A stretch of 64,000 nt of DNA, taken from positions 1-64,000 of the forward strand of contig JAHHIK010000010.1 of assembly GCA_019358935.1 (NCBI GenBank). Reading direction: 5' to 3'. The translations under genes and the position numbers were made by a program. Position 1 is the stretch's first letter. Each line of letters opens with the position of its first letter. The notes below the pieces were generated by a model that ran no database searches, was not told the DNA's origin, and was given only the letters and a program-made list of their open reading frames with translations. This DNA is from Tolypothrix carrinoi HA7290-LM1. Lineage in GTDB: Bacteria; Cyanobacteriota; Cyanobacteriia; Cyanobacteriales; Nostocaceae. Shown here piece after piece: positions 1-64,000 of this stretch.

Positions 1-61
1 ACTTACTTTCCAATTATCTAATCGAGCAACTAAAACGTCCGGACATTGTTATGTCTATAGT

Positions 62-382
62 TTAGTTTTTAGGCGCTCGGCGCGGCGCAGCCGCGCCATT
101 GCTTGTGCCAGTTGCGTAAGTCCTGACCATGTCAATCAAGGTATAATGAGCATCTTCCGCATTTGCTAAAATATGGTCGAATTGAATGCGAACTGGTACA
201 GCTTCTCCATTCACTTGAGCTTTCAAATCCATACCTTGAGCATCAATTGCCAGCATTTGTGCTGCTGTCGCATCCGCTAACCCACCAAAAGCCTGAGCGT
301 AAAGAACTATAGCATCAGCATGATCCTCGTTCATGTGATTGCAAATGCGTGAGCTAATTTCAGTAGAGAATTGTTCAGACAT
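62..382 (-). CDS. DUF2470 family protein (heme-utilisation/GluTR-binding-like domain)
   Basis: RICNHMNEDHAD motif typical of DUF2470. The last ~20 aa appear to derive from a repeat element. Confidence 0.85.
   Translation of the reverse strand: MSEQFSTEISSRICNHMNEDHADAIVLYAQAFGGLADATAAQMLAIDAQGMDLKAQVNGEAVPVRIQFDHILANAEDAHYTLIDMVRTYATGTSNGAAAPRRAPKN
105..125 (-). mobile_element. Terminus of cyanobacterial repeat/IS-like element (CAGGACTTACGCAACTGGCAC)
   Basis: The AGGACTTACGC core recurs at 39598-39608. It is followed by a GC-rich hairpin (GGCGCGGCTGCGCCGCGCC). The element may extend past the window edge. Confidence 0.5.
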
Positions 383-729
383 AGCGTTTCTCCTTGTTGA
401 TGCTAATGGGATTCTAAACTAGATATTGACCAACAGTATCCTAATCTGCTGGCAATGTAATTTAGTTTGAGAATTTATAGTTAGTTTTTATACTATTTTT
501 CCGGCAAGGTAAGTACTCTAGATATAGTGCTTGCCAGGGGTGGAAATGTTCGCCGATCGCTTTAAATGTAGCTTTTTGACAAGCGAAGCGAAATTAACCG
601 TATTTACTAATTTTAATTAAATAAAAATAAAAGATATGAAATATTTTTTACCTGTGAATCCGAAATTGATTTAGGTAAAACTGTAGCCTAATTGAGCAAA
701 CTTATTCAAGCGAAAAACCGATAAGTGAA

Positions 730-1563
730 ATGAACCACCGCCGGATTGTAATTGGGGATGTACATGGTCACTATGATGCTTTAATGATATTATTGCAGGC
801 GATCGCCCCAAACTCAGACGATCAAGTGTATTTTCTCGGAGACTTAATCGATCGCGGACCTCAGAGTTGCCAAGTAGTAAATTTTGTTAAAGAAAATCGC
901 TATCACTGTCTGCTTGGCAATCACGAGCAGATGTTGTTAAATATTCTTACTTCGAGATACATCACCCCCGAAATTATACAAGCATGGCTTGACAGTGGGG
1001 GACGAGCCACTGTAGCCAGTTATCAAGATGCGATAATTCCTCACGATCATCTTGAATGGTTGCTAAGTTTGCCTACATATCTGGACTTAGGAGATGTTTG
1101 GCTATCTCATGCTGGTATTGATCCGTTAATTCCTTTGGCACAACAAACAGCCGATCAGCTTTGCTGGGTGCGAGATGCATTTCACAGCATGAAAAAGCCC
1201 TACTTTACAGATAAACTGATTATTGTCGGTCACACCATCACTTTTACTTTACCTGGCGTTGCACCAGGGTTACTGGCACAAGGAGCCGGATGGTTAGATA
1301 TAGATACAGGAGCTTATCATCAGCGCAGTGGCTGGTTGACGGGACTCGACATTACCAATAACCTAGTTTATCAAGTCAACGTCAACCAGCTTTGTGTTCG
1401 CATCCTGCCCTTAGAAGAAGCTGTGACGAACATCAATCCGGCGGAAATTGGAGACAGGGGGATGGGGGGACAAGGGGAGGGGGGGACAAGGGGACAAGGG
1501 GGACAAGGGGGATTAGGGGGACAAGGGGGACAAGGGGGACAAGGGAGAGTATTAACCCTATAA
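730..1563 (+). CDS. PPP-family Ser/Thr protein phosphatase (metallophosphoesterase)
   Basis: GDVHG, GDLIDRG, GNHE, HAG, GHT and DTG motifs. Confidence 0.92.
   Translation: MNHRRIVIGDVHGHYDALMILLQAIAPNSDDQVYFLGDLIDRGPQSCQVVNFVKENRYHCLLGNHEQMLLNILTSRYITPEIIQAWLDSGGRATVASYQDAIIPHDHLEWLLSLPTYLDLGDVWLSHAGIDPLIPLAQQTADQLCWVRDAFHSMKKPYFTDKLIIVGHTITFTLPGVAPGLLAQGAGWLDIDTGAYHQRSGWLTGLDITNNLVYQVNVNQLCVRILPLEEAVTNINPAEIGDRGMGGQGEGGTRGQGGQGGLGGQGGQGGQGRVLTL
1452..1546 (+). repeat. STRR-type tandem repeat (GGGGGACAA/GGGGACAA)n inside the phosphatase 3' end
   Basis: Visible 8-9 nt tandem units. The same family occurs inverted at 13419-13500. Confidence 0.9.
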
Positions 1564-2406
1564 AGGTCGAATATTTGCTTTATAAGCTGCACCATCCAAT
1601 CCTTCACCGCGATTGCTAGGTTGAGAGTTTATGGCACGTTTGAGGGCTTGAATGCGATCGCCTGTTGCTGGGTGCGTACTCAAAAATCCTGGTGTAGAAC
1701 TCTTTGATACCAACTTTTGCATAAAAGCAGGCATCGCCGACTGTGCATAACCAGCGCGTGTCAAAGTTCTTAATCCTCTTTGATCGGCATCAAATTCATT
1801 TTGACGACTGCGCGGAAGGTTTCTCGCTACTTGCACACCAATGGCTACCGCTTGATTTCGATCTAAACCTGCTGCTGTTAAAAGTCCACTTTCAAGTGCT
1901 TTTTGCCGCATCTGTTTGAGTGCGTGCTTTCCGCCAATGTGTCCCATTTCATGCCCGATCACGCTTGCCAATTCCGCTTCATTTGCTGCGGCTTTTATCG
2001 TACCGGTGTTGATATAGACAAAGCCTCCCATTGTGGCAAAAGCGTTAATACCGTCATCATCAACCACCTGGAAAGTATAGGGAATATCTGGGCGATCGCT
2101 AGATGCTACTAAACGCTGTCCAATTTGCCGGACGTAGTTATTTACTTGTGAATTACGATAAAGACGAATATCACTGCTCTGTAATTGCTGATTAATCTGT
2201 TTACCAAGATCAACTTCTTGGCGATCGGATATATTAGATAGCTGAAATAACTGGGCACCTTGGAAAATGAGAGGCAATAAATCTATAGCCTTCCCTGGCA
2301 AAGGTGTACTCAAGCAAAGACTCAAGGCAACTACCACCGAAATTAACGGATAAATCAAGCGATGTCGCCAAAAACGGTAATTTACTAAGCCTTTCCAATT
2401 CATCAT
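1558..2406 (-). CDS. M48 family Zn metallopeptidase
   Basis: HEMGH zincin motif, INAFA, SRQNEFDAD, LSTHP; N-terminal signal-like segment. Confidence 0.92.
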   Translation of the reverse strand: MMNWKGLVNYRFWRHRLIYPLISVVVALSLCLSTPLPGKAIDLLPLIFQGAQLFQLSNISDRQEVDLGKQINQQLQSSDIRLYRNSQVNNYVRQIGQRLVASSDRPDIPYTFQVVDDDGINAFATMGGFVYINTGTIKAAANEAELASVIGHEMGHIGGKHALKQMRQKALESGLLTAAGLDRNQAVAIGVQVARNLPRSRQNEFDADQRGLRTLTRAGYAQSAMPAFMQKLVSKSSTPGFLSTHPATGDRIQALKRAINSQPSNRGEGLDGAAYKANIRPL

Positions 2407-2764
2407 AATCCGGCACAGCTGAGTATTTTAGGAGAACGTAAAACTATAGGACGGATTTACCCAATTCTAAGTTGCATTTTACTTAATACTAAACTGGGCG
2501 CGAAGAGCGAGTACAGCCCCAAAAGATGAGTCAAAAAGGCTGGCTGACTACAAGCCAACAAAGACTACACTTTTATTGTCACAGCAACGAAAAATTGTCA
2601 CAAGTCCAATCTGTTTACTTTGCACATCTTTTGGGCACGTCATGATACACTGTCGCATGACCGAGAATCCCAGCTGCTTTTATAACAAGCAACGAGTGTA
2701 AGCGGTTCCCTACTATACACGGCGTTGCAACAATCAATTATTCCGTATCTCTTGAAAACTGCTT

Positions 2765-3298
2765 ATGGCTCTTTTAGATTCCAAAGGTCGCTTATTCGGT
2801 AAAATCAACCTTCTCGATTTTGGTGCCGCGCTGGTAATTTTGTTAGTCATATTCGGCATCTTTGTCTTTCCCGGAACTTCTGGTTCTGTTGCTCAAATTA
2901 ACTCGAAAACAGTACCTATAGAGGTAGATTTAGTTGTTAGAGGATTGAATCTACGCGACCCGCAACAGTTATACGAAAAAGGATTTAAAAAAGGCGGCAA
3001 AACTAACATTATTATCCGCAATCAACCCTACGGTCAAATTGGGATTAAATCTATTCAAGAAATACCGAGAACCGTAAGTGTTCCTCAACCCGATGGTTCT
3101 GTCAAAGAATTGCCCGATCCTAGAGCAAACAATTTTAGTCGAGATATGCTTTTGACTTTAGAAGGCAAAGCGAATATCACTGAAAATGGACCAGTTTTAG
3201 GTAACAGTAAAGTTAAAATTGGGATGCCTTTTGAGTTAGAAGGCTTTAATTACAACTTTAATGCTACTGTTATCGATTTAAGATTGAAAGACAAGTAA
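2765..3298 (+). CDS. DUF4330 family membrane-anchored protein
   Basis: N-terminal LDSKGRLFGKINLLD followed by a TM helix, characteristic of the family. Confidence 0.85.
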   Translation: MALLDSKGRLFGKINLLDFGAALVILLVIFGIFVFPGTSGSVAQINSKTVPIEVDLVVRGLNLRDPQQLYEKGFKKGGKTNIIIRNQPYGQIGIKSIQEIPRTVSVPQPDGSVKELPDPRANNFSRDMLLTLEGKANITENGPVLGNSKVKIGMPFELEGFNYNFNATVIDLRLKDK

Positions 3299-3330
3299 AC
3301 TGCAATTTGTTGTTAGTAATAGCTTGCTTC

Positions 3331-3361
3331 ATAGCTTCCCGAATTGTGGAGGCTATTTTTT
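3331..3361 (+). terminator. Probable intrinsic terminator
   Basis: ATAGCTTCC...GGAGGCTAT stem followed by a T-run, downstream of the DUF4330 gene. Confidence 0.5.
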
Positions 3362-3365
3362 AGTA

Positions 3366-3500
3366 TTACAGCATTTTACTACAATCATGAAACCTAACCC
3401 CCAACCTTCTTCCCGGAATAGGGAGGGAGGCTAATTTTAAAGCCCTCTCTTCATAGGAGAGAGGTCTGTGTGTGGTCTATTCATTTGAAAATAGCTGTAA
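3366..3500. mobile_element. MITE-like element
   Basis: Terminal inverted repeats TTACAGCATTTT / AAAATAGCTGTAA and an internal purine/pyrimidine hairpin (CCTCTCT...AGAGAGG). Confidence 0.55.
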
Positions 3501-3581
3501 AATAATACTTAACATATAAAAATAATAATTTTTGTAAAAAAGCTTGATCGGGCGATCGCCTGATGTGAACGCATCAAAATT

Positions 3582-4109
3582 ATGAAAGCAAATTCTAGCA
3601 ATGTTTTTGAAGTCGATAAAATTTGTTTTGAAACATTAATACCTGAACGAGTGATTCATATTCCTGTTTATGGTGAAGAAACACCTTTTCAATATCAAGT
3701 CCGCATTACTAATAACTCATTAATTCCCTATCGCTTTGAATTGCCCAAATTTGTACCAGAAATATTAAATCCACATGGCAAGCTTATGCAGATGAGTTTT
3801 GGTCAGAATAATACTAGAAAGGTAAAAGAATCAGATATCCCGTTAATTATGCCTGGAGAGAGTTTAGCATCTTTAATGGATACTAAATTTAGTTGGTACA
3901 ACAAAAATTGCCTTCAACTTAGTGGTTATGCATTGTACGGAGGAATTTTAAGTTTTTATAACTTCAAGCCAACTAAATATCAAATTAGGCTTACTTATGA
4001 GAGTCCTGTAGTAAAGCAGAGAAGATTCATGTTTACGGGCAAACCTGAAATTGACGGCTTTTGGATAGGCACAATTATTACACCCTTAGTCAAATTCCGC
4101 CTCAGATAA
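3582..4109 (+). CDS. Hypothetical protein (beta-rich, AT-rich gene)
   Basis: 175-aa ATG-initiated ORF; no motif recognised. Confidence 0.65.
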   Translation: MKANSSNVFEVDKICFETLIPERVIHIPVYGEETPFQYQVRITNNSLIPYRFELPKFVPEILNPHGKLMQMSFGQNNTRKVKESDIPLIMPGESLASLMDTKFSWYNKNCLQLSGYALYGGILSFYNFKPTKYQIRLTYESPVVKQRRFMFTGKPEIDGFWIGTIITPLVKFRLR

Positions 4110-4122
4110 ACATCCCAGATTC

Positions 4123-4178
4123 AGATCCCCGACTTCTATAAGAAGTCGGGGATCTTCTGGATCTTGTGGACTGCTATA
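4123..4178. repeat. Palindromic dispersed repeat AGATCCCCGACTTCT-N3-AGAAGTCGGGGATCT with GGACTGCTATA end
   Basis: 15-bp perfect arms; related copies at 12629-12661 and 16293-16325. Confidence 0.8.
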
Positions 4179-4184
4179 TATTCA

Positions 4185-5084
4185 TCAACTACTTAACAAA
4201 GGCAAAAATCGCCGAATTAAACCAATTGTCACCGCTGGTAATTCTAAGTGTGGCGTTAATCCGACATTTTGCAACTCTTGAAAAACGCGAATTGCTTGCG
4301 GATTCATTTGGGCGAGACGCCGACCAATTTCTGGACCAGTAAATTGCGACTTTTGCCCCCAAATTATCGCCGTGGGAGTTGTCAATTGTTGAATATAAAG
4401 CGATAAATCAAAGCACAAATCGCCACGTACAAAAGACAGTGCCGCATATTCAGCATTCGGCTGACGCGCTGATTCTAAATAAGCTTCGACAATTTCCTCG
4501 TAGACGCGACTAGAATCGGCAAATTGCCGTTGTTCTAAGAAATTGCGAATACCAGAACTAGTGGCAATTCCTGTACTATACAGCAAGCGGTCAAGAATGG
4601 GAACGCTGACAATCTGGGCAAAAATACTGCTAGAGTAATTTTCGCCAAAGTCGGAAAGTCCGGCTGGTAAAGTGAGAATCAGCGACTTGAATAAATCAGG
4701 ATGAGCGATCGCTACTCGAATTGTAAACGCCGCTGTCAGCGAAGAAGCAATTACTGTCACCGCTTCTGTACAAGTCTGCTCTAAAAACTCCCGAATCATC
4801 GTTGTATAATCATCAATCTTATAATTTCGCGCCGGATGTTCAGATCTACCCCATCCGATCAAGTCTGGTGCTATTATTCGATACTCGGCAGCAAAAGCAG
4901 GATAAACTTTTGACCACTCATATGCAGAAGAACCACCACCAAAAGCATGTAGAAACACTAAAGTTTCCTTTACTGTGCGGGCAGTTATCTCATCCTCATA
5001 AGGCGAACCGACGGCAGTATAATATACAATCCTACCTAGTGAGGTATTTACGGAGCGATGCTCAAATCCCAATGGCTGAAACAT
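4185..5084 (-). CDS. Alpha/beta-fold hydrolase
   Basis: FLHAFGGG, APDLIGWGRS and IIWG motifs. Start placed at MFQPLG (5084). Confidence 0.85.
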   Translation of the reverse strand: MFQPLGFEHRSVNTSLGRIVYYTAVGSPYEDEITARTVKETLVFLHAFGGGSSAYEWSKVYPAFAAEYRIIAPDLIGWGRSEHPARNYKIDDYTTMIREFLEQTCTEAVTVIASSLTAAFTIRVAIAHPDLFKSLILTLPAGLSDFGENYSSSIFAQIVSVPILDRLLYSTGIATSSGIRNFLEQRQFADSSRVYEEIVEAYLESARQPNAEYAALSFVRGDLCFDLSLYIQQLTTPTAIIWGQKSQFTGPEIGRRLAQMNPQAIRVFQELQNVGLTPHLELPAVTIGLIRRFLPLLSS

Positions 5085-5665
5085 ACGTGTTTTGTGTTTT
5101 CTGTTATGGTTGCTAAACGCCAATGACAGTTGCTTCATCTGTCCCTAACACTTAGGGTGTGGAGTTTAAAATTCTCACTATTCTTATCATCGACGAACAG
5201 AGAACTTTAGAACTTCTTACTTAGGAGGGGTAAAAAGACTCATGTAAAGAAATATAGAGTTATTTGAAATTATTCACTTATATTTTTTAACCGTACCTTT
5301 CCCCTTTTCTCTTTACCCAAGATTAAAAATCCTTTCCCCTCCCGCATTCCCCTCTTCCTTCATCTGCGTCTGATTAAGTAAATGTAAAACTACTGCTTTA
5401 CTTGTAAAGACTTTGTGATTTTTTTTCACTTCATCTCCAGATTTTTGCTCGAAGATATTGTCACTAGCGGTTTTCTTGCTGTAGCGAGTATCACTTAGGA
5501 CTGAGGTACTTGATAAATTATTTATGGTACTCTATCAGAAACATTACCGATAGTTTTGAGCGTCAAGAATACTCGGAGTGTTCATTAATATCACTTAATA
5601 ACTCTAGTTCTGCACCGAGAAATAATCAATCCGATGTAGCTAGTAACTAAATTATTCTCTAGGCA

Positions 5666-6271
5666 ATGGTAAAGCGGGGCGTCATGATAAAGGAGGCTAC
5701 TCTTCAATCGAATAAAGTACCAACGTTTGAAGACCGTAAATTTTTACGTGGAAACTACGTAAGTGTTGAAAAAGAAACAATAGATTCAGCTTCGCCAAGT
5801 CAAAATCAAATAGATATTGACGAAGAACAGGCAGCTGTACCTACTTGTATTTGTTTGAATTTAGAAGATTTGAAATGCTTTGAGGCTGTGGAGCGACAAT
5901 ATGAGCGCTGGGGTGTCATATTTCATAATTCTATCGCAATACAACCCTCAAATCCAGCATTTCCCACTCATTCGGGGGTGACAGTGTTGATGGGGTCGCC
6001 CAAAAGCGGATTTTTAGAAGCTACTTTCTTGCGTCCTGTCCACTGGGTTAGTACGTTTGTCACAAGTTCGCAGCGGTTAGTACTTTGTGCTTACGATCGC
6101 CACAACCAACTACTCACCCAAACAGCACTACCAGCAGCTAATCTTGCCAACTCTGACTCGGCGCTGCCCCCCAGTACGTTATTATCTTTAACGGCGAATG
6201 ACATCCACCGCATTACCTTCAGCACTTTTGATGGTCAATTCATCATTGATGACTTTAGTTTCTGTTTTTAA
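5666..6271 (+). CDS. Hypothetical protein
   Basis: 201-aa ORF with plausible composition; the start may be 5684. Confidence 0.7.
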   Translation: MVKRGVMIKEATLQSNKVPTFEDRKFLRGNYVSVEKETIDSASPSQNQIDIDEEQAAVPTCICLNLEDLKCFEAVERQYERWGVIFHNSIAIQPSNPAFPTHSGVTVLMGSPKSGFLEATFLRPVHWVSTFVTSSQRLVLCAYDRHNQLLTQTALPAANLANSDSALPPSTLLSLTANDIHRITFSTFDGQFIIDDFSFCF

Positions 6272-6415
6272 AACAAAATAAAAACTCCTTGACAAAATCG
6301 TTATATTAGACTATTCACAGGTATCCTTGTAGAGTATATTGATTGTGAACTACACCCCAGGTATCAGTGAAAACTGATATATTAAGCAATCTTGTAATTC
6401 CCTTAGGTAAACACT

Positions 6416-7180
6416 GTGGCACAGGCTTCATCTTCTTGGCAGCAATTGCTCAACCAGCTTGCAAAGTGGTCGCTTTTATTCAAGACAGAAAGAGCCACAA
6501 AGCAACCAAATCTTAAACTATACCGAGAACCTGGAGGATACTTAGGGTTTTTGACAATTGTCATTGCGATGCTTTTGTGGAACTGGAAACTGCTGTTGGC
6601 AATTATTGTCGGCGTTGGGATAATGGTGTTAGTCTACTCAATGCAGCGGTGGGATTGGCGATCGCATTGGTCAAAAATTCGTAAATTATTTAACAATCCC
6701 AACCGTCGGTTAGCTTTATCAGTTACAAGTGGCGGTATTGCCACCCTCAGCACTTACATGGCTGCTGTCATTTGGGTTGACTCCAACAGTCATTGGATTG
6801 CTGCGGGTGCAATTTTGCAAGCTTTGGGGACACTATTAACTATAATTTTATTAGTGTGGCAAATCGTCAGCTTTTACAGCATTCGAGAAGAAGAACAACT
6901 AGATCGATTATTGCTCACCTTGACAGAACAAGACCCCCTCAAGCGTTTAATTGCCCTACGTCGGCTTACCAAATTCGTGACCAATAACCGCGTTGACTCT
7001 TCTGTAGAGCAAAATATTATCGAATGCTTGCGACTTTTAATTAGTCGCGAAGAAGAAGTCATGATTCGCGAAGCTGCTTTTGAGAGTTTGCAAGCACTAG
7101 ATTTAGGAGAACAAATATCATCCAGTTCGGCAACTCCTTTAAAGCCTCTCTCCGCCAAAGTCAAACAGCATACATATTAG
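6416..7180 (+). CDS. Membrane protein with C-terminal HEAT/ARM-like helices
   Basis: Several hydrophobic segments, then DPLKRLIALRRL and IREAAFESLQAL. Confidence 0.75.
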   Translation: MAQASSSWQQLLNQLAKWSLLFKTERATKQPNLKLYREPGGYLGFLTIVIAMLLWNWKLLLAIIVGVGIMVLVYSMQRWDWRSHWSKIRKLFNNPNRRLALSVTSGGIATLSTYMAAVIWVDSNSHWIAAGAILQALGTLLTIILLVWQIVSFYSIREEEQLDRLLLTLTEQDPLKRLIALRRLTKFVTNNRVDSSVEQNIIECLRLLISREEEVMIREAAFESLQALDLGEQISSSSATPLKPLSAKVKQHTY

Positions 7181-7183
7181 TTA

Positions 7184-7411
7184 ATGGGCATGGGGCATGG
7201 GGCAATGGGCATGGGGCATGGGGAATCGGGCATCGGGCATGGGGCAAGTGAAATACGCGATCGCTTCTTTTTATTCCCATTGCCCATTGCCCAATGCCCA
7301 TTGCCCATTGCCCATTGCCCAATGCCCATTGCCCATTGCCCATTGCCCATTGCCCATTGCCCATTGCCCATTGCCCATTGCCCAATGCCCATTGCCCAAT
7401 GCCCATTGCCC
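7184..7411. repeat. STRR heptamer arrays (ATGGGGC)n and (CCCATTG)n in opposite orientation around a HIP1 site
   Basis: Tandem heptamers at 7184-7246 and 7276-7411; GCGATCGC at 7257-7264. Confidence 0.95.
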
Positions 7412-7417
7412 AACCAA

Positions 7418-8161
7418 CTACTTTCGATACAACCGACCATTACGAACTTGTACCACAGGATGATTGCACCGCCGTACCAACTGTTCATCGTGGGTGGTAA
7501 CAATTACCGTTGCTCCAAACGAGTTTAACTTCTGGAGAATTTGCATCACTTGCCAAGAATTATCAAAATCGAGATTTCCAGTTGGTTCATCTGCCAAAAT
7601 CAGCGGAGGTGTAGCTACGATCGCTCGCGCAATACTCACCCGTTGTTGTTCTCCTCCAGAAAGTTGATCGGGAAAGCAGTCAGCTTTGGAAAGTAAACCT
7701 ACTAGCTTTAAAGTTGGTTCCAAACGGCGTAGAATTTCCTTGCGGGTGTATCCTTGAGCTTGCAAGACAAAAGTGACATTTTCCGCCACAGTCCGCTGGG
7801 GAATTAGCTTGTAGTCTTGAAATACAATGCCAATACGTCGGCGCAAAAAAGACAAGCGATCGCCTTTCATTTTTGCCACATTACACTCATCAACCATCAC
7901 CTCTCCCTGTGTAGGCAACTCCTCACCATACAGCAGTTTCAACAGCGTTGATTTACCCGAACCACTAGGACCAGTAATAAACAGAAAATCTCCCTGTTTA
8001 ACTTCCAAATTCAAATCAAACAACGCCTGAGAGCCATTGTTATAGATTTTTGTCAGCGAGCGCAACTGCACCATCGGCACAGTACTTTTACTGCGTCCTT
8101 GAGTTTCCTTTTCCTGAAGAAGAAATTTTTCAGTAGTTTCTTTCGGTGTCAATACTGGCAT
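7418..8161 (-). CDS. ftsE: Cell division ATP-binding protein FtsE
   Basis: [51 protein letters not shown]. Confidence 0.88.
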
Positions 8162-8282
8162 TGCTGGATTTTACCTACACATTAGCTTTAAAATAAGAAT
8201 TCCCAGGCAGAACCTAGGAATCACAAATTCAACACCAAAAATTCCAAATACCGCCGTCACCTTAGAAAGGTGCGGCTACTCG

Positions 8283-8338
8283 AACAAAGCCTGCCTTCGC
8301 AGGCTAAAGAAATCAAGCCTGCGAAGGCAGGCTTTGTT
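8283..8338. repeat. Palindromic dispersed repeat
   Basis: 23-bp perfect inverted arms AACAAAGCCTGCCTTCGCAGGCT / AGCCTGCGAAGGCAGGCTTTGTT. Confidence 0.8.
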
Positions 8339-8389
8339 TGTATAGCCCCAGGCTTCTAGCCTGCGGGCGATTCGCCACAACGATTCTGT

Positions 8390-9142
8390 TTAACTAATTG
8401 CCCCTCTTGCCGTCAACCGATAAACTACAGCTTTCCAAGCAAATTCCGGCAAAGCTAACATTCGGCGCCAGCGCCAAGGTTCTTGATAAAGCCGATACAG
8501 CCATTCGAGATTATTATCTCCCAACCACGCAGGAGCGCGAGATTTTGTCCCCGACCAAATATCAAAACTACCACCAACGCCGATCCAAATTGCTTGCGGA
8601 CACAAATGTCGGTTTTGAGCAATCCATAACTCTTGACGCGGCACTCCCAAACCGACAAAAATGACTTGAGGCTGTAATTGGCTAAGAGTTTGTCGTAATT
8701 TTTCTTCTTCTTCTGGCGAATGATAGCCGGAGTGAGTACCTGCTATACGCAATTTCGGTAATTGAGAAAGCCAAAACTCTGCCGCTGTTGCAGCCACTTT
8801 TGGCGCACCTCCATAGAAAAACACTTTTGCCTCAGTATGACGCTCAACTTCTTGCAACAGTTTTTCTGCTAGCTCAATTCCTGGACAACGTTGTATTTTT
8901 TGCCTTAATAGTAACTGTAAATACAGAACTACCCCCGCTCCGTCTGGAATCACTAATTCAGCAGCTTGAATCACCTTAGCTAAAGATGTATTTCGCTCTG
9001 CTTGCATAGTCATTTCTGCATTTAGCGTTACCACATGAGTTCCCATATCTTGTTGCAGTCGTTCTAGCAACCAGTTGGGATAGTTAGTGATTAAATGAAT
9101 CGGTAGTCCCAAAACCGAAAACACTTGATAGTGTTTAGACAT
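8390..9142 (-). CDS. WecB/TagA/CpsF family glycosyltransferase
   Basis: VTLNAE, IPDG, VGLGVPRQELW, GVGGSFD, LEWLYRL. Confidence 0.93.
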   Translation of the reverse strand: MSKHYQVFSVLGLPIHLITNYPNWLLERLQQDMGTHVVTLNAEMTMQAERNTSLAKVIQAAELVIPDGAGVVLYLQLLLRQKIQRCPGIELAEKLLQEVERHTEAKVFFYGGAPKVAATAAEFWLSQLPKLRIAGTHSGYHSPEEEEKLRQTLSQLQPQVIFVGLGVPRQELWIAQNRHLCPQAIWIGVGGSFDIWSGTKSRAPAWLGDNNLEWLYRLYQEPWRWRRMLALPEFAWKAVVYRLTARGAIS

Positions 9143-9505
9143 AGCCTATTCTTAATTAGCCTCACACCAAGTCCATCGAACGATAGTCTATCAAATTTGT
9201 TCCAAATTCCCCATCCTCCCCTACTGCACCCACTCCCCCACCTCCCCCACTCCCTATTCCCCATGCCCCATTCCCGTTAAACTAATTGATATTGGGTGCT
9301 TGTAGTTGTGGGCAAAGCAGCCCTGATTTTATTGTTAGTCATGTTCGCATCAAGAACAAATACCTAAAACACGGGCAATCTTCTTATGTATCTGACTTAC
9401 AAAGCGCCTTTATATGTTTTTCAGATGTTTTAAAACTGCATCTGCTAGGACTTTTTAGTAAACTCAATTTTACAGTTAAGGTAGTGTAACGGGCGGAAGT
9501 TGATT

Positions 9506-10225
9506 ATGAGTAAAATTCGTGTGGCTCTGATTGAAGATCATGACCTAACCCGTGTGGGTATTAAGACAGCACTATTACAAAAGGATGAAATTGAAGTTGT
9601 CGGCGAAGCTGCGACTGCGGCTGATGGAATGAAAATGTTAAAAACGTTACATCCCGACATCGCTATTATAGATATTGGTTTACCAGATAAGGATGGCATT
9701 GAGCTAACACGCGATGTCAAATCTACTGGTAGTAAAGAAGACTTAGAAACAAAAGTGTTAATTTTGACATTGCGGGATAATAAAGAAGCGGTGCTGGCAG
9801 CTTTTGCGGCTGGGGCTGATTCTTACTGCATGAAGGATATCGGGTTTGATAATTTACTCGAAGCAGTGCGAGTGACTTACAATGGCAACTCTTGGATCGA
9901 TCCAGCGATCGCTCGCATAGTTTTACAACAAGCACAACAAAATCCATCCAAGCCAGAAGTCCCATCAGTAGATAGTAAAGGCTTTCCCCTGAAGCAAGAT
10001 CAAAGTGAAAATGAAGAAATTATTGACCCATACACCCTGACAGAAAGAGAGTTAGAAGTGTTACAGTTGATCGTCGAAGGTTGTAGTAATGCATTAATCG
10101 CCGAAAGACTGTACATTACCGTCGGAACGGTGAAAACTCATGTCCGGAATATTTTGAATAAGCTATGCGCTGATGACCGCACCCAAGCAGCAGTCCGCGC
10201 TTTGCGTTCTGGCTTAGTGGGATAA
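9506..10225 (+). CDS. NarL/LuxR family response regulator
   Basis: Receiver domain (EDH, IIDIGLPD) plus LTERELEVL...TVKTHVRNI HTH. Confidence 0.93.
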   Translation: MSKIRVALIEDHDLTRVGIKTALLQKDEIEVVGEAATAADGMKMLKTLHPDIAIIDIGLPDKDGIELTRDVKSTGSKEDLETKVLILTLRDNKEAVLAAFAAGADSYCMKDIGFDNLLEAVRVTYNGNSWIDPAIARIVLQQAQQNPSKPEVPSVDSKGFPLKQDQSENEEIIDPYTLTERELEVLQLIVEGCSNALIAERLYITVGTVKTHVRNILNKLCADDRTQAAVRALRSGLVG

Positions 10226-10409
10226 AGTTAATCGCTCGTAAGCTAAAGAAAGGCGATTAAAGGTAAGTTTACACCTTTGAGGAATTTATACATTCAAAGT
10301 GGGTATCTTCTCTTTAATGAGTGCTACTTTTGTATTGTTTTGTTAATTATCGGGTGAGATAAATAATTCAGCAACTCGCTATTAAAGAATCTGAAAAATA
10401 AAGTCAAAT

Positions 10410-12077
10410 ATGACTGAGACAGATGTAGGCAAACTAAAGCTGATGGTGGTGGATGACGAGCCAGATAACTTAGATTTACTCTACCGCACTTTTAGGCGAG
10501 ATTTTCAAGTATATAGAGCAAGTCACGCACTAGATGCCATCGAAATCTTAGACAGAGAAGGCGAAATGGCTGTAATTATCTCTGACCAAAGAATGCCAGA
10601 GATGAACGGCACAGAATTTCTCAGTCGCACGGTAGATCGCTTTCCGGATACGATTCGGATTTTGCTGACAGGCTTTACTGATGTGGAGGATTTGGTAGAC
10701 GCGATCAACTCCGGTCAGGTGTTTAAGTACATCACTAAACCCTGGAATCCCGATCGCCTGAAAGCAATAGTCGGGCAAGCGGTTGATACATATCTGGTGT
10801 TGAAGAAACGCACGGCTGAGTTGCGTCGCGCTTTGCGACGAGAATCTTTGTTTAATGCAGTGACAACAGCAATTCGCGAGTCTTTGGACTATAGCAGTAT
10901 GCTGCAAAAGATTGTCGCCACCATTGGACAGACATTTGAAGCGACTTGTTGTTTACTCAAACCAGTGGAAAGCGATCGCCTCACTCTAGATGAGTTTTCT
11001 TACCAAAACCCCAAAGTTCCCATCAACTGTTGTACCTTTGACCCCAGCAAGTTGATTGAAAAAGTTCTCCAAACCCGTCAATATCAGCTATCTCAAGATG
11101 AAGGCGGTTGCTGTCATCAACTAGCTGTGCCTATAAGCTATCAACAACAACTGTTAGCGGTTCTTGCTTTATATCAACAAGGAGGCTCAAGCACTTGGCG
11201 AGATGAAGATATCCAACTAATTGCCGGAGTTGCCGAACAAGCAGCTTTAGCCCTCTCCCAAGCAAAACTATATCAACGCCTCCAAGAAAAGCAACAACAA
11301 ATCAGCGCCGAGTTAGAAGTTGCCCGCCAAATACAAAATAACCTGCTGCGCCAAAGATTACCGGAAATCAAAGGCGCGAAAATCCAAGCTTGCTGCTACC
11401 CTGCCCGCGAAGTAGGAGGAGATTTTTTTGAAGTTTTTGCTCATCCCAAAGGTGACTTGTGGTTAGCAGTCGGTGACGTTTCCGGCAAAGGTGTCCCGGC
11501 AGCTTTATTCATGTCAAGTGCTATTTCCGTTTTGCGCCGCGAATTATCTGTAGAATTGCCACCGCCGCCAAACGTAATTATGCAAAATCTCAACCATGCT
11601 TTGTCTGAGGACTTGATCGGCAACAATTGCTTCATCACCCTCGTCTTAGCTTGTTATACCCCCACCACTAGGGAACTGGTTTACGCAAATGCCGGTCACA
11701 TCTATCCGATGCATTGGACAGCAAGTGCAGATTTGGCAGAAAATCCCAATTACCTCAAGGTACGCAGCATTCCCTTAGGGATTTTACCCAAATGGCAAGC
11801 ACAGTCTGGTCAATTAGTTCTTTCTGCTGGAGATACTTTGTTACTTGCCAGTGATGGTATTACTGAAGCAATGGTATTAAACCAGACGCAGTTAAACAAG
11901 AAAACTGTGGATGGCACACAGCCAGCTAGCCATTCTATGTTGAATCAAGAAGGTCTTTGGCAACTCTTAAAAAGTGAGCCTAAACCACTTTCTCTCAACC
12001 ATTTGCTAGCTCGCATCCAAGCAGACAACAACGTTCAAGAAGATGACCAAACTATTCTCTCACTGGAGGTTATGTAA
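10410..12077 (+). CDS. Receiver-GAF-SpoIIE/PP2C phosphatase (RsbU-like)
   Basis: VVDDE / SDQRMP receiver; central GAF; VGGDFF, GDVSGKG, SDGITE, EDDQT. Confidence 0.92.
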   Translation: MTETDVGKLKLMVVDDEPDNLDLLYRTFRRDFQVYRASHALDAIEILDREGEMAVIISDQRMPEMNGTEFLSRTVDRFPDTIRILLTGFTDVEDLVDAINSGQVFKYITKPWNPDRLKAIVGQAVDTYLVLKKRTAELRRALRRESLFNAVTTAIRESLDYSSMLQKIVATIGQTFEATCCLLKPVESDRLTLDEFSYQNPKVPINCCTFDPSKLIEKVLQTRQYQLSQDEGGCCHQLAVPISYQQQLLAVLALYQQGGSSTWRDEDIQLIAGVAEQAALALSQAKLYQRLQEKQQQISAELEVARQIQNNLLRQRLPEIKGAKIQACCYPAREVGGDFFEVFAHPKGDLWLAVGDVSGKGVPAALFMSSAISVLRRELSVELPPPPNVIMQNLNHALSEDLIGNNCFITLVLACYTPTTRELVYANAGHIYPMHWTASADLAENPNYLKVRSIPLGILPKWQAQSGQLVLSAGDTLLLASDGITEAMVLNQTQLNKKTVDGTQPASHSMLNQEGLWQLLKSEPKPLSLNHLLARIQADNNVQEDDQTILSLEVM

Positions 12078-12080
12078 GTA

Positions 12081-12506
12081 ATGAAAAGTGAGCTTCATGT
12101 ACCAAGTGACTTGAAGTTTTTAAGCATCGTCGAAAGCTGGCTGCTAGGATGCTTACAAATCCAGCTAGGAGAGACAGTTGATTGGTCACGGCTATCAAGT
12201 CGTTTGCGGCTAGCTTTGGTGGAAGCTTACTCAAACGTAGTACGTCACGCCCACAAAGATCAGCCCAATGCGCCAGTTTTAATTCGCTTGGAACTCAAAG
12301 ACCAAGATATAGCCTTAGAAGTTTGGGATCGCGGTGAAGGCTTTGACATGTCTACCTACTTTCCTCCCAACCCAATGGACAAGCAAGAAGGCGGTTATGG
12401 TTGGCTGATTATGCATCGTTTAATGGATAAAGTAGAATACCAGTTGCAGAGTGATGGTGGGAACTGTCTAAAGTTAGAAGTCACTCTGTCTGAACTAGGC
12501 AAATAA
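12081..12506 (+). CDS. Anti-sigma regulatory factor / Ser kinase (RsbW-like)
   Basis: EAYSNVVRHA, DRGEGF and EGGYGW HATPase motifs. Confidence 0.9.
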   Translation: MKSELHVPSDLKFLSIVESWLLGCLQIQLGETVDWSRLSSRLRLALVEAYSNVVRHAHKDQPNAPVLIRLELKDQDIALEVWDRGEGFDMSTYFPPNPMDKQEGGYGWLIMHRLMDKVEYQLQSDGGNCLKLEVTLSELGK

Positions 12507-12589
12507 GCCAGAAAATAGAAAAACTTTCCTCTCGTAGTGGGCACGAAGAGTGCCCAAATTAAGCGATAAATCGCTTACTACGTATTTTA

Positions 12590-12692
12590 TATAGCGATCC
12601 TATTTGCGGAGTGAAAATCGCAAAGCTCAGAACCCCGGTTTCTTGGAGAAACCGGGGTTCTTGTTGTTCACGAATGATTTAGGATTGCTATA
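12590..12692. mobile_element. ~100-bp MITE
   Basis: Terminal inverted repeats TATAGCGATCCTA / TAGGATTGCTATA; central palindrome 12629-12661. Confidence 0.75.
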
Positions 12693-12825
12693 TATTGAGA
12701 ATTGTTAACAAAGTTAAAATTTTTGCTAAGTTTATTTGATTTATAACTTTTAATCATTAAATATTAAAACATTAACTCACATTATGCCGATTTTGTGCAA
12801 CAAAAGCTCCCAGCTTGATTGTCAC

Positions 12826-12880
12826 CCAACGGGAGAATCAGTTCGACGGAACGGAAACCGTTCCCTGAGACTGATTCACC
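12826..12880. repeat. Short hairpin-rich dispersed repeat
   Basis: GAATCAG...CGGAAACCG...CTGATTC structure, similar to the element inside sufD at 46244-46303. Confidence 0.55.
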
Positions 12881-12923
12881 AAATCAGCAAAAAAAATGAA
12901 AAGCACGCATCATAATTTTTCCT

Positions 12924-13364
12924 ATGGAAGTAGCCTTTTATTTGTCGCCACGCTATTGCCTTGATGATCAATCACCTTGGCTTGTAGGAATTGACCCCAG
13001 TCGTCATTACTGGATTGCAGTGAATGGAGATAGCAATCTGACAATAGCACTTCCTGGGTTAACAGTATCTTCCCTCAGTGAACTGAAGCAAGCGATGCAG
13101 CAATTTCGCTCACTCAGTCCTGGGGAACAAATGACTTTGCATAGAATCGCCAGTGCTTGCACGATTTACTGTGTCAGTCTCAACTGCTATGCTGTAGAAG
13201 CGCAAATTAATGAAGCTTTAGTCTGGCATCTATTCGATGAAGAAACTTTAGATAGTTTGTTGATGACTGCACACCCAGATTGGCTGTGTGCGCCATCAGA
13301 TATTGATTTAGGACGAAAAATGCTCCTGCGCTCTTTTGAAAAAGCGACAGTTACCAAGAGTTAG
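12924..13364 (+). CDS. Hypothetical protein
   Basis: 146-aa ATG-initiated ORF. Confidence 0.7.
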   Translation: MEVAFYLSPRYCLDDQSPWLVGIDPSRHYWIAVNGDSNLTIALPGLTVSSLSELKQAMQQFRSLSPGEQMTLHRIASACTIYCVSLNCYAVEAQINEALVWHLFDEETLDSLLMTAHPDWLCAPSDIDLGRKMLLRSFEKATVTKS

Positions 13365-13500
13365 GAATTGGGAATTGGGAATTGGGAATTGGGAATTGGT
13401 AATTGGTAATTGGTAATTCCCCCTTGTCCCCTTGTCCCCCTTGTCCCCCTTGTCCCCTTGTCCCCCTTGTCCCCTTGTCCTCCTTGTCCCCTTGTCCCCT
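13364..13500. repeat. STRR arrays (GGAATTG/GTAATTG)n and (CCCCTTGT)n
   Basis: Visible tandem repeats between convergent genes. Confidence 0.92.
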
Positions 13501-13556
13501 CTGAAAATTCCCACTATCCACTAACTACTATCCACCAACAACTAACCGATATCGTC

Positions 13557-13982
13557 TCATCGTCGCAGATTTAGCAATTCTTGGGGAGAAGCTAAGAGTT
13601 TGATTCTAGTAAATTGAATTTGCCGTTCTTGGTTGAGGACAAACAGCCACATGACGTTGACACCGCACCAAGTAGTTTGTGCTTTGCCACTCACCTGAAA
13701 TTCGATTTGATTATTATCCAAATTTTCGGAGATTCCCTGCCGAGGTTCGGCTTTAATGCCTTGAGCTTCTTGTTTTAAATAGGTAGCGATCGCATCAAGC
13801 CCCACAATACCAGATTCAAACGGCGGTTGCATCACACCATCAGGAGCAAACAAGCTTGCAGTCTCATCAAACTCTCCTGCGTTTAAACTTTCAAAATAAC
13901 GCAGTATCACAGGTTCGCTAATTCCCTCAATCTGGAATTTCTCAGCTTCGGTAGTCGCAATAATTGATTTTTCTGAAAGCAT
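13557..13982 (-). CDS. Orange carotenoid protein C-terminal domain homolog (CTDH/CCP, NTF2-like)
   Basis: IEGISEPVILRYFESLNAGEF, LFAPDG-QPPF, GKAQTTWCGVNV and IKLLASPQELLNL match the OCP-CTD pattern. Confidence 0.85.
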   Translation of the reverse strand: MLSEKSIIATTEAEKFQIEGISEPVILRYFESLNAGEFDETASLFAPDGVMQPPFESGIVGLDAIATYLKQEAQGIKAEPRQGISENLDNNQIEFQVSGKAQTTWCGVNVMWLFVLNQERQIQFTRIKLLASPQELLNLRR

Positions 13983-14193
13983 ATGTTAAGTACGGTAGTG
14001 ATATAAGTGAGATTTAATTAATTTAGATTTAAAAGCTACATAAAACCTGCTACTAAAGAAGTATTTTCGAGAGTGAAAAAAGGGCGTTGCTGATTTAAAA
14101 TATGAATTTGTCTCACGCACTCGTAGCAAAGGCGCAAAGGTACAAAGAAGAGGTGTTAGGATATTGTAGTCGGCGCTCTAATTTCCGCTGTAA

Positions 14194-14682
14194 ATGGACA
14201 AAGCATTAGATGAAACGCTTTCTATCAAGATTGCTCAAAGCGTAAAAAGCAAGGCTAGAACTCCGTTTGACAATGCTTACAAAGCAGCATTAGCGACTGA
14301 GGGAGCAACTTACGTGCAAGGCTTTTTAGTTATTGGTCGTAGGTCTTACAAACCGATTGAACATGCTTGGATTGAATTAAGCGATACCTCCGGCAACGAC
14401 TCCGTAGTACGCATTATCGATCCTACCCTACCGCACCTGAATAAAAACGAGCAAGAATTTTGGTACTTTCCAGCACAAAGCTTGAGCGTGAAAAAACTGA
14501 AAGCGATAATCGAAGAATCGAAAGAAGATTATCCAGAAGACGAACCGCTACCAGTTTATGGTGCAGCACCTTATGAATATTATGGTGATGTGATGTTAGG
14601 TGGCAAAGACTACTTAGATGCATATCAAGCAGCAGAAGCTAAATCTCAAGAATTCAACCACTCAAACCCTGACCTTAACTAA
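14194..14682 (+). CDS. Hypothetical protein (HAW...DPT motif)
   Basis: 162-aa ORF containing a 24-nt in-frame insert at 14386-14409. Confidence 0.75.
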   Translation: MDKALDETLSIKIAQSVKSKARTPFDNAYKAALATEGATYVQGFLVIGRRSYKPIEHAWIELSDTSGNDSVVRIIDPTLPHLNKNEQEFWYFPAQSLSVKKLKAIIEESKEDYPEDEPLPVYGAAPYEYYGDVMLGGKDYLDAYQAAEAKSQEFNHSNPDLN

Positions 14683-14810
14683 GTACACGATTGCATAAGG
14701 TTCGCTGTGAAAATTTGAACAAAAACTCTGCGTACCTTTGCGCTTACCTCTGCGCTCCTCTGCGTTTAAAAACACTACGAATTAATCAAATCCTGTAGTA
14801 AATAACAATC

Positions 14811-15206
14811 TTAATTCGATTTACCATCACTACCAAAATATTCTCGATAGCCACAAATTTTGTCTCCCCGCACATCAAAAGCAACAGCTATGCGATTTTT
14901 ATAAGGTTCTTTGTACATCATTCCCTCATCACGGAACTCAAAAACTACCGTCTTTTCATTGCTGGTAACGCTGTCTAAAGTCAGAGTTAACCCAGAACTG
15001 AAGACTTCACTAACATACTCAAAAAAAGCTTCAGCTTTCTGTTTACCGACATTTAAGCCGTGAAATTTTCCCATCGGAAACCAAAAGCTAAAGTCTTCAG
15101 TAAGCATATCTAGAAACGAGTTCCACTCCCCCGTCGCTAAACCATGTTTAAAGTGGGTAAACGCTTGATGTGCAACTTTCAAAGTATTTTCTGATTTTTC
15201 TGTCAT
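14811..15206 (-). CDS. NTF2/SnoaL-like protein
   Basis: FLDMLTEDFSFWFP...DVRGDKICGYREYF pattern. Start placed at MTEKS. Confidence 0.85.
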   Translation of the reverse strand: MTEKSENTLKVAHQAFTHFKHGLATGEWNSFLDMLTEDFSFWFPMGKFHGLNVGKQKAEAFFEYVSEVFSSGLTLTLDSVTSNEKTVVFEFRDEGMMYKEPYKNRIAVAFDVRGDKICGYREYFGSDGKSN

Positions 15207-15222
15207 TGTCACCACCGATTGA

Positions 15223-16230
15223 CTAAAATCTGACAACTACTTTGCCGCAATTCTTACCAGTAAGTAAATATTCTACAGCAGCCGGAATGGATTCTATGCC
15301 GTTGAACACAGTTGAGTCAATGGCAACTTTAAGTTTGTCTGTGTAGAACAAGTTTAACAGGCGATCGCGTGCTGACGGTATATATTCTTTATAATGAGGC
15401 ATCAAAAAACCTCGCACAGAAGCAGCTTTCCACATCAGTTGATGATAAATCCGAGGTTGTAGCACCTGTTCTACATTTAGAGCATATTCGGAAATGTAGC
15501 CAATAGTAACTAAACGTCCCCGAATCGCTAAATTATCAACGCAGCTATCGAAAACTTGTTTACCGACACATTCAAAAATTAAGTTAATGCCGTTGTTAAA
15601 TTCTTGTTTAAGGATTTGGTTGAGGTTTTCTTTGTGATAGTTGATAATGCGATCGCACCCCAATTTCCTCAGTAAATTTGCCTTTGCCTCGGTGCTACAA
15701 GTACCAATGACATGATTACCTGCTAACTTTGCCAATTGCACCGCAATATGACCGGTTCCCCCTGCTGCTGCTGTGACTAAAACTACTTCATTACTTTTCA
15801 TTTCCCCCACTTGTTCCAATGCAACCAAAGCTGATACACCTGTAGGCATCAGGGTTAGCACTTCTGGTGTAGCTTCCCGCACTTTCACCGCTAAGTTTGC
15901 ATCAATAACCTGATATTCTCGATAACCACCACCAAGCGCTGTAGTTATGACAGCATCACCCATTTGAAAATCTTTGACATTTTCACCGATAGCGACAACT
16001 TTTCCCACTGCTTCCACACCCAAATCAAAAGGAGGGGTCAAGTTAAAGTAGGGAACTTCACCACGACAAACTAAGGTGTCAAATCCACCGTTAATGCCAG
16101 CGAATTTGTTTTGAATCAAAAGTTGACTAGCAGCAGGTTTGGGAATAGGCAGTTCGACAATTTCAACAGCAGATTTAAAATCTTGGTTAAGTTGCTTTGC
16201 TATTAACTTTCTGTAGGTTTTTGTGTTCAT
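15223..16230 (-). CDS. MDR-family NADPH oxidoreductase (quinone/alkenal reductase-like)
   Basis: LGVEAVG, VTAAAGGTG, ECVG, GKVVV; no catalytic Zn cysteines. Confidence 0.88.
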   Translation of the reverse strand: MNTKTYRKLIAKQLNQDFKSAVEIVELPIPKPAASQLLIQNKFAGINGGFDTLVCRGEVPYFNLTPPFDLGVEAVGKVVAIGENVKDFQMGDAVITTALGGGYREYQVIDANLAVKVREATPEVLTLMPTGVSALVALEQVGEMKSNEVVLVTAAAGGTGHIAVQLAKLAGNHVIGTCSTEAKANLLRKLGCDRIINYHKENLNQILKQEFNNGINLIFECVGKQVFDSCVDNLAIRGRLVTIGYISEYALNVEQVLQPRIYHQLMWKAASVRGFLMPHYKEYIPSARDRLLNLFYTDKLKVAIDSTVFNGIESIPAAVEYLLTGKNCGKVVVRF

Positions 16231-16346
16231 TTCCAAATTTTAAATTTCCCTTACTCCTCAATTATTTTTAAAGAATAACTTGTAAAGGGCACAGATACCC
16301 GATTTCTTTGATAATTCGGGCATCTTGTTTCATTGTGGAGATTATA

Positions 16347-17147
16347 TTAAGCTTTTAAGGCTTTATCCCACTCTAACTGATGAGCTAAACCATACTTGAT
16401 AAAATCTTCTACTTTAGCTTTATCACTTTCACCAAAAACACCTAAACTGTAAGGATTATCTTGCATACGTTGTGTGACTTGCTCTTTTTCAAATCGTATC
16501 ACTTCCTCTCTAGGCTTATCCGGTTTAAAAAAGTCTACAACCAAGACGGTTCTATCATAATTGGTGTAATTATGCGGACAGTGTGGATAGCTGTGATCTA
16601 AAACCAGGAATTTTCCTTCATGCCAATAAAGCTGCTCATAGCATATTTTCATAGCCACATCTCCCTCTGGTACAATCAATCCTAAATAGCCACGATTCAT
16701 GTGAGGGTTATAGTTCACATGCAGCTTAATATCCAAGCCAGGATGGAATGTACCAAAATAGACATTTCTGATGATATTATCATCGCTAAAGTTAACTTTT
16801 TCTATCACCTTAGCCAAATTTGGGAAATATTTCTCTCTTAATGCAAGTGCTTTTTCTGATGCATCATCTGACTCATAATCAGGATATGGTATTTGATGGA
16901 CTTGAATATATTCTTCAATAAACAAACCTTGAAATAAAATACCAAAAGCACTGTATTTCGCATTACCCTTGGTTTTAATCGTTTTACTTTTAGGACCCAA
17001 AATATCGTAAGTGAATTTTAACTCTTCATCAGATGCATTCTTAATAAAGCGTGTAAACTCATCTCTAATAAGAAGCCAGTTATCTTGAAAGCTTTTGAGA
17101 AAAGGAAATTGCTCTGGGTCTATATGATACTCATTAAAAGTTTCCAT
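16347..17147 (-). CDS. Aspartyl/asparaginyl beta-hydroxylase-like Fe(II)/2OG dioxygenase
   Basis: PG-IKLH, YLGLIVP, WHEGK-LVLDHSYPH-N-RTVLVVD. AGGAG precedes the ATG at 17147. Confidence 0.8.
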   Translation of the reverse strand: METFNEYHIDPEQFPFLKSFQDNWLLIRDEFTRFIKNASDEELKFTYDILGPKSKTIKTKGNAKYSAFGILFQGLFIEEYIQVHQIPYPDYESDDASEKALALREKYFPNLAKVIEKVNFSDDNIIRNVYFGTFHPGLDIKLHVNYNPHMNRGYLGLIVPEGDVAMKICYEQLYWHEGKFLVLDHSYPHCPHNYTNYDRTVLVVDFFKPDKPREEVIRFEKEQVTQRMQDNPYSLGVFGESDKAKVEDFIKYGLAHQLEWDKALKA

Positions 17148-17284
17148 TGTCTTTTCTCCTGAAGATGATTTCATAAAAAACCGTTACATAATGATCGGAT
17201 TTGGTCTGCGTCCCGGTACGATGTTGGAATTCCTGACTAAAGCTTAAAGTTAGGTTCTGTACTTATTTTAGTGTGAGGTCAACT

Positions 17285-18754
17285 GTGTCTGAAGCTTCTG
17301 TATTAGATCAAATTATCAAAAATGTGCGGGTAGTTCGTCCCCATCAGGATGTAATCGAACTGCTTGACTTGGGAATTAAGGATGGTAAATTTGCTCAGAT
17401 TGCCCCTGATATTAGCCCAGACAAAGGCAAAGAGGTATTTGATGGCAAAAACCTGCTGGGCTTTCCTGGGGTCGTGGATGCCCATATGCACATCGGTATC
17501 TATCAACCCCTCGACAAAGATGCTGTAACTGAAACTAAAGCAGCGGCAATGGGAGGTGTGACTACTAGCTTAAATTATATCCGTACAGGACAGTATTATC
17601 TCAATAAAGGCGGCTCTTATAAAGATTTTTTTCCAGAGGTGTTGGCTTTATCCGCAGGTAATTTTTTTGTAGATTACAGCTATCACGTTGCACCTATTGC
17701 TAGTCAGCATATTGACGAAATACCTCTACTGTTTGAGGAACACGGTATATCTTCGTTTAAAATCTTCATGTTTTATGGCAGCTATGGTTTGCATGGTTTG
17801 TCAGACCAGCAAAACCTCTTTTTGATGATTAATAAAGAGGAAAGGTACGACTTTGCCCATTTTGAATTTATCATGCGCGGTCTAACTCGCTTGATGGAAA
17901 AACATCCAGAAGCGCGAGATACTATCAGCTTGAGTTTGCACTGCGAAGTTGCAGAAATTCTTAACGCCTATACAAAAATAGTTGAAAATGATTTCAGTCT
18001 TAGCGGACTGCAAGCTTACAGTGCAGCGCGTCCTCCTCATTCCGAAGGTTTAGCAATTTGCATTGCTTCGTATTTGGCACATGAAACTAACTGTGCAAAT
18101 ATCAATTTATTACACTTGAGTTCGCGTAAGGCAATGGAAGCAGCTTTAACTATGCAATCTGCTTTTCCCCATATTAATTTTCGGCGAGAAGTTACCATCG
18201 GACATCTGCTATTAGATGTTGATACCCCCACTGCAACTTGGGCAAAAGTAAACCCCCCTATTCGTCCTCGTGCTGATGTAGAATACTTATGGCAAGCAGT
18301 ACTTAACCATCAGGTAGATTGGATAGTTAGCGACCACGCTTGCTGTTCTGCTGAACAAAAAAGAAGTGCTAAAGACCCGAATAATATTTGGTTGGCAAAG
18401 TCTGGTTTTGGCGGTACAGAATATTTACTTTCTGGTGTATTTAGTGAAGGTAGCAAGCGGGGAATGTCCTACAATCACATGGCTAAATTGCTATCTTGGA
18501 ACCCATCGCGGCGCTTTGGTTTGTTAGAAAAAGGTGACATTGCCATTGGTTATGATGCTGACTTGGTGCTGGTAGATCCAAACGAAAGTTTTGTAGTAAG
18601 TGCGGCTGAATCAAAGTCACAACAAGGTTATACACCCTTTGAAGGAGTAGAGTTAACGGGACGGGTCAAGAGTACTTTTTTACGTGGAAATCTTATTTAC
18701 AATAACGGACAGGTTTTGGGTTCGCCTACTGGACTTTATTTAAAAAGATTTTAG
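17285..18754 (+). CDS. Cyclic amidohydrolase (allantoinase/dihydropyrimidinase/dihydroorotase superfamily)
   Basis: PGVVDAHMH, SFKIFM, LHCE, LHLS, KVNPPIR, SDHA, GYDADLV. Confidence 0.88.
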   Translation: MSEASVLDQIIKNVRVVRPHQDVIELLDLGIKDGKFAQIAPDISPDKGKEVFDGKNLLGFPGVVDAHMHIGIYQPLDKDAVTETKAAAMGGVTTSLNYIRTGQYYLNKGGSYKDFFPEVLALSAGNFFVDYSYHVAPIASQHIDEIPLLFEEHGISSFKIFMFYGSYGLHGLSDQQNLFLMINKEERYDFAHFEFIMRGLTRLMEKHPEARDTISLSLHCEVAEILNAYTKIVENDFSLSGLQAYSAARPPHSEGLAICIASYLAHETNCANINLLHLSSRKAMEAALTMQSAFPHINFRREVTIGHLLLDVDTPTATWAKVNPPIRPRADVEYLWQAVLNHQVDWIVSDHACCSAEQKRSAKDPNNIWLAKSGFGGTEYLLSGVFSEGSKRGMSYNHMAKLLSWNPSRRFGLLEKGDIAIGYDADLVLVDPNESFVVSAAESKSQQGYTPFEGVELTGRVKSTFLRGNLIYNNGQVLGSPTGLYLKRF

Positions 18755-18786
18755 AGGGCAGAGAAGCAGGGGAAGTTGGGGAGGTA

Positions 18787-19030
18787 AGACTCAAAAACCA
18801 TTTCGACAGACTCAAAAACCATTTCGGCAGACTCAAAAACCATTTCGGCAGACTCAAAAACCATTTCGACAGACTCAAAAACCATTTCGGCAGACTCAAA
18901 AATTATTTCGGCAGACTCAAAAACCATTTCGGCAGACTCAAAAACCATTTCGGCAGACTCAAAAACTATTTCGGCAGACTCAAAAACCATTTCGGCAGAC
19001 TCAAAAACCATTTCGGCAGACTCAAAAACT
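18787..19030. repeat. 21-bp tandem repeat AGACTCAAAAACCATTTCGGC x11 plus a partial unit
   Basis: Units start every 21 bp from 18787 to 19018; no spacers. Confidence 0.95.
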
Positions 19031-19063
19031 CAGCACTCAGCACTTTCAAGTCAGTATAAGAAA

Positions 19064-19879
19064 ATGAGCCAACGTATCAAGAGAGCCTTTTTAGACACAG
19101 AAGATGGACAAATTCTTTACCGTATAGGTGGAGAAGGTGAACCCATACTTTTACTGCACATGACTCCCCGCAGTAGTGATGAATTTCGAGAATTGATGCC
19201 TATTTTAGCTCCCAAAAAATTAGTAATTGCAATGGATTTAATGGGGTTAGGTGATTCTGACAAGCCCCCCAGAGTTTATTCAGTTGCAGACTATGCCAAA
19301 AATGCGATCGCACTTTTGGACGAATTAGGCATAAAAAAGACGAGCATTTTCGGTAGTCTTACAGGGGGTTATATTGCCGGAGAAGTGGCAGTAGCTTACC
19401 CAGAAAGAATTGAAAAACTCATCCTCTGCAATGTATATGGATTTGACGAAGAGGAAAAAGACAAGATTTTAAAGATATATTCTCAAGGGTCTCAAATTAA
19501 AGAAGATGGCTCTCACCTGATGGAAAGATGGTTAGCTCGTGTCAGTTACGCCGGCAAGGGAGAGTTAAATCACCGTTGTGTTTTGGATGATTTGAAAACT
19601 TTTAACTCTCCTGTATACCCTGGTTGGGCAGTAGCAAACTACTGTCTTTCTGCCCAAGAAAGATTTCGTTTGATTAAGTGCCCTACTTTGATTTTGTCAG
19701 GGAAAAAGGGGTTAGAACCATTAGAAAAAGCTGGTTTAGCCAAACCTGAGAATCAACTTTGGCTCAGGGAAGTAATTCCTGATAGCCAAACGGTTGAACT
19801 CGAAGGCGGAACCCTTTGGATGATCAATCAAATGCCGCAAGAAGTATTAAAAGTAGTTACTGATTTTCTGGAAAATTAG
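19064..19879 (+). CDS. Alpha/beta-fold hydrolase-like protein (non-canonical triad)
   Basis: LLLHMTP, MDLMGLGDSD, GSLTG elbow, CPTLIL. Confidence 0.85.
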   Translation: MSQRIKRAFLDTEDGQILYRIGGEGEPILLLHMTPRSSDEFRELMPILAPKKLVIAMDLMGLGDSDKPPRVYSVADYAKNAIALLDELGIKKTSIFGSLTGGYIAGEVAVAYPERIEKLILCNVYGFDEEEKDKILKIYSQGSQIKEDGSHLMERWLARVSYAGKGELNHRCVLDDLKTFNSPVYPGWAVANYCLSAQERFRLIKCPTLILSGKKGLEPLEKAGLAKPENQLWLREVIPDSQTVELEGGTLWMINQMPQEVLKVVTDFLEN

Positions 19880-19993
19880 TAACTACTTTTGCAAAATTAA
19901 TTAGGTATTTTAGTATAGAGGGACAAGGAACCAAAAATATAACTGCTTAGTAAATATACAAATAAATTTGCCTACCTACTTAGGAGGAATACA

Positions 19994-20917
19994 ATGAACG
20001 ACGAATTACCACTTATTATCGAGTGTCGTTGTAACGAAATAACCTATCGCGAGGACAATCCTGCTTTACCCTACTCTCCAAAAGAGATCATCCGCGAAGC
20101 AGTTCGTGCCTGGGAAGCAGGGGCTTCGATTTTCCATTGGCACGGGCGAGATCCAGATAGTGGGAAACCACGCAACGAAGTTGAACTCTATCTCGAAGTG
20201 ATACAGGGAATTCGCGAACAGACGGATCTCCTAATCCATCCGACGCTTGGCTACATTACACAGAATCGGGTAGAGGATCGCGTCCGGCACATCTTGGCAG
20301 TGAACGACGATCCATTGCTGCGGGTTGACATGGTACCAGTGGATTTCGGATCGCTCAACGTGGACTTCTGGAATCCCCAGGCGAAACAGTTTACTAGCTA
20401 CGACCAAGTGTACATTAATACTCGTGCTAACCTCATGGCGGTGCTTGAAGTATTCAAAAAGCACAATCTCTACGTCAGTTCAGTCTGTTGGGACGTAGGG
20501 CAAATGCGAACAGCGCGTTGCTTCCAGGAAATGGGACTTCTGCCACGGGAAACGCTTTGGGAGTTTGTCTTTACTGGGGAAGTGATGCCTGCTGGAGCTG
20601 CGGCGACTATACCGGGTTTGCAGGCGTTCGTGGCTGAGGTTCCTGCGGGTAACCAGTGGCTAGCACTTTGCTGGAATGGAGACGTAATGAGGGTGGCAGC
20701 CTGGGCAATCACGCTTGGCGGACACGTCGGAATTGGACTTGGAGATTATTCTTACACTCGCTTCGGTAAGCCGCATAATGGCGAGTTAGTAGAAAAGGTT
20801 GCGAAGATGGCGCATACACTCGGTCGCCAAGTTGCAACGCCAGCGCAGACCCGCGAGATCCTGAAAATGTCGCCACGAGCTTCCCTGCAAAAAGAGCTAC
20901 ACGCAACTGCTAACTAA
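19994..20917 (+). CDS. DUF849 / beta-keto acid cleavage enzyme family protein
   Basis: NPALPYSP, AGASIFHWHGRD, GGHVGIGLGD, GRQVATPAQTREIL; RBS AGGAGG. Confidence 0.88.
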   Translation: MNDELPLIIECRCNEITYREDNPALPYSPKEIIREAVRAWEAGASIFHWHGRDPDSGKPRNEVELYLEVIQGIREQTDLLIHPTLGYITQNRVEDRVRHILAVNDDPLLRVDMVPVDFGSLNVDFWNPQAKQFTSYDQVYINTRANLMAVLEVFKKHNLYVSSVCWDVGQMRTARCFQEMGLLPRETLWEFVFTGEVMPAGAAATIPGLQAFVAEVPAGNQWLALCWNGDVMRVAAWAITLGGHVGIGLGDYSYTRFGKPHNGELVEKVAKMAHTLGRQVATPAQTREILKMSPRASLQKELHATAN

Positions 20918-20956
20918 TACCAATTCACACAAACCCTGATACACATAGATTTCTCG

Positions 20957-21180
20957 TAGGGGCACATGAGCATTGCTCATTGGTGTCAACTTAAGGTAAA
21001 ACCCCAGTCCCGCAAGGAAATGAATTTCCTTGCTAATAGCTAAAGTCATCTAAAGATGACTAAAATAATGTGAAAAATATAATAGTAAACTGAAGTTTAC
21101 TTTAACTATTAGCCCTGAAATAAATTTCAGGGCGGGTGAGAAAGCCAACAGAAATGTAGGATGGGCAATGCTTGTCCTAC
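20957..21180. mobile_element. Composite REP/MITE-like repeat
   Basis: GTAGGGGCAC...GTAGGATGGGCAATGCTTGTCCTAC ends enclose four short palindromes, e.g. GCAAGGAAAT/ATTTCCTTGC and GCCCTGAAAT/ATTTCAGGGC. Confidence 0.65.
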
Positions 21181-21211
21181 AGAAAAATGTAACTGCGATC
21201 GCTCAAAAATC

Positions 21212-22033
21212 ATGAAACAAAAGATTAAACGAGCTTTTTTAGACACAGAAGATGGACAGATTCTTTATAGAATCGGTGGCGAGGGTGAACCCATACTTTT
21301 GCTGCACATGAACCCCCGCAGTAGTGATGAATATCGCGAACTCATGCCTATCCTGGCTCAACACAGACGAGTCATAGCAATGGATTTGATGGGGTTTGGT
21401 GATTCGGATAAGCCACCCAGAATGTATACGATCGCCGATTACGCGAAAACAGCGATCGCTCTTTTAGATGAATTAGGTATAGAAAAAACGAGTATTTTAG
21501 GAAACCATACAGGTGCTTTTGTAGCCGGAGAAGTAGCAGCAACTTATGGCGATCGCATTGAAAAACTGATCTTAGGTAACGTAGCTGGTTTCGGTGAAGG
21601 AGGACAAGCAGAGCTATTCAGAAGATTTGAGGAAGGTTTTAAAATCAAGGAAGATGGCTCTCACCTCATGGAAAGATGGTTAGCCCGTTCTCGATACGTA
21701 GGCTCTGCCGAATTAAATCATCGTTGGGTTTTAGACGATTTAAAATGTTTTGGTCATCCTTTATACGCAGTTTGGGCTGTAGGCAATTACTGTCTAGATG
21801 CACCAGAAAGATTTCGTTCGATAGAGTGTCCAACTCTCATTATCTGGGGAATTGATGATGTCAAAGAATTTGAAAAACTGAGTTTAGCAAAAGCTGGCGA
21901 TCGCTATTTTCTTTCTCAAGCAATTCCTCATAGCAAAGTCGTTGAATTTGCACAAGGAACAATTTGCATGATGAATCAGATACCTGAAGAAGTAGCGAAG
22001 GCAGTAATCGACTTTCTGAACAATTCGGAATAG
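21212..22033 (+). CDS. Alpha/beta-fold hydrolase-like protein, paralog of 19064-19879
   Basis: Identical N-terminal IKRAFLDTEDGQILYRIGGEGEPILLLHM; GNHTG elbow. Confidence 0.85.
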   Translation: MKQKIKRAFLDTEDGQILYRIGGEGEPILLLHMNPRSSDEYRELMPILAQHRRVIAMDLMGFGDSDKPPRMYTIADYAKTAIALLDELGIEKTSILGNHTGAFVAGEVAATYGDRIEKLILGNVAGFGEGGQAELFRRFEEGFKIKEDGSHLMERWLARSRYVGSAELNHRWVLDDLKCFGHPLYAVWAVGNYCLDAPERFRSIECPTLIIWGIDDVKEFEKLSLAKAGDRYFLSQAIPHSKVVEFAQGTICMMNQIPEEVAKAVIDFLNNSE

Positions 22034-22041
22034 TTCAGCCT

Positions 22042-22494
22042 CTAATTTTCTAGGACTGCTGTACACTTAATCTCTACGATTAGTCCAGGTGTAGATAAAG
22101 CAGTTATCCCAAATCCCGTCCAAGTAGGGAAATTATTAGTGAAATAGCGATCTTTTACTTTCATAAACAGTGGCAGGTGTGGAATGGTAAACTGCTGTTC
22201 TGAAGCATCAGAAGGCTGAACTTGCATACCGAGATTTACTTTTGTCACATGGTAAGTAATCATCTCTACCACATCGTCAAAAGTGGCTCCTGCTGCTGTA
22301 AGTACCTTTTTCACATTCTCGAAAGTCTGGACAAATTGGGCTTCTATTCCCTCTACTACCTGTAAATTTTCATCGCGTCCTACCTGTCCTGAGATATATA
22401 ATGTATTGCCTACCTTAATGCCAGGACAATAGTGAAACTTTTCGTATAAGATTTCCATCCCTTTGGGAATAATGACTTCACGGGTCTTCACCAT
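22042..22494 (-). CDS. Rid (YjgF/YER057c/UK114) family protein
   Basis: LYISGQVG, QTFENV-L-AAG, PTWT, VEIKCTA. Confidence 0.88.
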   Translation of the reverse strand: MVKTREVIIPKGMEILYEKFHYCPGIKVGNTLYISGQVGRDENLQVVEGIEAQFVQTFENVKKVLTAAGATFDDVVEMITYHVTKVNLGMQVQPSDASEQQFTIPHLPLFMKVKDRYFTNNFPTWTGFGITALSTPGLIVEIKCTAVLEN

Positions 22495-22526
22495 CTAAAT
22501 AGCTCCACAATTTTTAAACTGAAATT

Positions 22527-23321
22527 TTAACCTCTCATGGCAGTGACAATCGAACGCGCAGCATCGGATAGCAACCAGGCATCAGCAGCAGGTGTCACGA
22601 AATCATAGCCCTTAGCGAACAGTTCGCGACCTCCTGCGGCATGGCGACTGATGCCTGCAAGCCAACAATCGGGGGTGGAGTGGACTATTGCTTCAGCTTC
22701 CGCCATCAGTCGGTCAAGTTCTGAATTATCGTAAGTTCCAAACTTGCTCAGTGCAGCAAAATCGTCCACGATGTCTGCCGTCAGATCGCCTGGTCCTAAA
22801 AATACCATATCAATCCCGTCAACTGCGGCAATTTCCTTAACATTCTCAAAACCCCGACGGGTTTCAACGATTACGGCTATAAGTAGGTTCTCCCGATAAT
22901 TGGCAGGATACTCTAGCTCTGCCAAACCCCAGTTAGCTGCTCGGGACTCCGGATAACCAACACCTCGGTGTCCACCATGAGGTCGATAGCGGGTTGCAGC
23001 AACGATTGCTCGCGCTTCATCTGCTGATTCTACAGTCGGAACGAGTATACCTTCCACGCCCATATCCAAGGCTCGCTTGATATAGACTGGATCGTGTGAA
23101 GGCACACGCAAAATGCAGGTGACATCTGTTGCCTGAGCAGCACGGAGTTGCTCTACTAGGACGTGCATATCCGTAGCGCCATGTTCGTGGTCGATGATAA
23201 AGGCATCGAACCCACACATAGAAAGAAGTTCGATTGAGTCACTATCTGAGAAAAAAATCCAGCAACCGATTGGTTGGGAATCGGTTTGGAGCATTTTCTT
23301 CAGCCTATTAGGTCTGAACAT
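22527..23321 (-). CDS. HpcH/HpaI family aldolase
   Basis: IIDHEH, LRVP, IKRALDMG, IVET, FLGPGDL. Confidence 0.9.
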   Translation of the reverse strand: MFRPNRLKKMLQTDSQPIGCWIFFSDSDSIELLSMCGFDAFIIDHEHGATDMHVLVEQLRAAQATDVTCILRVPSHDPVYIKRALDMGVEGILVPTVESADEARAIVAATRYRPHGGHRGVGYPESRAANWGLAELEYPANYRENLLIAVIVETRRGFENVKEIAAVDGIDMVFLGPGDLTADIVDDFAALSKFGTYDNSELDRLMAEAEAIVHSTPDCWLAGISRHAAGGRELFAKGYDFVTPAADAWLLSDAARSIVTAMRG

Positions 23322-23371
23322 AATTCGCTATACTATACATTACCTCCAACGCCTCAATAATTGTATATTGA

Positions 23372-23598
23372 AGAAGGCAGAAGGCAGAGGGCAGAGGGCA
23401 GAAGGAACAAGTCAGAAGGGGATGAAAAAAGGCGTGTCGCCGGACAGAACCTTCTGTCCGGCGAACCGCCGCCCCCTCCTGACTTGGAGCCACTGAACAA
23501 GAGTTCAGTGGGGGTCTTAAACCCTTGTTCCCTTCGGTCACACTTCTAGGGCAGGAGGCAGTATTCCTTCAGCATAGCTGCCTCCTGCCCTCTGCCTT
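23372..23598. repeat. Composite repeat: (GGCAGAA/GGCAGAG)n heptamers with nested palindromes
   Basis: Hairpins TCGCCGGACAGAA/TTCTGTCCGGCGA and CCACTGAAC/GTTCAGTGG; inverted CTGCC ends. Confidence 0.65.
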
Positions 23599-23883
23599 TT
23601 TTGATAAATATCCACCCAATCTCCTTGATGACGAACCAGAACGGGTATTTATTCTCGGATGAAAGTTGCGATCGCACTTTTTTTATTTACAGTATTTTGT
23701 TAATAAATCGTCGCTTGCTAAAAGTTAGACAATATTTAGATATTCGCGTTACCGATTCACAATCCGAGGATGCGATCGCTTATTTCTACTTTTTAGTCTT
23801 TCTGCTGTTCGTTCAACAATGTGAAAATCTAAATTTTCGTCTCGGAAAAACTTCAAGAAACTTTCTTCTCCAAATCAGCTTAA

Positions 23884-25272
23884 TCATTGAAGCCTCCGTT
23901 TCACTTCTTCAGCCAAATTAGCCAATTCTACTTCTACTTGCTCACCTGTTTTCAAATCTTTGAGCGAGGATTTTTGCGCTGCGGCTTCTTCAGAACCAAT
24001 AATTACACAGAATTGAATTCCTTGTTTTTCTGCTAGCTGGAATTGTTTACCCAATCCTCGTTTGTCAAAACTAGTTATAACATTAATGCCAGCCTTACGG
24101 AGCATTTGAGACACATTTAAATAAATGGGCATCAAATCCTCTTGCATATTTACTACCATCACCTGTGCTGGTGTGGCAGCTAAGGTATTGAGAATACCAG
24201 CTTTTAACAATCTACTAATTAAACGAGTTAAGCCGATAGAAATGCCGACACCAGGCATTTTATCACCGATAAATGTTCCTACTAATTCTTCATATCTGCC
24301 ACCAGAGCAAATACTGCCTAAAGCTTCATGTCCTAATAAAGTTGTTTCGTAAACTGTGCCCGTATAATAATCTAAACCACGAGCGATCGCTAAATCTATA
24401 CAAAACCTATTTTCGGCTACTCCAAGATTACGTACACCTGCAATCACCGTTTCTATTTCAGCAACTCCCAGACTAAATTGCTCGGCTTCTGGCAGATTTT
24501 GCGCGAGGTGCTTGAGTTTATCTAATACCTCATCAACTGTACCGTCAATTTTAATAAAATCAATTATTTTTTGTGTCTGTTCTGCTAAAATGCCTTCTTT
24601 TTCTAACTCCTGCTTAACTTTAACTTCGCCGATTTTTTCTAAATTATCAATGATGCCGATACAGGATTTTATTTTATTCTCTGCAATACCTACAGACTGA
24701 AAGAAACCTGTGAGAATTTTCCGATTGTTGATGCGAATTAGAAAATCACCAATATGAATTGCTTCAAATATCTCAGAGATAATTGCAGGCATCTGAGCAT
24801 CATAAAGTAAGCTGAGTTCACGACGCGCAACTACATCAATATCGCACTGCCGAAACTGACGAAAACGCCCATCTTTTGCCCTTTCTCCACGAAAAACTAC
24901 ATCCATTTGGTAGCGGGCAAAGGGAAAGGTTAATTCATTCAAGTGACGGGCAATATAAGCTGCTAGAGGAACTGTTTGGTCAAATTTTAAAGCGCGTGCT
25001 TCTGAACCGGTTTCACCTGCTTTATCCCTCTCAGCCTGCCGATTTGGTGGCAAGATGGGGTCAATCCCATAAATAATATTGTCGCCTTGATTACCTTTGG
25101 CTTGCAAAACTTCTAAGCGTTCTACTGCGGGAGTTTCAATAGGTGTAAATCCATAACTTTCAAAAACCCTGCGGATGATATCTAGCAAATATAATTCCAA
25201 GCGCTTTTCGCTAGGAAGAAATTCTGGAAATCCGCTAGGGGTGGAAAAATTAATTTTGTCAGCTTTTGCCAT
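23884..25272 (-). CDS. hisS: Histidine--tRNA ligase
   Basis: FRGER-GRFRQFRQCD, ARGLDYYTG, GGRY, GISIGLTRL; C-terminal anticodon domain. Confidence 0.96.
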   Translation of the reverse strand: MAKADKINFSTPSGFPEFLPSEKRLELYLLDIIRRVFESYGFTPIETPAVERLEVLQAKGNQGDNIIYGIDPILPPNRQAERDKAGETGSEARALKFDQTVPLAAYIARHLNELTFPFARYQMDVVFRGERAKDGRFRQFRQCDIDVVARRELSLLYDAQMPAIISEIFEAIHIGDFLIRINNRKILTGFFQSVGIAENKIKSCIGIIDNLEKIGEVKVKQELEKEGILAEQTQKIIDFIKIDGTVDEVLDKLKHLAQNLPEAEQFSLGVAEIETVIAGVRNLGVAENRFCIDLAIARGLDYYTGTVYETTLLGHEALGSICSGGRYEELVGTFIGDKMPGVGISIGLTRLISRLLKAGILNTLAATPAQVMVVNMQEDLMPIYLNVSQMLRKAGINVITSFDKRGLGKQFQLAEKQGIQFCVIIGSEEAAAQKSSLKDLKTGEQVEVELANLAEEVKRRLQ

Positions 25273-25310
25273 GCCTTTTTTGGAATTAAAACTTCAAAAT
25301 GCCAATTAGC

Positions 25311-25757
25311 TTATCGTAGCCGTTCTTCTTGGATCAGGGTGCGTTGATAGATTTGATGGTTCTTAAACCAATGCCAAGTGCGAGCGCGATAGTTATTGTC
25401 AGGGCTAATTTGGATCATTTCATATAAAGACATTTCTGGCATTGTTTTATAAGAAAACCACAAAATCACGGTGGAATCGTCTGCTTCCCAGGCTTTCCCT
25501 TGAATGCGTTCTGTATCAAACCAGAGTTTTTTATCTTGGTAGGTTCCGGGAAACTGATGTTCTTCGTGTTTACCGTCAGACCAGTTGTAGCGATTAACTT
25601 GGTAGTAGGGATAAGGACCGTTTTCTGGAAACTCACAGGTTAAGTGAGATTCATGCTTGTCGAGGATTTTTCCTGCTGTATCAATCAGTGTATACGTACC
25701 TACCCAATCTCCTTTGTGGCGGAAAAGAACGGGCATTTCTTCTTTAATGGTAGACAT
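25311..25757 (-). CDS. DUF3598-like lipocalin/beta-barrel protein
   Basis: N-terminal GDW-GTY motif and aromatic beta-strand pattern ending RARTWHWF. Confidence 0.7.
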   Translation of the reverse strand: MSTIKEEMPVLFRHKGDWVGTYTLIDTAGKILDKHESHLTCEFPENGPYPYYQVNRYNWSDGKHEEHQFPGTYQDKKLWFDTERIQGKAWEADDSTVILWFSYKTMPEMSLYEMIQISPDNNYRARTWHWFKNHQIYQRTLIQEERLR

Positions 25758-25911
25758 AATAAAACTCCTATTAACGAACCGCAGAGAACGCGGAGGACAC
25801 AGAGGAATGAGAGGAGCGATCTTGGTTTTTGCCTAAGTTTTGATAAATTCTGGATTTACGTTATTACTCTTAAAATCTCAGCATATCCATAAGATTAAAA
25901 TAGCTCTGGCT

Positions 25912-27327
25912 TTATTGGCTATTAAACCACCAAGGGTCGCTAACAGTGTTAGTTTTCACCAAAAATGCTTTTTTCCGCATGAATCGTGTCAGCGCGGCTG
26001 GTCCCATGCGCGAACCTCCCATACCTGAGAATTTAAAGGCGTTTTTTTCTCCCTCGTGCATGAGAGCGGTGAGTGCAGCATCGTTGATACTGATTGCTCC
26101 TGCATCTATCTGCTGGGCGACTTTTAATGCTTCTGCTTCCGAGCCAAAGACAGCAGCACTTAGCCCATAAATGGTATCGTTGGCTAATGCGATCGCTTCT
26201 TCAATTCTAGAAAAAGCCATCACCGGCATAATTGGTCCAAAAGTCTCTTCGGTCATCACTTTCATCGAATGGTTAACACTTGTGAGAACTGTTGGACGAC
26301 ACCACCAACCACCACTCAATTGCTCTACTTCCCCACCGCAGTGAATTACCGCTTTTTTAGACACTGCGTCTTGCAAATGGTCTTTAATAATTGCTGCTTG
26401 TCTTTCGGCAATAATCGGACCGATTTCGCCATCTTCAATTTTAGGATGAGCCAGCCGCAGGCGATATGCTTTAGTTACAAGTTGATGGTAAAACTTATCA
26501 AAAATAGATTCAGCAACATAAATTCTCTCAATCGACAAGCAAGATTGTCCGGTGTTGACGACGGAACCCCACAAAATTGCTGATGTTGCTAATTCTATAT
26601 CGGCTGATTCTAAAACGATCGCCGGGTCTTTTCCGCCTAATTCTAAAAAAGCAGGAATAAACTGTCTCGCTGCTGCTTCTGCTACTTTTCGTCCGGTGGC
26701 TACACTGCCGGTAAAGCACACCAAATCCACATTGTCAATTAATGCGGCTCCAGTTTCGCCGGCTCCCTCAATAAAAGTTAATATATCGCGTAATTTGGGA
26801 ACGCTGTTAAGTGTCGCTAACAAAGGTGCCACGAAGCGGGGAGCAATTTCACTGGGTTTGACAATGACGGCACAACCCGCTAGCAATGCAGGAATCGTAT
26901 CAATCGTAGACAGCAATAAGGGAAAATTCCAGGGGCTAATCACCCCAACTAGCGAATAAGGAACCGCTGTTTGTTGCAGTTCGATAAACGGTATTGCTGT
27001 ACCTTTTTCCAAGTCTTGTAATAATTTTGGCGCTAATCCACACCAGCGATCGATGCTGGAGAGGAATGAGTCAATTTCCAGCACCGAGATGGATAATCTG
27101 CCCGTATCAGCAACTAAAGCTTCAGTCAGTTTATCACGCCCAGATAATATCGCTTGCTTCCACTGCTGTAAAGCTTCTATTCGCCCTTCTAAACCAATTT
27201 GCAGCCAGCTTTTTTGCGCCCTCCGCAAACGGCTACATTGTTGTGCCAGAAGCTTTGAAGGTGGCGGTATAATCACGTAGTCATATTTTCCGGTTCGGGG
27301 GTTGCGAACTTCTATTGGTTTGGTCAT
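25912..27327 (-). CDS. Aldehyde dehydrogenase
   Basis: PWNFP, KPSE, FTGS, LELGGKD, GQSC, EETFGP. Confidence 0.95.
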   Translation of the reverse strand: MTKPIEVRNPRTGKYDYVIIPPPSKLLAQQCSRLRRAQKSWLQIGLEGRIEALQQWKQAILSGRDKLTEALVADTGRLSISVLEIDSFLSSIDRWCGLAPKLLQDLEKGTAIPFIELQQTAVPYSLVGVISPWNFPLLLSTIDTIPALLAGCAVIVKPSEIAPRFVAPLLATLNSVPKLRDILTFIEGAGETGAALIDNVDLVCFTGSVATGRKVAEAAARQFIPAFLELGGKDPAIVLESADIELATSAILWGSVVNTGQSCLSIERIYVAESIFDKFYHQLVTKAYRLRLAHPKIEDGEIGPIIAERQAAIIKDHLQDAVSKKAVIHCGGEVEQLSGGWWCRPTVLTSVNHSMKVMTEETFGPIMPVMAFSRIEEAIALANDTIYGLSAAVFGSEAEALKVAQQIDAGAISINDAALTALMHEGEKNAFKFSGMGGSRMGPAALTRFMRKKAFLVKTNTVSDPWWFNSQ

Positions 27328-27549
27328 TGAGAATAGGTAATTGGTGATGGGTAATTGGTAATGGGGAATAGGTAATTGAGAATGGGGAATTGGTCATTGA
27401 GAATAGGTAATTGGGAACGTGAGAATAGGTAATTGGGAATTATTTTTATTCCTCATTCCCCATCACCCATCACCCATTACCCCTGATCCCACTTTCCACT
27501 CCCCATTACCCATTACCCATTACCCATTACCCATTACCCATTACCAATT
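27322..27549. repeat. STRR heptamer arrays (GGTAATT/GGGAATT)n and (CCCATTA)n
   Basis: Tandem heptamers in opposite orientations; the last units overlap the nitrilase stop codon. Confidence 0.85.
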
Positions 27550-28586
27550 ACCCCTAATTTTCCTAGACGCTCGATGGTTTCTTGCTGTGTTTGGATAAAG
27601 TGTTTGCGGTCTACTTCTTTATTTAGCATAGTGTTTGCTGGGTAGAAATGGGACTGGCGGTAACTTTCTGCGTATAGCTCAAATCGCTGCCGTGAAAGTA
27701 AATTATTTAACCCTGGTCGGTGGCGATCGCGTCGTAAAGCTGCCAGGTCAATCTCGGCAAAAGCTGCCATGCTCTCACCTGCATCAGCTTGAGTTAAAAC
27801 AATTCCTCGATGGTCAATAATTTTAGAACCACCATCAGCCGATGCAATAGGAATCGGGATATTTGCAATGCCTGCTGTATTGCTTGAGACTACGTATGCC
27901 ATATTTTCTACTGCACGGCTGATTTTTGCGGCATCTTTAGGCGTTAACATTTTGCTATACACTTCTGATGTCGAATGCAGAAAAATCTCTGCACCGCGCA
28001 TTGCTAGACACCGCGCTACTTCTGGATATAAAATTTCTTCTGATGCGATCGCTGCCAAATTACCGATCGCCGTCTTCGCTACCGGAAAAACACCCTCTAA
28101 TCCGTAGCAATCTAGATACTTATCCCAGACATCGTGGGGTGTGGGGGCAAACATCGAATTCAGCCGTCGATACCGCAAGACAATTGACCCTGAGGGGTCG
28201 ATAACAAAGCAGGTTTGGAAGTACAATCCTGGAAAGTTCGGATCGAGTTCGTAGGCGTTTCCCGCCAAGAAGATATTATGCTTTTGGGCTATTTTACCAA
28301 GAGCTTCATACTCAGCACCAGCCATTTCCAAACAGGCTTTTTCTGCCCACACTGCTAAAGATTCTCCCATCGGAAAGCCTGTAAGAAAGTATTCCGGCAG
28401 GACAATTAAACGGCAGTCAAAGCCAATAAAAGCGATACTGCCAGCGATTTGTTGCGCCAAGCGGTTGATGGTTTGCTGCATGAGCGATCGCGCTTGGGTT
28501 CGATCGCTGGCTTGGTTAACTGCGTGGCACGTTACTTGAAGTGCCAAGGCACGAAATGAGTCTGTATTATCCGTATTAGCTGCCAT
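27534..28586 (-). CDS. Nitrilase-superfamily carbon-nitrogen hydrolase (atypical)
   Basis: LIVLPEY, YRRLN, ASEEILYPE-AR-LA-GAE, SRAVEN-YV-SN, GGSKIID-G. Confidence 0.85.
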   Translation of the reverse strand: MAANTDNTDSFRALALQVTCHAVNQASDRTQARSLMQQTINRLAQQIAGSIAFIGFDCRLIVLPEYFLTGFPMGESLAVWAEKACLEMAGAEYEALGKIAQKHNIFLAGNAYELDPNFPGLYFQTCFVIDPSGSIVLRYRRLNSMFAPTPHDVWDKYLDCYGLEGVFPVAKTAIGNLAAIASEEILYPEVARCLAMRGAEIFLHSTSEVYSKMLTPKDAAKISRAVENMAYVVSSNTAGIANIPIPIASADGGSKIIDHRGIVLTQADAGESMAAFAEIDLAALRRDRHRPGLNNLLSRQRFELYAESYRQSHFYPANTMLNKEVDRKHFIQTQQETIERLGKLGVIGNG

Positions 28587-28653
28587 GCTACTTGCTTTGT
28601 TCAATATTTCATGACGTTATTTCTTGGATGCGTAGACGTGTAGCGGTTTGTCG

Positions 28654-29409
28654 CTAGACACCACCCCAAAGCGCCCGAATTAGTTTGTTAGTCAATTCCG
28701 TACCCAGCATCTGCGCTGCTAACTTGTTGCCTGGATCGCGTTCAGCGCTGCTACGGCGCAAAAACAAGTCGCGTTCAGCCAAGCCAGCCCGCGCATCTTC
28801 TGGCATTGGTTCAGCCTCGTCTACCCACGTCAGCCAGCGTTCCAGCATTTCGTGTGCAAGTGTGCGAATCAGGTTAAGTGTGTCATCCGTAGCTGAACAG
28901 GTGTAGCAGAGGCTAATAGGCGATTGAAACTGGCGGACATACAAGCTCTTGCTAGTAAATAATGACAGACTGGGATTGCTGTGCAAACTCAGGAATGTTT
29001 CATTAACTGGCTCATAGTAGCGATCCAGATATTCCAGGTCAATCAAAATATCAGTTCGGGGGATGTAATCAATGTAAAAAAAAATATTTGGAAACGTGCC
29101 AAACTCAAACGCCAGATGAGGAACCCGGATATGCGATCGCAACCAGGTAGTCAGACGCATCGTGCTGAAGCTTGATTGTTCGGTCTTGGCAAACCACCCA
29201 TGCACTAACCAATCAATTTCTTCTCCAGAGAAGGTATTGAGCGAACCGTGTGCCTCTCCTGTCGTGGCAGAATAGCTCTGTAAGCTTTTCGTAGAAGGTT
29301 CTGGATGTAGCGTAAAACGAGCATCCAACTTCTGCTTGAGTTCGTTTGTAATACCCCATAACTGTTCAAATATAGCTGTATTGTCTACATTAGGTTGTTG
29401 CGAAATCAT
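28654..29409 (-). CDS. Red chlorophyll catabolite reductase-like protein (ferredoxin-dependent bilin reductase family)
   Basis: G-L-FSG-IDWLV-W, WL-RVPHL-FEF, DYIPR-D-YLDRYY, S-SLYVR-SP, W-W, ERD and DP motifs typical of RCCR. Confidence 0.8.
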   Translation of the reverse strand: MISQQPNVDNTAIFEQLWGITNELKQKLDARFTLHPEPSTKSLQSYSATTGEAHGSLNTFSGEEIDWLVHGWFAKTEQSSFSTMRLTTWLRSHIRVPHLAFEFGTFPNIFFYIDYIPRTDILIDLEYLDRYYEPVNETFLSLHSNPSLSLFTSKSLYVRQFQSPISLCYTCSATDDTLNLIRTLAHEMLERWLTWVDEAEPMPEDARAGLAERDLFLRRSSAERDPGNKLAAQMLGTELTNKLIRALWGGV

Positions 29410-29468
29410 TGTTTGTCTTTGCTTTGTTTGTATAAACTTAATGTAAACGAAGAACTCCAGGTAATAGC

Positions 29469-30413
29469 ATGTCAGATTCTGGTGCTACAGAGTCGAAAGT
29501 TGGTAAAGTTCTGCTCATCGGCGTGACTGGTGGCACCGGTGGTAATGTGGTCAAAGGATTTCGCCAACAGCAACTTACAAACCTGCGTGCCATAACTAGA
29601 AAAATTGACCTGAACCGTCCTTCGCTGTCGAAAATGAGCGAAGTTGGAGTTGAGTTGGTTGAAGCCAATTTAGACGATGAAAACTCCCTCGCAGCAGCTA
29701 TGGACGGCATTTCGGCTATTTATTGCCACGCTACTTCAGCGGACTCTGCCAAACCTGACCCGCTAGAAGTGGAGAGGGCAAAGCACGTTGCACAAGCGGC
29801 AAAAAAAGCCGACATCAAGCACTTTGTTTATAACTCCGCAGGTGGTGCAGACAGAAATTCCGGAATTCCCCATATTGAGCAAAAGTACAAGGTTGAGCAA
29901 ATTCTCAAAGCAGCAAACTTACCGACAACGATGTTGCGTGCGTGTTTGTTTATGGAGGAGTTTTGGAAAAAGTATACGCGACCGTCGATACTTAAGGGAA
30001 CTTTCCCATTTTCGATTCAGCCTGACAAGCCTTTACATCTGATTACAACTATAGATATGGGTCGCGTTGCTGCTTATGTGATGAAAAATCCTGACAAGTA
30101 CATCGGTCAAGAAATTGAACTTGCTGGTGATGTGCTGACTCCAAAGCAACTTGCCGAGGCATTTTCTCAAGCGCAGGGGACAAGTGTTGTTCACAAAGAA
30201 ACACCCGCGTGGATATTCTTACTTTTATTTCAAAAAGAATTGTACGCTTTGATTCAGTGGTATCGCCGCAAGGGTTATCAAGCTGATGTGCAGCACTTGC
30301 GGCAAGAGTTTCCGGGACTTTTGACTACATTCGATGAATTTCTGCAAGAAACCAACTGGGGAAATAAGGAACTAACTTATGAGAGTCTTTCAGGACTGGG
30401 GAGTGAAGATTAG
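29469..30413 (+). CDS. NmrA/HSCARG-like NAD(P)-binding protein
   Basis: IGVTGGTG Rossmann motif, HFVYNS, IPH-K-VE, ELAGD-LT. Confidence 0.88.
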   Translation: MSDSGATESKVGKVLLIGVTGGTGGNVVKGFRQQQLTNLRAITRKIDLNRPSLSKMSEVGVELVEANLDDENSLAAAMDGISAIYCHATSADSAKPDPLEVERAKHVAQAAKKADIKHFVYNSAGGADRNSGIPHIEQKYKVEQILKAANLPTTMLRACLFMEEFWKKYTRPSILKGTFPFSIQPDKPLHLITTIDMGRVAAYVMKNPDKYIGQEIELAGDVLTPKQLAEAFSQAQGTSVVHKETPAWIFLLLFQKELYALIQWYRRKGYQADVQHLRQEFPGLLTTFDEFLQETNWGNKELTYESLSGLGSED

Positions 30414-30696
30414 GTGAGCGATCGCATAACTTTTTTGTTTGCTCGTATCGCATAGCTGAATTAATTCAAGCGGCAAGACTTATTATCTTACCATAAAATA
30501 ATTTTGCAAGTCTAGTTTTGACTCAGAAGCAGATGATTAATATCTAATATTCAAACAGCACGCTTTATCCTCTTATATAAAACTATAGTGTTGGCGAATA
30601 TCTGCTACTCAATATGAGTGCAGATTGGCGTTACGCATAATTATGATGCAACTTTAACTTGTCACGAATAATCTTGAATAGATAACAGAGATAAAC

Positions 30697-32937
30697 ATGG
30701 ACGAACGTATTTCCCAAAACTTTGGCTTTAAGAAAAGCACTCCTAACGATAACGGTGCATTATCTATTGGTCGCGTCACTGGGATTCCCAATATTAATTC
30801 TCCTCAGCCACCTGGGAATATATCCACCTGGTTTTTAGGGACACGAGCAGAAAATGCAGCTTTATTCAAAGAACTTATTGATAAGGCTGTAGCTCACATC
30901 ATTGAGTATCGCCACTCTTACTTACCAGGCGATCCTGAAACTATTACACCAGAGATAAAAGCCTCAAAAGAATACCAAGCTGGTGTGAGTGCTTTGATGG
31001 ACGCTTATGACAAATTGCTGAACTATCTGCGCGAATATGGGACTCCCCATTTTAGTATGCGCTATCAGGGTCATGAATTTTGGGATGTGACCTTACCTGG
31101 ACTTGTTGGCTATTTTGCTGCCATGTTGCACAATCCCAATAATTCCACAATCCAAGGTTCAACAGCAACAACCTTATTAGAGTTACAGGTTGGTCGGGAT
31201 CTTTGTGCGATGGTTGGTTTTCCCTCTCATGAGGGTATCGAACCTTGGAGCCATATTACAGCGGGTGGTTCTATTGCGATCGCCGAGGCAACTTGGGCGA
31301 CACGAGAAATGAAATTTTTCCCCTTTGCGGTACGTGCTACTCTCATGCAGGAACCAGCACTCGCTCTTGCCCGTGACTTGAAAGTGCCGATTGTAGACGG
31401 TAGCCAGCCTAAGTTGTTAGAGGCAACACCTTGGCAGTTGTTCAATATTCGGATGGATGACATTCTCGCTCTACCTCAGCGAATTTGGGAACTATGCGGT
31501 GAAAACGAAAAACTCAAGGATGTCTATAGCGTTTGGGATCACATGTTAGCTAACAACCTCAACACTCAGGGATGGTTGCAAATGACACGTTCCTGTCTTA
31601 CCGATGTCGGTGCATTGAAGATTATAGTTCCGTCATCCAAACATTATGCTTGGTTGAAGGCGGCAGCGGTAAATGGTTTTGGCAGCGAAAATTTAATTGG
31701 TATTTTCGTTGATGCCAATGCTCGAATGGATATGGCAGAGCTTGACAAAGCCTTACAAAAGTGCTTGGACGGACGTAATCCAGTACTATTTACCGTTGCA
31801 GTTTTTGGCAGTACTGAAGAGAGTGCTGTCGATCCGATTGAGAGCATTTTGGAATTGCGCGAAAAGTATCGCCAAAAAGGGTTGGAATTCAATATTCACG
31901 TCGATGCAGCCTGGGGTGGATATCAGATTTCAACCATTCGTCGTGATTACAAATTTGAAGACGATCAAAGTTGTCCGCTGTTTATAGAAGATTTTAGCGG
32001 CGTACTTTCTAACGAACACACAGTTAGGCAGATGCAGCAGATTCGCAATTGTGATTCAGCAACAATAGACCCGCACAAATCAGGCTATATTCAGTATCCG
32101 GCTGGAAGCACACTTTATCGCAATGGTCAAATAAAGAATTTTACAACTTTTTCCGGTGCTTATATCGGCGGCTCGCAGTCAATTCGTCCCACAGAACCGT
32201 CGGTTGGGATATACGGTCTTGAAGGTTCCAAGCCTGGTGCTAGTGCAGCTGCGGTTTTCCTATCGCATCAAGTGATTCGACCTTCTATAAATGGCTATGG
32301 CAAGATCATCAATCTCGCCCTTCTCAATACCAAGCTATTCTATCTGCGCCTACTGTACATGGCAACAGAACAGGATAACTTTATAATCGTGCCATTGCCC
32401 GGTCTTGCAATCGAGCGTACAAATAGTGTAATAGGCTCAGGCGTTGGCGATCGCTATCTTATTTCTCTACAAGAGCGATTGTACGGTAAAACGCAAGAGG
32501 AAATCCTAAAAGACTCCCAAGCGATCGCAATGTTACGCGAAATTGGTTCTGACCAGAACGTCCTCTGCTATGCCTTCAATTTCAAACGTCAGGATAATAG
32601 CATCAACGACGATCCTGAACTCTTCAATAAATTGAACGAGCTGATCTACGAGCGCTTCCACATCCACTATTACCAGAACGGTAAGACTGAAGATATTCAC
32701 AAGTTTCCCTTTTTACTTACCAAAACTATCTTCCAGCTAGACAATTATGGATCGACATTTATAGATAACTATGCAAAACGCCTTGGGCTGTCAAAAACAG
32801 TGGATTCAATGACAGTTTTGCGTTCGGTAGTCATGAACCCGTTCTTAAACTTGCCCAATGGCGGCTCATTTTTCGACGAGATCGTAGAAATTCTCCGAAG
32901 TAACGTTACCGAAATTATCGACCAAAATTTTCGGTGA
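30697..32937 (+). CDS. Group II PLP-dependent amino acid decarboxylase (tyrosine decarboxylase-like)
   Basis: FLG-RAEN, YQGH, HNPNN, GSTEE, HVDAAWGG, DPHK (PLP lysine), EGSKPG. Confidence 0.88.
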   Translation: MDERISQNFGFKKSTPNDNGALSIGRVTGIPNINSPQPPGNISTWFLGTRAENAALFKELIDKAVAHIIEYRHSYLPGDPETITPEIKASKEYQAGVSALMDAYDKLLNYLREYGTPHFSMRYQGHEFWDVTLPGLVGYFAAMLHNPNNSTIQGSTATTLLELQVGRDLCAMVGFPSHEGIEPWSHITAGGSIAIAEATWATREMKFFPFAVRATLMQEPALALARDLKVPIVDGSQPKLLEATPWQLFNIRMDDILALPQRIWELCGENEKLKDVYSVWDHMLANNLNTQGWLQMTRSCLTDVGALKIIVPSSKHYAWLKAAAVNGFGSENLIGIFVDANARMDMAELDKALQKCLDGRNPVLFTVAVFGSTEESAVDPIESILELREKYRQKGLEFNIHVDAAWGGYQISTIRRDYKFEDDQSCPLFIEDFSGVLSNEHTVRQMQQIRNCDSATIDPHKSGYIQYPAGSTLYRNGQIKNFTTFSGAYIGGSQSIRPTEPSVGIYGLEGSKPGASAAAVFLSHQVIRPSINGYGKIINLALLNTKLFYLRLLYMATEQDNFIIVPLPGLAIERTNSVIGSGVGDRYLISLQERLYGKTQEEILKDSQAIAMLREIGSDQNVLCYAFNFKRQDNSINDDPELFNKLNELIYERFHIHYYQNGKTEDIHKFPFLLTKTIFQLDNYGSTFIDNYAKRLGLSKTVDSMTVLRSVVMNPFLNLPNGGSFFDEIVEILRSNVTEIIDQNFR

Positions 32938-33077
32938 CCGATCCTGCGGTTCTAGGTCTATCTAGTAGCAAAAATTTATTTCCATTCCTGATAAAAATAA
33001 ATATGGAATCATGAGAAGCGATCGCTTAAATCAGGCTGGTTATTTGTAGAAATGTTACGAATGTTATGAAATCACGC

Positions 33078-34580
33078 TCAGTTCACAAATTCTTCCGATG
33101 CTAGCTGACTCATAAATGACTGATCTTGGTTCATACCAACAAGAACCACATGCTTATCTAATTTTTTATATCGAGCAACGACCTGAGAAATTGCAGTTAC
33201 AGCCGCATGATCCCATACATGAGCATGATGAAAGTCAATTATTACTTTTTCTGGGTCTTCTGCATAGTTAAAGAACTCGATAAAGCTGGCGATTGAACCA
33301 AAGAAAAGTTGTCCGGATATTGTATATATTTTCGCACCACAAGCATCGAATGATTTAACTGCTTTGATTTGGGCTGCTTTCCAAGCGAAAATAAAAGTGC
33401 TAATAATTACGCCGACCAAAACACCTTGAGCAAGGTTATTAGTCAAGAGAGCGATCGCCACCGTTACAGGCATGACAATCGCATCACTCAGCGGCATTTT
33501 TCTTAACTGTTGTAAAGATTTCCAACTAAAGGTTTCAAAAGCCACCATAATCATGATACCAATTAATGCCGCCATCGGTATCTGTTTAACTATATCTCGA
33601 AAAACAAAGATTAAAGTTAATAAAAAAGCACCAGATACAAAAGTTGATAAACGCCCTTTGCCTCCAGACCTTATATTAATAATTGATTGCCCAACCATGC
33701 CACAACCAGCCATTCCACCAAAAAAGCCTGTGACAATGTTGGCAATCCCCTGACCTTTGACTTCTCGATTTTTAGAGCTTTTGGTTTCTGTTAACTCATT
33801 GAGTAAATCTGCTGTTAATAAAGATTCTAAAAGACCGACAATCGAGAGGGTTAATGAGTAAGGCAAAATAATAAAAAAGCTTTCTAAAGAAAAATCAATA
33901 TGCGGCAGATGAAACGATGGCAGCGTACCTGTAATATTACCAATATCTCCGACTCTCCGAACATTGACTTTTGTAGTTATTGCCACGATTGTCATAATTA
34001 CAATCGCAACTAACGGTGATGGTACAATTTTGGTAATACGAGGTAGAAGATAAACGATCGCTAATGTGGCTGCTACCATCAAATACATTTGCCAAGGTTG
34101 TCCAGCAAATTGTTTAACTTGAGCTACAAAAATTAAGATGCCTAAAGCATTCACAAAACCTGCCACAACCGATTGGGGAATAAAGCTAAAAAATCTGCTT
34201 AATTTCCCAACTCCCATGAGAAATTGAACTATCCCAGTTAAAATAGTGGCTGCAAATAAATACTCAACTCCATGTTTTTCTACTAATGATGTCATCAGTA
34301 ACGACATCGAACCAGTTGCTGCCGAAATCATCGCCGGTCTTCCACCAAACACGGAAATAACGATGGCTATACAAAAGGAAGTATATAGAGCTACCATTGG
34401 CTCAACTTTAGCTATAGCAGCAAAAGCCAGAGATTCTGGAATCAATGCTAACGCTACAGTCATCCCTGCTAAAACATCACCTCTAACATGAGAAAAATCT
34501 ATAGTTTTTACTCTGTAAAAATTTAATTCACGAGCTAGTGTAGTAGTCTTGTTTTTGTATTTATTTTTAATAAAATGCAC
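33078..34580 (-). CDS. SulP family anion transporter with STAS domain
   Basis: VALALIPES-AF, GGRPAMISAATG, GGMAGCGMVGQS, GQLFFGS. GTG start after GGAGG. Confidence 0.92.
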   Translation of the reverse strand: MHFIKNKYKNKTTTLARELNFYRVKTIDFSHVRGDVLAGMTVALALIPESLAFAAIAKVEPMVALYTSFCIAIVISVFGGRPAMISAATGSMSLLMTSLVEKHGVEYLFAATILTGIVQFLMGVGKLSRFFSFIPQSVVAGFVNALGILIFVAQVKQFAGQPWQMYLMVAATLAIVYLLPRITKIVPSPLVAIVIMTIVAITTKVNVRRVGDIGNITGTLPSFHLPHIDFSLESFFIILPYSLTLSIVGLLESLLTADLLNELTETKSSKNREVKGQGIANIVTGFFGGMAGCGMVGQSIINIRSGGKGRLSTFVSGAFLLTLIFVFRDIVKQIPMAALIGIMIMVAFETFSWKSLQQLRKMPLSDAIVMPVTVAIALLTNNLAQGVLVGVIISTFIFAWKAAQIKAVKSFDACGAKIYTISGQLFFGSIASFIEFFNYAEDPEKVIIDFHHAHVWDHAAVTAISQVVARYKKLDKHVVLVGMNQDQSFMSQLASEEFVN

Positions 34581-34896
34581 TCCCACCTCCAATTTTAGAA
34601 ATTGACAAAAAAGCATCAACCTAAAAAATGCTAAGTAATATTAACATTATCAGAATGAAAATTTTTATAATTGTATATAGTTAATTAGCAAGTTTTACAA
34701 TTACTTCATAATTTATCGGATAAATATAATTTTTCAATAAACTAGGATTTAATGCCGATAGTATGGTAGTTTTGGGGGTGGCGTGAAAGCGATCGCGCAG
34801 TATTTGCTTGTAGCAGAAAAATGTAACTGCCATGCGATCGCCTTTGATCTAAAATCGTAGGTTAAATACTTAACCTCAATCCGAATACTGCAATAA

Positions 34897-35886
34897 TTAC
34901 TTAGAAAAATTCGGTTCCCCAATTTCGGGGAAACTAGCAAAATTGCGTCTCACCCAATCCATCCCCACTTCATTATTGAGCTTAATTTTCTGTGGCGTAT
35001 TTGGGTAAATCTTCCCTAAAATATCTGCATCTTGTTCGACAACAACTTTAGCAAAGTTGAGAAACTTGTTACCCAACGCTTTAAATGCTGGATGTTTCGC
35101 TTGCCCAAACATCAATACATAAGTGCGTGTCCGCATCTCGGATTCTGGGATAAACAGGTGGCATTGTGCAACTTTAGCTGCCCAGTTTTCAACATGTGAA
35201 ATTATTAAAGATGGAAAGTGATTTTCTAAGTGTGGTTTCAGGACTTTTGGTAGTAGCAACAAGTCGGGATTGCTGATTTTTTCTCTTAAACTTGTAGCTG
35301 CTGTGGGCATATCAAAAAAAGCGTGCGATTCATGCCCGTTGTCGATAAACTTCTCAAATTGCACTTCTTCAATTTTAAATAAAGGGCGATGAGTGCCGTT
35401 TTGATGATTATAATCGTGCATATTTAACAGCATGGTGAGCAAATCTGTCTCCACGCTGGTGTCTGCTGTATGTCCAATAAAGTCATACTTGGCAGTTATT
35501 TCATTCAAAATTGTCGGAATTGGCACTTTCGGTTCATATCCGCCATAAGACCAAATAAAATCATCTTGAATAATCAGTTCTAACGGTTGCAATTGTGGTA
35601 AAGTTTTCTTATTTGAACCGGGCAAAATAGTACAACCTTCACTGTCAAATTCCAAAGCATGGAATGGGCAAACTACAACGCTAGTTTTATCTTCACGTTG
35701 CTGACACCAACCTGAAGATAACATTGCTCCCATATGTGGACAAGCATTAGGTAAGGCGCTGATTTTACCTGCTGCATCTTTCCACAGCACGTAATCACAA
35801 CCGTAGAGGGAAACTTTTCTCGGTTTGTTTACCTCTAACATCGATTTGTGTGCTAACAGCCAAGGTGCGCCAAAAAGCATAGACAT
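34897..35886 (-). CDS. Rieske non-heme iron oxygenase (alpha subunit)
   Basis: CPH...CPFH Rieske ligands; N-x2-D-x2-H-x4-H mononuclear Fe motif; distal EQD. Confidence 0.88.
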   Translation of the reverse strand: MSMLFGAPWLLAHKSMLEVNKPRKVSLYGCDYVLWKDAAGKISALPNACPHMGAMLSSGWCQQREDKTSVVVCPFHALEFDSEGCTILPGSNKKTLPQLQPLELIIQDDFIWSYGGYEPKVPIPTILNEITAKYDFIGHTADTSVETDLLTMLLNMHDYNHQNGTHRPLFKIEEVQFEKFIDNGHESHAFFDMPTAATSLREKISNPDLLLLPKVLKPHLENHFPSLIISHVENWAAKVAQCHLFIPESEMRTRTYVLMFGQAKHPAFKALGNKFLNFAKVVVEQDADILGKIYPNTPQKIKLNNEVGMDWVRRNFASFPEIGEPNFSK

Positions 35887-35923
35887 TGTTATTTTCTTCC
35901 TTTTATGACTACAGCAAAATCTT

Positions 35924-36010
35924 GTAGATTAAGTGAGCTTATTAAGTAATTTTTTCTACTTAATCTACTAAGTGAGTTCTGCCAAAAATAGTTAACTAAT
36001 TTTTTAGTTA
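35924..36010. promoter_or_regulatory. Candidate TetR operators in the divergent promoter region
   Basis: Inverted repeats GTAGATTAAGT/ACTTAATCTAC (35924-35968) and TAACTAA-N4-TTAGTTA (35993-36010). Confidence 0.5.
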
Positions 36011-36143
36011 GTTATTAATTTAACCAATTTGATTTAGTCTGTCAACTACTAACCAGTCTTAAAAAACTTTGATCCCCGAAAGTCGGCGCTCAAAGTTTTC
36101 GGTTTTTTCGTTAAGATGATGTTCGTCTCTTTGATGGTGAACC

Positions 36144-36803
36144 GTGGGTCGTTCAACGAAATCAAAATCTTCATCTAACAAACCTCGACAAGTGCGCGAT
36201 GCTGAAGCGACGAAAGCGCAGATATTGGATGCAGCAATGGAGGAGTTTGCCAAGCATGGTCTTTCGGGAGCGCGAACTGAGGCGATCGCTTCGGGTAGTG
36301 GCGTTACCAAAGCCATGATTTACTACTATTTTGAGAGTAAGGAAAAGCTATATCAAGCAGTCTTACATCGGCTTGACTTTCCCATAAACGACATGCTTCG
36401 GGAAACAAACTTGGATAATTTGCCACCGGAAGAAGCCTTAAAGCAGGTTATTCAAGCAGCTATTGCTTATAGAGTCCAGCATCCTCACTTAGGCATGATT
36501 TTATTTCAAGAAGCGAATCAAAATCAAGGTAAGTTTTACAAACAGACAAACTGGCAAGAAGGTTTTGAGCAAGTTATTAATATCTTAGAACGTGGTATAG
36601 CGTCCGGTTGCTTTCGTCCAGTTGACCCGTTTCTAACTGCAATTCATATTGCCGCAGTTTGTACTTTTTATTTCGATGCCTACGAGAATCTTAAGTATGC
36701 AAAACCGGATTTAGACTTGCGAAGTCCAGAAATGATTGAGGAATACACGCAACAAGCAATTAATTTGATTTTAGCTGGTGTGCGATTTAATACTCAACAA
36801 TAG
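36144..36803 (+). CDS. TetR/AcrR family transcriptional regulator
   Basis: ILDAAMEEFAKHG-GART-IA-GVTKAMIYYYF-SKE HTH. Confidence 0.93.
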   Translation: MGRSTKSKSSSNKPRQVRDAEATKAQILDAAMEEFAKHGLSGARTEAIASGSGVTKAMIYYYFESKEKLYQAVLHRLDFPINDMLRETNLDNLPPEEALKQVIQAAIAYRVQHPHLGMILFQEANQNQGKFYKQTNWQEGFEQVINILERGIASGCFRPVDPFLTAIHIAAVCTFYFDAYENLKYAKPDLDLRSPEMIEEYTQQAINLILAGVRFNTQQ

Positions 36804-37350
36804 CATTTATGCAATCTGACAATATGAACGAAGTTCACAATACAGCATGAAAATTCCTCTTTCAAGCGTCCAAGCGTTTCTATAAAAGCAAATTTATCTT
36901 CAACAAATATATATTTTAATTGACATTTTTCCGGAACGACCTACTTCACATGATTAAAAAGTTTAAAAATCAAATTTAAACACTTATGTCGATTCAATAA
37001 AGATTTTGTAAAGACGACCAAGAAAATCTGACAATCTGATTATTTCATGTATATATACTGATATAACAGATGTTTTAGTTTCTTTTAACATCAATTCTTC
37101 TAATTGTATGTATCTACTCTTGACTATTAATTAAATTTTAATCTACGTATAATTGATAACTAAAAAATACCTCCGAGGAAACATTTAAGTGATTATGTAA
37201 AGAATATGTCTGAAGTGAGCATTAAGATCCAGTCCGAAGAAAAATTTGATTGTCTCGTAAACATGGTTGATAAATAATTACTAAATTGGCATTTATAATC
37301 AACCATAACTGCGGCAGAAACAAAACACCGTCAAAAGTAACAATCACAGA

Positions 37351-39525
37351 ATGCAAATGTTTAATCAGCACATCAATAATTTATTTTTGTCACGGGGTAA
37401 AGTTGTCAGTTTTTTACTTAGTCTGATAGCTGGAATTATTATTTCAATTGGAATTGCAACATATTTAACTGCTAATGTAGCGTCAGCAACCACTTACAAA
37501 ACCTCTTGGATAGGTAATACATTTGGCGGTGGCGATAAGTGGGTACAAAACCAGATTGAAGCGATGTATGTTGCCCCAAACGGTACAGTTTATACTAACA
37601 GCGGTTGGGATGAAGCCGGTAGAGAAGCCGGAATATACAAGGATGGCGATGTTATTGGTTCCTCAGTGGAGACGCACGGCTGGAGTCGTAGCGGGGGCAA
37701 AGCTGTCACAGGAAATAGCAAATACATTTACCTTGCCATGATTCAGGGGTCGATGGGCGACATAAAAGCTGATTATCCCCCAGAAAAAACAACTTGGTAC
37801 TGTGTAAGACGCTACGACTTATCTGGCAAACCTGCTGCTTTTAGCAAAGGACGCGGCTACGATCGCAGTATGTTAATTGTCAGTACTAAAGGCGAAGTTA
37901 CAGGATTGGCAACTTCAGGAAACGAGTTGTATGTTAGCGATTCCGCTGACAATAAAATTCGAGTTTACAACAGCGAAACTCTAGACGAAATTCGTAGCTT
38001 TAGCTTTAGCAATCCCGGACAGATAAGCGTTGACCGTCAAGGAAATTTGTGGATTATTCAGCCGAAAAAAGGTAGTAATCCGGCAAAGATTCTACATTAT
38101 TCGCGACAAGGAAAACAGTTACCAGAACAGATTGCCGATGTAGTTGAGCCAAAAGCGATGGCGATCGATAATCAAAATAGACTTTTAGTAGCAGAAAATG
38201 ATTCGCGCCAGCAAGTATTAATTTACAATATTAAAAAAAAGCCAGTATTAACCGGAACTTTCGGCAGCAAGGGCGGTATATATCAAGGTACGGCTGGGGA
38301 AATCAGTGATTTGAAATTTTACGGTATTACTGGAGTCGGCACAGATGCCGCAGGTAATATCTATATAAATAGTAATGGTTTCAATTACTCAGGCACGGAT
38401 TTGCGGAAGTTTTCACCTACCGGAAAACTACAGTGGCAATTGTTAGGTTTGCATTTTGTCGATAATGCCGATACTGACCCAGCTAGTGATGGAATTGAGG
38501 TATTTACGAAGCAAGAACAATTCGTCATGAATTATAACAAGCCTGCCGGTCAGCAAGGGACTTACAAAGCTTACACAATAAATCCTTTCAAATACCCACA
38601 AGATCCGCGTTTGCATACAGCACCGACTTCAGCCTTTTTTCGGCGCATTAAAGGCAAGCCTTTTATGTTTCTCACAGATATCTTTGCCAGCTTTATAGAG
38701 ATTTATCGTTTCAATCCAAACAGCGATGGCAAAATTGCCATACCAGCGGGAATGTTTTGGGGAACACCAGAAAAAGATGGAAAACCAGTAGCTGTAAGTT
38801 GGCTTCCTAATATACCCAAAGAAGGAGAATGGATTTGGGGCGATCGCAATGGTAACGGCGCCTTTGACAACGGCGAATACGATTCTTTACCAAAAGATTA
38901 TCCCTACCTGGGGGGATTGTGGGTAGACAGCAAAGGAGATGTTTGGAAAACCTTGCGAACTCTAGATGGTATCGGCATTCGGCATTATCCGTTACAAGGA
39001 CTAGATAAAAACGGCAACCCAATTTATACTTCTAGTTCGCTCCAAAAACAAAAAACACCAAGTATATTCACTGATATCCGGAGAATCGAATATTTCCCGG
39101 AAACAGACACTATGTATTTGTCTGGCTTCACTGTAGATCACCCCGCAGTCGGCGACGATGCCACAATTGCTGGATCGGAAATTGCCCGTTTTGACAATTG
39201 GAGCAAAGGAAATCGCACTCCCCGTTGGCGAACTGTAATTCCCTACGACACGACTGGCAAACGCGAAGTGTCTACAGCCGCAATGAGTGTGGCAGGAGAT
39301 TACGTGTTTGCCGTCACAGTGAAAACCGCAGAAGTATATGTCTACAAGACAGCAACGGGAGCGGAAGTTCAAAAGTTAAAACCTGGTGCAGAAGTGAAGG
39401 GCGAAAGTGGTTGGATTGATATACCATACGGTATCCGCGCTTTTCGTCGCTCAAATGGTCAGTACTTAGTGTTTGTTGAGGAAGATGCGAAAGGAAAAGT
39501 GATTGTGTACAAACTACCAAAGTGA
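37351..39525 (+). CDS. Large exported beta-propeller (NHL/SMP-30-like) protein
   Basis: N-terminal hydrophobic signal; NHL-like repeats (LYVSD, ISVD-QGNLWI, GTDAAGNIYI); DRNGNG Ca-binding-like loop. Confidence 0.75.
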   Translation: MQMFNQHINNLFLSRGKVVSFLLSLIAGIIISIGIATYLTANVASATTYKTSWIGNTFGGGDKWVQNQIEAMYVAPNGTVYTNSGWDEAGREAGIYKDGDVIGSSVETHGWSRSGGKAVTGNSKYIYLAMIQGSMGDIKADYPPEKTTWYCVRRYDLSGKPAAFSKGRGYDRSMLIVSTKGEVTGLATSGNELYVSDSADNKIRVYNSETLDEIRSFSFSNPGQISVDRQGNLWIIQPKKGSNPAKILHYSRQGKQLPEQIADVVEPKAMAIDNQNRLLVAENDSRQQVLIYNIKKKPVLTGTFGSKGGIYQGTAGEISDLKFYGITGVGTDAAGNIYINSNGFNYSGTDLRKFSPTGKLQWQLLGLHFVDNADTDPASDGIEVFTKQEQFVMNYNKPAGQQGTYKAYTINPFKYPQDPRLHTAPTSAFFRRIKGKPFMFLTDIFASFIEIYRFNPNSDGKIAIPAGMFWGTPEKDGKPVAVSWLPNIPKEGEWIWGDRNGNGAFDNGEYDSLPKDYPYLGGLWVDSKGDVWKTLRTLDGIGIRHYPLQGLDKNGNPIYTSSSLQKQKTPSIFTDIRRIEYFPETDTMYLSGFTVDHPAVGDDATIAGSEIARFDNWSKGNRTPRWRTVIPYDTTGKREVSTAAMSVAGDYVFAVTVKTAEVYVYKTATGAEVQKLKPGAEVKGESGWIDIPYGIRAFRRSNGQYLVFVEEDAKGKVIVYKLPK

Positions 39526-39567
39526 TTTATAACACATCTAAAAAGTACATAATCTGCTACAGTATTG

Positions 39568-39989
39568 TAAGTCGGTATTCGGAGTTTGAGAAGAATTAGG
39601 ACTTACGCTTTAAATCGGCGTAGTTCCTTAATTTACGAGTGCGATAATTCATGAATTATCGCTACAGAAGATATGTTTTGCGCTCCCAACTGTGAAAATA
39701 ATTTTCACCTCAAGTCTGCTGGATGAAAGTTGACCAAAAACACAGTGTGGGGTATAGGGTGTGGGGTGTGGGGAAAGAACGCACTCCCACACCCTGTTCT
39801 CGGTACAAGCCCCTACTTTTAAGTATGGAGAAAGAAAAAAATGTCCATCGAGACACGTAGTGCGAAAAATACAGCGTCCTTATTTGAAACCCCTGCTTTC
39901 AAGTATGGGGTTCCCACACCCTACCCCCTACCCCCTACCCCCTACACCCTTTTCATAACCGGCTAACTTGACACCGAATGCCTGACTTA
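39568..39989. mobile_element. Nested MITE/repeat cluster
   Basis: Imperfect terminal inverted repeats TAAGTCGGTATTCGG / CCGAATGCCTGACTTA, internal AGGACTTACGC, and inverted (GGGGTGT)/(CCCCTAC) heptamers. Confidence 0.5.
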
Positions 39990-40187
39990 TATCAATAGTT
40001 TAATTTAAAGTATGTTTTTAGACATTTTTGGTATCACTAGGGGGTACTATTACGCACAATAGTAGTATTTTTCAACCACAAGATACAGTCTAACTTTTAA
40101 CGAAAGCGCAGTACTGCTAATATCAAAAATAGAGTAGTGATTGTATCTGAAAATTTGCCCGTATTCTCTGTCAGCGAAGCAAATACA

Positions 40188-40203
40188 TGTAATATATAAT
40201 ACA
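40188..40203. promoter_or_regulatory. Possible NtcA box TGTA-N8-TACA
   Basis: TGTAATATATAATACA ~380 bp upstream of the deacetylase. No canonically spaced -10 box, and the context is AT-rich. Confidence 0.25.
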
Positions 40204-40584
40204 ATTAGTTTAGATGATGTAAATGTAGATAAAGTAAGTTTTAACTAATATTTATTTACCGAATAATACTAGTAACAAATATTACTATAAATGATTTTAA
40301 ACACGTAAAAATTTTCCAGTTAATAATTAAATTTAAATTAGTCACCAAGCAAATAACTAAAATTGCTTGGCATATTTTTATGTGAAACTTATTTCAAGTT
40401 AATAATAGGTAAAGTGATTGTTAAAATAAAATATTGTTTGTTGAACAAAAAGAAAAACATGAAACTGTTATTAATAAAAGTGGTATTATGTAAAAACAAT
40501 AAATAAAACTCATAAAAATATGCATTAAAGAAAGAAAAACGTGGCAGAAGTTTTTGTGAGATTATATTTAGTAAAAAAGAGACT

Positions 40585-41370
40585 ATGAATTATAAAAAAT
40601 TTCTCCAAAGGTTAGAAAAAGTACTTCCAAATACCTGGCTTTATAAAGTGCAATATATGCACTCTAACTTACTAGTTCGGTGGATTTTGCGTCGTGGAAG
40701 TATGCCGCTAACATTTAGCAAAAAATCAGCAATGGTGTTTTCTCCGCATCAAGATGATGAAACTTTTGGTTGCGGTGGGATGATTGCTTTAAAAAGGGAA
40801 CAGGGAATACCAGTAGTAGTAGCTTTTCTGACGGATGGACAGGGTTCAGTTGGCGAGGATTCGGAAATTAAAGATAAAATCATCCAAATTCGCAAACAAG
40901 AAGCAGTAACGGCATTGAATATTTTAGGAGTTGAACCATCAGAAATTTACTTTTTGGATAAGGTAGATGGAACATTACGAGATTTAGAAGCATTGCAACG
41001 ACAACAGACGATTGAGCAGATAGCTGAACTGCTTCAAAAGTATAAACCAGGGGAAGTCTACGTTCCACATCAAAAAGATTGCCATAAGGATCATGAAGCT
41101 GCATATACTTTAGTAAAAGAAGCGATCGCTCAAGCCAAAATCGAAGTTGAACTGCTAGAGTATGCGATTTGGTTATTTTGGAGAGCGCCACTATTTATTA
41201 TGCTGAAGTTGCAGGATATAGCAGATGCTTATCGGCTATCAATTGCAGCAGTACAAGACAAAAAAAATAGAGCGATCGCCTCATATTCTTCTCAAATTGA
41301 AGGTCTACCCCCTGGGTTTCTCAAGCGATTTTTCGGGTCTTATGAAATATTCTTCAAAGTAGAATCCTAG
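40585..41370 (+). CDS. PIG-L family deacetylase
   Basis: SPHQDDE-GCGG, LTDG, R-QE, D-HKDH. Confidence 0.92.
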   Translation: MNYKKFLQRLEKVLPNTWLYKVQYMHSNLLVRWILRRGSMPLTFSKKSAMVFSPHQDDETFGCGGMIALKREQGIPVVVAFLTDGQGSVGEDSEIKDKIIQIRKQEAVTALNILGVEPSEIYFLDKVDGTLRDLEALQRQQTIEQIAELLQKYKPGEVYVPHQKDCHKDHEAAYTLVKEAIAQAKIEVELLEYAIWLFWRAPLFIMLKLQDIADAYRLSIAAVQDKKNRAIASYSSQIEGLPPGFLKRFFGSYEIFFKVES

Positions 41371-41469
41371 TAGCTGAAACTTCTTTATTATTAAGAGTTA
41401 AGCAGAGGTTGCGTCTCAAGTCGTAAAGTTAATCAATTTAATATCAGCGACCACTGTGGAGTAATTTAA

Positions 41470-42561
41470 ATGCGTATACTACATCTTACTAATCATATAA
41501 AACAAATAGGTAACGGTATTGTCAATGTGGCAGTAGATCTAGCTTGTTTGCAAGCTGCATCTGGTCACGATGTTGCGATGGCATCTGTCGGTGGCGAATA
41601 TGAAGCATTACTAGCAAGTTATGGCGCTCAACACTTTCAATTAAATCAGTCTAGAACACCGCCAAATTTAATTAAAGCAGCTGGGCATTATCGCGAAATC
41701 ATACAAGAGTTTCAGCCGGATATTGTCCATGCACATATGATGACAGGATCTGTGGTAGCAGGGCTTTTTAAAAAGAACTTTGGATATAGTTTAGTTACCA
41801 CCGTACACAATGAATTTCAGCGTAGTGCAGTACTGATGGGATTAGCCGATCGCGTAATTGCAGTTAGTAATGCAGTCGCAGATTCGATGGTACGTCGGGG
41901 TATACCGAAGAGAAAATTGCGAGTAGTCGCTAATGGTACATTGGGTAGTCCCCGGCATCGAAGTATTCTAGAATACCAACCGCTACCGCTACACCGTCCG
42001 GCGATCGCCACCGTAGCAGGAATGTATCAACGTAAAGGAATTGGTGAATTAATCGATGGCTTCGTAATAATAGCTGCGGATTTTCCCGATGCTCATCTAT
42101 ATTTAGTGGGGGATGGTCCGGATCGGGCAATGTTTGAAGCAAAAGTGCAAAATACAGCTTTTGCTTCGCGCATTCATTTTGAAGGCTTCCAAAGCGAACC
42201 GCAACGTTATATGCTAGCAACTGACATCTTCGTCCTGGCTTCACACCACGAATCTTTTGGTTTAGTTCTCACAGAAGCGCGGGAAGCAGGTTGCGCGATT
42301 ATTGCCAGCGATGTAGACGGCATTCCTGAGACTTTAGATAATGGAGAAGCTGGTGTTTTGGTGTCACCTAAAAATAGCTTTGCTGTCGCAACTGCTATGA
42401 AGAAATTACTTAATAACCCTTGGGAAATGCAAAAATGGAAATACAAAGGGAAACAAAATATAGAGCGGTTTAGTGCTGCACGGGTGAGTAAAGAAACACT
42501 CAATGTTTACCGTGAATTAGTACCAAATTACAATCTACGTCAAAGTAGTATGATTGTTTGA
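41470..42561 (+). CDS. Glycosyltransferase family 4
   Basis: PDIVHAH, TVHN, RKG, VGDG, ESFGLVLTEA. Confidence 0.93.
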   Translation: MRILHLTNHIKQIGNGIVNVAVDLACLQAASGHDVAMASVGGEYEALLASYGAQHFQLNQSRTPPNLIKAAGHYREIIQEFQPDIVHAHMMTGSVVAGLFKKNFGYSLVTTVHNEFQRSAVLMGLADRVIAVSNAVADSMVRRGIPKRKLRVVANGTLGSPRHRSILEYQPLPLHRPAIATVAGMYQRKGIGELIDGFVIIAADFPDAHLYLVGDGPDRAMFEAKVQNTAFASRIHFEGFQSEPQRYMLATDIFVLASHHESFGLVLTEAREAGCAIIASDVDGIPETLDNGEAGVLVSPKNSFAVATAMKKLLNNPWEMQKWKYKGKQNIERFSAARVSKETLNVYRELVPNYNLRQSSMIV

Positions 42562-42709
42562 TTTTTCTGTCATCAAGAGTAGTGGAATTATAGGCGATCG
42601 CATAAGCTTGGTGTATGTAAAAAAGAGTGCGATCGCCTTTCTCATGCCATTACTAAAGACTTATCTACACCATAAAACGAGAAAATTACCAAGACTTTTC
42701 ACTACTTAA

Positions 42710-43342
42710 TTATCCTAACTTCTCCCTCACCCAAGCGCGAAACGATTTCAGCAAAGCAATTTCTCCCATAGTTTTACTTTGCTGAATAAATCTGCTGATA
42801 TCACTCACCGATACTATAGGAAAAGCAATACTAAATTCACATTCAACATATTGCCCTTCTATTAACTGATAAAATTTTAAATCTCGTCCGTTATATCTCC
42901 ATAGTTCAGCGATACCAAGTGCGGAATAAATCCCTAATTTGTTAACCGAACTGCTAGTTATATCAATCTCAATTGCTAAATCAGGTGCTGGATCTGTTTC
43001 TAAATCCAGAGTTTCTTTACCTCTAATAGCTAATTCATTCTGGATATAATAACAATTATCTGGTTCTATACCTCTTTTTGCGATTCTTCGCTTCAATGTT
43101 GTTGAACCAGCACTTTTAATTTCTATTTCTACTTCCTCGGCTAAAATTAATATAAAGCGGTCAAATTGGATTTTAGGATTTTCGTGTTCAAAAAGTGGAG
43201 TCATTATTTCTAAAGTTCCACAATCATAAGCAAATCGGGAACCTCTATCCTCACCCGTATCTGCTAGCAAGGCTTCAAAGGTTTCCCAGCTAATGTTGTG
43301 TAGCACTGTTCTTTGTTCGGCAATGCTTGAAGATATAATCAT
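42710..43342 (-). CDS. Uma2 family endonuclease-like protein
   Basis: ISWETFE, GTLEIMTP, EPDNCYYI, PDLAIEID, ELWRY. Confidence 0.92.
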   Translation of the reverse strand: MIISSSIAEQRTVLHNISWETFEALLADTGEDRGSRFAYDCGTLEIMTPLFEHENPKIQFDRFILILAEEVEIEIKSAGSTTLKRRIAKRGIEPDNCYYIQNELAIRGKETLDLETDPAPDLAIEIDITSSSVNKLGIYSALGIAELWRYNGRDLKFYQLIEGQYVECEFSIAFPIVSVSDISRFIQQSKTMGEIALLKSFRAWVREKLG

Positions 43343-43352
43343 CTTTAAGTAC

Positions 43353-43952
43353 TCATTCAGTCAGAATACTAGATAAAATTCCGAAAATTTTACCTATATT
43401 ATTAATATAGTATTCGCTCAAGTCAATCTCAACTACTTGCCCAACCAGCTTGAGAAACTTCCAGTTAGTTCCAGTAGTGACAGTTCCATAAATTGTCTGA
43501 ATATTATTTCCCTCGCGTTCATTAAACAATTTAGCTGCGATCATTTCTGCGACACACTGACCTAATCCGGCATTAATATTTTCCTTTTTAGCTTCAACAA
43601 TCGTTACTACCGGCGCACTGACAATTAATAATTCTGGTGAACGGCTAATCAGAAAATCACAATTTCCATTTAGTCCTTGTGATGGTTCAACTGTAAAGTC
43701 AATTCCCGAAAATAAACTTACTTGATAATTTAAATATTTTCTGACTGCAATTAAAATAGGGGCAATAATCATTTCCGAACGTGATTTTTCTGTATTACTA
43801 GCCAAAGCTAATGGTATATTTTCCTGAATAATTTCTGATAGTAATGGCGGCAATTCTAACTCTAATACAGAAGAAAATATATCAATTTTATCAGAAATAG
43901 TTAAGCCAAAGCTTCTCCTTACTCTATCTAAAGTAAAGTCACTGTATGACAC
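43353..43952 (-). CDS. Conserved PD-(D/E)XK-like hypothetical protein
   Basis: EKSRSE, G-CDF, VEAKK, GQC-AEM, GTVTTG-WKF. Confidence 0.75.
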   Translation of the reverse strand: MSYSDFTLDRVRRSFGLTISDKIDIFSSVLELELPPLLSEIIQENIPLALASNTEKSRSEMIIAPILIAVRKYLNYQVSLFSGIDFTVEPSQGLNGNCDFLISRSPELLIVSAPVVTIVEAKKENINAGLGQCVAEMIAAKLFNEREGNNIQTIYGTVTTGTNWKFLKLVGQVVEIDLSEYYINNIGKIFGILSSILTE

Positions 43953-44053
43953 TTTAGTTGCTCCTGTTTATAAACCCATATATTAAAATTGTGCCAATTA
44001 CAAGCATGACTCGTTGCTAATAATTGACACAATCAGTAGTTAAATATTTTCTA

Positions 44054-45316
44054 TTAACCAAACAAACCACCGAAAAACTCAAGGGTATCCTTCAACGCTT
44101 TGATAAAAACATCAATTTCTTCGCGGGTGTTGTAGAAAGATAAACTTGCTCTTGCGGTTCCAGGAAGACCTAAAAAACGGTGTAATGGTTGAGTGCAGTG
44201 GTGTCCAGAACGGATTGCGACACCTTCTTGATCTAATAATGTAGATAAGTCGTTAGCGTGGACTTCTCCGGATGTGAATGCAGCCAAAGCAGCTCTACCT
44301 TCACCATTAGCATCGGGTTTGGGACCATAAATTCTAATTTCGGGAATTTGCAGCAATTGCTCAAACAAATAAGCAGTTAATTCTGCTTCGTAAGCGTGGA
44401 TTTTATCCATGCCAATATTAGTAAGATAATCTATCGCAGCACCAAGAGCGATCGCTTCCCCAATTGCCGGTGTACCAGCTTCAAATTTATGCGGTAATTC
44501 TGCGTAGGTCGAATGGTCTAAAAACACCTCCGCAATCATTTCACCACCACCAAAAAACGGCGGCATCGATTCCAACAATTTCAACTTGCCATACAAAAAG
44601 CCTATCCCAGTTGGGGCACACATTTTGTGACCGGAAGCAACTAACCAATCACAGTCAATTTGCTGCACGTCAACAGGCATATGAGGGACACTTTGGCAAG
44701 CATCAATTAATACTTTTGCACCGTATTCATGCGCTAAAGCACAAATTTCTTGCACCGGGTTAATGCAACCCAAAGTGTTAGAAACATGCACCGTTGACAC
44801 CAATTTAGTTTTTTCAGAAAGCAGAGTTTTGAACTGTTCTAAATCAAAAGTTTCTTCAGATGTCAGTTCGACAAACTTCAGCACTGCACCCGTCTTTTGC
44901 GCCACCAATTGCCAGGGTACAATATTACTGTGGTGTTCCATCACCGAGAGAATAATTTCATCTCCCGGTTGCAAATTGCTCATTCCCCAACTGTAAGCTA
45001 CCAAATTAATCGCCTCAGAAGCGTTGCGGGTGTAAACAATTTCTTGACGAGATGCAGCATTGATAAATTTAGCAACTTTATCTCGTGTAGCTTCATAAGC
45101 ATCAGTAGCTTTCGCGCTGAGAGTATGCGCTCCGCGATGCACGTTAGCATTATACTGCTCGTAATAATCTCGCAAACGATTAAGTACCAGCAAAGGTTTT
45201 TGCGAGGTAGCAGCATTATCCAGGTAAATTAAAGGTTTGCCGTTGACTTCCTGATTTAATATTGGGAAATCAGCGCGAACTTGATCGGCGAGGGTTTTTG
45301 TTTGGGTGAAAGTCAT
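44054..45316 (-). CDS. sufS: Cysteine desulfurase SufS
   Basis: [31 protein letters not shown]. Confidence 0.96.
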
Positions 45317-45335
45317 AAAATTTTGGCTTAAGGAT

Positions 45336-45535
45336 TGTTAGTTGTTGGTTGTTAGTTGTTGGTTGCTGGTTGTTGGTTGTTAGTTGTTGGTTGCTGGTTG
45401 TTAGTTGTTGGTTGTTGATTGTTGGTTGTTTATTCTTTGCTACTATCCACGCTCCCACTATCAACTAACTACTAACCACTATCAACGCTCCCACTATCAA
45501 CGCTCCCACTAACCACTATCCACTAACCAACACCC
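45336..45535. repeat. STRR heptamer arrays (GTTGTTG/GTTGTTA)n and (CCACTAT/CCACTAA)n
   Basis: Tandem heptamers in the sufD-sufS spacer. Confidence 0.9.
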
Positions 45536-45538
45536 AAT

Positions 45539-46930
45539 CTAAAATCTGCTAACTGTTTGCGTGAGAGTTTCGCGAAGAGAGGAAATCGGTATTTGGTTGA
45601 TAATTTCAGCCGCGAAAGCATTAATTAATAAGTTGCGAGCATCGTTGGCATCAATACCCCGGCTTTGCAGATAAAATATTTCATCATCTTCCAACTGGCT
45701 AACAGTCGCACCGTGAGCGCATTTAACATTATCCGCCGTAATTTCCAACTGCGGCTTAGTATCAACTCTGGCTTTAGATGATAGTAGCAGGTTGCGATTT
45801 AATTGCGCCGCATCAGTTAACTGTGCCGGCTTCGGGACAAAAACTTTGCCATTGAACACTCCATGAGCGCGATCGCCTACAATACACTTATGCAATTGCC
45901 GACTAACACCATGCGGATGATTAAGAGCAATTACACTGTGAGTATCCGCCAATTGCTTCCCCTTAATCATCGTCAACCCATTTAAAGTAGTTTCCGTTTG
46001 CTCACCAGTTTGGAAAATCTCTAAATTGTGACGCGAAAACCTGCCACCCAAACTTACCGCATTACAACAATACCGACTATAACGACCTTGCATCACCGCA
46101 GTCTTGCCAACATGAAAAGCCTCAGCACCATCACACTCAACCCGAGTATGACTAACCTGAGCATTCTCCTCAACCCAAATCTCCGTCACCGCATTGGTGA
46201 AGTATACACCCTCTTTCTCCTCCTCTGCGTTCTCTGCGCCTCTGTGAGTCCAGCCCCCGTCTTGGCGGTTTCCGTCACGATGGGGGACTGGCGAACCCGA
46301 AGGGCGGTTCGTATACTCCTCCACCAAACTCACCTGCGAACCACATTCAGCCACCACCAGACAACGCGGTAAAGCAATCCTCCCCTCACCCACAGCAACA
46401 AACACCAAAAAAATCGGTGTTTCCACCACCACATTCTTCCCCACCCATACCACCGCCGCATCAGTCATACCAGCAGTATTCAGAGCAGTAAACACCTCGC
46501 GATCGCCTGACGCTTGTGCCAAATATTGCCGCACCCGTTCATCATAACCCCCAGGTAAATTAGCCAAATTGCTAACCACCACCCCATCAGGTAAACCAGA
46601 AACAGCAGATAACTCAGGTGCATAAACACCATTCACAAAAACCAAACAGTTCTTATTCGCTTCCGGTAAACTAAAAGGCGTAATATTTGGTAAAAACGTC
46701 TCTACATTAAATTGCACCTCGCGCAAAGACGACAAATCAGCAAAACGCCATTCTTCATCGCGGGTAGTAGGAAGTCTTGATTGACGCACCCAATCAGCAG
46801 CACGTTGACGCACATCTTGCAACCAACCCTCTGACTTTGATGCAGCTACTTTATCTAACAACCCAGTTAAATAAGCATCTTTATCCACCAAAGTGTTAGA
46901 AATCGGACTTGGAGAAACTTCAATAGACAT
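45539..46930 (-). CDS. sufD: Fe-S cluster assembly protein SufD
   Basis: EEWRF, QLHKCI, FNGK, DTKPQLEI-ADNVKCAHGAT; position in the suf operon. Confidence 0.95.
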   Translation of the reverse strand: MSIEVSPSPISNTLVDKDAYLTGLLDKVAASKSEGWLQDVRQRAADWVRQSRLPTTRDEEWRFADLSSLREVQFNVETFLPNITPFSLPEANKNCLVFVNGVYAPELSAVSGLPDGVVVSNLANLPGGYDERVRQYLAQASGDREVFTALNTAGMTDAAVVWVGKNVVVETPIFLVFVAVGEGRIALPRCLVVAECGSQVSLVEEYTNRPSGSPVPHRDGNRQDGGWTHRGAENAEEEKEGVYFTNAVTEIWVEENAQVSHTRVECDGAEAFHVGKTAVMQGRYSRYCCNAVSLGGRFSRHNLEIFQTGEQTETTLNGLTMIKGKQLADTHSVIALNHPHGVSRQLHKCIVGDRAHGVFNGKVFVPKPAQLTDAAQLNRNLLLSSKARVDTKPQLEITADNVKCAHGATVSQLEDDEIFYLQSRGIDANDARNLLINAFAAEIINQIPISSLRETLTQTVSRF

Positions 46931-47712
46931 TACACACCCACCTCAGCTTCTTCCAACACCCAGTCATAACCGCGAGCTTCCAACTCCAGCGCCAAATCCT
47001 TACCACCACACATGAGAATCTGCCCCTGAGCCATCACATGCACGTAATCCGGCACAATATAATTAAGTAACCGCTGATAGTGAGTAATCATAATCGTCGC
47101 ATTTTCCGGATTTGCCAGCTGATTTACTCCATTCGCGACAATCTTCAACGCATCAATATCCAAACCAGAATCTGTCTCATCCAGAATCGCCAACTTTGGT
47201 TCTAACAGTGCCATTTGCAGAATCTCATTCCGCTTTTTCTCCCCACCAGAAAAACCCTCATTCAAACTTCTGTTAAGGAAAGCCGGATTCATCTTCACAA
47301 CATCCAGCTTTTCCTCTATCAAATCATCAAAATCAAACGCATCAATTTCTTCTAAACCCTGCGCTTTCCGGCGAGAATTATAAGCCACCCGCAAGAAATC
47401 CAAATTACTCACACCCGGAATTTCCAACGGATATTGAAACGCCAAAAATACACCACTTCTTGCGCGTTCTTCCGGTTCCATTTCCAGCAGATTTTGCCCC
47501 ATAAAGGTGCAACTACCACCAGTTACCTCATAAGCTGGGTGTCCAGCCAAAACCTTAGAAAAAGTACTTTTACCAGAACCATTCGGTCCCATAATCGCAT
47601 GAACTTCACCCGATTTTACCTCAATATTCACACCCTTGAGAATCGGCGTCCCATTAACATTAGCCGTCAAATCTCTTACTGACAGCACAACTTCACTATT
47701 TTCAATAATCAT
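46930..47712 (-). CDS. sufC: Fe-S cluster assembly ATPase SufC
   Basis: [33 protein letters not shown]. Confidence 0.97.
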
Positions 47713-47743
47713 CTTTTCTCTCTCTTATTTCTTCTCTCGCTCC

Positions 47744-47851
47744 CTCGTTCCCAGTCTCAGACTGGGAATGTTATCTTTGGGCTGCTGCCTAGCGATAAAA
47801 TATGAGGCAGCAGCCCACAGAATGCGTTACCAGGTTGAACCTGGTAACGAG
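47744..47851. mobile_element. Short double-hairpin dispersed repeat
   Basis: CTCGTTCCCAGTCTCAGACTGGGAA ... GTTACCAGGTTGAACCTGGTAACGAG, with CTCGTT/AACGAG ends. Confidence 0.7.
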
Positions 47852-47853
47852 AG

Positions 47854-49293
47854 TTAACCAACACTACCTTCCAACTTCAGACTCAACAGCTTATCAGCTT
47901 CCACCGCAAATTCCATCGGCAGCTGATTAAACACATCCTTACAGAAGCCACTAATCATCATCGAAACCGCGTCTTCACTAGAAATGCCCCGCTGTGCAAA
48001 GTAAAATAATTGGTCTTCCCCAATCTTGGAAGTAGAAGCTTCATGCTCCACCTTCGCTGCCTTATTTTGCACCTGAATATATGGGAAAGTATTCGCATGA
48101 GCATTATCCCCAATTAGCATCGAGTCGCACTGCGAATAGTTTCTAGCTCCTTCAGCCTTCGGGTTAATTTTCACCAAACCGCGATAGCTGTTACTAGAAT
48201 TACCAGCAGAAATTCCCTTAGAGATAATCGTGCTGCGAGTGTTCTTACCAACGTGAATCATCTTGGTTCCCGTGTCGGCTTGCTGCATATTATTTGTCAG
48301 CGCTACCGAGTAGAACTCACCCACAGAATTATCGCCCACCAACACGCAGCTAGGATATTTCCAAGTAATCGCAGAACCGGTTTCTACTTGCGTCCAGGAA
48401 ATCTTGGAATTTACACCCTGACACAAACCGCGTTTGGTGACAAAGTTGTAAATACCACCTTTGCCTTTTTCATCGCCGGCGTACCAATTCTGTACTGTAG
48501 AATATTTAATTTCCGCGTTGTCCAGAGCGACAAGTTCCACCACAGCGGCGTGTAGTTGGTTGCTATCGTACATCGGCGCGGTACAGCCTTCCAAGTAGGA
48601 AACATAGCTGCCTTCTTCGGCAACAATCAAGGTACGCTCAAATTGTCCGGTATCGCCGCTGTTAATCCGGAAATAGGTAGACAATTCCATCGGGCATTTT
48701 ACGCCTTTAGGAATATAGACAAAAGAACCATCGCTAAATACAGCCGCATTCAATGCCGCGAAGTAGTTATCGGCAGGGGGGACAACGCTACCCAGATACT
48801 TTTGTACTAGTTCGGGATATTCTTGCAATGCTTCGGAAATCGAGCAGAAGATAACGCCGTCTTTGAGCAGCTTTTCTTTAAATGTAGTGGCGACAGAAAC
48901 ACTATCGAAAATGGCATCTACAGCGACATTTCCCAGTCGCTTTTGTTCTGATAGGGGAATACCTAACTTTTCAAAGGTTTCCAAGAGGGTGGGATCTACT
49001 TCATCCAAACTGTTAAGCTTTTTCTTCGCTTGTTTCGGTGCGGAATAGTAGATGATATCCTGATAATTAATTGGCGGATATTGAACGCTATGCCAAGTCG
49101 GTTCTGTCATTTTTAGCCACTGGCGATAGGCTCTGAGGCGAAACTCCAGCATGAATTCCGGCTCGTTCTTCTTGCTGGAGATCAAGCGGATAACATCTTC
49201 GTTTAGCCCACGCGGAATGGTGTCTGCCTCAATATTGGTGACAAAGCCATATTTGTAGGGCTGGTTGACTAAGGTTTTGACAGTGGCACTCAT
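47854..49293 (-). CDS. sufB: Fe-S cluster assembly protein SufB
   Basis: [38 protein letters not shown]. Confidence 0.97.
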
Positions 49294-49421
49294 CAGTTCT
49301 TTTCTCTCGTGTTCTCTTTTAGGTGTCTCTTTTTGGATGGGAGACGGGCGGTAAGCCGATTTCCCTTCATCGTTAACCCACAGTGGTTACGCGGCTGTTA
49401 CAATAAGGATGGAGAGTAAAA

Positions 49422-49480
49422 CAACAAGTTAGTTGTTTAAGTTATCTCCATTTTACGCTACATTAACAACAAGAATGTTG
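49422..49480. promoter_or_regulatory. Two SufR-binding sites CAAC-N6-GTTG
   Basis: CAACAAGTTAGTTG (49422-49435) and CAACAAGAATGTTG (49467-49480) in the sufB/sufR divergent region. Confidence 0.8.
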
Positions 49481-49517
49481 TCAAAGTGAAATTTCCTAAT
49501 TATTTTTCAGGACTAAG

Positions 49518-50192
49518 ATGGCGACTACCCAGCAGTCCTCAACCAAGCAAGAGATTCTAGAATATCTCCTGAAACACTCACGGGCAACAGCTTTTGAGCT
49601 AGCCGAGATTTTAAATATTAGCCCGCAAGCGATTCGTCGCCATCTCAAAGATTTGGAGGCTGAAAAGCTAATTTTGTATTCATCGATACAAGAAGGGATG
49701 GGGCGTCCGCAGCACGTTTATCATTTGAGTCGTGAAGGACGCGATCGCCTGCAACGAGGTGATAGTTATGGGGAATTTGCTGTTTCTCTGCTGGATACAT
49801 TAGCAGAAACGGTAGGACGCGACCAAGTAAGCACGATTTTAAGAAAGCAGTGGGAACGTAAGGCTCAAGAATATCGCGATCGCTTGGGTAAAGGGTCGTT
49901 AGAAGAACGTGTGGCAAACTTAGTTGAGTTGAGAAAAGCTGAAGGCTTCATGGCAGAGTGTCACCCAGTAGAATCGAATGAATCAGTAGGCGATCGCTTT
50001 ATATTAATGGAGCATAACTGCGCCATTTCCAACGTTGCCGAGTCTTTCCCCAGCATTTGCGGTCATGAATTAGAAATGTTTGCCGCCGTTCTCCCAGATT
50101 GTACAGTAGAGCGGACTCATTGGATTATCAACGGCGAACACCGTTGCGGCTATTTGGTACAAGCGCGAAAACCTTGCGCCGAATTAGATTAA
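49518..50192 (+). CDS. sufR: Fe-S cluster biosynthesis regulator SufR
   Basis: HTH with GRP, EHNCAI, CGHE and HRCGY Cys ligands; divergent from sufB. Confidence 0.95.
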   Translation: MATTQQSSTKQEILEYLLKHSRATAFELAEILNISPQAIRRHLKDLEAEKLILYSSIQEGMGRPQHVYHLSREGRDRLQRGDSYGEFAVSLLDTLAETVGRDQVSTILRKQWERKAQEYRDRLGKGSLEERVANLVELRKAEGFMAECHPVESNESVGDRFILMEHNCAISNVAESFPSICGHELEMFAAVLPDCTVERTHWIINGEHRCGYLVQARKPCAELD

Positions 50193-50297
50193 GAAATTTA
50201 TATTTACATTAAGTTTAAGTCATAAATAATAGCTACGTCGTAATCTGTTTTACAAATTACAAATTAGCAATTGTCCGTTAAGTTTTAGTTAAAGGTT

Positions 50298-50558
50298 ATG
50301 AATTTACCACCACAGCAGCCGTCAACACAATTCTTAACTTTAGAAGAGTCAGCCAAAGTTGACGCTGCCTTGCTTTCTTCCCCGGAAAAGTTTTTAACCA
50401 GATTAACAATTTCATCTCTCAAACTTTTGAAGCACATCGCCCAAGAGTATGATGTGAGAATTGAAGATTTAACAACACAGCAAGTGATTGCTTGGTTTGA
50501 GAAAGATGGCAAGATTCGCCGAGAGCAAGGAACAGAGTCTGCATACCTGAATTGGTAA
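50298..50558 (+). CDS. Small conserved hypothetical protein
   Basis: 86-aa ORF; EESAKVDAALLSS-EKFLTR. Confidence 0.75.
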   Translation: MNLPPQQPSTQFLTLEESAKVDAALLSSPEKFLTRLTISSLKLLKHIAQEYDVRIEDLTTQQVIAWFEKDGKIRREQGTESAYLNW

Positions 50559-50559
50559 A

Positions 50560-50588
50560 GTAGAGACGTTCCATCGGAACGTCTCTAC
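50560..50588. repeat. Palindromic short dispersed repeat GTAGAGACGTTCC-N3-GGAACGTCTCTAC
   Basis: Perfect 13-bp arms; a half-copy lies in sufD (~46695-46705). Confidence 0.8.
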
Positions 50589-50612
50589 AATAAATAATCT
50601 AAACAAATAGCA

Positions 50613-50638
50613 AAAAGCACCTTTTTCGAGGTGCTTTG
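50613..50638. terminator. Probable bidirectional terminator
   Basis: AAAGCACCT / AGGTGCTTT hairpin between convergent genes. Confidence 0.55.
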
Positions 50639-50672
50639 TCAAGCGATGTAATTTAATTTTACAGACCACATT

Positions 50673-51299
50673 TTAAGTGTAAGTATTAGTACGCGGACTG
50701 CGAGCGCCTGTAACCGCTCCAATCATTGATGCAACTAAACCCAGCAAAGAACCGAATACAAACCACCACAAACCTCTAGATGTAGCACCAGCAATATTGC
50801 GGGCTTCTTGAGCGCTTACATTGGTTTGGGGTACGTTCACACCACCTTGTTGTTGCACTTGGTTAATCACTTCACCAGCGTTAGAAGCAGCAACACCAAA
50901 AGCACCCGATACCCCACTAGCCAAGAGCCAAGAGCTAACTGCTAAAGTGGTAGCCCAGAGAATTGCCCCATTGAGAAGAGCGGTGCTGCGGTTCATCGGA
51001 CCGCAAGCGCGAGCAGTTACCCAACCGCCGGTAAATAGGGAAATTAACAAACCAATGGTTGACCAAATTCCCACATTTCCAGCAACATCAGGAGCATTTG
51101 TTCTGGGTGCGCCGGAATTTGCAATACTACCTGCGCCGATCGCTGCGAATAAAGCGCTTAAAATCAATTGCGTAGCTAGGGAAACTAACAAACCAGAAAT
51201 AATCGGACCCCAACGAACGCGATCGTGGTAATCAGCAACTCTACCCACTACCGCAGGCTCATTAATTACATCATCACCAACTCTATTTACGTATGACAT
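50673..51299 (-). CDS. Multi-pass membrane hypothetical protein
   Basis: RVRWGPI start followed by four hydrophobic Gly/Ala-rich helices. Confidence 0.8.
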   Translation of the reverse strand: MSYVNRVGDDVINEPAVVGRVADYHDRVRWGPIISGLLVSLATQLILSALFAAIGAGSIANSGAPRTNAPDVAGNVGIWSTIGLLISLFTGGWVTARACGPMNRSTALLNGAILWATTLAVSSWLLASGVSGAFGVAASNAGEVINQVQQQGGVNVPQTNVSAQEARNIAGATSRGLWWFVFGSLLGLVASMIGAVTGARSPRTNTYT

Positions 51300-51851
51300 A
51301 GCTTATCTTTTTCCTCACTTTTTTAGCAGTTTTTTCAGCTATATTCTTGCTTGTGTATTAAGATTAAATTCCTCTTGCTGAGTTTTCATATCTATCAAGA
51401 GAAATACTTATTAACTCTATCTTTAGTAATAATTTTGAGAAGGCTTTAATACTATTTAATATAACTGTTGAAGTCTGTTGAGATTATGAATTAATAATTA
51501 ATTTTGGCAGAGATGAATTATTAAGTTAAAATCCAGTTATTCCACGTCAAAAATAATTCAAATCATAGTGCGGAAATCTTTCCGATTATGTTAAGAATTT
51601 TAAATTGTCGGGTGCGAAGCGCCGAAAGTACGACACCCTACTAATTATATTTGTCTGATGAGTATTAAGCAGATTAACGTAATTTAGGCAAAATAGTAAG
51701 TTAAGGTAGATAAATTTTTATTAAGAATAACGAATAAATTTTTGGCGATACGTTTTCAGCTACATTGGGATGTGCAGCTAACTTTTTCAAGTTCTCTTAG
51801 ATAAAAAGGGAACAAAAATTATTGCTGCACATCAAGTAATCAAGGCATTCT

Positions 51852-52181
51852 TCAATTACGCAGCTTGATAGCGGTGCCTGTCGCGGTAATCAGCAACAAA
51901 ACCCCTGACTGGTCAACATTAATCGTACCAGTATCAAATTCAATCCCGACAACAGCATCTGCCCCTAAACGCGATGCCCGCTGTTCTAACTCTTGTAGTG
52001 CCTTACGTTGACCTTGCTCAAATAAGCGCTCATAGCTGCCGGTGCGTCCACCAACAATATCCCGAATGCTAGCGAAAAAATCCCGTAGGAAATTGCTGCC
52101 GTAGACGACTTCTGCCGTCACAATACCTAAATATGACTGAATGACAGACCCCTGAATTACATCGGTCGTGGTTAAAATCAT
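51852..52181 (-). CDS. YbjQ/UPF0145 family protein
   Basis: ILTTT, GIV, RDIVGGR-YE, GADAVVG, ATGTA. Confidence 0.92.
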   Translation of the reverse strand: MILTTTDVIQGSVIQSYLGIVTAEVVYGSNFLRDFFASIRDIVGGRTGSYERLFEQGQRKALQELEQRASRLGADAVVGIEFDTGTINVDQSGVLLLITATGTAIKLRN

Positions 52182-52481
52182 AAATTAGCCTCTTGAGCGT
52201 TACGTCTGTTGTGTGCTTCTAACCGGATTTTAGATTTGGAATAGGTATTTAGATATAGTGATGACGATATTGTTTGCCACCATATGTAACTTTTTCTTTC
52301 TCAAAATGGTATCAGCCAAGACAAACGCTACGGCGCTGACCTTAACGGATGAGTGTAATGCATCAATAATAAATATGAAAACAGAATAAATACAGTTTTC
52401 AAAACTCAAGATTTTTGTTTTAATGTACATGCAATTACACGACATGTGAAAAAAATTGCCAAATACTTCAGGATAATTACG

Positions 52482-53162
52482 GTGTACAAGCAGACATCAT
52501 TTCTACTAAGTGTTCTTTTATTAGGTAGTTTTGCAGCTACAATCCCCTCGGTGGCTCAGGCTCAGGTAACAGTAGCGCAAGCTAGAAGCGCAGAGTTAAA
52601 GCAATTGCTAGAAGATGGGCGGCGGTTGGTGAATTCTGGAGACTATAACGGCGCGATTTCTGTTTATCAACAAGCAGTAGCGATCGAGCCAAAAAATGCC
52701 AAAATTCATTCTGGCATGGGCTACTTATATGCTATACAAGGAAATTTCCAAGCAGCATTAGCGGCTTACCGTCGTGCTCTTGGTATTGATCCTAACAATG
52801 GCGATTTTTTCTATGCTGTAGGTTATATCAAAGGAAATTTGGGAGATACTGCTGGGGCAAAGGACGCTTATCGTAAAGCGATACAGCTCAACCGCAACAA
52901 TATTAATGCTTACTTGGGATTGGGTGTGACACAATCCCGTCTAGGAGATTATGAAGCAGCTATGTGGGCTTACGATCAAGCGATCAATATTGATAAGAAT
53001 AATGCCCAAACTTATGAGTTGATGGGTTCAATGTTCAAGCAACGACGAAAAGCCAAAGAAGCAAGTAATGTGCTTAATAAAGCGCGTGACTTGTATCAAC
53101 GTCGCAATGACTCAGATGGCGTGGCAAGGGTAGAAGCCTTGCTGCGAGATTTGGGAGGTTGA
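52482..53162 (+). CDS. Exported TPR-repeat protein
   Basis: Signal-like N-terminus and tandem 34-aa TPRs. GTG start placed at VYKQ. Confidence 0.88.
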   Translation: MYKQTSFLLSVLLLGSFAATIPSVAQAQVTVAQARSAELKQLLEDGRRLVNSGDYNGAISVYQQAVAIEPKNAKIHSGMGYLYAIQGNFQAALAAYRRALGIDPNNGDFFYAVGYIKGNLGDTAGAKDAYRKAIQLNRNNINAYLGLGVTQSRLGDYEAAMWAYDQAINIDKNNAQTYELMGSMFKQRRKAKEASNVLNKARDLYQRRNDSDGVARVEALLRDLGG

Positions 53163-53183
53163 TTTAACTTTAGAAGACAGTCA

Positions 53184-53510
53184 CTATCAACAGAGCGATC
53201 GCTGCATGTACTGGTAAGATAACCGAACTTTTATCAGCCAGACTTGCAGCTATATCATATTGAAAACTAAACTGTTGGCTACTTATGCTACCTGCGGCTT
53301 TTCTAATATCCAGGTTCTCGACTGCAATACATAACAGCCAAAATCAGAATGTAGTCCTGCTTAATTGTGTAGAGAATTGCATAGGTCAACTTCACAACTA
53401 TAACATTTGCGAAGCCATAGTATAACTATAATTATACCATGATGTTATCACTTATAATCAAAGCATTCAAATCTGTTTCGATCGCCAGTTGCCGATTTTC
53501 TTCGAGTTCT
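53184..53510. repeat. Internally deleted direct-repeat copy of 61233-62347
   Basis: 53184-53255 = 61233-61304; 53286-53383 ~ 61356-61453; 53414-53510 ~ 62251-62347. Confidence 0.92.
53288..53383 (-). pseudogene. 3' fragment of RelE/ParE toxin gene with nonsense change
   Basis: Reads YAILYTIKQDYILILAVMYCSREPGY*KSRR*; TGG to TAG relative to 61358-61648. Confidence 0.85.
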
Positions 53511-53546
53511 AATGAAGCAGAGAAAATAGCCGCTTGATCGACGGGG

Positions 53547-56500
53547 TTAATTAGATTTGGGAGCGATCGCAATACCTTGGCAAAGATTGCGATCGGCTGG
53601 TTTCACCTTGGGGTTATTCCTGAGATAATCATCTGCCCAATTGCAACCGCGTTTGAGCAAATAATCAAGGTCAAAATCCCAAACGGAAACACCTTCTTGT
53701 CCAGCAGCAGCGATACTTTTACCATCTGGGCTAAAACTAACATTATCACTGCCCAATCGCTCGTAAGTTGCCAGTAAAGAACCTTCGATATTAAAAAGTT
53801 TAATCTTCTTTAAACCTGCTGCTGCGATTATCTTGCCATCGGGACTAAAACTTACACTCGATACAGGTTCTTCAACGTTAAATGTGTTCAAGCTTTTGTT
53901 ATCTTGGCTATCTAAACTCCAAAGCTTAACCCCACTATCTTTACTGGCAGATGCGATGAGTTTACCATCGGGACTGAAACTTACACCTGTAACTCCATTT
54001 CCATGCTCTTTAAATTCTTTAATTACTTTGCCAGTTGCAGGTTGCCAAACTTTAACTGTTTTGTCGTCGCTGCCAGATGCGACTAAAGTACCATTATGAT
54101 TAAAGCTAACGCTGTTTACATTTTGTTTATGCTCTCTGAAATTTGTCATTATTTGACCATCGCGCTGCCAAATTTTCACGGTATTATCATAGCTTGCTGA
54201 AGCTATCTTACTGCCATCTGGACTAACACTGACGCTGGAAATAATATTATTATGTCCTGGAAAAGTTTGTAATAACTGTACACTATTTTGTGTATTTTTT
54301 CCCGATGCCTGCGAAATCTGCCAGAGTTTGACAACATCATCGTTAGTCACAATAGCAATTTTGTCACTGTTAGGGATTGCCTCGATAGATCCGATAAAAT
54401 TGGTTTTTAAGGTCACTGTTTTTGGCTGTATCAACTTTGCTTTAGCATTTTGATTTATATAGCTATTTATATGCCAAAATTGCACCTCATTCTCGTTGAT
54501 ACGAGTAGCAAAAGTCTTGTTGTCAGCACTAAATATAGTAGGAGAATCTGGTATTGAATTTTTTAAGTCTTCATCGCTAAGATAGTCACCAAAGCGCTCA
54601 AGTTCCTCACTGGGTATAGTTTGGAGAATTTCCAGGAAAGTGCCATCACTTCTCCATAACTCCACAGTCCGCTCATTGGTACGAACCGCTAAAATTTGAG
54701 CATCATCGCTGAGAACTACAGAAGGGTAGGGTGAACTGTCACTTGGAACTATGTTTCTGGTTTTGAGTTGGATGGTAGTGTTCTGCGATCGCTCAATATT
54801 CCAAATAGATATTTTATTACTGCCTGCCCTATAAAAAACCTTTGTTTTTAAATCTTTACTCGATATAGGATTTGCTGGATTTTGGTTTTTACTACTATCT
54901 TGAATTGATGAAATTACAGAACCATCATAATTCAAATATTGTATATAATTATTACTGCTAATCGCTATTTCCTTACTATTAATAATAAAGCTTATATCAA
55001 CTTCGCTACTATTTTCTTTATTATTAGGCAGATTAATTTTTTTAATTAAATTACCATTACTATTCCATAATTCTAATTGAAAGTCTTCAGAATTATAGCT
55101 GTTTGGAAGATACTTTTTGACAATAGCTATATCTCCATCGGGACTAAATTTTACTGATATTCTTCTATCCTGCTTTAGAGTTTTGATAATTTTACCGTTA
55201 ACCTCTACAAATTTAAGAGTGTTATCATTCGACCAAAAAGCTAAAGTTTTACTATCAGCGCTAAAGCCCATACTTTTATCATTTTCATAATTAATCAAGC
55301 CATAGTCATGCAAAGAAGTAATCTGTTTTCCATCTCTCTGCCAAAGTTTGATAGTTTTATCCCGACTGCGGGTTGCAAATTTTTTACCATCAGGGCTAAA
55401 ACTTATCTCCTCAACTCTATCTTTGTGTCCTTTGAGAGTTGTAATCTGCTTACCTTCACTCGAATAAATTTCTACTGTATTATCGCTCTTGCTGAGAGCA
55501 ATCATTTTTCCATTATTACTAAAACTTCCTTGAATAAGACTTCCTTGTAGAGTCTTGATATATTTGCCGTCACTTTGCCAAAGCTGTAGGTTAGTTTCTT
55601 GGCTAGCGGAAACAATGCTTTCGCGATCGGCACTAAAATTTACTTCTAGATTATTTCCTGGTAATTTTGCAAATAAAGAGCCGTTACGCTGCCAGAGTGT
55701 TGCCTCACCATTATACTTATTGATAGCAGCAAGTAATTGACTACTAGGATTAAAACTTATATTTGTTATATAATCATAGTCGTTATATTCAGAAGATTTA
55801 AAACTCTTCTTTTCCAAACTCCAAAGCTTAATGGTTCTGTCCTCGCTAACAGAAGCAAGCATATCTAATGCTGGATTAAAGCTGATATCGGTGACTTTAT
55901 TTCTATGTCCAGTAAGATTAATAGAGTCTATAAATTCTCTATTAGCTGTTTGAGAACTACTAACTATTATACTGTTCTCTATCTGATCGGTATATCTTAT
56001 TCCATAAGAGCTAGTAGCAACCCCGGTTGCAATAATTTTGCTGTCTGGGCTAAACTTGAAATTTATACTTGGTTCCTGATATACATTTTCACCAGTATTA
56101 AATGAAGAACCATCACTACGCCATAACAAACCAAAACTAGAATTAATAGTTTGACCATCGGGACTAAAACTAAGTCTAGGCAAAAAGTTTTCTCTAACCT
56201 CAATATCATCAATCAAAGATTTGATTTCCTTACCTTCCCGATTCCAAAGTTTTGCGGTTTTATCCAAGCTAGCAGAAACAATTGTTTGACCATCGGGACT
56301 AAAGTTGACGCTCGTGACACTAGCATTATGTCCCGTCGGCAAATCTTTAATTACTTTTCCATTTAAATTCCAAAGTATTATACTGCCATCTTTAGCTCCA
56401 GAAAGTATTGTTTGACCGTTAGGACTAAAACTAGCACTCACAATTTCTGTTCGTTTATGTACAAATATAGAAATTGGTTTAGTATTTATTTGATTACTTT

Positions 56501-59500
56501 TGATTGACTTTATATCCCAAAGTTTTAAAGTTTTATCTTCGCTACCAGAGAGAATTTTTTTATTATCTGGACTGAAGATAAGATTAGTAATTTTTTTATC
56601 ATGAGCATTATTAATGGTTGCAATTTCTATTCCATCTTGTTGCCAAACCTTCACCACTCCATCGGCACTTCCAGAGGCTATCATTTTACCATCAGGACTG
56701 TAACTAACTTTGGTGACAGTATCTTTGTGTCCTTCTAAACTATTCCGTTCTCGAATTGTATAAACTACATCTTGTAAAGCGGTCGTCACCTGCATTTTAA
56801 CTTCAGGTGATACCCCAATCGACCACCATTGTTTGATACGTTTGCCTGCTTTTAATGCTTGTACTAATGCCTCTAAATCGTTGTTTGAATTTAAGAACCT
56901 TTGAGATTCATTACTCATCGACATAAGTTGACTATTATTCTGACTTATCAACACTAGTGGTAAGAATATTGCAAATGCTCCAGTAATAACCCCTAAAGAT
57001 ACTTTCCAAACTAAACCTTTTCGCTCATCGATGAGTTGCTGTCTGAGAACTTCATTAAGCTTTGCTTCAGTTAACTTCCTTTGCTCTCGTTCTTTCTCCA
57101 GCTCTTTAATCAATCGCTCCGACTGCTGCTGACGTACAAATGGTACTAAATAATCATGAACTAGCTGATAGCGATCGCTCGGAAATCCTGGTACTTGAAA
57201 TACCAATCCAGATTTGACTAAAATCTTTAAAATTAAGTTTAATCTTTCTGTCTCTAATGCTAATTCTGCTTCGATTTCGGCACGATTTTTCAGGGGACGA
57301 GTATTGTTTTCATCGGTTAAAATATATAACACTAATTTAGCAAACTGCTCGTTATTCTGACCGCAGTCTTTCACAACCTCTTCTAAAAAACGTCCTACTA
57401 ATTCTTCTTTGGGACCATATTCTTGATATTGAGCGAGTGTTGTAATTTTTTCGGTTTGCAGTTGCGCTCCTACTACTTGTAATTCAATCGGACGAACTTC
57501 ATTAAAGTTACTCGCTAAATCTCGCACTAATTCATCAATTAGTTCGACATCGAGATGGAATTGAGAGCTTTCTGTTAAATTATCGATGACAGAACGAGCA
57601 TCTTCTGGAGAAAAATTGCCTAAATAGTAGAGGATTTTTTTGTCTAAAATATTGCAGTCGATCGCATCTAGTTTTACCAAGCGATCGCATTCGAGTAAGT
57701 AATGTAAATAATCTTCTCGCAGCGAGAGAATAATCTTTACATAGGGGATATTTAAACAGTCGCGTATAAATTCAAAAAATGGTTGTCTTTGTACGGGGTC
57801 TTTATAAGCAAAGAAAAATTCTTCAAATTGGTCGAAAATTAAAACTGTTAATGAATTATTATCAATATTTTTCTTGAGTTCTGTTGTAAAAGCTGCCATC
57901 GTATCTAAAAAGTGGGGAAAACTTAAACCCTTGACTTCTTCGATAGATTCGACAAAACGACTACCCAAAGTTTTTGCCCAGTCTGTATAAACTTGCAACA
58001 AAACAGGTACAACGTCCCGTGCTTCAACCGATTTCTGCTTTAAAGCTGGCAATAAACCCGCTTGTACGAGGGAACTTTTACCGACACCAGATTGCCCGTA
58101 AACTACAGTTAATTTGCAATCGGGACGACCAATTCGTTCGATTAATCGATTTACATCTTGCAACCTTCCAGAAGCGGCAATTTCTGGAGACACATTTGCT
58201 TTGCGATCGCTAACTCCTAACCCAAAGTTAGCTACTTGTCGTCTCGATTGTAAGCGTCCAGCACCAACAAAAGCCCGCAATCCATATTGTTGTTCTATCG
58301 ATCGCAATTCTTGTTTAATATCAAATGCTTCTAAGTATTTGCTTTGGTCAAAGTAAAGCTTTTGCAGGGTGGAAAGAATGCGAATGTAAAACAAAGGGTC
58401 TAACTGGGGATTGCTATGAAAACGAGCAGTTTCTAAATGAGAAATAGCTTCGCTTGTTTGCTCAAGATGTTGTTGTGCTTGGGCTAATAATAATAAGTAT
58501 ATATTGCGAAAATTTTTACGTTCCCAATCCAAAATTGTAGTTTGATTTGCTGGGATATTATCTTGATTTGGGACGATGATATCATTATGTTGTAGTGCTA
58601 ATTCCGCATATTCCTTCGCTTGCATCCATTCTGATTTTTGTAAGGCTACTTCTGCCATTAATCCATAACTATAACCGAGCTTTACGGGTTCCGGATGGGC
58701 TTTATGCAAATTAATCGCTTGAGTCGCAACCTTTTCTAGTTCCTCCCACGCTGCTAATTGAGTTAATACTTCTCCCCATAGATTAATATATTTTGCTGCC
58801 AAATTTGGTTGATGATGCTGTTCAAAAATATCTACACATTTTTGAAAATATTCTTTAGCTTGCTCGCAAGCTTGCCGATGTTCGCTACGATGTATATTCG
58901 CATATTGTCGCCACCACAAACCTAGATGCAATAGCACACATCCGTAACGTTTGATATCATCTAGATGGCTATTTTCCCTATCTGTAACTCGCTGCTGCCA
59001 GAAATCTAAACTTTGTTCGTAGTACGCTCGCGCTTCTGATTTCTTATTACTTGCATCTGCTTCTCTACCTAGCAAAAATTGAATACTTGCTGCTAATGGT
59101 GCTAATGGCTGCATTGATTTTTGTAAATCTTTGACAGCCAATTCCATTTCTAAAAAATGATAGGTATCAAAATCAAGATTTAATGAGGCATTATCTAAAA
59201 ATATCCCGGAAACTGCATTGAGAATTGCGGAAAATACTAAGGATATAGTTTCTTCTAACTTAGTAATTAACTCATTAGTTTCGATTTCAAACTTAATGGA
59301 ATTACCTGTCCAATTTTTAAAGTCTGGCATTCGACGAATCAATTTTTGGAAGATTTCATCGTTTACCCATAGCACAATCGGAAATTGAAAATTCTTGCGA
59401 AATTCTTCTCTAACTTGATTTGTGGAAATTAAAACTTGGTCAACAGCCTCAACTAACTCCAAGCCAAATATCATTAAAGCTGAAGGTTGTCTATCTTTCA

Positions 59501-59747
59501 AATCAGCTTGAATTGTTGTAAAAAGGGTTTTGACTGACTTTGACAGGTGCAACTCATGAATTTCCATCGGACACTGTTGCTTCAATCGCTGCACCATTTC
59601 ATCTTGCAAACTGCGGTAGTTACAGCGTGCAATAATCAAGACAAAATTTTCTTGAGAATTGGTAATTGATCGCGCTAATTTTCGCAAAGAGCGTTCGTTA
59701 TCAACTACAATTTTTTCTGGAATTTGTTTGGGTTCTGGGGATATCAT
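53547..59747 (-). CDS. STAND (nSTAND1-like) NTPase with TPR-like region, TM helix and multiple WD40 propellers
   Basis: VYGQSGVGKSS Walker A, LIFDQFEEFF Walker B, SLRED, YQLVHDYL; TM segment LVWKVSLGVITGAFAIFLPLVLI; many GH...FSPDG...LW repeats. Confidence 0.88.
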   Translation of the reverse strand: MISPEPKQIPEKIVVDNERSLRKLARSITNSQENFVLIIARCNYRSLQDEMVQRLKQQCPMEIHELHLSKSVKTLFTTIQADLKDRQPSALMIFGLELVEAVDQVLISTNQVREEFRKNFQFPIVLWVNDEIFQKLIRRMPDFKNWTGNSIKFEIETNELITKLEETISLVFSAILNAVSGIFLDNASLNLDFDTYHFLEMELAVKDLQKSMQPLAPLAASIQFLLGREADASNKKSEARAYYEQSLDFWQQRVTDRENSHLDDIKRYGCVLLHLGLWWRQYANIHRSEHRQACEQAKEYFQKCVDIFEQHHQPNLAAKYINLWGEVLTQLAAWEELEKVATQAINLHKAHPEPVKLGYSYGLMAEVALQKSEWMQAKEYAELALQHNDIIVPNQDNIPANQTTILDWERKNFRNIYLLLLAQAQQHLEQTSEAISHLETARFHSNPQLDPLFYIRILSTLQKLYFDQSKYLEAFDIKQELRSIEQQYGLRAFVGAGRLQSRRQVANFGLGVSDRKANVSPEIAASGRLQDVNRLIERIGRPDCKLTVVYGQSGVGKSSLVQAGLLPALKQKSVEARDVVPVLLQVYTDWAKTLGSRFVESIEEVKGLSFPHFLDTMAAFTTELKKNIDNNSLTVLIFDQFEEFFFAYKDPVQRQPFFEFIRDCLNIPYVKIILSLREDYLHYLLECDRLVKLDAIDCNILDKKILYYLGNFSPEDARSVIDNLTESSQFHLDVELIDELVRDLASNFNEVRPIELQVVGAQLQTEKITTLAQYQEYGPKEELVGRFLEEVVKDCGQNNEQFAKLVLYILTDENNTRPLKNRAEIEAELALETERLNLILKILVKSGLVFQVPGFPSDRYQLVHDYLVPFVRQQQSERLIKELEKEREQRKLTEAKLNEVLRQQLIDERKGLVWKVSLGVITGAFAIFLPLVLISQNNSQLMSMSNESQRFLNSNNDLEALVQALKAGKRIKQWWSIGVSPEVKMQVTTALQDVVYTIRERNSLEGHKDTVTKVSYSPDGKMIASGSADGVVKVWQQDGIEIATINNAHDKKITNLIFSPDNKKILSGSEDKTLKLWDIKSIKSNQINTKPISIFVHKRTEIVSASFSPNGQTILSGAKDGSIILWNLNGKVIKDLPTGHNASVTSVNFSPDGQTIVSASLDKTAKLWNREGKEIKSLIDDIEVRENFLPRLSFSPDGQTINSSFGLLWRSDGSSFNTGENVYQEPSINFKFSPDSKIIATGVATSSYGIRYTDQIENSIIVSSSQTANREFIDSINLTGHRNKVTDISFNPALDMLASVSEDRTIKLWSLEKKSFKSSEYNDYDYITNISFNPSSQLLAAINKYNGEATLWQRNGSLFAKLPGNNLEVNFSADRESIVSASQETNLQLWQSDGKYIKTLQGSLIQGSFSNNGKMIALSKSDNTVEIYSSEGKQITTLKGHKDRVEEISFSPDGKKFATRSRDKTIKLWQRDGKQITSLHDYGLINYENDKSMGFSADSKTLAFWSNDNTLKFVEVNGKIIKTLKQDRRISVKFSPDGDIAIVKKYLPNSYNSEDFQLELWNSNGNLIKKINLPNNKENSSEVDISFIINSKEIAISSNNYIQYLNYDGSVISSIQDSSKNQNPANPISSKDLKTKVFYRAGSNKISIWNIERSQNTTIQLKTRNIVPSDSSPYPSVVLSDDAQILAVRTNERTVELWRSDGTFLEILQTIPSEELERFGDYLSDEDLKNSIPDSPTIFSADNKTFATRINENEVQFWHINSYINQNAKAKLIQPKTVTLKTNFIGSIEAIPNSDKIAIVTNDDVVKLWQISQASGKNTQNSVQLLQTFPGHNNIISSVSVSPDGSKIASASYDNTVKIWQRDGQIMTNFREHKQNVNSVSFNHNGTLVASGSDDKTVKVWQPATGKVIKEFKEHGNGVTGVSFSPDGKLIASASKDSGVKLWSLDSQDNKSLNTFNVEEPVSSVSFSPDGKIIAAAGLKKIKLFNIEGSLLATYERLGSDNVSFSPDGKSIAAAGQEGVSVWDFDLDYLLKRGCNWADDYLRNNPKVKPADRNLCQGIAIAPKSN

Positions 59748-61048
59748 AATTTAAATTTCTTCGACTCTGCGATCGCAGGATTAATATCAAACCAGCGTCC
59801 TTCTAGATCGCGGTATTCAAATAAAAACATACTTCTAAGTAGTGTTTGGTATTCTTCCTCACCTTTTACGTTGTCTTTATTTTGCAAAATTTGATGTAGT
59901 AACGTCCACTCATCTTCACTAATTGCCGATATCAAATCATCTCGGTATTCACGGATAACCATTTCCAAACAATCACGTTGAATTGGTGGGTCATTTTCTT
60001 GCAGGCAACTATAAAGTAATACTAGTAAATTGCGGACATGACCGCCACTAACCCTAATTAAACGGTCTAAAGTGTCAGCCGCATCAAACACATCAGTAAT
60101 GCGATCGCATCGCTCTTTTTCTCCGAGTCGAGGAAAAGCACGCGCTAAAACCATCTGCCGTAACAAATCCATCCCTTGTTGATTATCCCCTCCCTGGCGA
60201 GATTTCACTGTCACCATCGGTAAGACAAGCGGTTTGACTCCAAAGCGATTGGTCAATGTACTTAACTCATTTGAAAAAATTAACACCAAAGGAATTGTGT
60301 ACACCACATGGCAATTAAGTTTCTTTAGCTGCTCTCCTCTATCAATAAAAAGATACTCCGGTTGCGAACGTCCCGTAGTTTTTAGCGAAATATCAACGCG
60401 ATCGAGATTATCGATGATGACAACCAAACCTTTGTATCCTTGTTGCTTCAATTCCTGCTTGGCAGTCTCTAATATCTGTTGGTTGATAGCATCTAAAATA
60501 CCACTGGTGCGTGGTTCTAAATATTGACGTAATTGACTGCGGAGTCTGGGACTATCTTTTGTTTTGGCAGTAACTTTCCCAATACCCATTGGTAGAGAAA
60601 ATTCAAATTCGGGAATTACTGGTGTTTGTAGAAAATCAGCGATTTCATTAAACAAACTCACAAAATAACTTGGCTTCAACCTAATATTAACGCTCTCTAA
60701 ACTGACGCTAACTTGACGGGTAATAGCCAGCAAAATATCGCTGACATCAACATCAGCCATATCTAAATCTGCACTAGACTCAAAATAAACCACATGAAAA
60801 CCTTGCCGTTCTAGTTCGTCTTTGAGTCGGAATAGCTCTGTAGATTTGCCACAACCGATATGTCCCGTAAATAGTTGGCAGGTTGAAGAGTCAACTTGAT
60901 GGGCGATCGTTCGTCGCAACCTTTGGACTACATTTCCTCCACGTACCGATGAAAAGTCAATATAATATTGTTGGTCTTCTCTATTCTCAATCTTTAAAGT
61001 TTTACTAGGATTGCAAGCATTAAAAAATTTTATTGGGTCTAATGTCAT
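59744..61048 (-). CDS. P-loop ATPase (AAA+/KAP-like)
   Basis: FTGHIGCGKSTEL Walker A, VIIDNLDR Walker B, SGGHVR; ATGA overlap with the next gene. Confidence 0.88.
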   Translation of the reverse strand: MTLDPIKFFNACNPSKTLKIENREDQQYYIDFSSVRGGNVVQRLRRTIAHQVDSSTCQLFTGHIGCGKSTELFRLKDELERQGFHVVYFESSADLDMADVDVSDILLAITRQVSVSLESVNIRLKPSYFVSLFNEIADFLQTPVIPEFEFSLPMGIGKVTAKTKDSPRLRSQLRQYLEPRTSGILDAINQQILETAKQELKQQGYKGLVVIIDNLDRVDISLKTTGRSQPEYLFIDRGEQLKKLNCHVVYTIPLVLIFSNELSTLTNRFGVKPLVLPMVTVKSRQGGDNQQGMDLLRQMVLARAFPRLGEKERCDRITDVFDAADTLDRLIRVSGGHVRNLLVLLYSCLQENDPPIQRDCLEMVIREYRDDLISAISEDEWTLLHQILQNKDNVKGEEEYQTLLRSMFLFEYRDLEGRWFDINPAIAESKKFKL

Positions 61049-61061
61049 AGAAATCTCTTGA

Positions 61062-61232
61062 TATAGGATTACTATTTGATTTTTGAAAAGATACGTAGGG
61101 AAGGCAAAAAGGGGTGTGGATGTTCCTCCCCCTTTATTGCCGTTGTGTTAGCTTAGAGAGTACGGCACCATTTTCAAGGGTTTGGTGCGTTAGACGGAAC
61201 GTCTAACGCACCCTACAATACTTAAATTTTTT
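61062..61232. mobile_element. REP/MITE-like remnant
   Basis: TATAGGATTACTATTTGATTTTTGAA end and GGTGCGTTAGACG/CGTCTAACGCACC-CTAC hairpin. Confidence 0.55.
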
Positions 61233-61357
61233 CTATCAACAGAGCGATCGCTGCATGTACTGGTAAGATAACCGAACTTTTATCAGCCAGACTTGCAGCT
61301 ATATTATATTAGAAACGAAGCAGGCAAACGTAATATTAAGCTGGTAGCGACTTTGTG

Positions 61358-61648
61358 CTACCTGCGGCTTTTCCAATATCCAGGTTCTCGACTGCAATAC
61401 ATAACAGCCAAAATCAAAATATAGTCCTGCTCAATTGTATAAAGAATTCCATAAGGAAACTTTTGAGTCAAACATCTGCGAACGTCCTCATCAAGCACAG
61501 CCCAACGAGTCGGAGACTCTTTTATTCGATAAACTGCATCCTCAACAGCATCAATAAAAGCTTGCGCTACCTCAGCACGTTGCTTTGCATAATACTGCAC
61601 AGCTTCAGTATATTCAGTGAGTGCCTCAGGGTGAAATACATACTTCAT
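61358..61648 (-). CDS. Type II TA RelE/ParE family toxin
   Basis: FHPEA-E-A-YY, RRCL-KFPY-I-Y, ILAV-SREPGYW. Confidence 0.9.
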   Translation of the reverse strand: MKYVFHPEALTEYTEAVQYYAKQRAEVAQAFIDAVEDAVYRIKESPTRWAVLDEDVRRCLTQKFPYGILYTIEQDYILILAVMYCSREPGYWKSRR

Positions 61649-61875
61649 TGCCCAAGTAGTCGCCTCACTTGAGCCAAAGCTTGTTCTCCTGGAATCGGTT
61701 GGACATCTTTACTGCGAACCTCATCCCGTCGTTTCTGTGCCTCATCAATCCAAGCTGCTTGAATTGTTGGGTCTGTATCAAATTCCAAGCTTTCCACTAT
61801 CTTTTCTGCCAAGAGCGCCCTCGACGCACTAGGCAAAGATAGGATTTCTTCTGTCAGTTGCTCAATTGACCGCAT
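61645..61875 (-). CDS. Addiction-module antitoxin (TIGR02574-like)
   Basis: LP-SRA-LA-ESL, AW-EA-RR, IPGE; ATGA overlap with the toxin. Confidence 0.88.
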   Translation of the reverse strand: MRSIEQLTEEILSLPSASRALLAEKIVESLEFDTDPTIQAAWIDEAQKRRDEVRSKDVQPIPGEQALAQVRRLLGQ

Positions 61876-61902
61876 AGCTACCCGCAGAATGTTGAATTCT
61901 GC

Positions 61903-61968
61903 TCACAGTGTAACAACAATTGCAACTAGTCTTGGCATATCTGCCCACCAAATTTCACCTTGCTGCAT
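61903..61968 (-). pseudogene. Truncated PemK/MazF-like toxin remnant
   Basis: MQQGEIWWADMP start overlaps the antitoxin stop (TAATG); the frame closes after 21 codons. Confidence 0.7.
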
Positions 61969-62255
61969 TACCAGGTTTCCTTTAGCAATGTGTGGGTTTG
62001 TAGTTCAACCAAAAATGGGTTAAGACTACTATCCTCATCAGCGTACACAGCATCTAACTGCTCTGTAATGCGTAGGCGTAGTCCGCCGTTCGCGGAGCGT
62101 CTCCGACAGGAGAAGGCATCGCTACGATGAGCTTTTAAGTATTCTTGGAGCGCTACAGCATACAGTTCGCTTCGAGATAGCCCCATTCGTTTTGCAAAGT
62201 TTTCCGCAGCTTCAAAAATAGTATCTGGGATTGAAATAGCTGTTTTCATCGCCAT
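61968..62255 (-). CDS. Ribbon-helix-helix antitoxin (ChpI/MazE-like) with 45-nt in-frame insert
   Basis: MKTAISIPD-IF-A-A-G-SRSELY RHH motif; ITEQLD-VY; C-terminal W. Confidence 0.8.
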   Translation of the reverse strand: MAMKTAISIPDTIFEAAENFAKRMGLSRSELYAVALQEYLKAHRSDAFSCRRRSANGGLRLRITEQLDAVYADEDSSLNPFLVELQTHTLLKETW

Positions 62256-62256
62256 A

Positions 62257-62274
62257 GTATAACTATAGTTATAC
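62257..62274. promoter_or_regulatory. Palindromic operator of the RHH antitoxin
   Basis: Perfect 18-bp palindrome GTATAACTATAGTTATAC immediately before the start codon. Confidence 0.65.
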
Positions 62275-62421
62275 CATGATGTTATCACTTATAATCAAAG
62301 GACTCAAATCTGTTTCGATCGCCAGTTGCCGATTTTCTTCGAGTTCTTCTGTGAATCATTGCAGCGATGTTTGACGACAAGATGGGAAACGTCTATGCAT
62401 CCTGTTTATTTGCCCGAAGTA

Positions 62422-63189
62422 TCAGAAATGAGCGACGTATCCACCATCAACCGCCAAAACCTGACCAGTGACGTACGATGCAGCTGGAGAAGCAAAGAAA
62501 ACAACAGCACCCGCAATTTCTTTTGGATCTCCCCAACGACCTAGAGAAGTTCGCTTAGAAAGCCAAGCAGCAACTTCTTTATCAGCAACCACGTCCATAT
62601 TACTCTCAGTTGCAAAAAAGCCCGGAGCAACAGCATTAACGGTTATTCCAAATTTTCCCAGTTCCGCAGCAAGAGTGCGAGTTAGTGATTCAAGTCCTCC
62701 CTTCGCCGTAGTATAAACAGCATCACCAGCATCGGCGATGGAACCTGCAATTGATGTTATGTTGATGATTCTACCCTCACCATTCTCGATCATCAACCGT
62801 GCTGCTTCCCGCGATAGATTGAAGGGAGCGATGAGATCGACATCGATCAGCCGACGCACTGCATCTAGTTCAAATTCAAAAAAATTACGGCGATCGCGCA
62901 TACCAACATTATTTACGAGGATATCGAGATGCCCGTGTTTTTGTTTGATTTCGCTGAACGCTTTTTGAATGGCTGTCTCCGAAGTAATATCTAACTGCAA
63001 TAGTGAGGCTGATCCGCCCATTGAGTGGATAGTTGCAACTGCACGATTGAGGCTTTCATGATTGCGCCCATTTACGAGAACAAAAGCACCAGCCTGAGCA
63101 AGTGCCTTGGCAATTTCCAGTCCTAGCCCTCGTCCCCCTCCAGTAACTAAGGCAGTTTTGCCATCCAATGAAAACTCAGATAGTGTCAC
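62422..63189 (-). CDS. Short-chain dehydrogenase (gluconate 5-dehydrogenase-like)
   Basis: TGGGRGLG, NNVG, YTTAK, NAVAPG. Confidence 0.92.
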   Translation of the reverse strand: MTLSEFSLDGKTALVTGGGRGLGLEIAKALAQAGAFVLVNGRNHESLNRAVATIHSMGGSASLLQLDITSETAIQKAFSEIKQKHGHLDILVNNVGMRDRRNFFEFELDAVRRLIDVDLIAPFNLSREAARLMIENGEGRIINITSIAGSIADAGDAVYTTAKGGLESLTRTLAAELGKFGITVNAVAPGFFATESNMDVVADKEVAAWLSKRTSLGRWGDPKEIAGAVVFFASPAASYVTGQVLAVDGGYVAHF

Positions 63190-63236
63190 AACACTTCCTT
63201 TTTAATTCTTAAAGGTGGGCAATGCCCACCCTACAA

Positions 63237-64000
<764 letters not shown>

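Follow-up and report, generated by a model that had tools for sequence, protein, structure and literature searches.

A conserved and modular gene set around hisS in Tolypothrix carrinoi that may act on pyrrolic pigment fragments

Among the described systems closest to the locus reported here is the plant PAO/phyllobilin pathway, which comprises pheophorbide a oxygenase and RCCR; to our knowledge, plants are not known to open pyrrole rings. The PaO domain (PF08417) also covers other oxygenases. Cyclic imide degradation in Blastobacter A17p-4 relies on an imidase and a half-amidase, and the late part of nicotinate fermentation on dimethylmaleate hydratase and 2,3-dimethylmalate lyase. PMC7318184 puts the yearly synthesis and degradation of chlorophyll at about 10^12 kg and describes pigment fragments bearing amide or imide groups. 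Our literature search retrieved neither a paper naming enzymes that open the pyrrole fragments of chlorophyll nor a description of the gene set presented below. Biliverdin catabolism has reportedly been described in Comamonas testosteroni, which would bear on novelty; that report was not located in the search.

The window analysed is a stretch of 64,000 nt from Tolypothrix carrinoi HA7290-LM1 (GCA_019358935.1, contig JAHHIK010000010.1, positions 1..64,000), and the studied region spans 14811..30413. An earlier note on this DNA had described about 14 enzymes grouped around hisS, and an ORF check together with Pfam found all 14 as well as hisS in place and confirmed their families:

14811..15236, minus strand, SnoaL/NTF2-fold protein (Pfam)
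15223..16236, minus strand, MDR-family reductase (Pfam)
16347..17174, minus strand, AspH-type Fe/2-oxoglutarate oxygenase of the Asp/Asn hydroxylase type (Pfam)
17273..18754, plus strand, binuclear cyclic amidohydrolase of the allantoinase/hydantoinase branch (family models, metal-site residues)
19064..19879, plus strand, alpha/beta-fold protein 1 (Pfam)
19994..20917, plus strand, DUF849 protein (Pfam, structure-relative search)
21161..22033, plus strand, alpha/beta-fold protein 2 (Pfam; probable true start 21212)
22042..22494, minus strand, Rid-family protein (Pfam, family models)
22527..23321, minus strand, HpcH/HpaI aldolase (Pfam)
23884..25272, minus strand, hisS (family model)
25311..25757, minus strand, DUF3598-like single-domain calycin barrel (Pfam, model)
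25912..27327, minus strand, aldehyde dehydrogenase, ALDH (Pfam, active-site residues)
27534..28604, minus strand, nitrilase-fold C-N hydrolase (Pfam, model)
28654..29409, minus strand, RCCR-like protein (PF06405)
29469..30413, plus strand, NmrA-like NAD(P)-binding protein (Pfam)

These genes form five runs over both strands and hence do not constitute a single operon. Predicted promoters (40 versus 31.0 in shuffled sequence) and terminators (11 versus 14.7) were both near shuffle level.

We found that 13 of the 14 genes recur together in other cyanobacterial families, away from hisS and in reshuffled order. Since the same genes lie side by side in new orders, their clustering goes beyond chance; Fisher tests of co-occurrence are inflated by kinship and were given no weight. 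The comparison included a 15.8-kb DNA search that scored 3 candidates per genome and thus indicates presence, not absence. Within the Nostocales, the run of RCCR, C-N hydrolase, ALDH and barrel genes is kept in 38, 47 and 30 of 55 loci. Here, hisS is present at 39 of the 55 loci, and in many of the loci the stretch from ALDH to hisS contains unrelated inserts; clusters in other families lack hisS, which is therefore a housekeeping landing-site marker of the Nostocales only. The HpcH/HpaI aldolase, which the earlier note had cast as the C-C cleavage step, was found in just 1 of 131 genomes and otherwise only in a near-identical locus (L001), so it is a local insertion outside the conserved set.

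The C-N hydrolase, ALDH, DUF3598 and His-elbow hydrolase (alpha/beta-fold protein 2) genes also cluster in distant bacteria, where uptake systems and genes for methyl-dicarboxylate hydratases/lyases accompany them. The ALDH–DUF3598–C-N hydrolase trio occurs in Nonomuraea (42-52%), and an amidohydrolase homologue (58%) lies in a Rhodococcus cluster that has no annotated pigment gene. Among 46 distant-looking metagenome loci, ALDH was present in 18, a methyltransferase in 12, DUF1838 in 11, the His-elbow hydrolase in 9, DUF3598 in 7 and the amidohydrolase in 3; an Atlas search with DUF1838 returned its own family alone. Genes of a downstream type, suited to methyl-branched dicarboxylates, were LeuC-like (9 loci), LeuD-like (6), CoA-ester lyase (9), mesaconyl-CoA-hydratase-like (6) and PrpD (6). 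A Novosphingobium locus combines LeuCD-like genes with an ICL-like lyase and lacks the C-N hydrolase, RCCR and CpcT, and an ICL-like gene lies within four cyanobacterial-looking clusters. Unlike the cyanobacterial loci, the distant ones are flanked by TonB receptor and MFS genes. Overall, the set is real, conserved and modular, common to some filamentous cyanobacteria and shared in part with distant bacteria.

The RCCR-like protein matches PF06405 with 76.8 bits (cut-off 24.9). Its Glu102 and Asp225 occupy the positions of Arabidopsis Glu154 and Asp291, which we take to be the catalytic acids, so that both acids are present (numbering anchored by F218V, the residue change that tells 3aga and 3agb apart). 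Most distant bacterial-looking homologues have Ala or Val at the position of Glu102. A quick tree placed the cyanobacterial proteins nearer to bacterial-looking proteins than to plant-like RCCRs (joining branch SH-aLRT 86, unstarred). The gene was found in 9 of 131 genomes, in 18 of 401 cyanobacteria and, within the host's own family, in 6 of the 24 further members. The 401-genome count is that of a second cyanobacterial sample, as inferred from shared contig positions of matches; one genome labelled Acetobacteraceae (L042) behaved as cyanobacterial. Searches of plasmids with the window's protein, and of viral contigs and plasmids with one distant RCCR-like protein, returned no match. PMC2716323 reports that two N. 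punctiforme RCCR paralogues change in hormogonia in opposite directions; it also confines RCCR homologues to symbiotic strains, which is at odds with the names of the RCCR-bearing organisms found here.

The proposed co-occurrence of the set with RCCR homologues held: seven of the nine RCCR genomes carry the C-N hydrolase, against a background of 17/131, eight of the nine have either the C-N hydrolase or the amidohydrolase, and other bilin- and chlorin-handling families lie beside the same set. The idea of RCCR as its centre did not hold, because the gene is missing from 10 of the 17 C-N hydrolase genomes, has been deleted alone from the set in a close relative (L108), and was found in none of the 46 distant loci, which had flanks of at most 10 kb (27 of them spanned at least 8 kb). 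Conversely, one genome (G158) has RCCR with no other set member within 20 kb. The RCCR-like gene is thus nested in the set as an optional entry module. The divergently oriented NmrA-like gene was detected in 7 of 131 genomes, six of which also have RCCR; the nearest solved structure of its product is 5f5l, presumably an antibiotic-tailoring enzyme.

Closer inspection of the hydrolases bore out the view that several members have altered catalytic residues. In the C-N hydrolase, a core member and predicted amidase, a Glu71-Arg146-Ser188 triad replaces Glu-Lys-Cys and is unchanged in all 16 aligned rows. Its nitrilase fold is indicated by Pfam and by a predicted model of middling confidence (pLDDT 71), which serves for fold assignment only. 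The two alpha/beta-fold proteins are paralogues (66% identical) with the elbows G-S-L-T-G (protein 1, Leu at the nucleophile position) and G-N-H-T-G (protein 2, with His there, as in its distant homologues); both lack a Ser, Asp or Cys nucleophile as well as a C-terminal catalytic His. The Glu-Arg-Ser enzyme and the His-elbow hydrolase would represent two hydrolases with rebuilt active sites. The cyclic amidohydrolase retains all six metal-site residues (H71, H73, the carbamylated Lys K163, H223, H281 and D354) and is a predicted imide/lactam ring opener. It was found in 14 of 131 genomes, 13 of which also have the C-N hydrolase.

The ALDH, a core member found in 47 of the 55 loci, has an intact Cys263/Glu229/Asn134 site and is an orthologue of PDB 4h7n. 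Also a core member, the DUF3598-like protein is modelled as a 10-stranded calycin barrel (pLDDT 95.6) and predicted to be a small-ligand binder or lyase. Structural matches were BFA1/DUF3598 (Z 18.0 and 16.1), nitrobindin (14.9), spirocyclase (14.4) and CPES (12.9; 4tq2, CpeS fold, rmsd 3.1, 139 aligned), and comparison with the Atlas CpeS cluster gave 0.94, which puts the fold in the nitrobindin/CPES class. At the profile level, PF09367 was not matched, and the two CpeS-family proteins of this genome gave no significant match (hhalign probability 0.2). We newly recognise that the nearest relative of the DUF849 protein is the cis-epoxysuccinate hydrolase CESH[D] (5zmu, E 2e-62), far closer than the beta-keto acid cleavage enzymes (Kce 2y7d, E 4e-20; 155 of 382 bits for the named model). 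The catalytic residues of CESH[D] are Arg11, Asp115, Glu190 and Asp251 (PMC6429283). Our protein keeps the positions of Arg11, Glu14, His47/His49, Asp115 and Asp251, whereas at the place of Glu190 it has Val192, with an invariant Glu two residues before it. As an accessory member, it is also present in G032, G216, L115/L142 and L127. The Rid protein, likewise accessory and a predicted imine/enamine deaminase, recurs in G032, G216, G068 and several metagenome loci. The SnoaL/NTF2 protein is a recurrent member that adjoins others in G216, G236, G248, G208, G206 and G201. The MDR reductase, also in G216, G236, G068, G205 and G208, is predicted from its nearest solved relative, prostaglandin reductase 3/ZADH2 (E 7e-70), to reduce C=C bonds of ene-carbonyls. 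The AspH-type oxygenase (His152 and His198 present) is confined to cyanobacterial-looking loci, usually adjoining the amidohydrolase, and occurs in none of the 46 distant loci.

The link to tetrapyrroles is circumstantial and consists of an RCCR with both catalytic acids, an inserted PaO-domain oxygenase and CpcT-family genes. In two families, a PaO-domain Rieske gene lies immediately next to that of the barrel (L001 and L070; 58% identical), and of 80 metagenome loci, 3 have a CpcT/CpeT gene whose score exceeds the cut-off. The Tolypothrix genome itself gave no match to PF08417 and only weak Rieske matches (on C46). In all, pigment-handling genes of three separate families adjoin the set, in keeping with pyrrole-derived substrates. 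On balance, we favour the reading that the set breaks down or detoxifies mono- and dipyrrolic pigment fragments, which would be formyl-pyrrolinones, BOX-type amides and alkyl-maleimides from the break-up of bilins or chlorophyll.

In such a route, the RCCR-like and NmrA-like proteins would form an optional module acting earlier, on open-chain pigment, with the RCCR-like protein reducing a methine bridge, in some strains after the PaO-domain oxygenase. Bridge scission might be chemical or be catalysed by the 2OG oxygenase, the His-elbow hydrolase, DUF1838 or a VOC protein. The barrel would hold the fragment while the ALDH oxidises its formyl group and the MDR reductase acts on the C=C bond of an ene-lactam or maleimide. 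The amidohydrolase would then open the imide, the Glu-Arg-Ser enzyme would free ammonia from the amide, and Rid would clear imines. For the alkyl-maleate or -succinate, LeuCD-like plus ICL-like enzymes could provide hydration and cleavage, with a CoA route as the alternative in heterotrophs, and the CESH-like protein may handle an epoxy-dicarboxylate. Cyanobacteria likely dispose of their own pigment debris in this way, as importers and the last module are mostly lacking here; heterotrophs would use the fragments as food.

The main rival reading, which we judge rather unlikely, is that the core instead degrades another small N-heterocycle, such as a modified pyrimidine, a hydantoin or a methyl-pyridine, with the RCCR-, PaO- and CpcT-like genes as occasional neighbours or of changed substrate. 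The core does persist without RCCR, and oxoprolinases, polysaccharide deacetylases and ureidoglycolate lyase are present in distant loci; amidohydrolase, Rid, isochorismatase and ureidoglycolate lyase would fit pyrimidine or purine breakdown equally. Rid, a nucleophile-less hydrolase and isochorismatase are reminiscent of the Rut pathway. Allantoinase (229 of 358 bits) and dihydropyrimidinase (188 of 393) are the families that match the amidohydrolase best, yet these scores remain below the equivalog cut-offs, as do the matches to RutD (40 of 238) and RutC (32 of 169), and the cluster lacks the RutA plus RutB pair. Moreover, this reading leaves unexplained why a single set is adjoined by pigment-handling genes of three unrelated families and, for purines, also why the methyl-dicarboxylate module is there.

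The pathway proposed in the earlier note, centred on RCCR, recovering nitrogen from chlorophyll and phycobilins in bleaching and ending in HpcH cleavage, appears quite improbable. The Nostocales run speaks for it, but the scarcity of RCCR-like genes, even in the host's own family, means that this is not a general route of bleaching cyanobacteria, and both the rarity of HpcH and the opposite changes of the N. punctiforme paralogues tell against it. Nitrogen salvage found no backing either: a scan of the region for exact GTA-N8-TAC boxes gave 3 sites (about 3.6 expected), all within ORFs, and no NtcA-type box in any spacer. Synthesis or tailoring of a secondary metabolite would account for the 5f5l-like NmrA protein, the spirocyclase-like barrel, the SnoaL fold, the 2OG oxygenase, a methyltransferase and a homocitrate-synthase-like gene; it is very improbable, given that no scaffold-building enzyme recurs and that distant loci hold importers, CoA transferases and lyases. 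We practically discount an insertion hot spot beside hisS that amassed unrelated genes. Five runs on both strands and the inserts between ALDH and hisS would suit it, and it is true for HpcH, but with no hisS present the same genes come together again in other phyla and in seven or more further families, which refutes it for 13 of the 14 genes.

If processing of pyrrolic fragments is correct, it provides a context for cyanobacterial RCCR-like genes, which have been noted since 2009 without a role. More tentatively, and with chances somewhat short of even, the set would be the cyanobacterial branch of a route, the first of its kind in bacteria, along which open-chain tetrapyrroles have their pyrrole rings opened and end up as ammonia and methyl-branched dicarboxylates, with new chemistry in the Glu-Arg-Ser amidase and the His-elbow hydrolase, and with mat, soil and aquatic heterotrophs consuming chlorophyll and bilin debris. 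Candidate enzymes can be named in culturable hosts (Nostoc, Calothrix, Nonomuraea, Novosphingobium and Rhodococcus), and as substrates are purchasable or published, the question becomes one of direct assay.

Compared with the plant PAO/phyllobilin pathway (2zxk, 3aga), the locus shares an RCCR match above cut-off, the positions of Glu154 and Asp291 and, in two relatives, a PaO-domain gene in the cluster, although the similarity is weak (E 1e-10) and no PaO was detected in this genome. The barrel has ten strands like S-/T-type phycobiliprotein lyases (3bdr, 4tq2, 4o4o) and nitrobindins, with an E-x-N-x-R-x-R strand pair recognised by eye, but shows no significant profile match, is nearer to BFA1/DUF3598 and has no known phycobiliprotein target. 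Among solved structures, CESH[D] comes nearest to the DUF849 protein, with Glu190 out of register. The C-N hydrolase shares the fold and catalytic Glu of the aliphatic amidase AmiE and the formamidase AmiF (2uxy, 2e2k) at about 20% identity, whereas Lys is exchanged for Arg and Cys for Ser. As in Blastobacter A17p-4, a cyclic amidohydrolase and an amidase would together yield a dicarboxylate and ammonia; the Glu-Arg-Ser chemistry and many extra members set the present set apart. The Novosphingobium locus, where an ICL-family lyase adjoins the LeuCD-like hydratase, resembles late nicotinate fermentation, as does the ICL-like gene in some cyanobacterial clusters, although these genes are absent from this window, no nicotinate entry enzymes were seen and the hosts are aerobic.

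All 14 enzymes proposed in the earlier note, together with hisS, were found at 14811-30413 of the window, whose host is a heterocyst-forming cyanobacterium. They are arranged in five runs:

Run 1, minus strand: 2OG oxygenase (16347-17174), MDR reductase, SnoaL/NTF2 protein (14811-15236)
Run 2, plus strand: amidohydrolase, alpha/beta-fold hydrolase 1 (19064-19879), DUF849 protein, alpha/beta-fold hydrolase 2 (21161-22033)
Run 3, minus strand: HpcH aldolase, Rid protein
Run 4, minus strand: RCCR-like reductase (red chlorophyll catabolite reductase family, PF06405), nitrilase-fold C-N hydrolase (27534-28604), ALDH, DUF3598-like calycin barrel (25311-25757), hisS
Run 5, plus strand: NmrA-like reductase, divergent from RCCR

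The nearest named locus is that of Tolypothrix sp. (93-98% protein identity). A 21-bp unit, repeated in tandem about 12 times, fills the spacer at 18755-19063, short heptamer repeats of a type common in Nostocales lie between ALDH and C-N hydrolase (spacer 27328-27533), and the HpcH-hisS spacer (23322-23883) carries an element of about 245 bp with 98% identical copies on two contigs of the same genome (C81 and C13). Another NTF2-fold protein, immediately beyond the cluster (13557-13982; 49% paralogue on contig C11), does not belong to the conserved set. The cluster is adjoined by a 746-aa PLP-dependent decarboxylase (30697-32937; tyrosine-decarboxylase-like, below cut-off), which was seen in none of the related RCCR loci compared. 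A Rieske oxygenase (34897-35886), with two paralogues in the genome, adjoins the cluster only in the very close relatives L001 and L108.

The distribution of these genes was profiled in 131 genomes, our own counted; kin among them are not independent and assemblies are perhaps incomplete. RCCR was found in 9, C-N hydrolase in 17, amidohydrolase in 14, DUF1838 in 38 and NmrA in 7. The expected co-occurrence with RCCR was borne out, as C-N hydrolase was present in seven of the nine RCCR genomes, and either it or the amidohydrolase in eight. C-N hydrolase also accompanied 13 of the 14 amidohydrolases, and RCCR six of the seven NmrA genes. The idea of RCCR as the pathway centre is not supported, since 10 of the 17 C-N hydrolase genomes had no RCCR match. 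At locus L108 (89-97% identical to the window), most of the set is kept and RCCR is a 22-residue trace; at L113 and L163, NmrA is likewise joined to C-N hydrolase. HpcH, read as the C-C cleavage step of the proposed pathway, occurred in a single genome and is a stray gene. Because of this profile and the RCCR-less loci, the set divides into a core, an RCCR+NmrA module and the stray HpcH. Phylum-wide, RCCR-like genes were found in 9 of 201 and 18 of 401 genomes (overlapping samples).

Around close RCCR relatives, 55 loci were compared (at most 10 kb per side, several shorter; match at 45% identity or more). ALDH was matched in 47, hisS in 39, C-N hydrolase in 38, barrel in 30 and NmrA in 22, followed by hydrolase 2 (4), NTF2 (3), amidohydrolase and MDR (2 each), and oxygenase, hydrolase 1, DUF849, Rid and HpcH (1 each); the left-arm counts are low partly because the loci reach 10 kb at most. 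We additionally read 20 selected stretches, 18 from a DNA search over 81 genomes of the order and two from RCCR matches, in which set genes re-form in new orders without hisS outside Nostocales. Gene orders in three other cyanobacterial genomes were:

G216: NmrA, DUF849, RCCR, C-N hydrolase, ALDH, barrel, hydrolase, MDR, Rid, NTF2
G248: VOC protein, DUF1838, ICL-like lyase, RCCR, NmrA, C-N hydrolase, ALDH, PaO-domain Rieske, barrel, NTF2
G068: barrel, Rid, hydrolase, amidohydrolase, oxygenase, MDR, C-N hydrolase, DUF1838, ALDH; RCCR absent

The clusters also repeatedly hold DUF1838, DUF4437, a VOC-like protein, an AbrB membrane protein and a methyltransferase pair; in the window's own genome, DUF1838 and VOC-like genes stand isolated on contigs C49 and C35. 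In the Rivularia-type loci L027, L034 and L046, RCCR has on its upstream side an SDR, a homocitrate-synthase-like gene and the methyltransferase pair. Locus L049 (10001-12800) holds a tandem RCCR-like paralogue pair with NmrA between, an arrangement also described for N. punctiforme in PMC2716323. The gene set decays from either end. C-N hydrolase is lost or fragmentary, with RCCR and ALDH kept, at L008, L014, L016, L019, L021, L029, L035, L040 and L054, which are Nostoc loci, many from metagenome bins. In P0203, a frameshifted read-through fuses an ALDH C-terminus to an RCCR-like stretch, which hints at ALDH-RCCR adjacency in another organism.

Of 8000 candidates scored against the C-N hydrolase, at least 2952 are relatives at E 1e-40, and Nonomuraea has the trio of ALDH, barrel and C-N hydrolase at 52, 42 and 51% identity, respectively. 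A metagenome scan confirmed 549 places, of which the best 80 were examined; in 46 of these 80 the hydrolase was less than 66% identical, and these were taken as non-cyanobacterial from identity and neighbours. Among these 46 distant-looking loci we found ALDH in 18, methyltransferase in 12, DUF1838 in 11, hydrolase-2-like genes in 9, barrel in 7 and amidohydrolase in 3, and RCCR, oxygenase and DUF849 in none. Extra modules at the metagenome loci, named from one representative per cluster, comprised CoA-transferase III and MFS (13 each), FAD-linked oxidase (12), LeuC-like (9), LeuD-like (6), CoA-ester lyase (9), TonB receptors (8 and 5), and PrpD, isochorismatase and mesaconyl-CoA-hydratase-like genes (6 each). 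Among the best 80 places, CpcT/CpeT proteins scored above cut-off in L132, L157 and L177, L132 lying outside the 46 with a 70% identical hydrolase; a profile from these three proteins over all 2093 ORFs gave nothing more except weak matches in L138. Plasmid pSA1 of Novosphingobium resinovorum unites barrel, DUF1838, hydrolases, ALDH, a TonB receptor and LeuCD-like and ICL-like genes, with C-N hydrolase, RCCR and CpcT all absent within 40 kb. In Rhodococcus pDND3A, an amidohydrolase 58% identical to the window's lies amid CoA transferases, PrpD, MaoC and oxoprolinase genes. Three single cases of tetrapyrrole-related neighbours may be chance: two phycobiliprotein genes adjoining oxygenase-amidohydrolase (L073:7251-11405), a CobN/Mg-chelatase gene after the core (L072:6129-15364) and a lone RCCR with uroporphyrinogen decarboxylase 4 kb away (L081:4704-10723).

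The altered catalytic residues noticed earlier were confirmed: C-N hydrolase has Glu-Arg-Ser (Glu71-Arg146-Ser188), invariant in 16 aligned rows, and the hydrolase pair has His or Leu/Val at the elbow and lacks the C-terminal His. No published description of this cluster was found in the literature searched. We conclude that the gene set is real, undescribed, modular and probably catabolic, with rebuilt hydrolases. RCCR-like proteins serve as an outgroup of bilin reductases in PMC10151467, and PMC4788461 terms cyanobacterial chlorophyll catabolism less studied.

On balance, we favour pigment fragments as the substrate. Oxidation of chlorophyll or haem yields propentdyopents, BOXes with a primary amide, alkyl-maleimides and hematinic acid, according to PMC7318184. 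Such fragments would need an ene reductase, an imide opener, an amidase and an ALDH, the predicted activities of the set, and their ring-opened products would be methyl-branched dicarboxylates, matching the heterotroph modules. RCCR, PaO-domain and CpcT genes may be alternative front ends. Importers adjoin the distant loci, not the cyanobacterial ones, a pattern that would fit a compound made inside cyanobacteria and scavenged by others. The confident barrel model matches BFA1 (Z 18.0), DUF3598 (16.1), nitrobindin (14.9), spirocyclase OlmO (14.4), CPES (12.9) and CpcT (9.1), and profile comparisons with the genome's own CpeS-family proteins failed; as modelled, the fold would be compatible with a tetrapyrrole ligand and is not proof of one. 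The amidohydrolase has an intact binuclear site and scores under every named-model cut-off. Some other heterocycle is a less likely, still credible substrate. An RCCR-centred nitrogen-salvage pathway, as first proposed, has the co-occurrence with RCCR in its favour and the RCCR-less genomes against it. Its nitrogen-salvage part is unsupported, exact NtcA-type boxes being at background level and all inside ORFs, and we regard the proposal as improbable. The one expression remark on RCCR-like genes in the literature searched, which PMC2716323 cites from another paper, concerns hormogonia.

Several members can be set beside characterised proteins. Glu102 and Asp225 of the RCCR-like protein align with Arabidopsis Glu154 and Asp291, which we take to be the catalytic residues. 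In a quick tree of 54 rows, the cyanobacterial proteins form one group, closer to bacterial-looking than to plant-like proteins with weak support at that join. The ALDH, an orthologue of 4h7n with intact catalytic residues, is presumably matched by All5022. That protein figures as no more than a candidate in the arginine catabolism tables of PMC2242806. Prostaglandin reductase 3 is the closest solved relative of MDR, and cis-epoxysuccinate hydrolase that of the DUF849 protein (E 2e-62). Among residues named for the latter enzyme in PMC6429283, Glu190 is out of register, whereas Arg11, Asp115 and Asp251 are kept.

Follow-up and report, generated by a model that had tools for sequence, protein, structure and literature searches.

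The window, which is the whole 64,000-nucleotide stretch analysed, contains at 53547..61048 a two-gene cassette encoding a membrane receptor and a separate AAA+ ATPase that is predicted to dock on a dead AAA+ domain at the N terminus of the receptor. We propose that this mobile cassette, with its exchangeable periplasmic WD40 sensor and an ATPase that the dead domain holds until it is needed as the output, may serve a non-self (conflict) response; taken as a whole, the proposal is about as likely to be right as wrong.

Both genes lie on the minus strand and overlap by ATGA, and both open reading frames were verified at the positions at which the original prediction placed an ATGA-coupled pair. 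The ATPase gene (59744..61048) encodes 434 aa, Orc1/Cdc6/TnsC-like with a C-terminal winged-helix-like domain, and the receptor gene (53547..59747) encodes 2066 aa. From its N terminus the receptor comprises, all on the minus strand, the dead AAA+ domain (residues 13-165, 59253..59711), a TPR-like helical region (residues 166-490, 58278..59252), an nSTAND1 NTPase (residues 527-868, 57144..58169), a conserved helix read by eye as a coiled coil (residues ~880-905, 57033..57110), a single TM helix (residues 916-934, 56946..57002), a WD40 array (residues 1003-2026, 53670..56741) and a C-terminal cap (53550..53669).

The intact STAND NTPase that had been predicted is an nSTAND1 domain (PF20703, E 8.9e-33, 114.9 bits against a cut-off of 27.1) in which K557 of Walker A and D639 of Walker B are both present. 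It belongs to a divergent subclade: in a genome-wide comparison it scores 119 bits, and eight other copies 246-447 bits. The claim of TPR-like helices stands in part: matches occur at residues 160-490, but they are weak (best E 1.5e-6) and all lie below the Pfam cut-offs. No EAD or effector family was found by Pfam in residues 1-490 at E up to 1, and the domain matches listed for the whole protein (the best 25 of 64 families) include no nuclease, TIR or caspase, as had been noted.

The helix at 916-934 is the only strongly hydrophobic one in the receptor (Kyte-Doolittle 2.45; next best 1.68), which agrees with the one TM helix predicted. A hydrophobic helix of at least 1.6 is present in 105 of 128 full-length homologs. 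Basic residues lie on its N-terminal side in the cassette receptor, and K/R are more numerous before the helix than after it in 92 of the 105 homologs, with the reverse in none. C2035 and C2056, in the C-terminal cap, are the only cysteines beyond the TM helix; the pair recurs in 122/128 full-length homologs and likely forms a disulfide. CHASE2 and ARC6-IMS domains, which are extracytoplasmic, replace the WD40 array in 4 of the 14 non-WD40 homologs scanned (selected from 150). The charge asymmetry and the cysteine pair bear out the membrane-spanning topology, and we are fairly confident that the WD40 array faces outward, into the periplasm, as the predicted sensor. A local WD40 profile gave 20 blade-like matches over 1003-2026, strong at both ends and weak or absent at ~1180-1820, in line with the roughly 1000 aa of WD40 with a degenerate middle described previously; the array has ~20 or more blades. 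We saw no recent DNA-level repeat amplification within it: the repeat copies are 60-83% alike, and no blades are near-identical.

The partner ATPase has a Walker A motif at G62-S69, a Walker B motif ending at D213 and a conserved, basic, helical insert at K158-R180. From general AAA+ knowledge, we take R268 to be the arginine-finger position and R339 to be sensor-2-like. Its AlphaFold model (pLDDT 90.1) matches the folds of Cdc6/Orc1 and TnsC, the best matches being TnsC (Z 15.4, rmsd 3.9, 279 aligned) and Cdc6 (Z 14.7, rmsd 3.4, 243 aligned); BrxC is a distant match (Z 9.9, rank 39). A PDB sequence search with the ATPase profile returned nothing informative (best E 0.007, P-loop only). Homologs of the ATPase are frequently given the automatic name KAP. 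KAP NTPases typically carry TM helices in their insert; the ATPase has no helix above 1.4 hydropathy, so no TM helices in the insert, and its PF07693 match is below the cut-off (16.6 against 20 bits, E 0.005). We therefore rejected a KAP assignment.

Receptor residues 13-165, which the original prediction described as resembling a degenerate ATPase, are modelled as an AAA+ alpha/beta fold (pLDDT 90.3) with AAA+ fold matches, and lack both Walker A and the Walker B aspartate. Residues N110, R113 and D142 are invariant, and T147 occupies the arginine-finger position. No Pfam family scores above its cut-off for this domain, a PDB sequence search with it gave 0 matches, and its ESM Atlas matches are unnamed cyanobacterial clusters only. 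BrxB is absent from the fold matches listed, which is still compatible with a BrxB-like domain, and there is no iSTAND match in Pfam. We also considered whether the domain is a recent copy of the ATPase, and rejected this because profile-profile comparison showed no similarity (probability 0.4%).

The predicted complex of the ATPase with the dead domain has an ipSAE of 0.79, against 0.00 for the best control; the mark applied to ipSAE is reached by 116 of 157 solved pairs and by 2 of 215 mismatched pairs. Prediction runs share at least 92% of contacts, with a partner pLDDT of at least 77. The predicted interface involves ATPase residues 64-65, 214-221 and 339-351 and partner residues 104-117 and 141-152, and therefore includes the invariant R113. 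In this model the ATPase is covered on its nucleotide face by the dead domain, which takes the place of a neighbouring AAA+ subunit. Because unrelated proteins, and no other AAA+ domains, served as controls, the high score may stem from an interface common to AAA+ proteins. Even so, we consider it very likely, on the strength of the model, that the ATPase binds the dead domain of the receptor.

Gene linkage is consistent with this pairing. A dead domain lies at most 2.5 kb downstream of the ATPase in 69/80 loci; of the remaining 11 loci, 8 run out within 1 kb, and in a ninth a dead domain lies 3.6 kb away. Conversely, 89 of 99 dead-domain matches in frames of at least 300 aa lie less than 3 kb downstream of an ATPase. 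Of 121 genomes sampled across the phylum, 33 carry the ATPase, and 31 of these 33, but no others, carry the dead domain. The family is present in 15/15 sampled genomes of the host's family; the dead domain is found in 1930 clusters at 50% identity and the ATPase in at least 3821 clusters at 90% identity.

The position of the finger arginine distinguishes two types of pair. In receptor-type pairs it is found on the ATPase (90/92) and never on the dead domain (0/92), whereas in TPR-only pairs it is on the ATPase once in 28, and all 28 dead domains carry R or K (120 of 134 pairs counted, leaving aside partners that were short or truncated and any second copy of the ATPase). The swap amounts to one change on the tree and, being a single evolutionary event, is not repeated evidence. 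Because the finger arginine is missing from the receptor's dead domain while the ATPase has its own, we read the dead domain as a cap: the reciprocal placement, a pattern in the sequences, suggests a BrxB/BrxC-like cap that would keep hold of the ATPase as long as the receptor has not oligomerised. Receptor-type and TPR-only dead domains alike have R113 without exception; if this residue is an arginine that acts catalytically in trans, as it may be, the dead domain would be an activator rather than a cap. Since the TPR-only partner supplies the finger arginine, either protein could also be upstream. Of the signalling through the partner ATPase originally predicted, the coupling is thus supported by the predicted complex and by linkage, but the direction, from receptor to ATPase, we only infer.

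The sensor half of the receptor has a different history from its core. The receptor is a recombinant, with a cytoplasmic core from clade A and TM helix and WD40 array from clade B, and the crossover lies near residues 880-905, within the conserved coiled-coil helix (loci L009, L031 and L124, in which we did not find the anchor motif, were left out of this comparison). Seven clade-B receptors keep a common TM-linker type at 67-78% identity. Among five Nostoc copies, the ATPase is 96-100% and the nSTAND1 domain 96-99% identical, against 49-80% for the WD40 blocks. ATPase dN/dS among these copies is 0.03-0.06; for WD40 it is 0.2-0.7, and because it never exceeds 1 region-wide, relaxed selection on the WD40 region remains compatible with the data. 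The predicted diversification of the propeller is thus recovered, as a region that both changes fast and is exchanged.

The cassette is accessory and mobile, and occupies a variable insertion site. It is absent from 10/10 genomes of the same genus, and a contig of run X3 has the cassette at the identical site; over 53534-61063 its sequence differs from that of the window at 237 letters and by 27 gaps. On the right is a toxin-antitoxin array (61233..62347, minus strand) with a ParE toxin (61358-61648), a small upstream partner ORF, an RHH-like ORF (61968-62288) and a truncated toxin start. On the left is a remnant made of duplicated pieces of this array (53184..53510, strand not assigned): 53184-53392 matches 61233-61462, and 53414-53510 matches 62251-62347. 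The array marks the variable insertion site and lies outside the two-gene unit. Plasmid copies of the cassette family exist, one of them between integrases and toxin-antitoxin genes, and one plasmid locus has a TIR-fused ATPase placed between its two genes. Phage collections gave no match. In the closest relative, locus L001, the receptor has a deletion and frame breaks.

Two core paralogs in the same genome, on contigs C81 and C66, behave differently. Throughout the genus they stay syntenic and conserved (the ATPase at 98-100% and 93-98% identity, WD40 at 89-97% and 74-88%, respectively; the C81 values for WD40 come from six orthologs). The C81 paralog adjoins genes that are probably ftsQ and ftsZ. 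The gene 3' of it looks like CHAT-TIR-AAA_35 by motif.

PADLOC 2.0.0 has no system model that fits the cassette; its receptor match is to WD40 only and its ATPase matches are weak (E 9e-5 or worse). Around 16 loci, 13 of the 94 neighbouring proteins scanned (of 108 listed) match PADLOC at 1e-10. The majority have generic domains (kinase, TnpB-like, ABC, cyclase and protease), and locus L007, with DUF2290 and a fragment of a helicase, is the only one to resemble a defence neighbourhood. A defence-island setting was mostly not seen at these 16 loci, where neighbourhoods are mostly housekeeping. Together with the core paralogs, the cell-division neighbours of the C81 copy and the occurrence of the family in every sampled genome of the host's family, this would suit a non-immune switch for the envelope or development (cell contact, septum or wall status), of which the cassette would be an accessory paralog with its sensor exchanged so as to read a different cue from the envelope or to recognise kin. 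We take this alternative seriously but think it unlikely for the cassette, which is missing from all 10 same-genus genomes, sits at a toxin-antitoxin-rich variable site, has a swapped and fast-diverging sensor, and encodes an ATPase with family members that are joined to vWA, HipA and TIR domains. For the cassette copy itself, a WD40 region conserved and syntenic among relatives, with partners that do not interact, is not what the comparison and the predicted complex point to.

At least 14 of 47 longer ATPase homologs (17 of the 47 were domain-scanned) have the ATPase behind a vWA/SAV_2336 domain, and others are fused to HipA or TIR. In locus L144 an ATPase relative is fused to vWA, and no dead-domain gene was found near it; when 151 class-level genomes were searched for ATPases fused to vWA, ordinary ATPases alone turned up. 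The vWA-fused place corresponds to the variable effector position of MoxR-vWA systems as the available passages describe it (PMC7159879). This position is not proof of toxicity, because STAND NTPases also occupy it, as likely switches according to the passages seen (Kaur 2020).

A conflict role for the cassette copy is, in our judgement, moderately probable. In the mechanism we propose, the dead domain would cap single ATPase subunits and so park the ATPase at the membrane. Ligand bound outside would cause nSTAND1 to oligomerise, and the oligomer would cluster or release the ATPases, which could then assemble into an active oligomer via R268. This oligomer would probably act on DNA, because the closest folds, TnsC and Orc1/Cdc6, do, and may lead to arrest or death of the challenged cell in the filament. 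That the ATPase is the output is an even call, and DNA as its target, which is argued by analogy, is a tentative suggestion on the doubtful side of even.

The ATPase may instead regulate the receptor, as a brake, loader or reset factor, with the output lying in effectors elsewhere or in the oligomerised receptor at the membrane. Neither protein has a toxic domain among the listed matches, in TPR-only pairs, the minimal type, the arginine comes from the partner, and both the CHAT-TIR-AAA_35-like gene after the C81 paralog and the TIR-fused ATPase on the plasmid would fit such a role. However, the dead domain and TPR hold the N-terminal place at which, in the passages seen, nSTAND1-type proteins have effectors or adaptors (PMC8195603), the ATPase is the sole possible enzyme of TPR-only pairs, and the closest loci have no constantly linked effector gene, all of which makes a regulatory ATPase improbable. 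A drifting, dispensable paralog with a decaying WD40 centre that senses nothing would fit the WD40 dN/dS below 1 and the damaged L001 receptor, but is very improbable given the intact 2066-codon frame, the strong constraint on the ATPase, the cassette at the matching site in run X3 and the TM-linker type retained in clade B.

The proposed output ATPase and its receptor resemble several known systems in part. With the nSTAND1 conflict systems, as far as the passages of PMC8195603 go, the cassette shares a central nSTAND1 and a C-terminal sensor that varies, and its host is likewise a multicellular cyanobacterium. Their FGS lectin sensor and their EAD or enzymatic N-terminal effector (TIR, caspase, kinase and others) are missing; the receptor has instead a dead AAA+ and TPR N terminus, a separate ATPase and a sensor beyond the TM helix. 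In type I BREX, according to the passages seen, the active ORC/Cdc6-clade ATPase BrxC is bound at its ATP pocket by the inactive AAA+ (iSTAND) BrxB (PMC13326643; PMC12839542), whose R182 completes the BrxC pocket and blocks another BrxC (PMC13326643). The cassette pair is predicted to dock in the same way. Unlike BREX, however, it has no PglX, PglZ, BrxA or BrxL (window flanks; 94 neighbours at 1e-10), BrxC is described as 1200-1300 aa long where the ATPase has 434 aa, and the dead domain forms part of a membrane receptor and, in the receptor-type clade, lacks the finger arginine.

The nSTAND2 system (PF20702) is, in the passage seen, likewise a two-gene operon with an active and an inactive NTPase predicted to hetero-oligomerise (PMC8195603). 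Its inactive NTPase has a GT4 or HEPN effector, whereas the cassette has neither and does not have the finger arginine on both proteins. Membership was rejected: PF20702 is unmatched at the cassette at E up to 1 and matches only on contigs C6 and C111. Avs/AVAST and other anti-phage STANDs share the STAND switch and repeat sensor, and cyanobacterial WD40-sensor (Apaf-1-like) STANDs are noted among them, but in the passages seen these detect intracellular proteins, have an effector fused at the N terminus and show no partner ATPase or outward sensor (PMC13581612); the supplement of that paper gave no match for nSTAND1, WD40 or Nostoc. Unlike TnsC and Orc1/Cdc6, the ATPase has no TnsB/TniQ or replication context and has a constant dead-AAA+ partner. 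MoxR and vWA genes, which define the MoxR-vWA ternary systems, are absent from the cassette locus; only relatives of the ATPase are vWA-fused. Our literature search, outside whose scope lay subscription papers and two eLife source-data sets, found no description of an ATPase paired with a dead-domain receptor.

The family is large, yet appears unstudied, and the predicted interface and finger swap single out K68, R268, R113 and T147. More broadly, and speculatively, filamentous cyanobacteria may have a family of surface receptors, NLR switches whose periplasmic WD40 halves are exchanged at one conserved helix. Their output would be an uncapped TnsC/Orc-like ATPase polymer rather than a nuclease or pore, derived from a cross-phylum switch of ATPase and dead-AAA+-TPR protein when the finger moved from sensor to ATPase and turned an activator into a cap. 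Bacterial NLR-like receptors, in the literature passages seen, do their sensing within the cell and have effectors of their own. If our reading is true, a transmembrane NLR whose outer sensor can be exchanged and whose AAA+ output is a separate protein would extend bacterial innate sensing to cues that could include envelope breach, predators and non-kin filaments. The signalling route would also be new, as docking of the ATPase on the dead domain would be a so far undescribed means by which a bacterial surface sensor triggers a response.

The cassette consists of two minus-strand genes, the 434-aa partner ATPase (61048-59744) and the 2066-aa receptor (59747-53547). Both open reading frames are real and overlap by ATGA, as stated in the original prediction. 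The G+C content of the cassette is 36.8% versus 42.3% for the genome, and its nearest named relatives are Calothrix and Nostoc records. The intact STAND NTPase, single TM helix and WD40 region with a degenerate middle that had been proposed for the receptor were recovered as an nSTAND1 domain at 527-868 (E 8.9e-33), one hydrophobic helix at 916-934 and WD40 repeats matched in the profile search, with 20 blade-like matches, high-scoring towards both ends and low-scoring in between; in core paralogs the usual number of blades is about 14. The TPR-like helices correspond to weak TPR matches at 160-490. No toxic domain is among the matches listed for either protein, consistent with the claimed lack of a visible effector.

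The partner ATPase model is confident (pLDDT 90.1). Its best Foldseek matches are Cdc6/Orc1, and those of a wide structure search are TnsC (Z 15.4, rmsd 3.9, 279 aligned) and Cdc6 (Z 14.7). The N-terminal region of the receptor had rightly been called a degenerate ATPase: residues 13-165 form a five-stranded alpha/beta fold (pLDDT 90.3) whose fold matches are all AAA+ or STAND domains (best Z 10.9 for TnsC and 10.2 for Sir3), without Walker A or the Walker B aspartate. Across 83 homologs, N110, R113 and D142 show no or almost no variation.

The dead domain is the partner of the ATPase. It lies downstream of the ATPase in 69 of 80 loci, the loci missing the pairing being mostly contig ends, and of the 99 dead-domain matches within long frames, 89 immediately follow an ATPase gene. 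Across a phylum-wide sample of 121 genomes, the 31 with the dead domain all fall within the 33 with the ATPase. The predicted complex of the two scores 0.79 versus 0.00 for the best control. Of 157 solved pairs 116 attain this mark, and of 215 mismatched pairs 2 do. Different runs share at least 92% of the contacts, and the pLDDT of the partner is 77 or higher. The predicted interface involves the Walker A edge (64-65), post-Walker-B loop (214-221) and sensor-2/lid (339-375) of the ATPase, and dead-domain residues 104-117 and 141-152. In the model, the dead domain occupies the usual seat of a neighbouring AAA+ subunit. Since solved structures contain many AAA+-type interfaces and unrelated proteins served as controls, the score supports binding without showing it; the proposed coupling to the ATPase stands to that extent, together with the constant gene pairing.

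A simpler pair, in which the ATPase is followed by a dead-domain-TPR protein without nSTAND1 (TPR-only pair), occurs twice in the host genome (contigs C52 and C45) and in other cyanobacteria; an Acidobacterium plasmid also has it, with a weak match to the dead domain (E 2e-4). In four genomes of one genus (G035, G083, G089 and G135; loci L136 and L137) one ATPase and one full receptor per genome are unlinked, and therefore the pair can work in trans. An Aulosira record (P0317) has the first 200 ATPase residues fused in frame to a receptor without the dead domain, either a deletion or an assembly artefact.

The columns of R268 and T147 are those that we take, from general AAA+ topology, to hold the arginine finger. 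In receptor-type pairs, 90 of 92 ATPases carry an arginine at the box-VII position (R268), against 0 of 92 dead domains at the finger position (T147 in the window protein). TPR-only pairs have the box-VII arginine in 1 of 28 (5 of 28 if any R within two columns is counted), and R or K at the dead-domain finger position in 28 of 28. A single change on the ATPase tree separates the two pair types (support 99), and the swap is thus one event. We infer an activator as the ancestral form of the dead-domain partner, which would have become a cap in the receptor type. At the predicted interface the cassette would work like BrxC-BrxB, a solved precedent in which, in the portion of the source consulted (PMC13326643), BrxB R182 fills the gap in the ATP pocket of BrxC and keeps a further BrxC out. 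With R113 invariant, the receptor-type dead domain could instead be an activator; the cap remains our preferred reading. Stand-alone dead-AAA+ genes of about 165-200 aa gave 17 matches in the 121 genomes, 16 of them unlinked to an ATPase (for example G000:C21:32045-32539 in the host genome, locus L085; also L130-L135). The proteins read are without the finger arginine, and so might act as unattached inhibitors of ATPases of this family.

A hydrophobic helix separates nSTAND1 from WD40 in 105 of 128 full-length homologs (score of at least 1.6; at least 1.9 in 66 of the 128). An excess of basic residues lies before it in 92 of the 105 and after it in 0, and a C-terminal cysteine pair is found in 122 of 128; past the helix the window receptor has just two cysteines, C2035 and C2056, versus ten before. 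These counts agree with the membrane-spanning sensor of the original prediction, the C-terminal half being likely periplasmic in this copy. Fourteen non-WD40 homologs were scanned and have at this place CHASE2 (3), TPR (2), NACHT (2), or a kinase, Roc-COR, dynamin, ARC6-IMS or PEP carboxylase (1 each), with nothing recognised in 2. The receptor core is thus constant and the C-terminal half a plug-in. In P0026, a whole PEP carboxylase domain replaces TM-WD40 behind the core.

Five Nostoc copies are 96-100% identical in the ATPase, 96-99% in nSTAND1 and 49-80% in the WD40 blocks, with dN/dS of 0.2-0.7 for WD40 versus 0.03-0.06 for the ATPase. WD40 identity is, by contrast, 89-97% in six same-genus orthologs of a control core paralog on contig C81, in keeping with the proposed diversifying propeller, and 74-88% for the core paralog on C66. 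The nearest relatives by core share 94-95% in nSTAND1, 91-97% in the ATPase and only 35% in the coiled-coil/TM linker; seven clade-B receptors share 67-78% in the linker, 51-56% in the ATPase and 62-65% in nSTAND1. The window receptor groups with L164 in a tree of residues 700-880 (100/99) and inside clade B in a tree of residues 908-1010 (95/98), and identity switches inside a conserved helix, at about residues 880-905. Judged from sequence, the window receptor is a recombinant. In the closest relative (L001:11302-15983) the receptor is broken by a deletion that takes away the TM helix as well as some of nSTAND1, and the WD40 remnant is of a different type.

None of ten same-genus genomes holds the cassette, and in six of them a single contig contains both flanks but no cassette. 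In the family sample of 300 genomes, 13 have a match with E 1e-200 or lower. A small TA array borders the cassette on both sides, as a remnant on one and complete on the other. Because the cassette occupies this site in one contig of run X3 as well, and contigs of run X2 show the order TPR gene, ParE module, cassette end, it is shared by close strains. Ten plasmids have ATPase homologs, one plasmid pair sitting between integrases and TA genes, and the phage collections searched gave no match to the family. Upstream of the ATPase, a 170-bp non-coding stretch (61062-61233) recurs at unrelated places in other genomes (83-89%) and partly many times in the host genome; it is probably a dispersed palindromic repeat. 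The gene at 62422-63189, presumably short-chain dehydrogenase-like, is also missing at this site in the same-genus genomes compared and is a second insertion at the hot spot. We take 44054-50192 for a SUF iron-sulfur cluster operon of ordinary appearance, regulator included.

A vWA/SAV_2336 domain precedes fused ATPase relatives in at least 14 of 47 longer homologs, one such fusion lying within a MoxR-vWA locus (L144), and other relatives are fused to HipA and to TIR. The position behind vWA is the seat of variable effector domains in the sections of Kaur 2020 consulted (PMC7159879), which also list STAND switches there. The basic helical insert of the ATPase (K158, K164, R170, R174) is conserved in both pair types. 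It lies, we assume, where TnsC and Orc1/Cdc6 contact DNA. From the fusions and the conserved insert, we therefore chose the ATPase as the output of the cassette, with modest odds, and it would probably be a DNA-binding oligomer. The three-gene locus L144:5048-10221, on a Nostoc sp. C057 plasmid, encodes a vWA protein that ends in a distant partner-ATPase homolog (E 1e-38), and no dead-domain gene was found nearby. Directly downstream of the core paralog on C81 (G000:C81:17298-23380; L081:1-3381) are a 711-aa and a 1330-aa gene, which by motif we take for a CHAT-TIR-AAA_35 protein and an AAA_35 protein; they may provide a trans effector. Against a classical anti-phage role, PADLOC gave no system match for the cassette, the neighbours are mostly housekeeping genes and the core paralogs are conserved.

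The window receptor is a genuine member of nSTAND1, yet it carries neither the effector nor the EAD of the systems in the parts of Kaur 2021 consulted (PMC8195603). Membership in nSTAND2 was rejected, the profile test having failed, and membership in BREX and Avs failed. Two neighbouring frames on host contig C6 (125677-131108; 955 and 1546 aa) exceed the nSTAND2 cut-off and form a candidate nSTAND2 operon. Excerpts of further papers served for comparison (DGR preprint 10.1101/2023.09.22.558884, PMC12839542, PMC13581612). The openly accessible papers searched hold no description of the ATPase-receptor pair. This analysis contributes the complex prediction with its controls, the finger swap and a mapping of the crossover.
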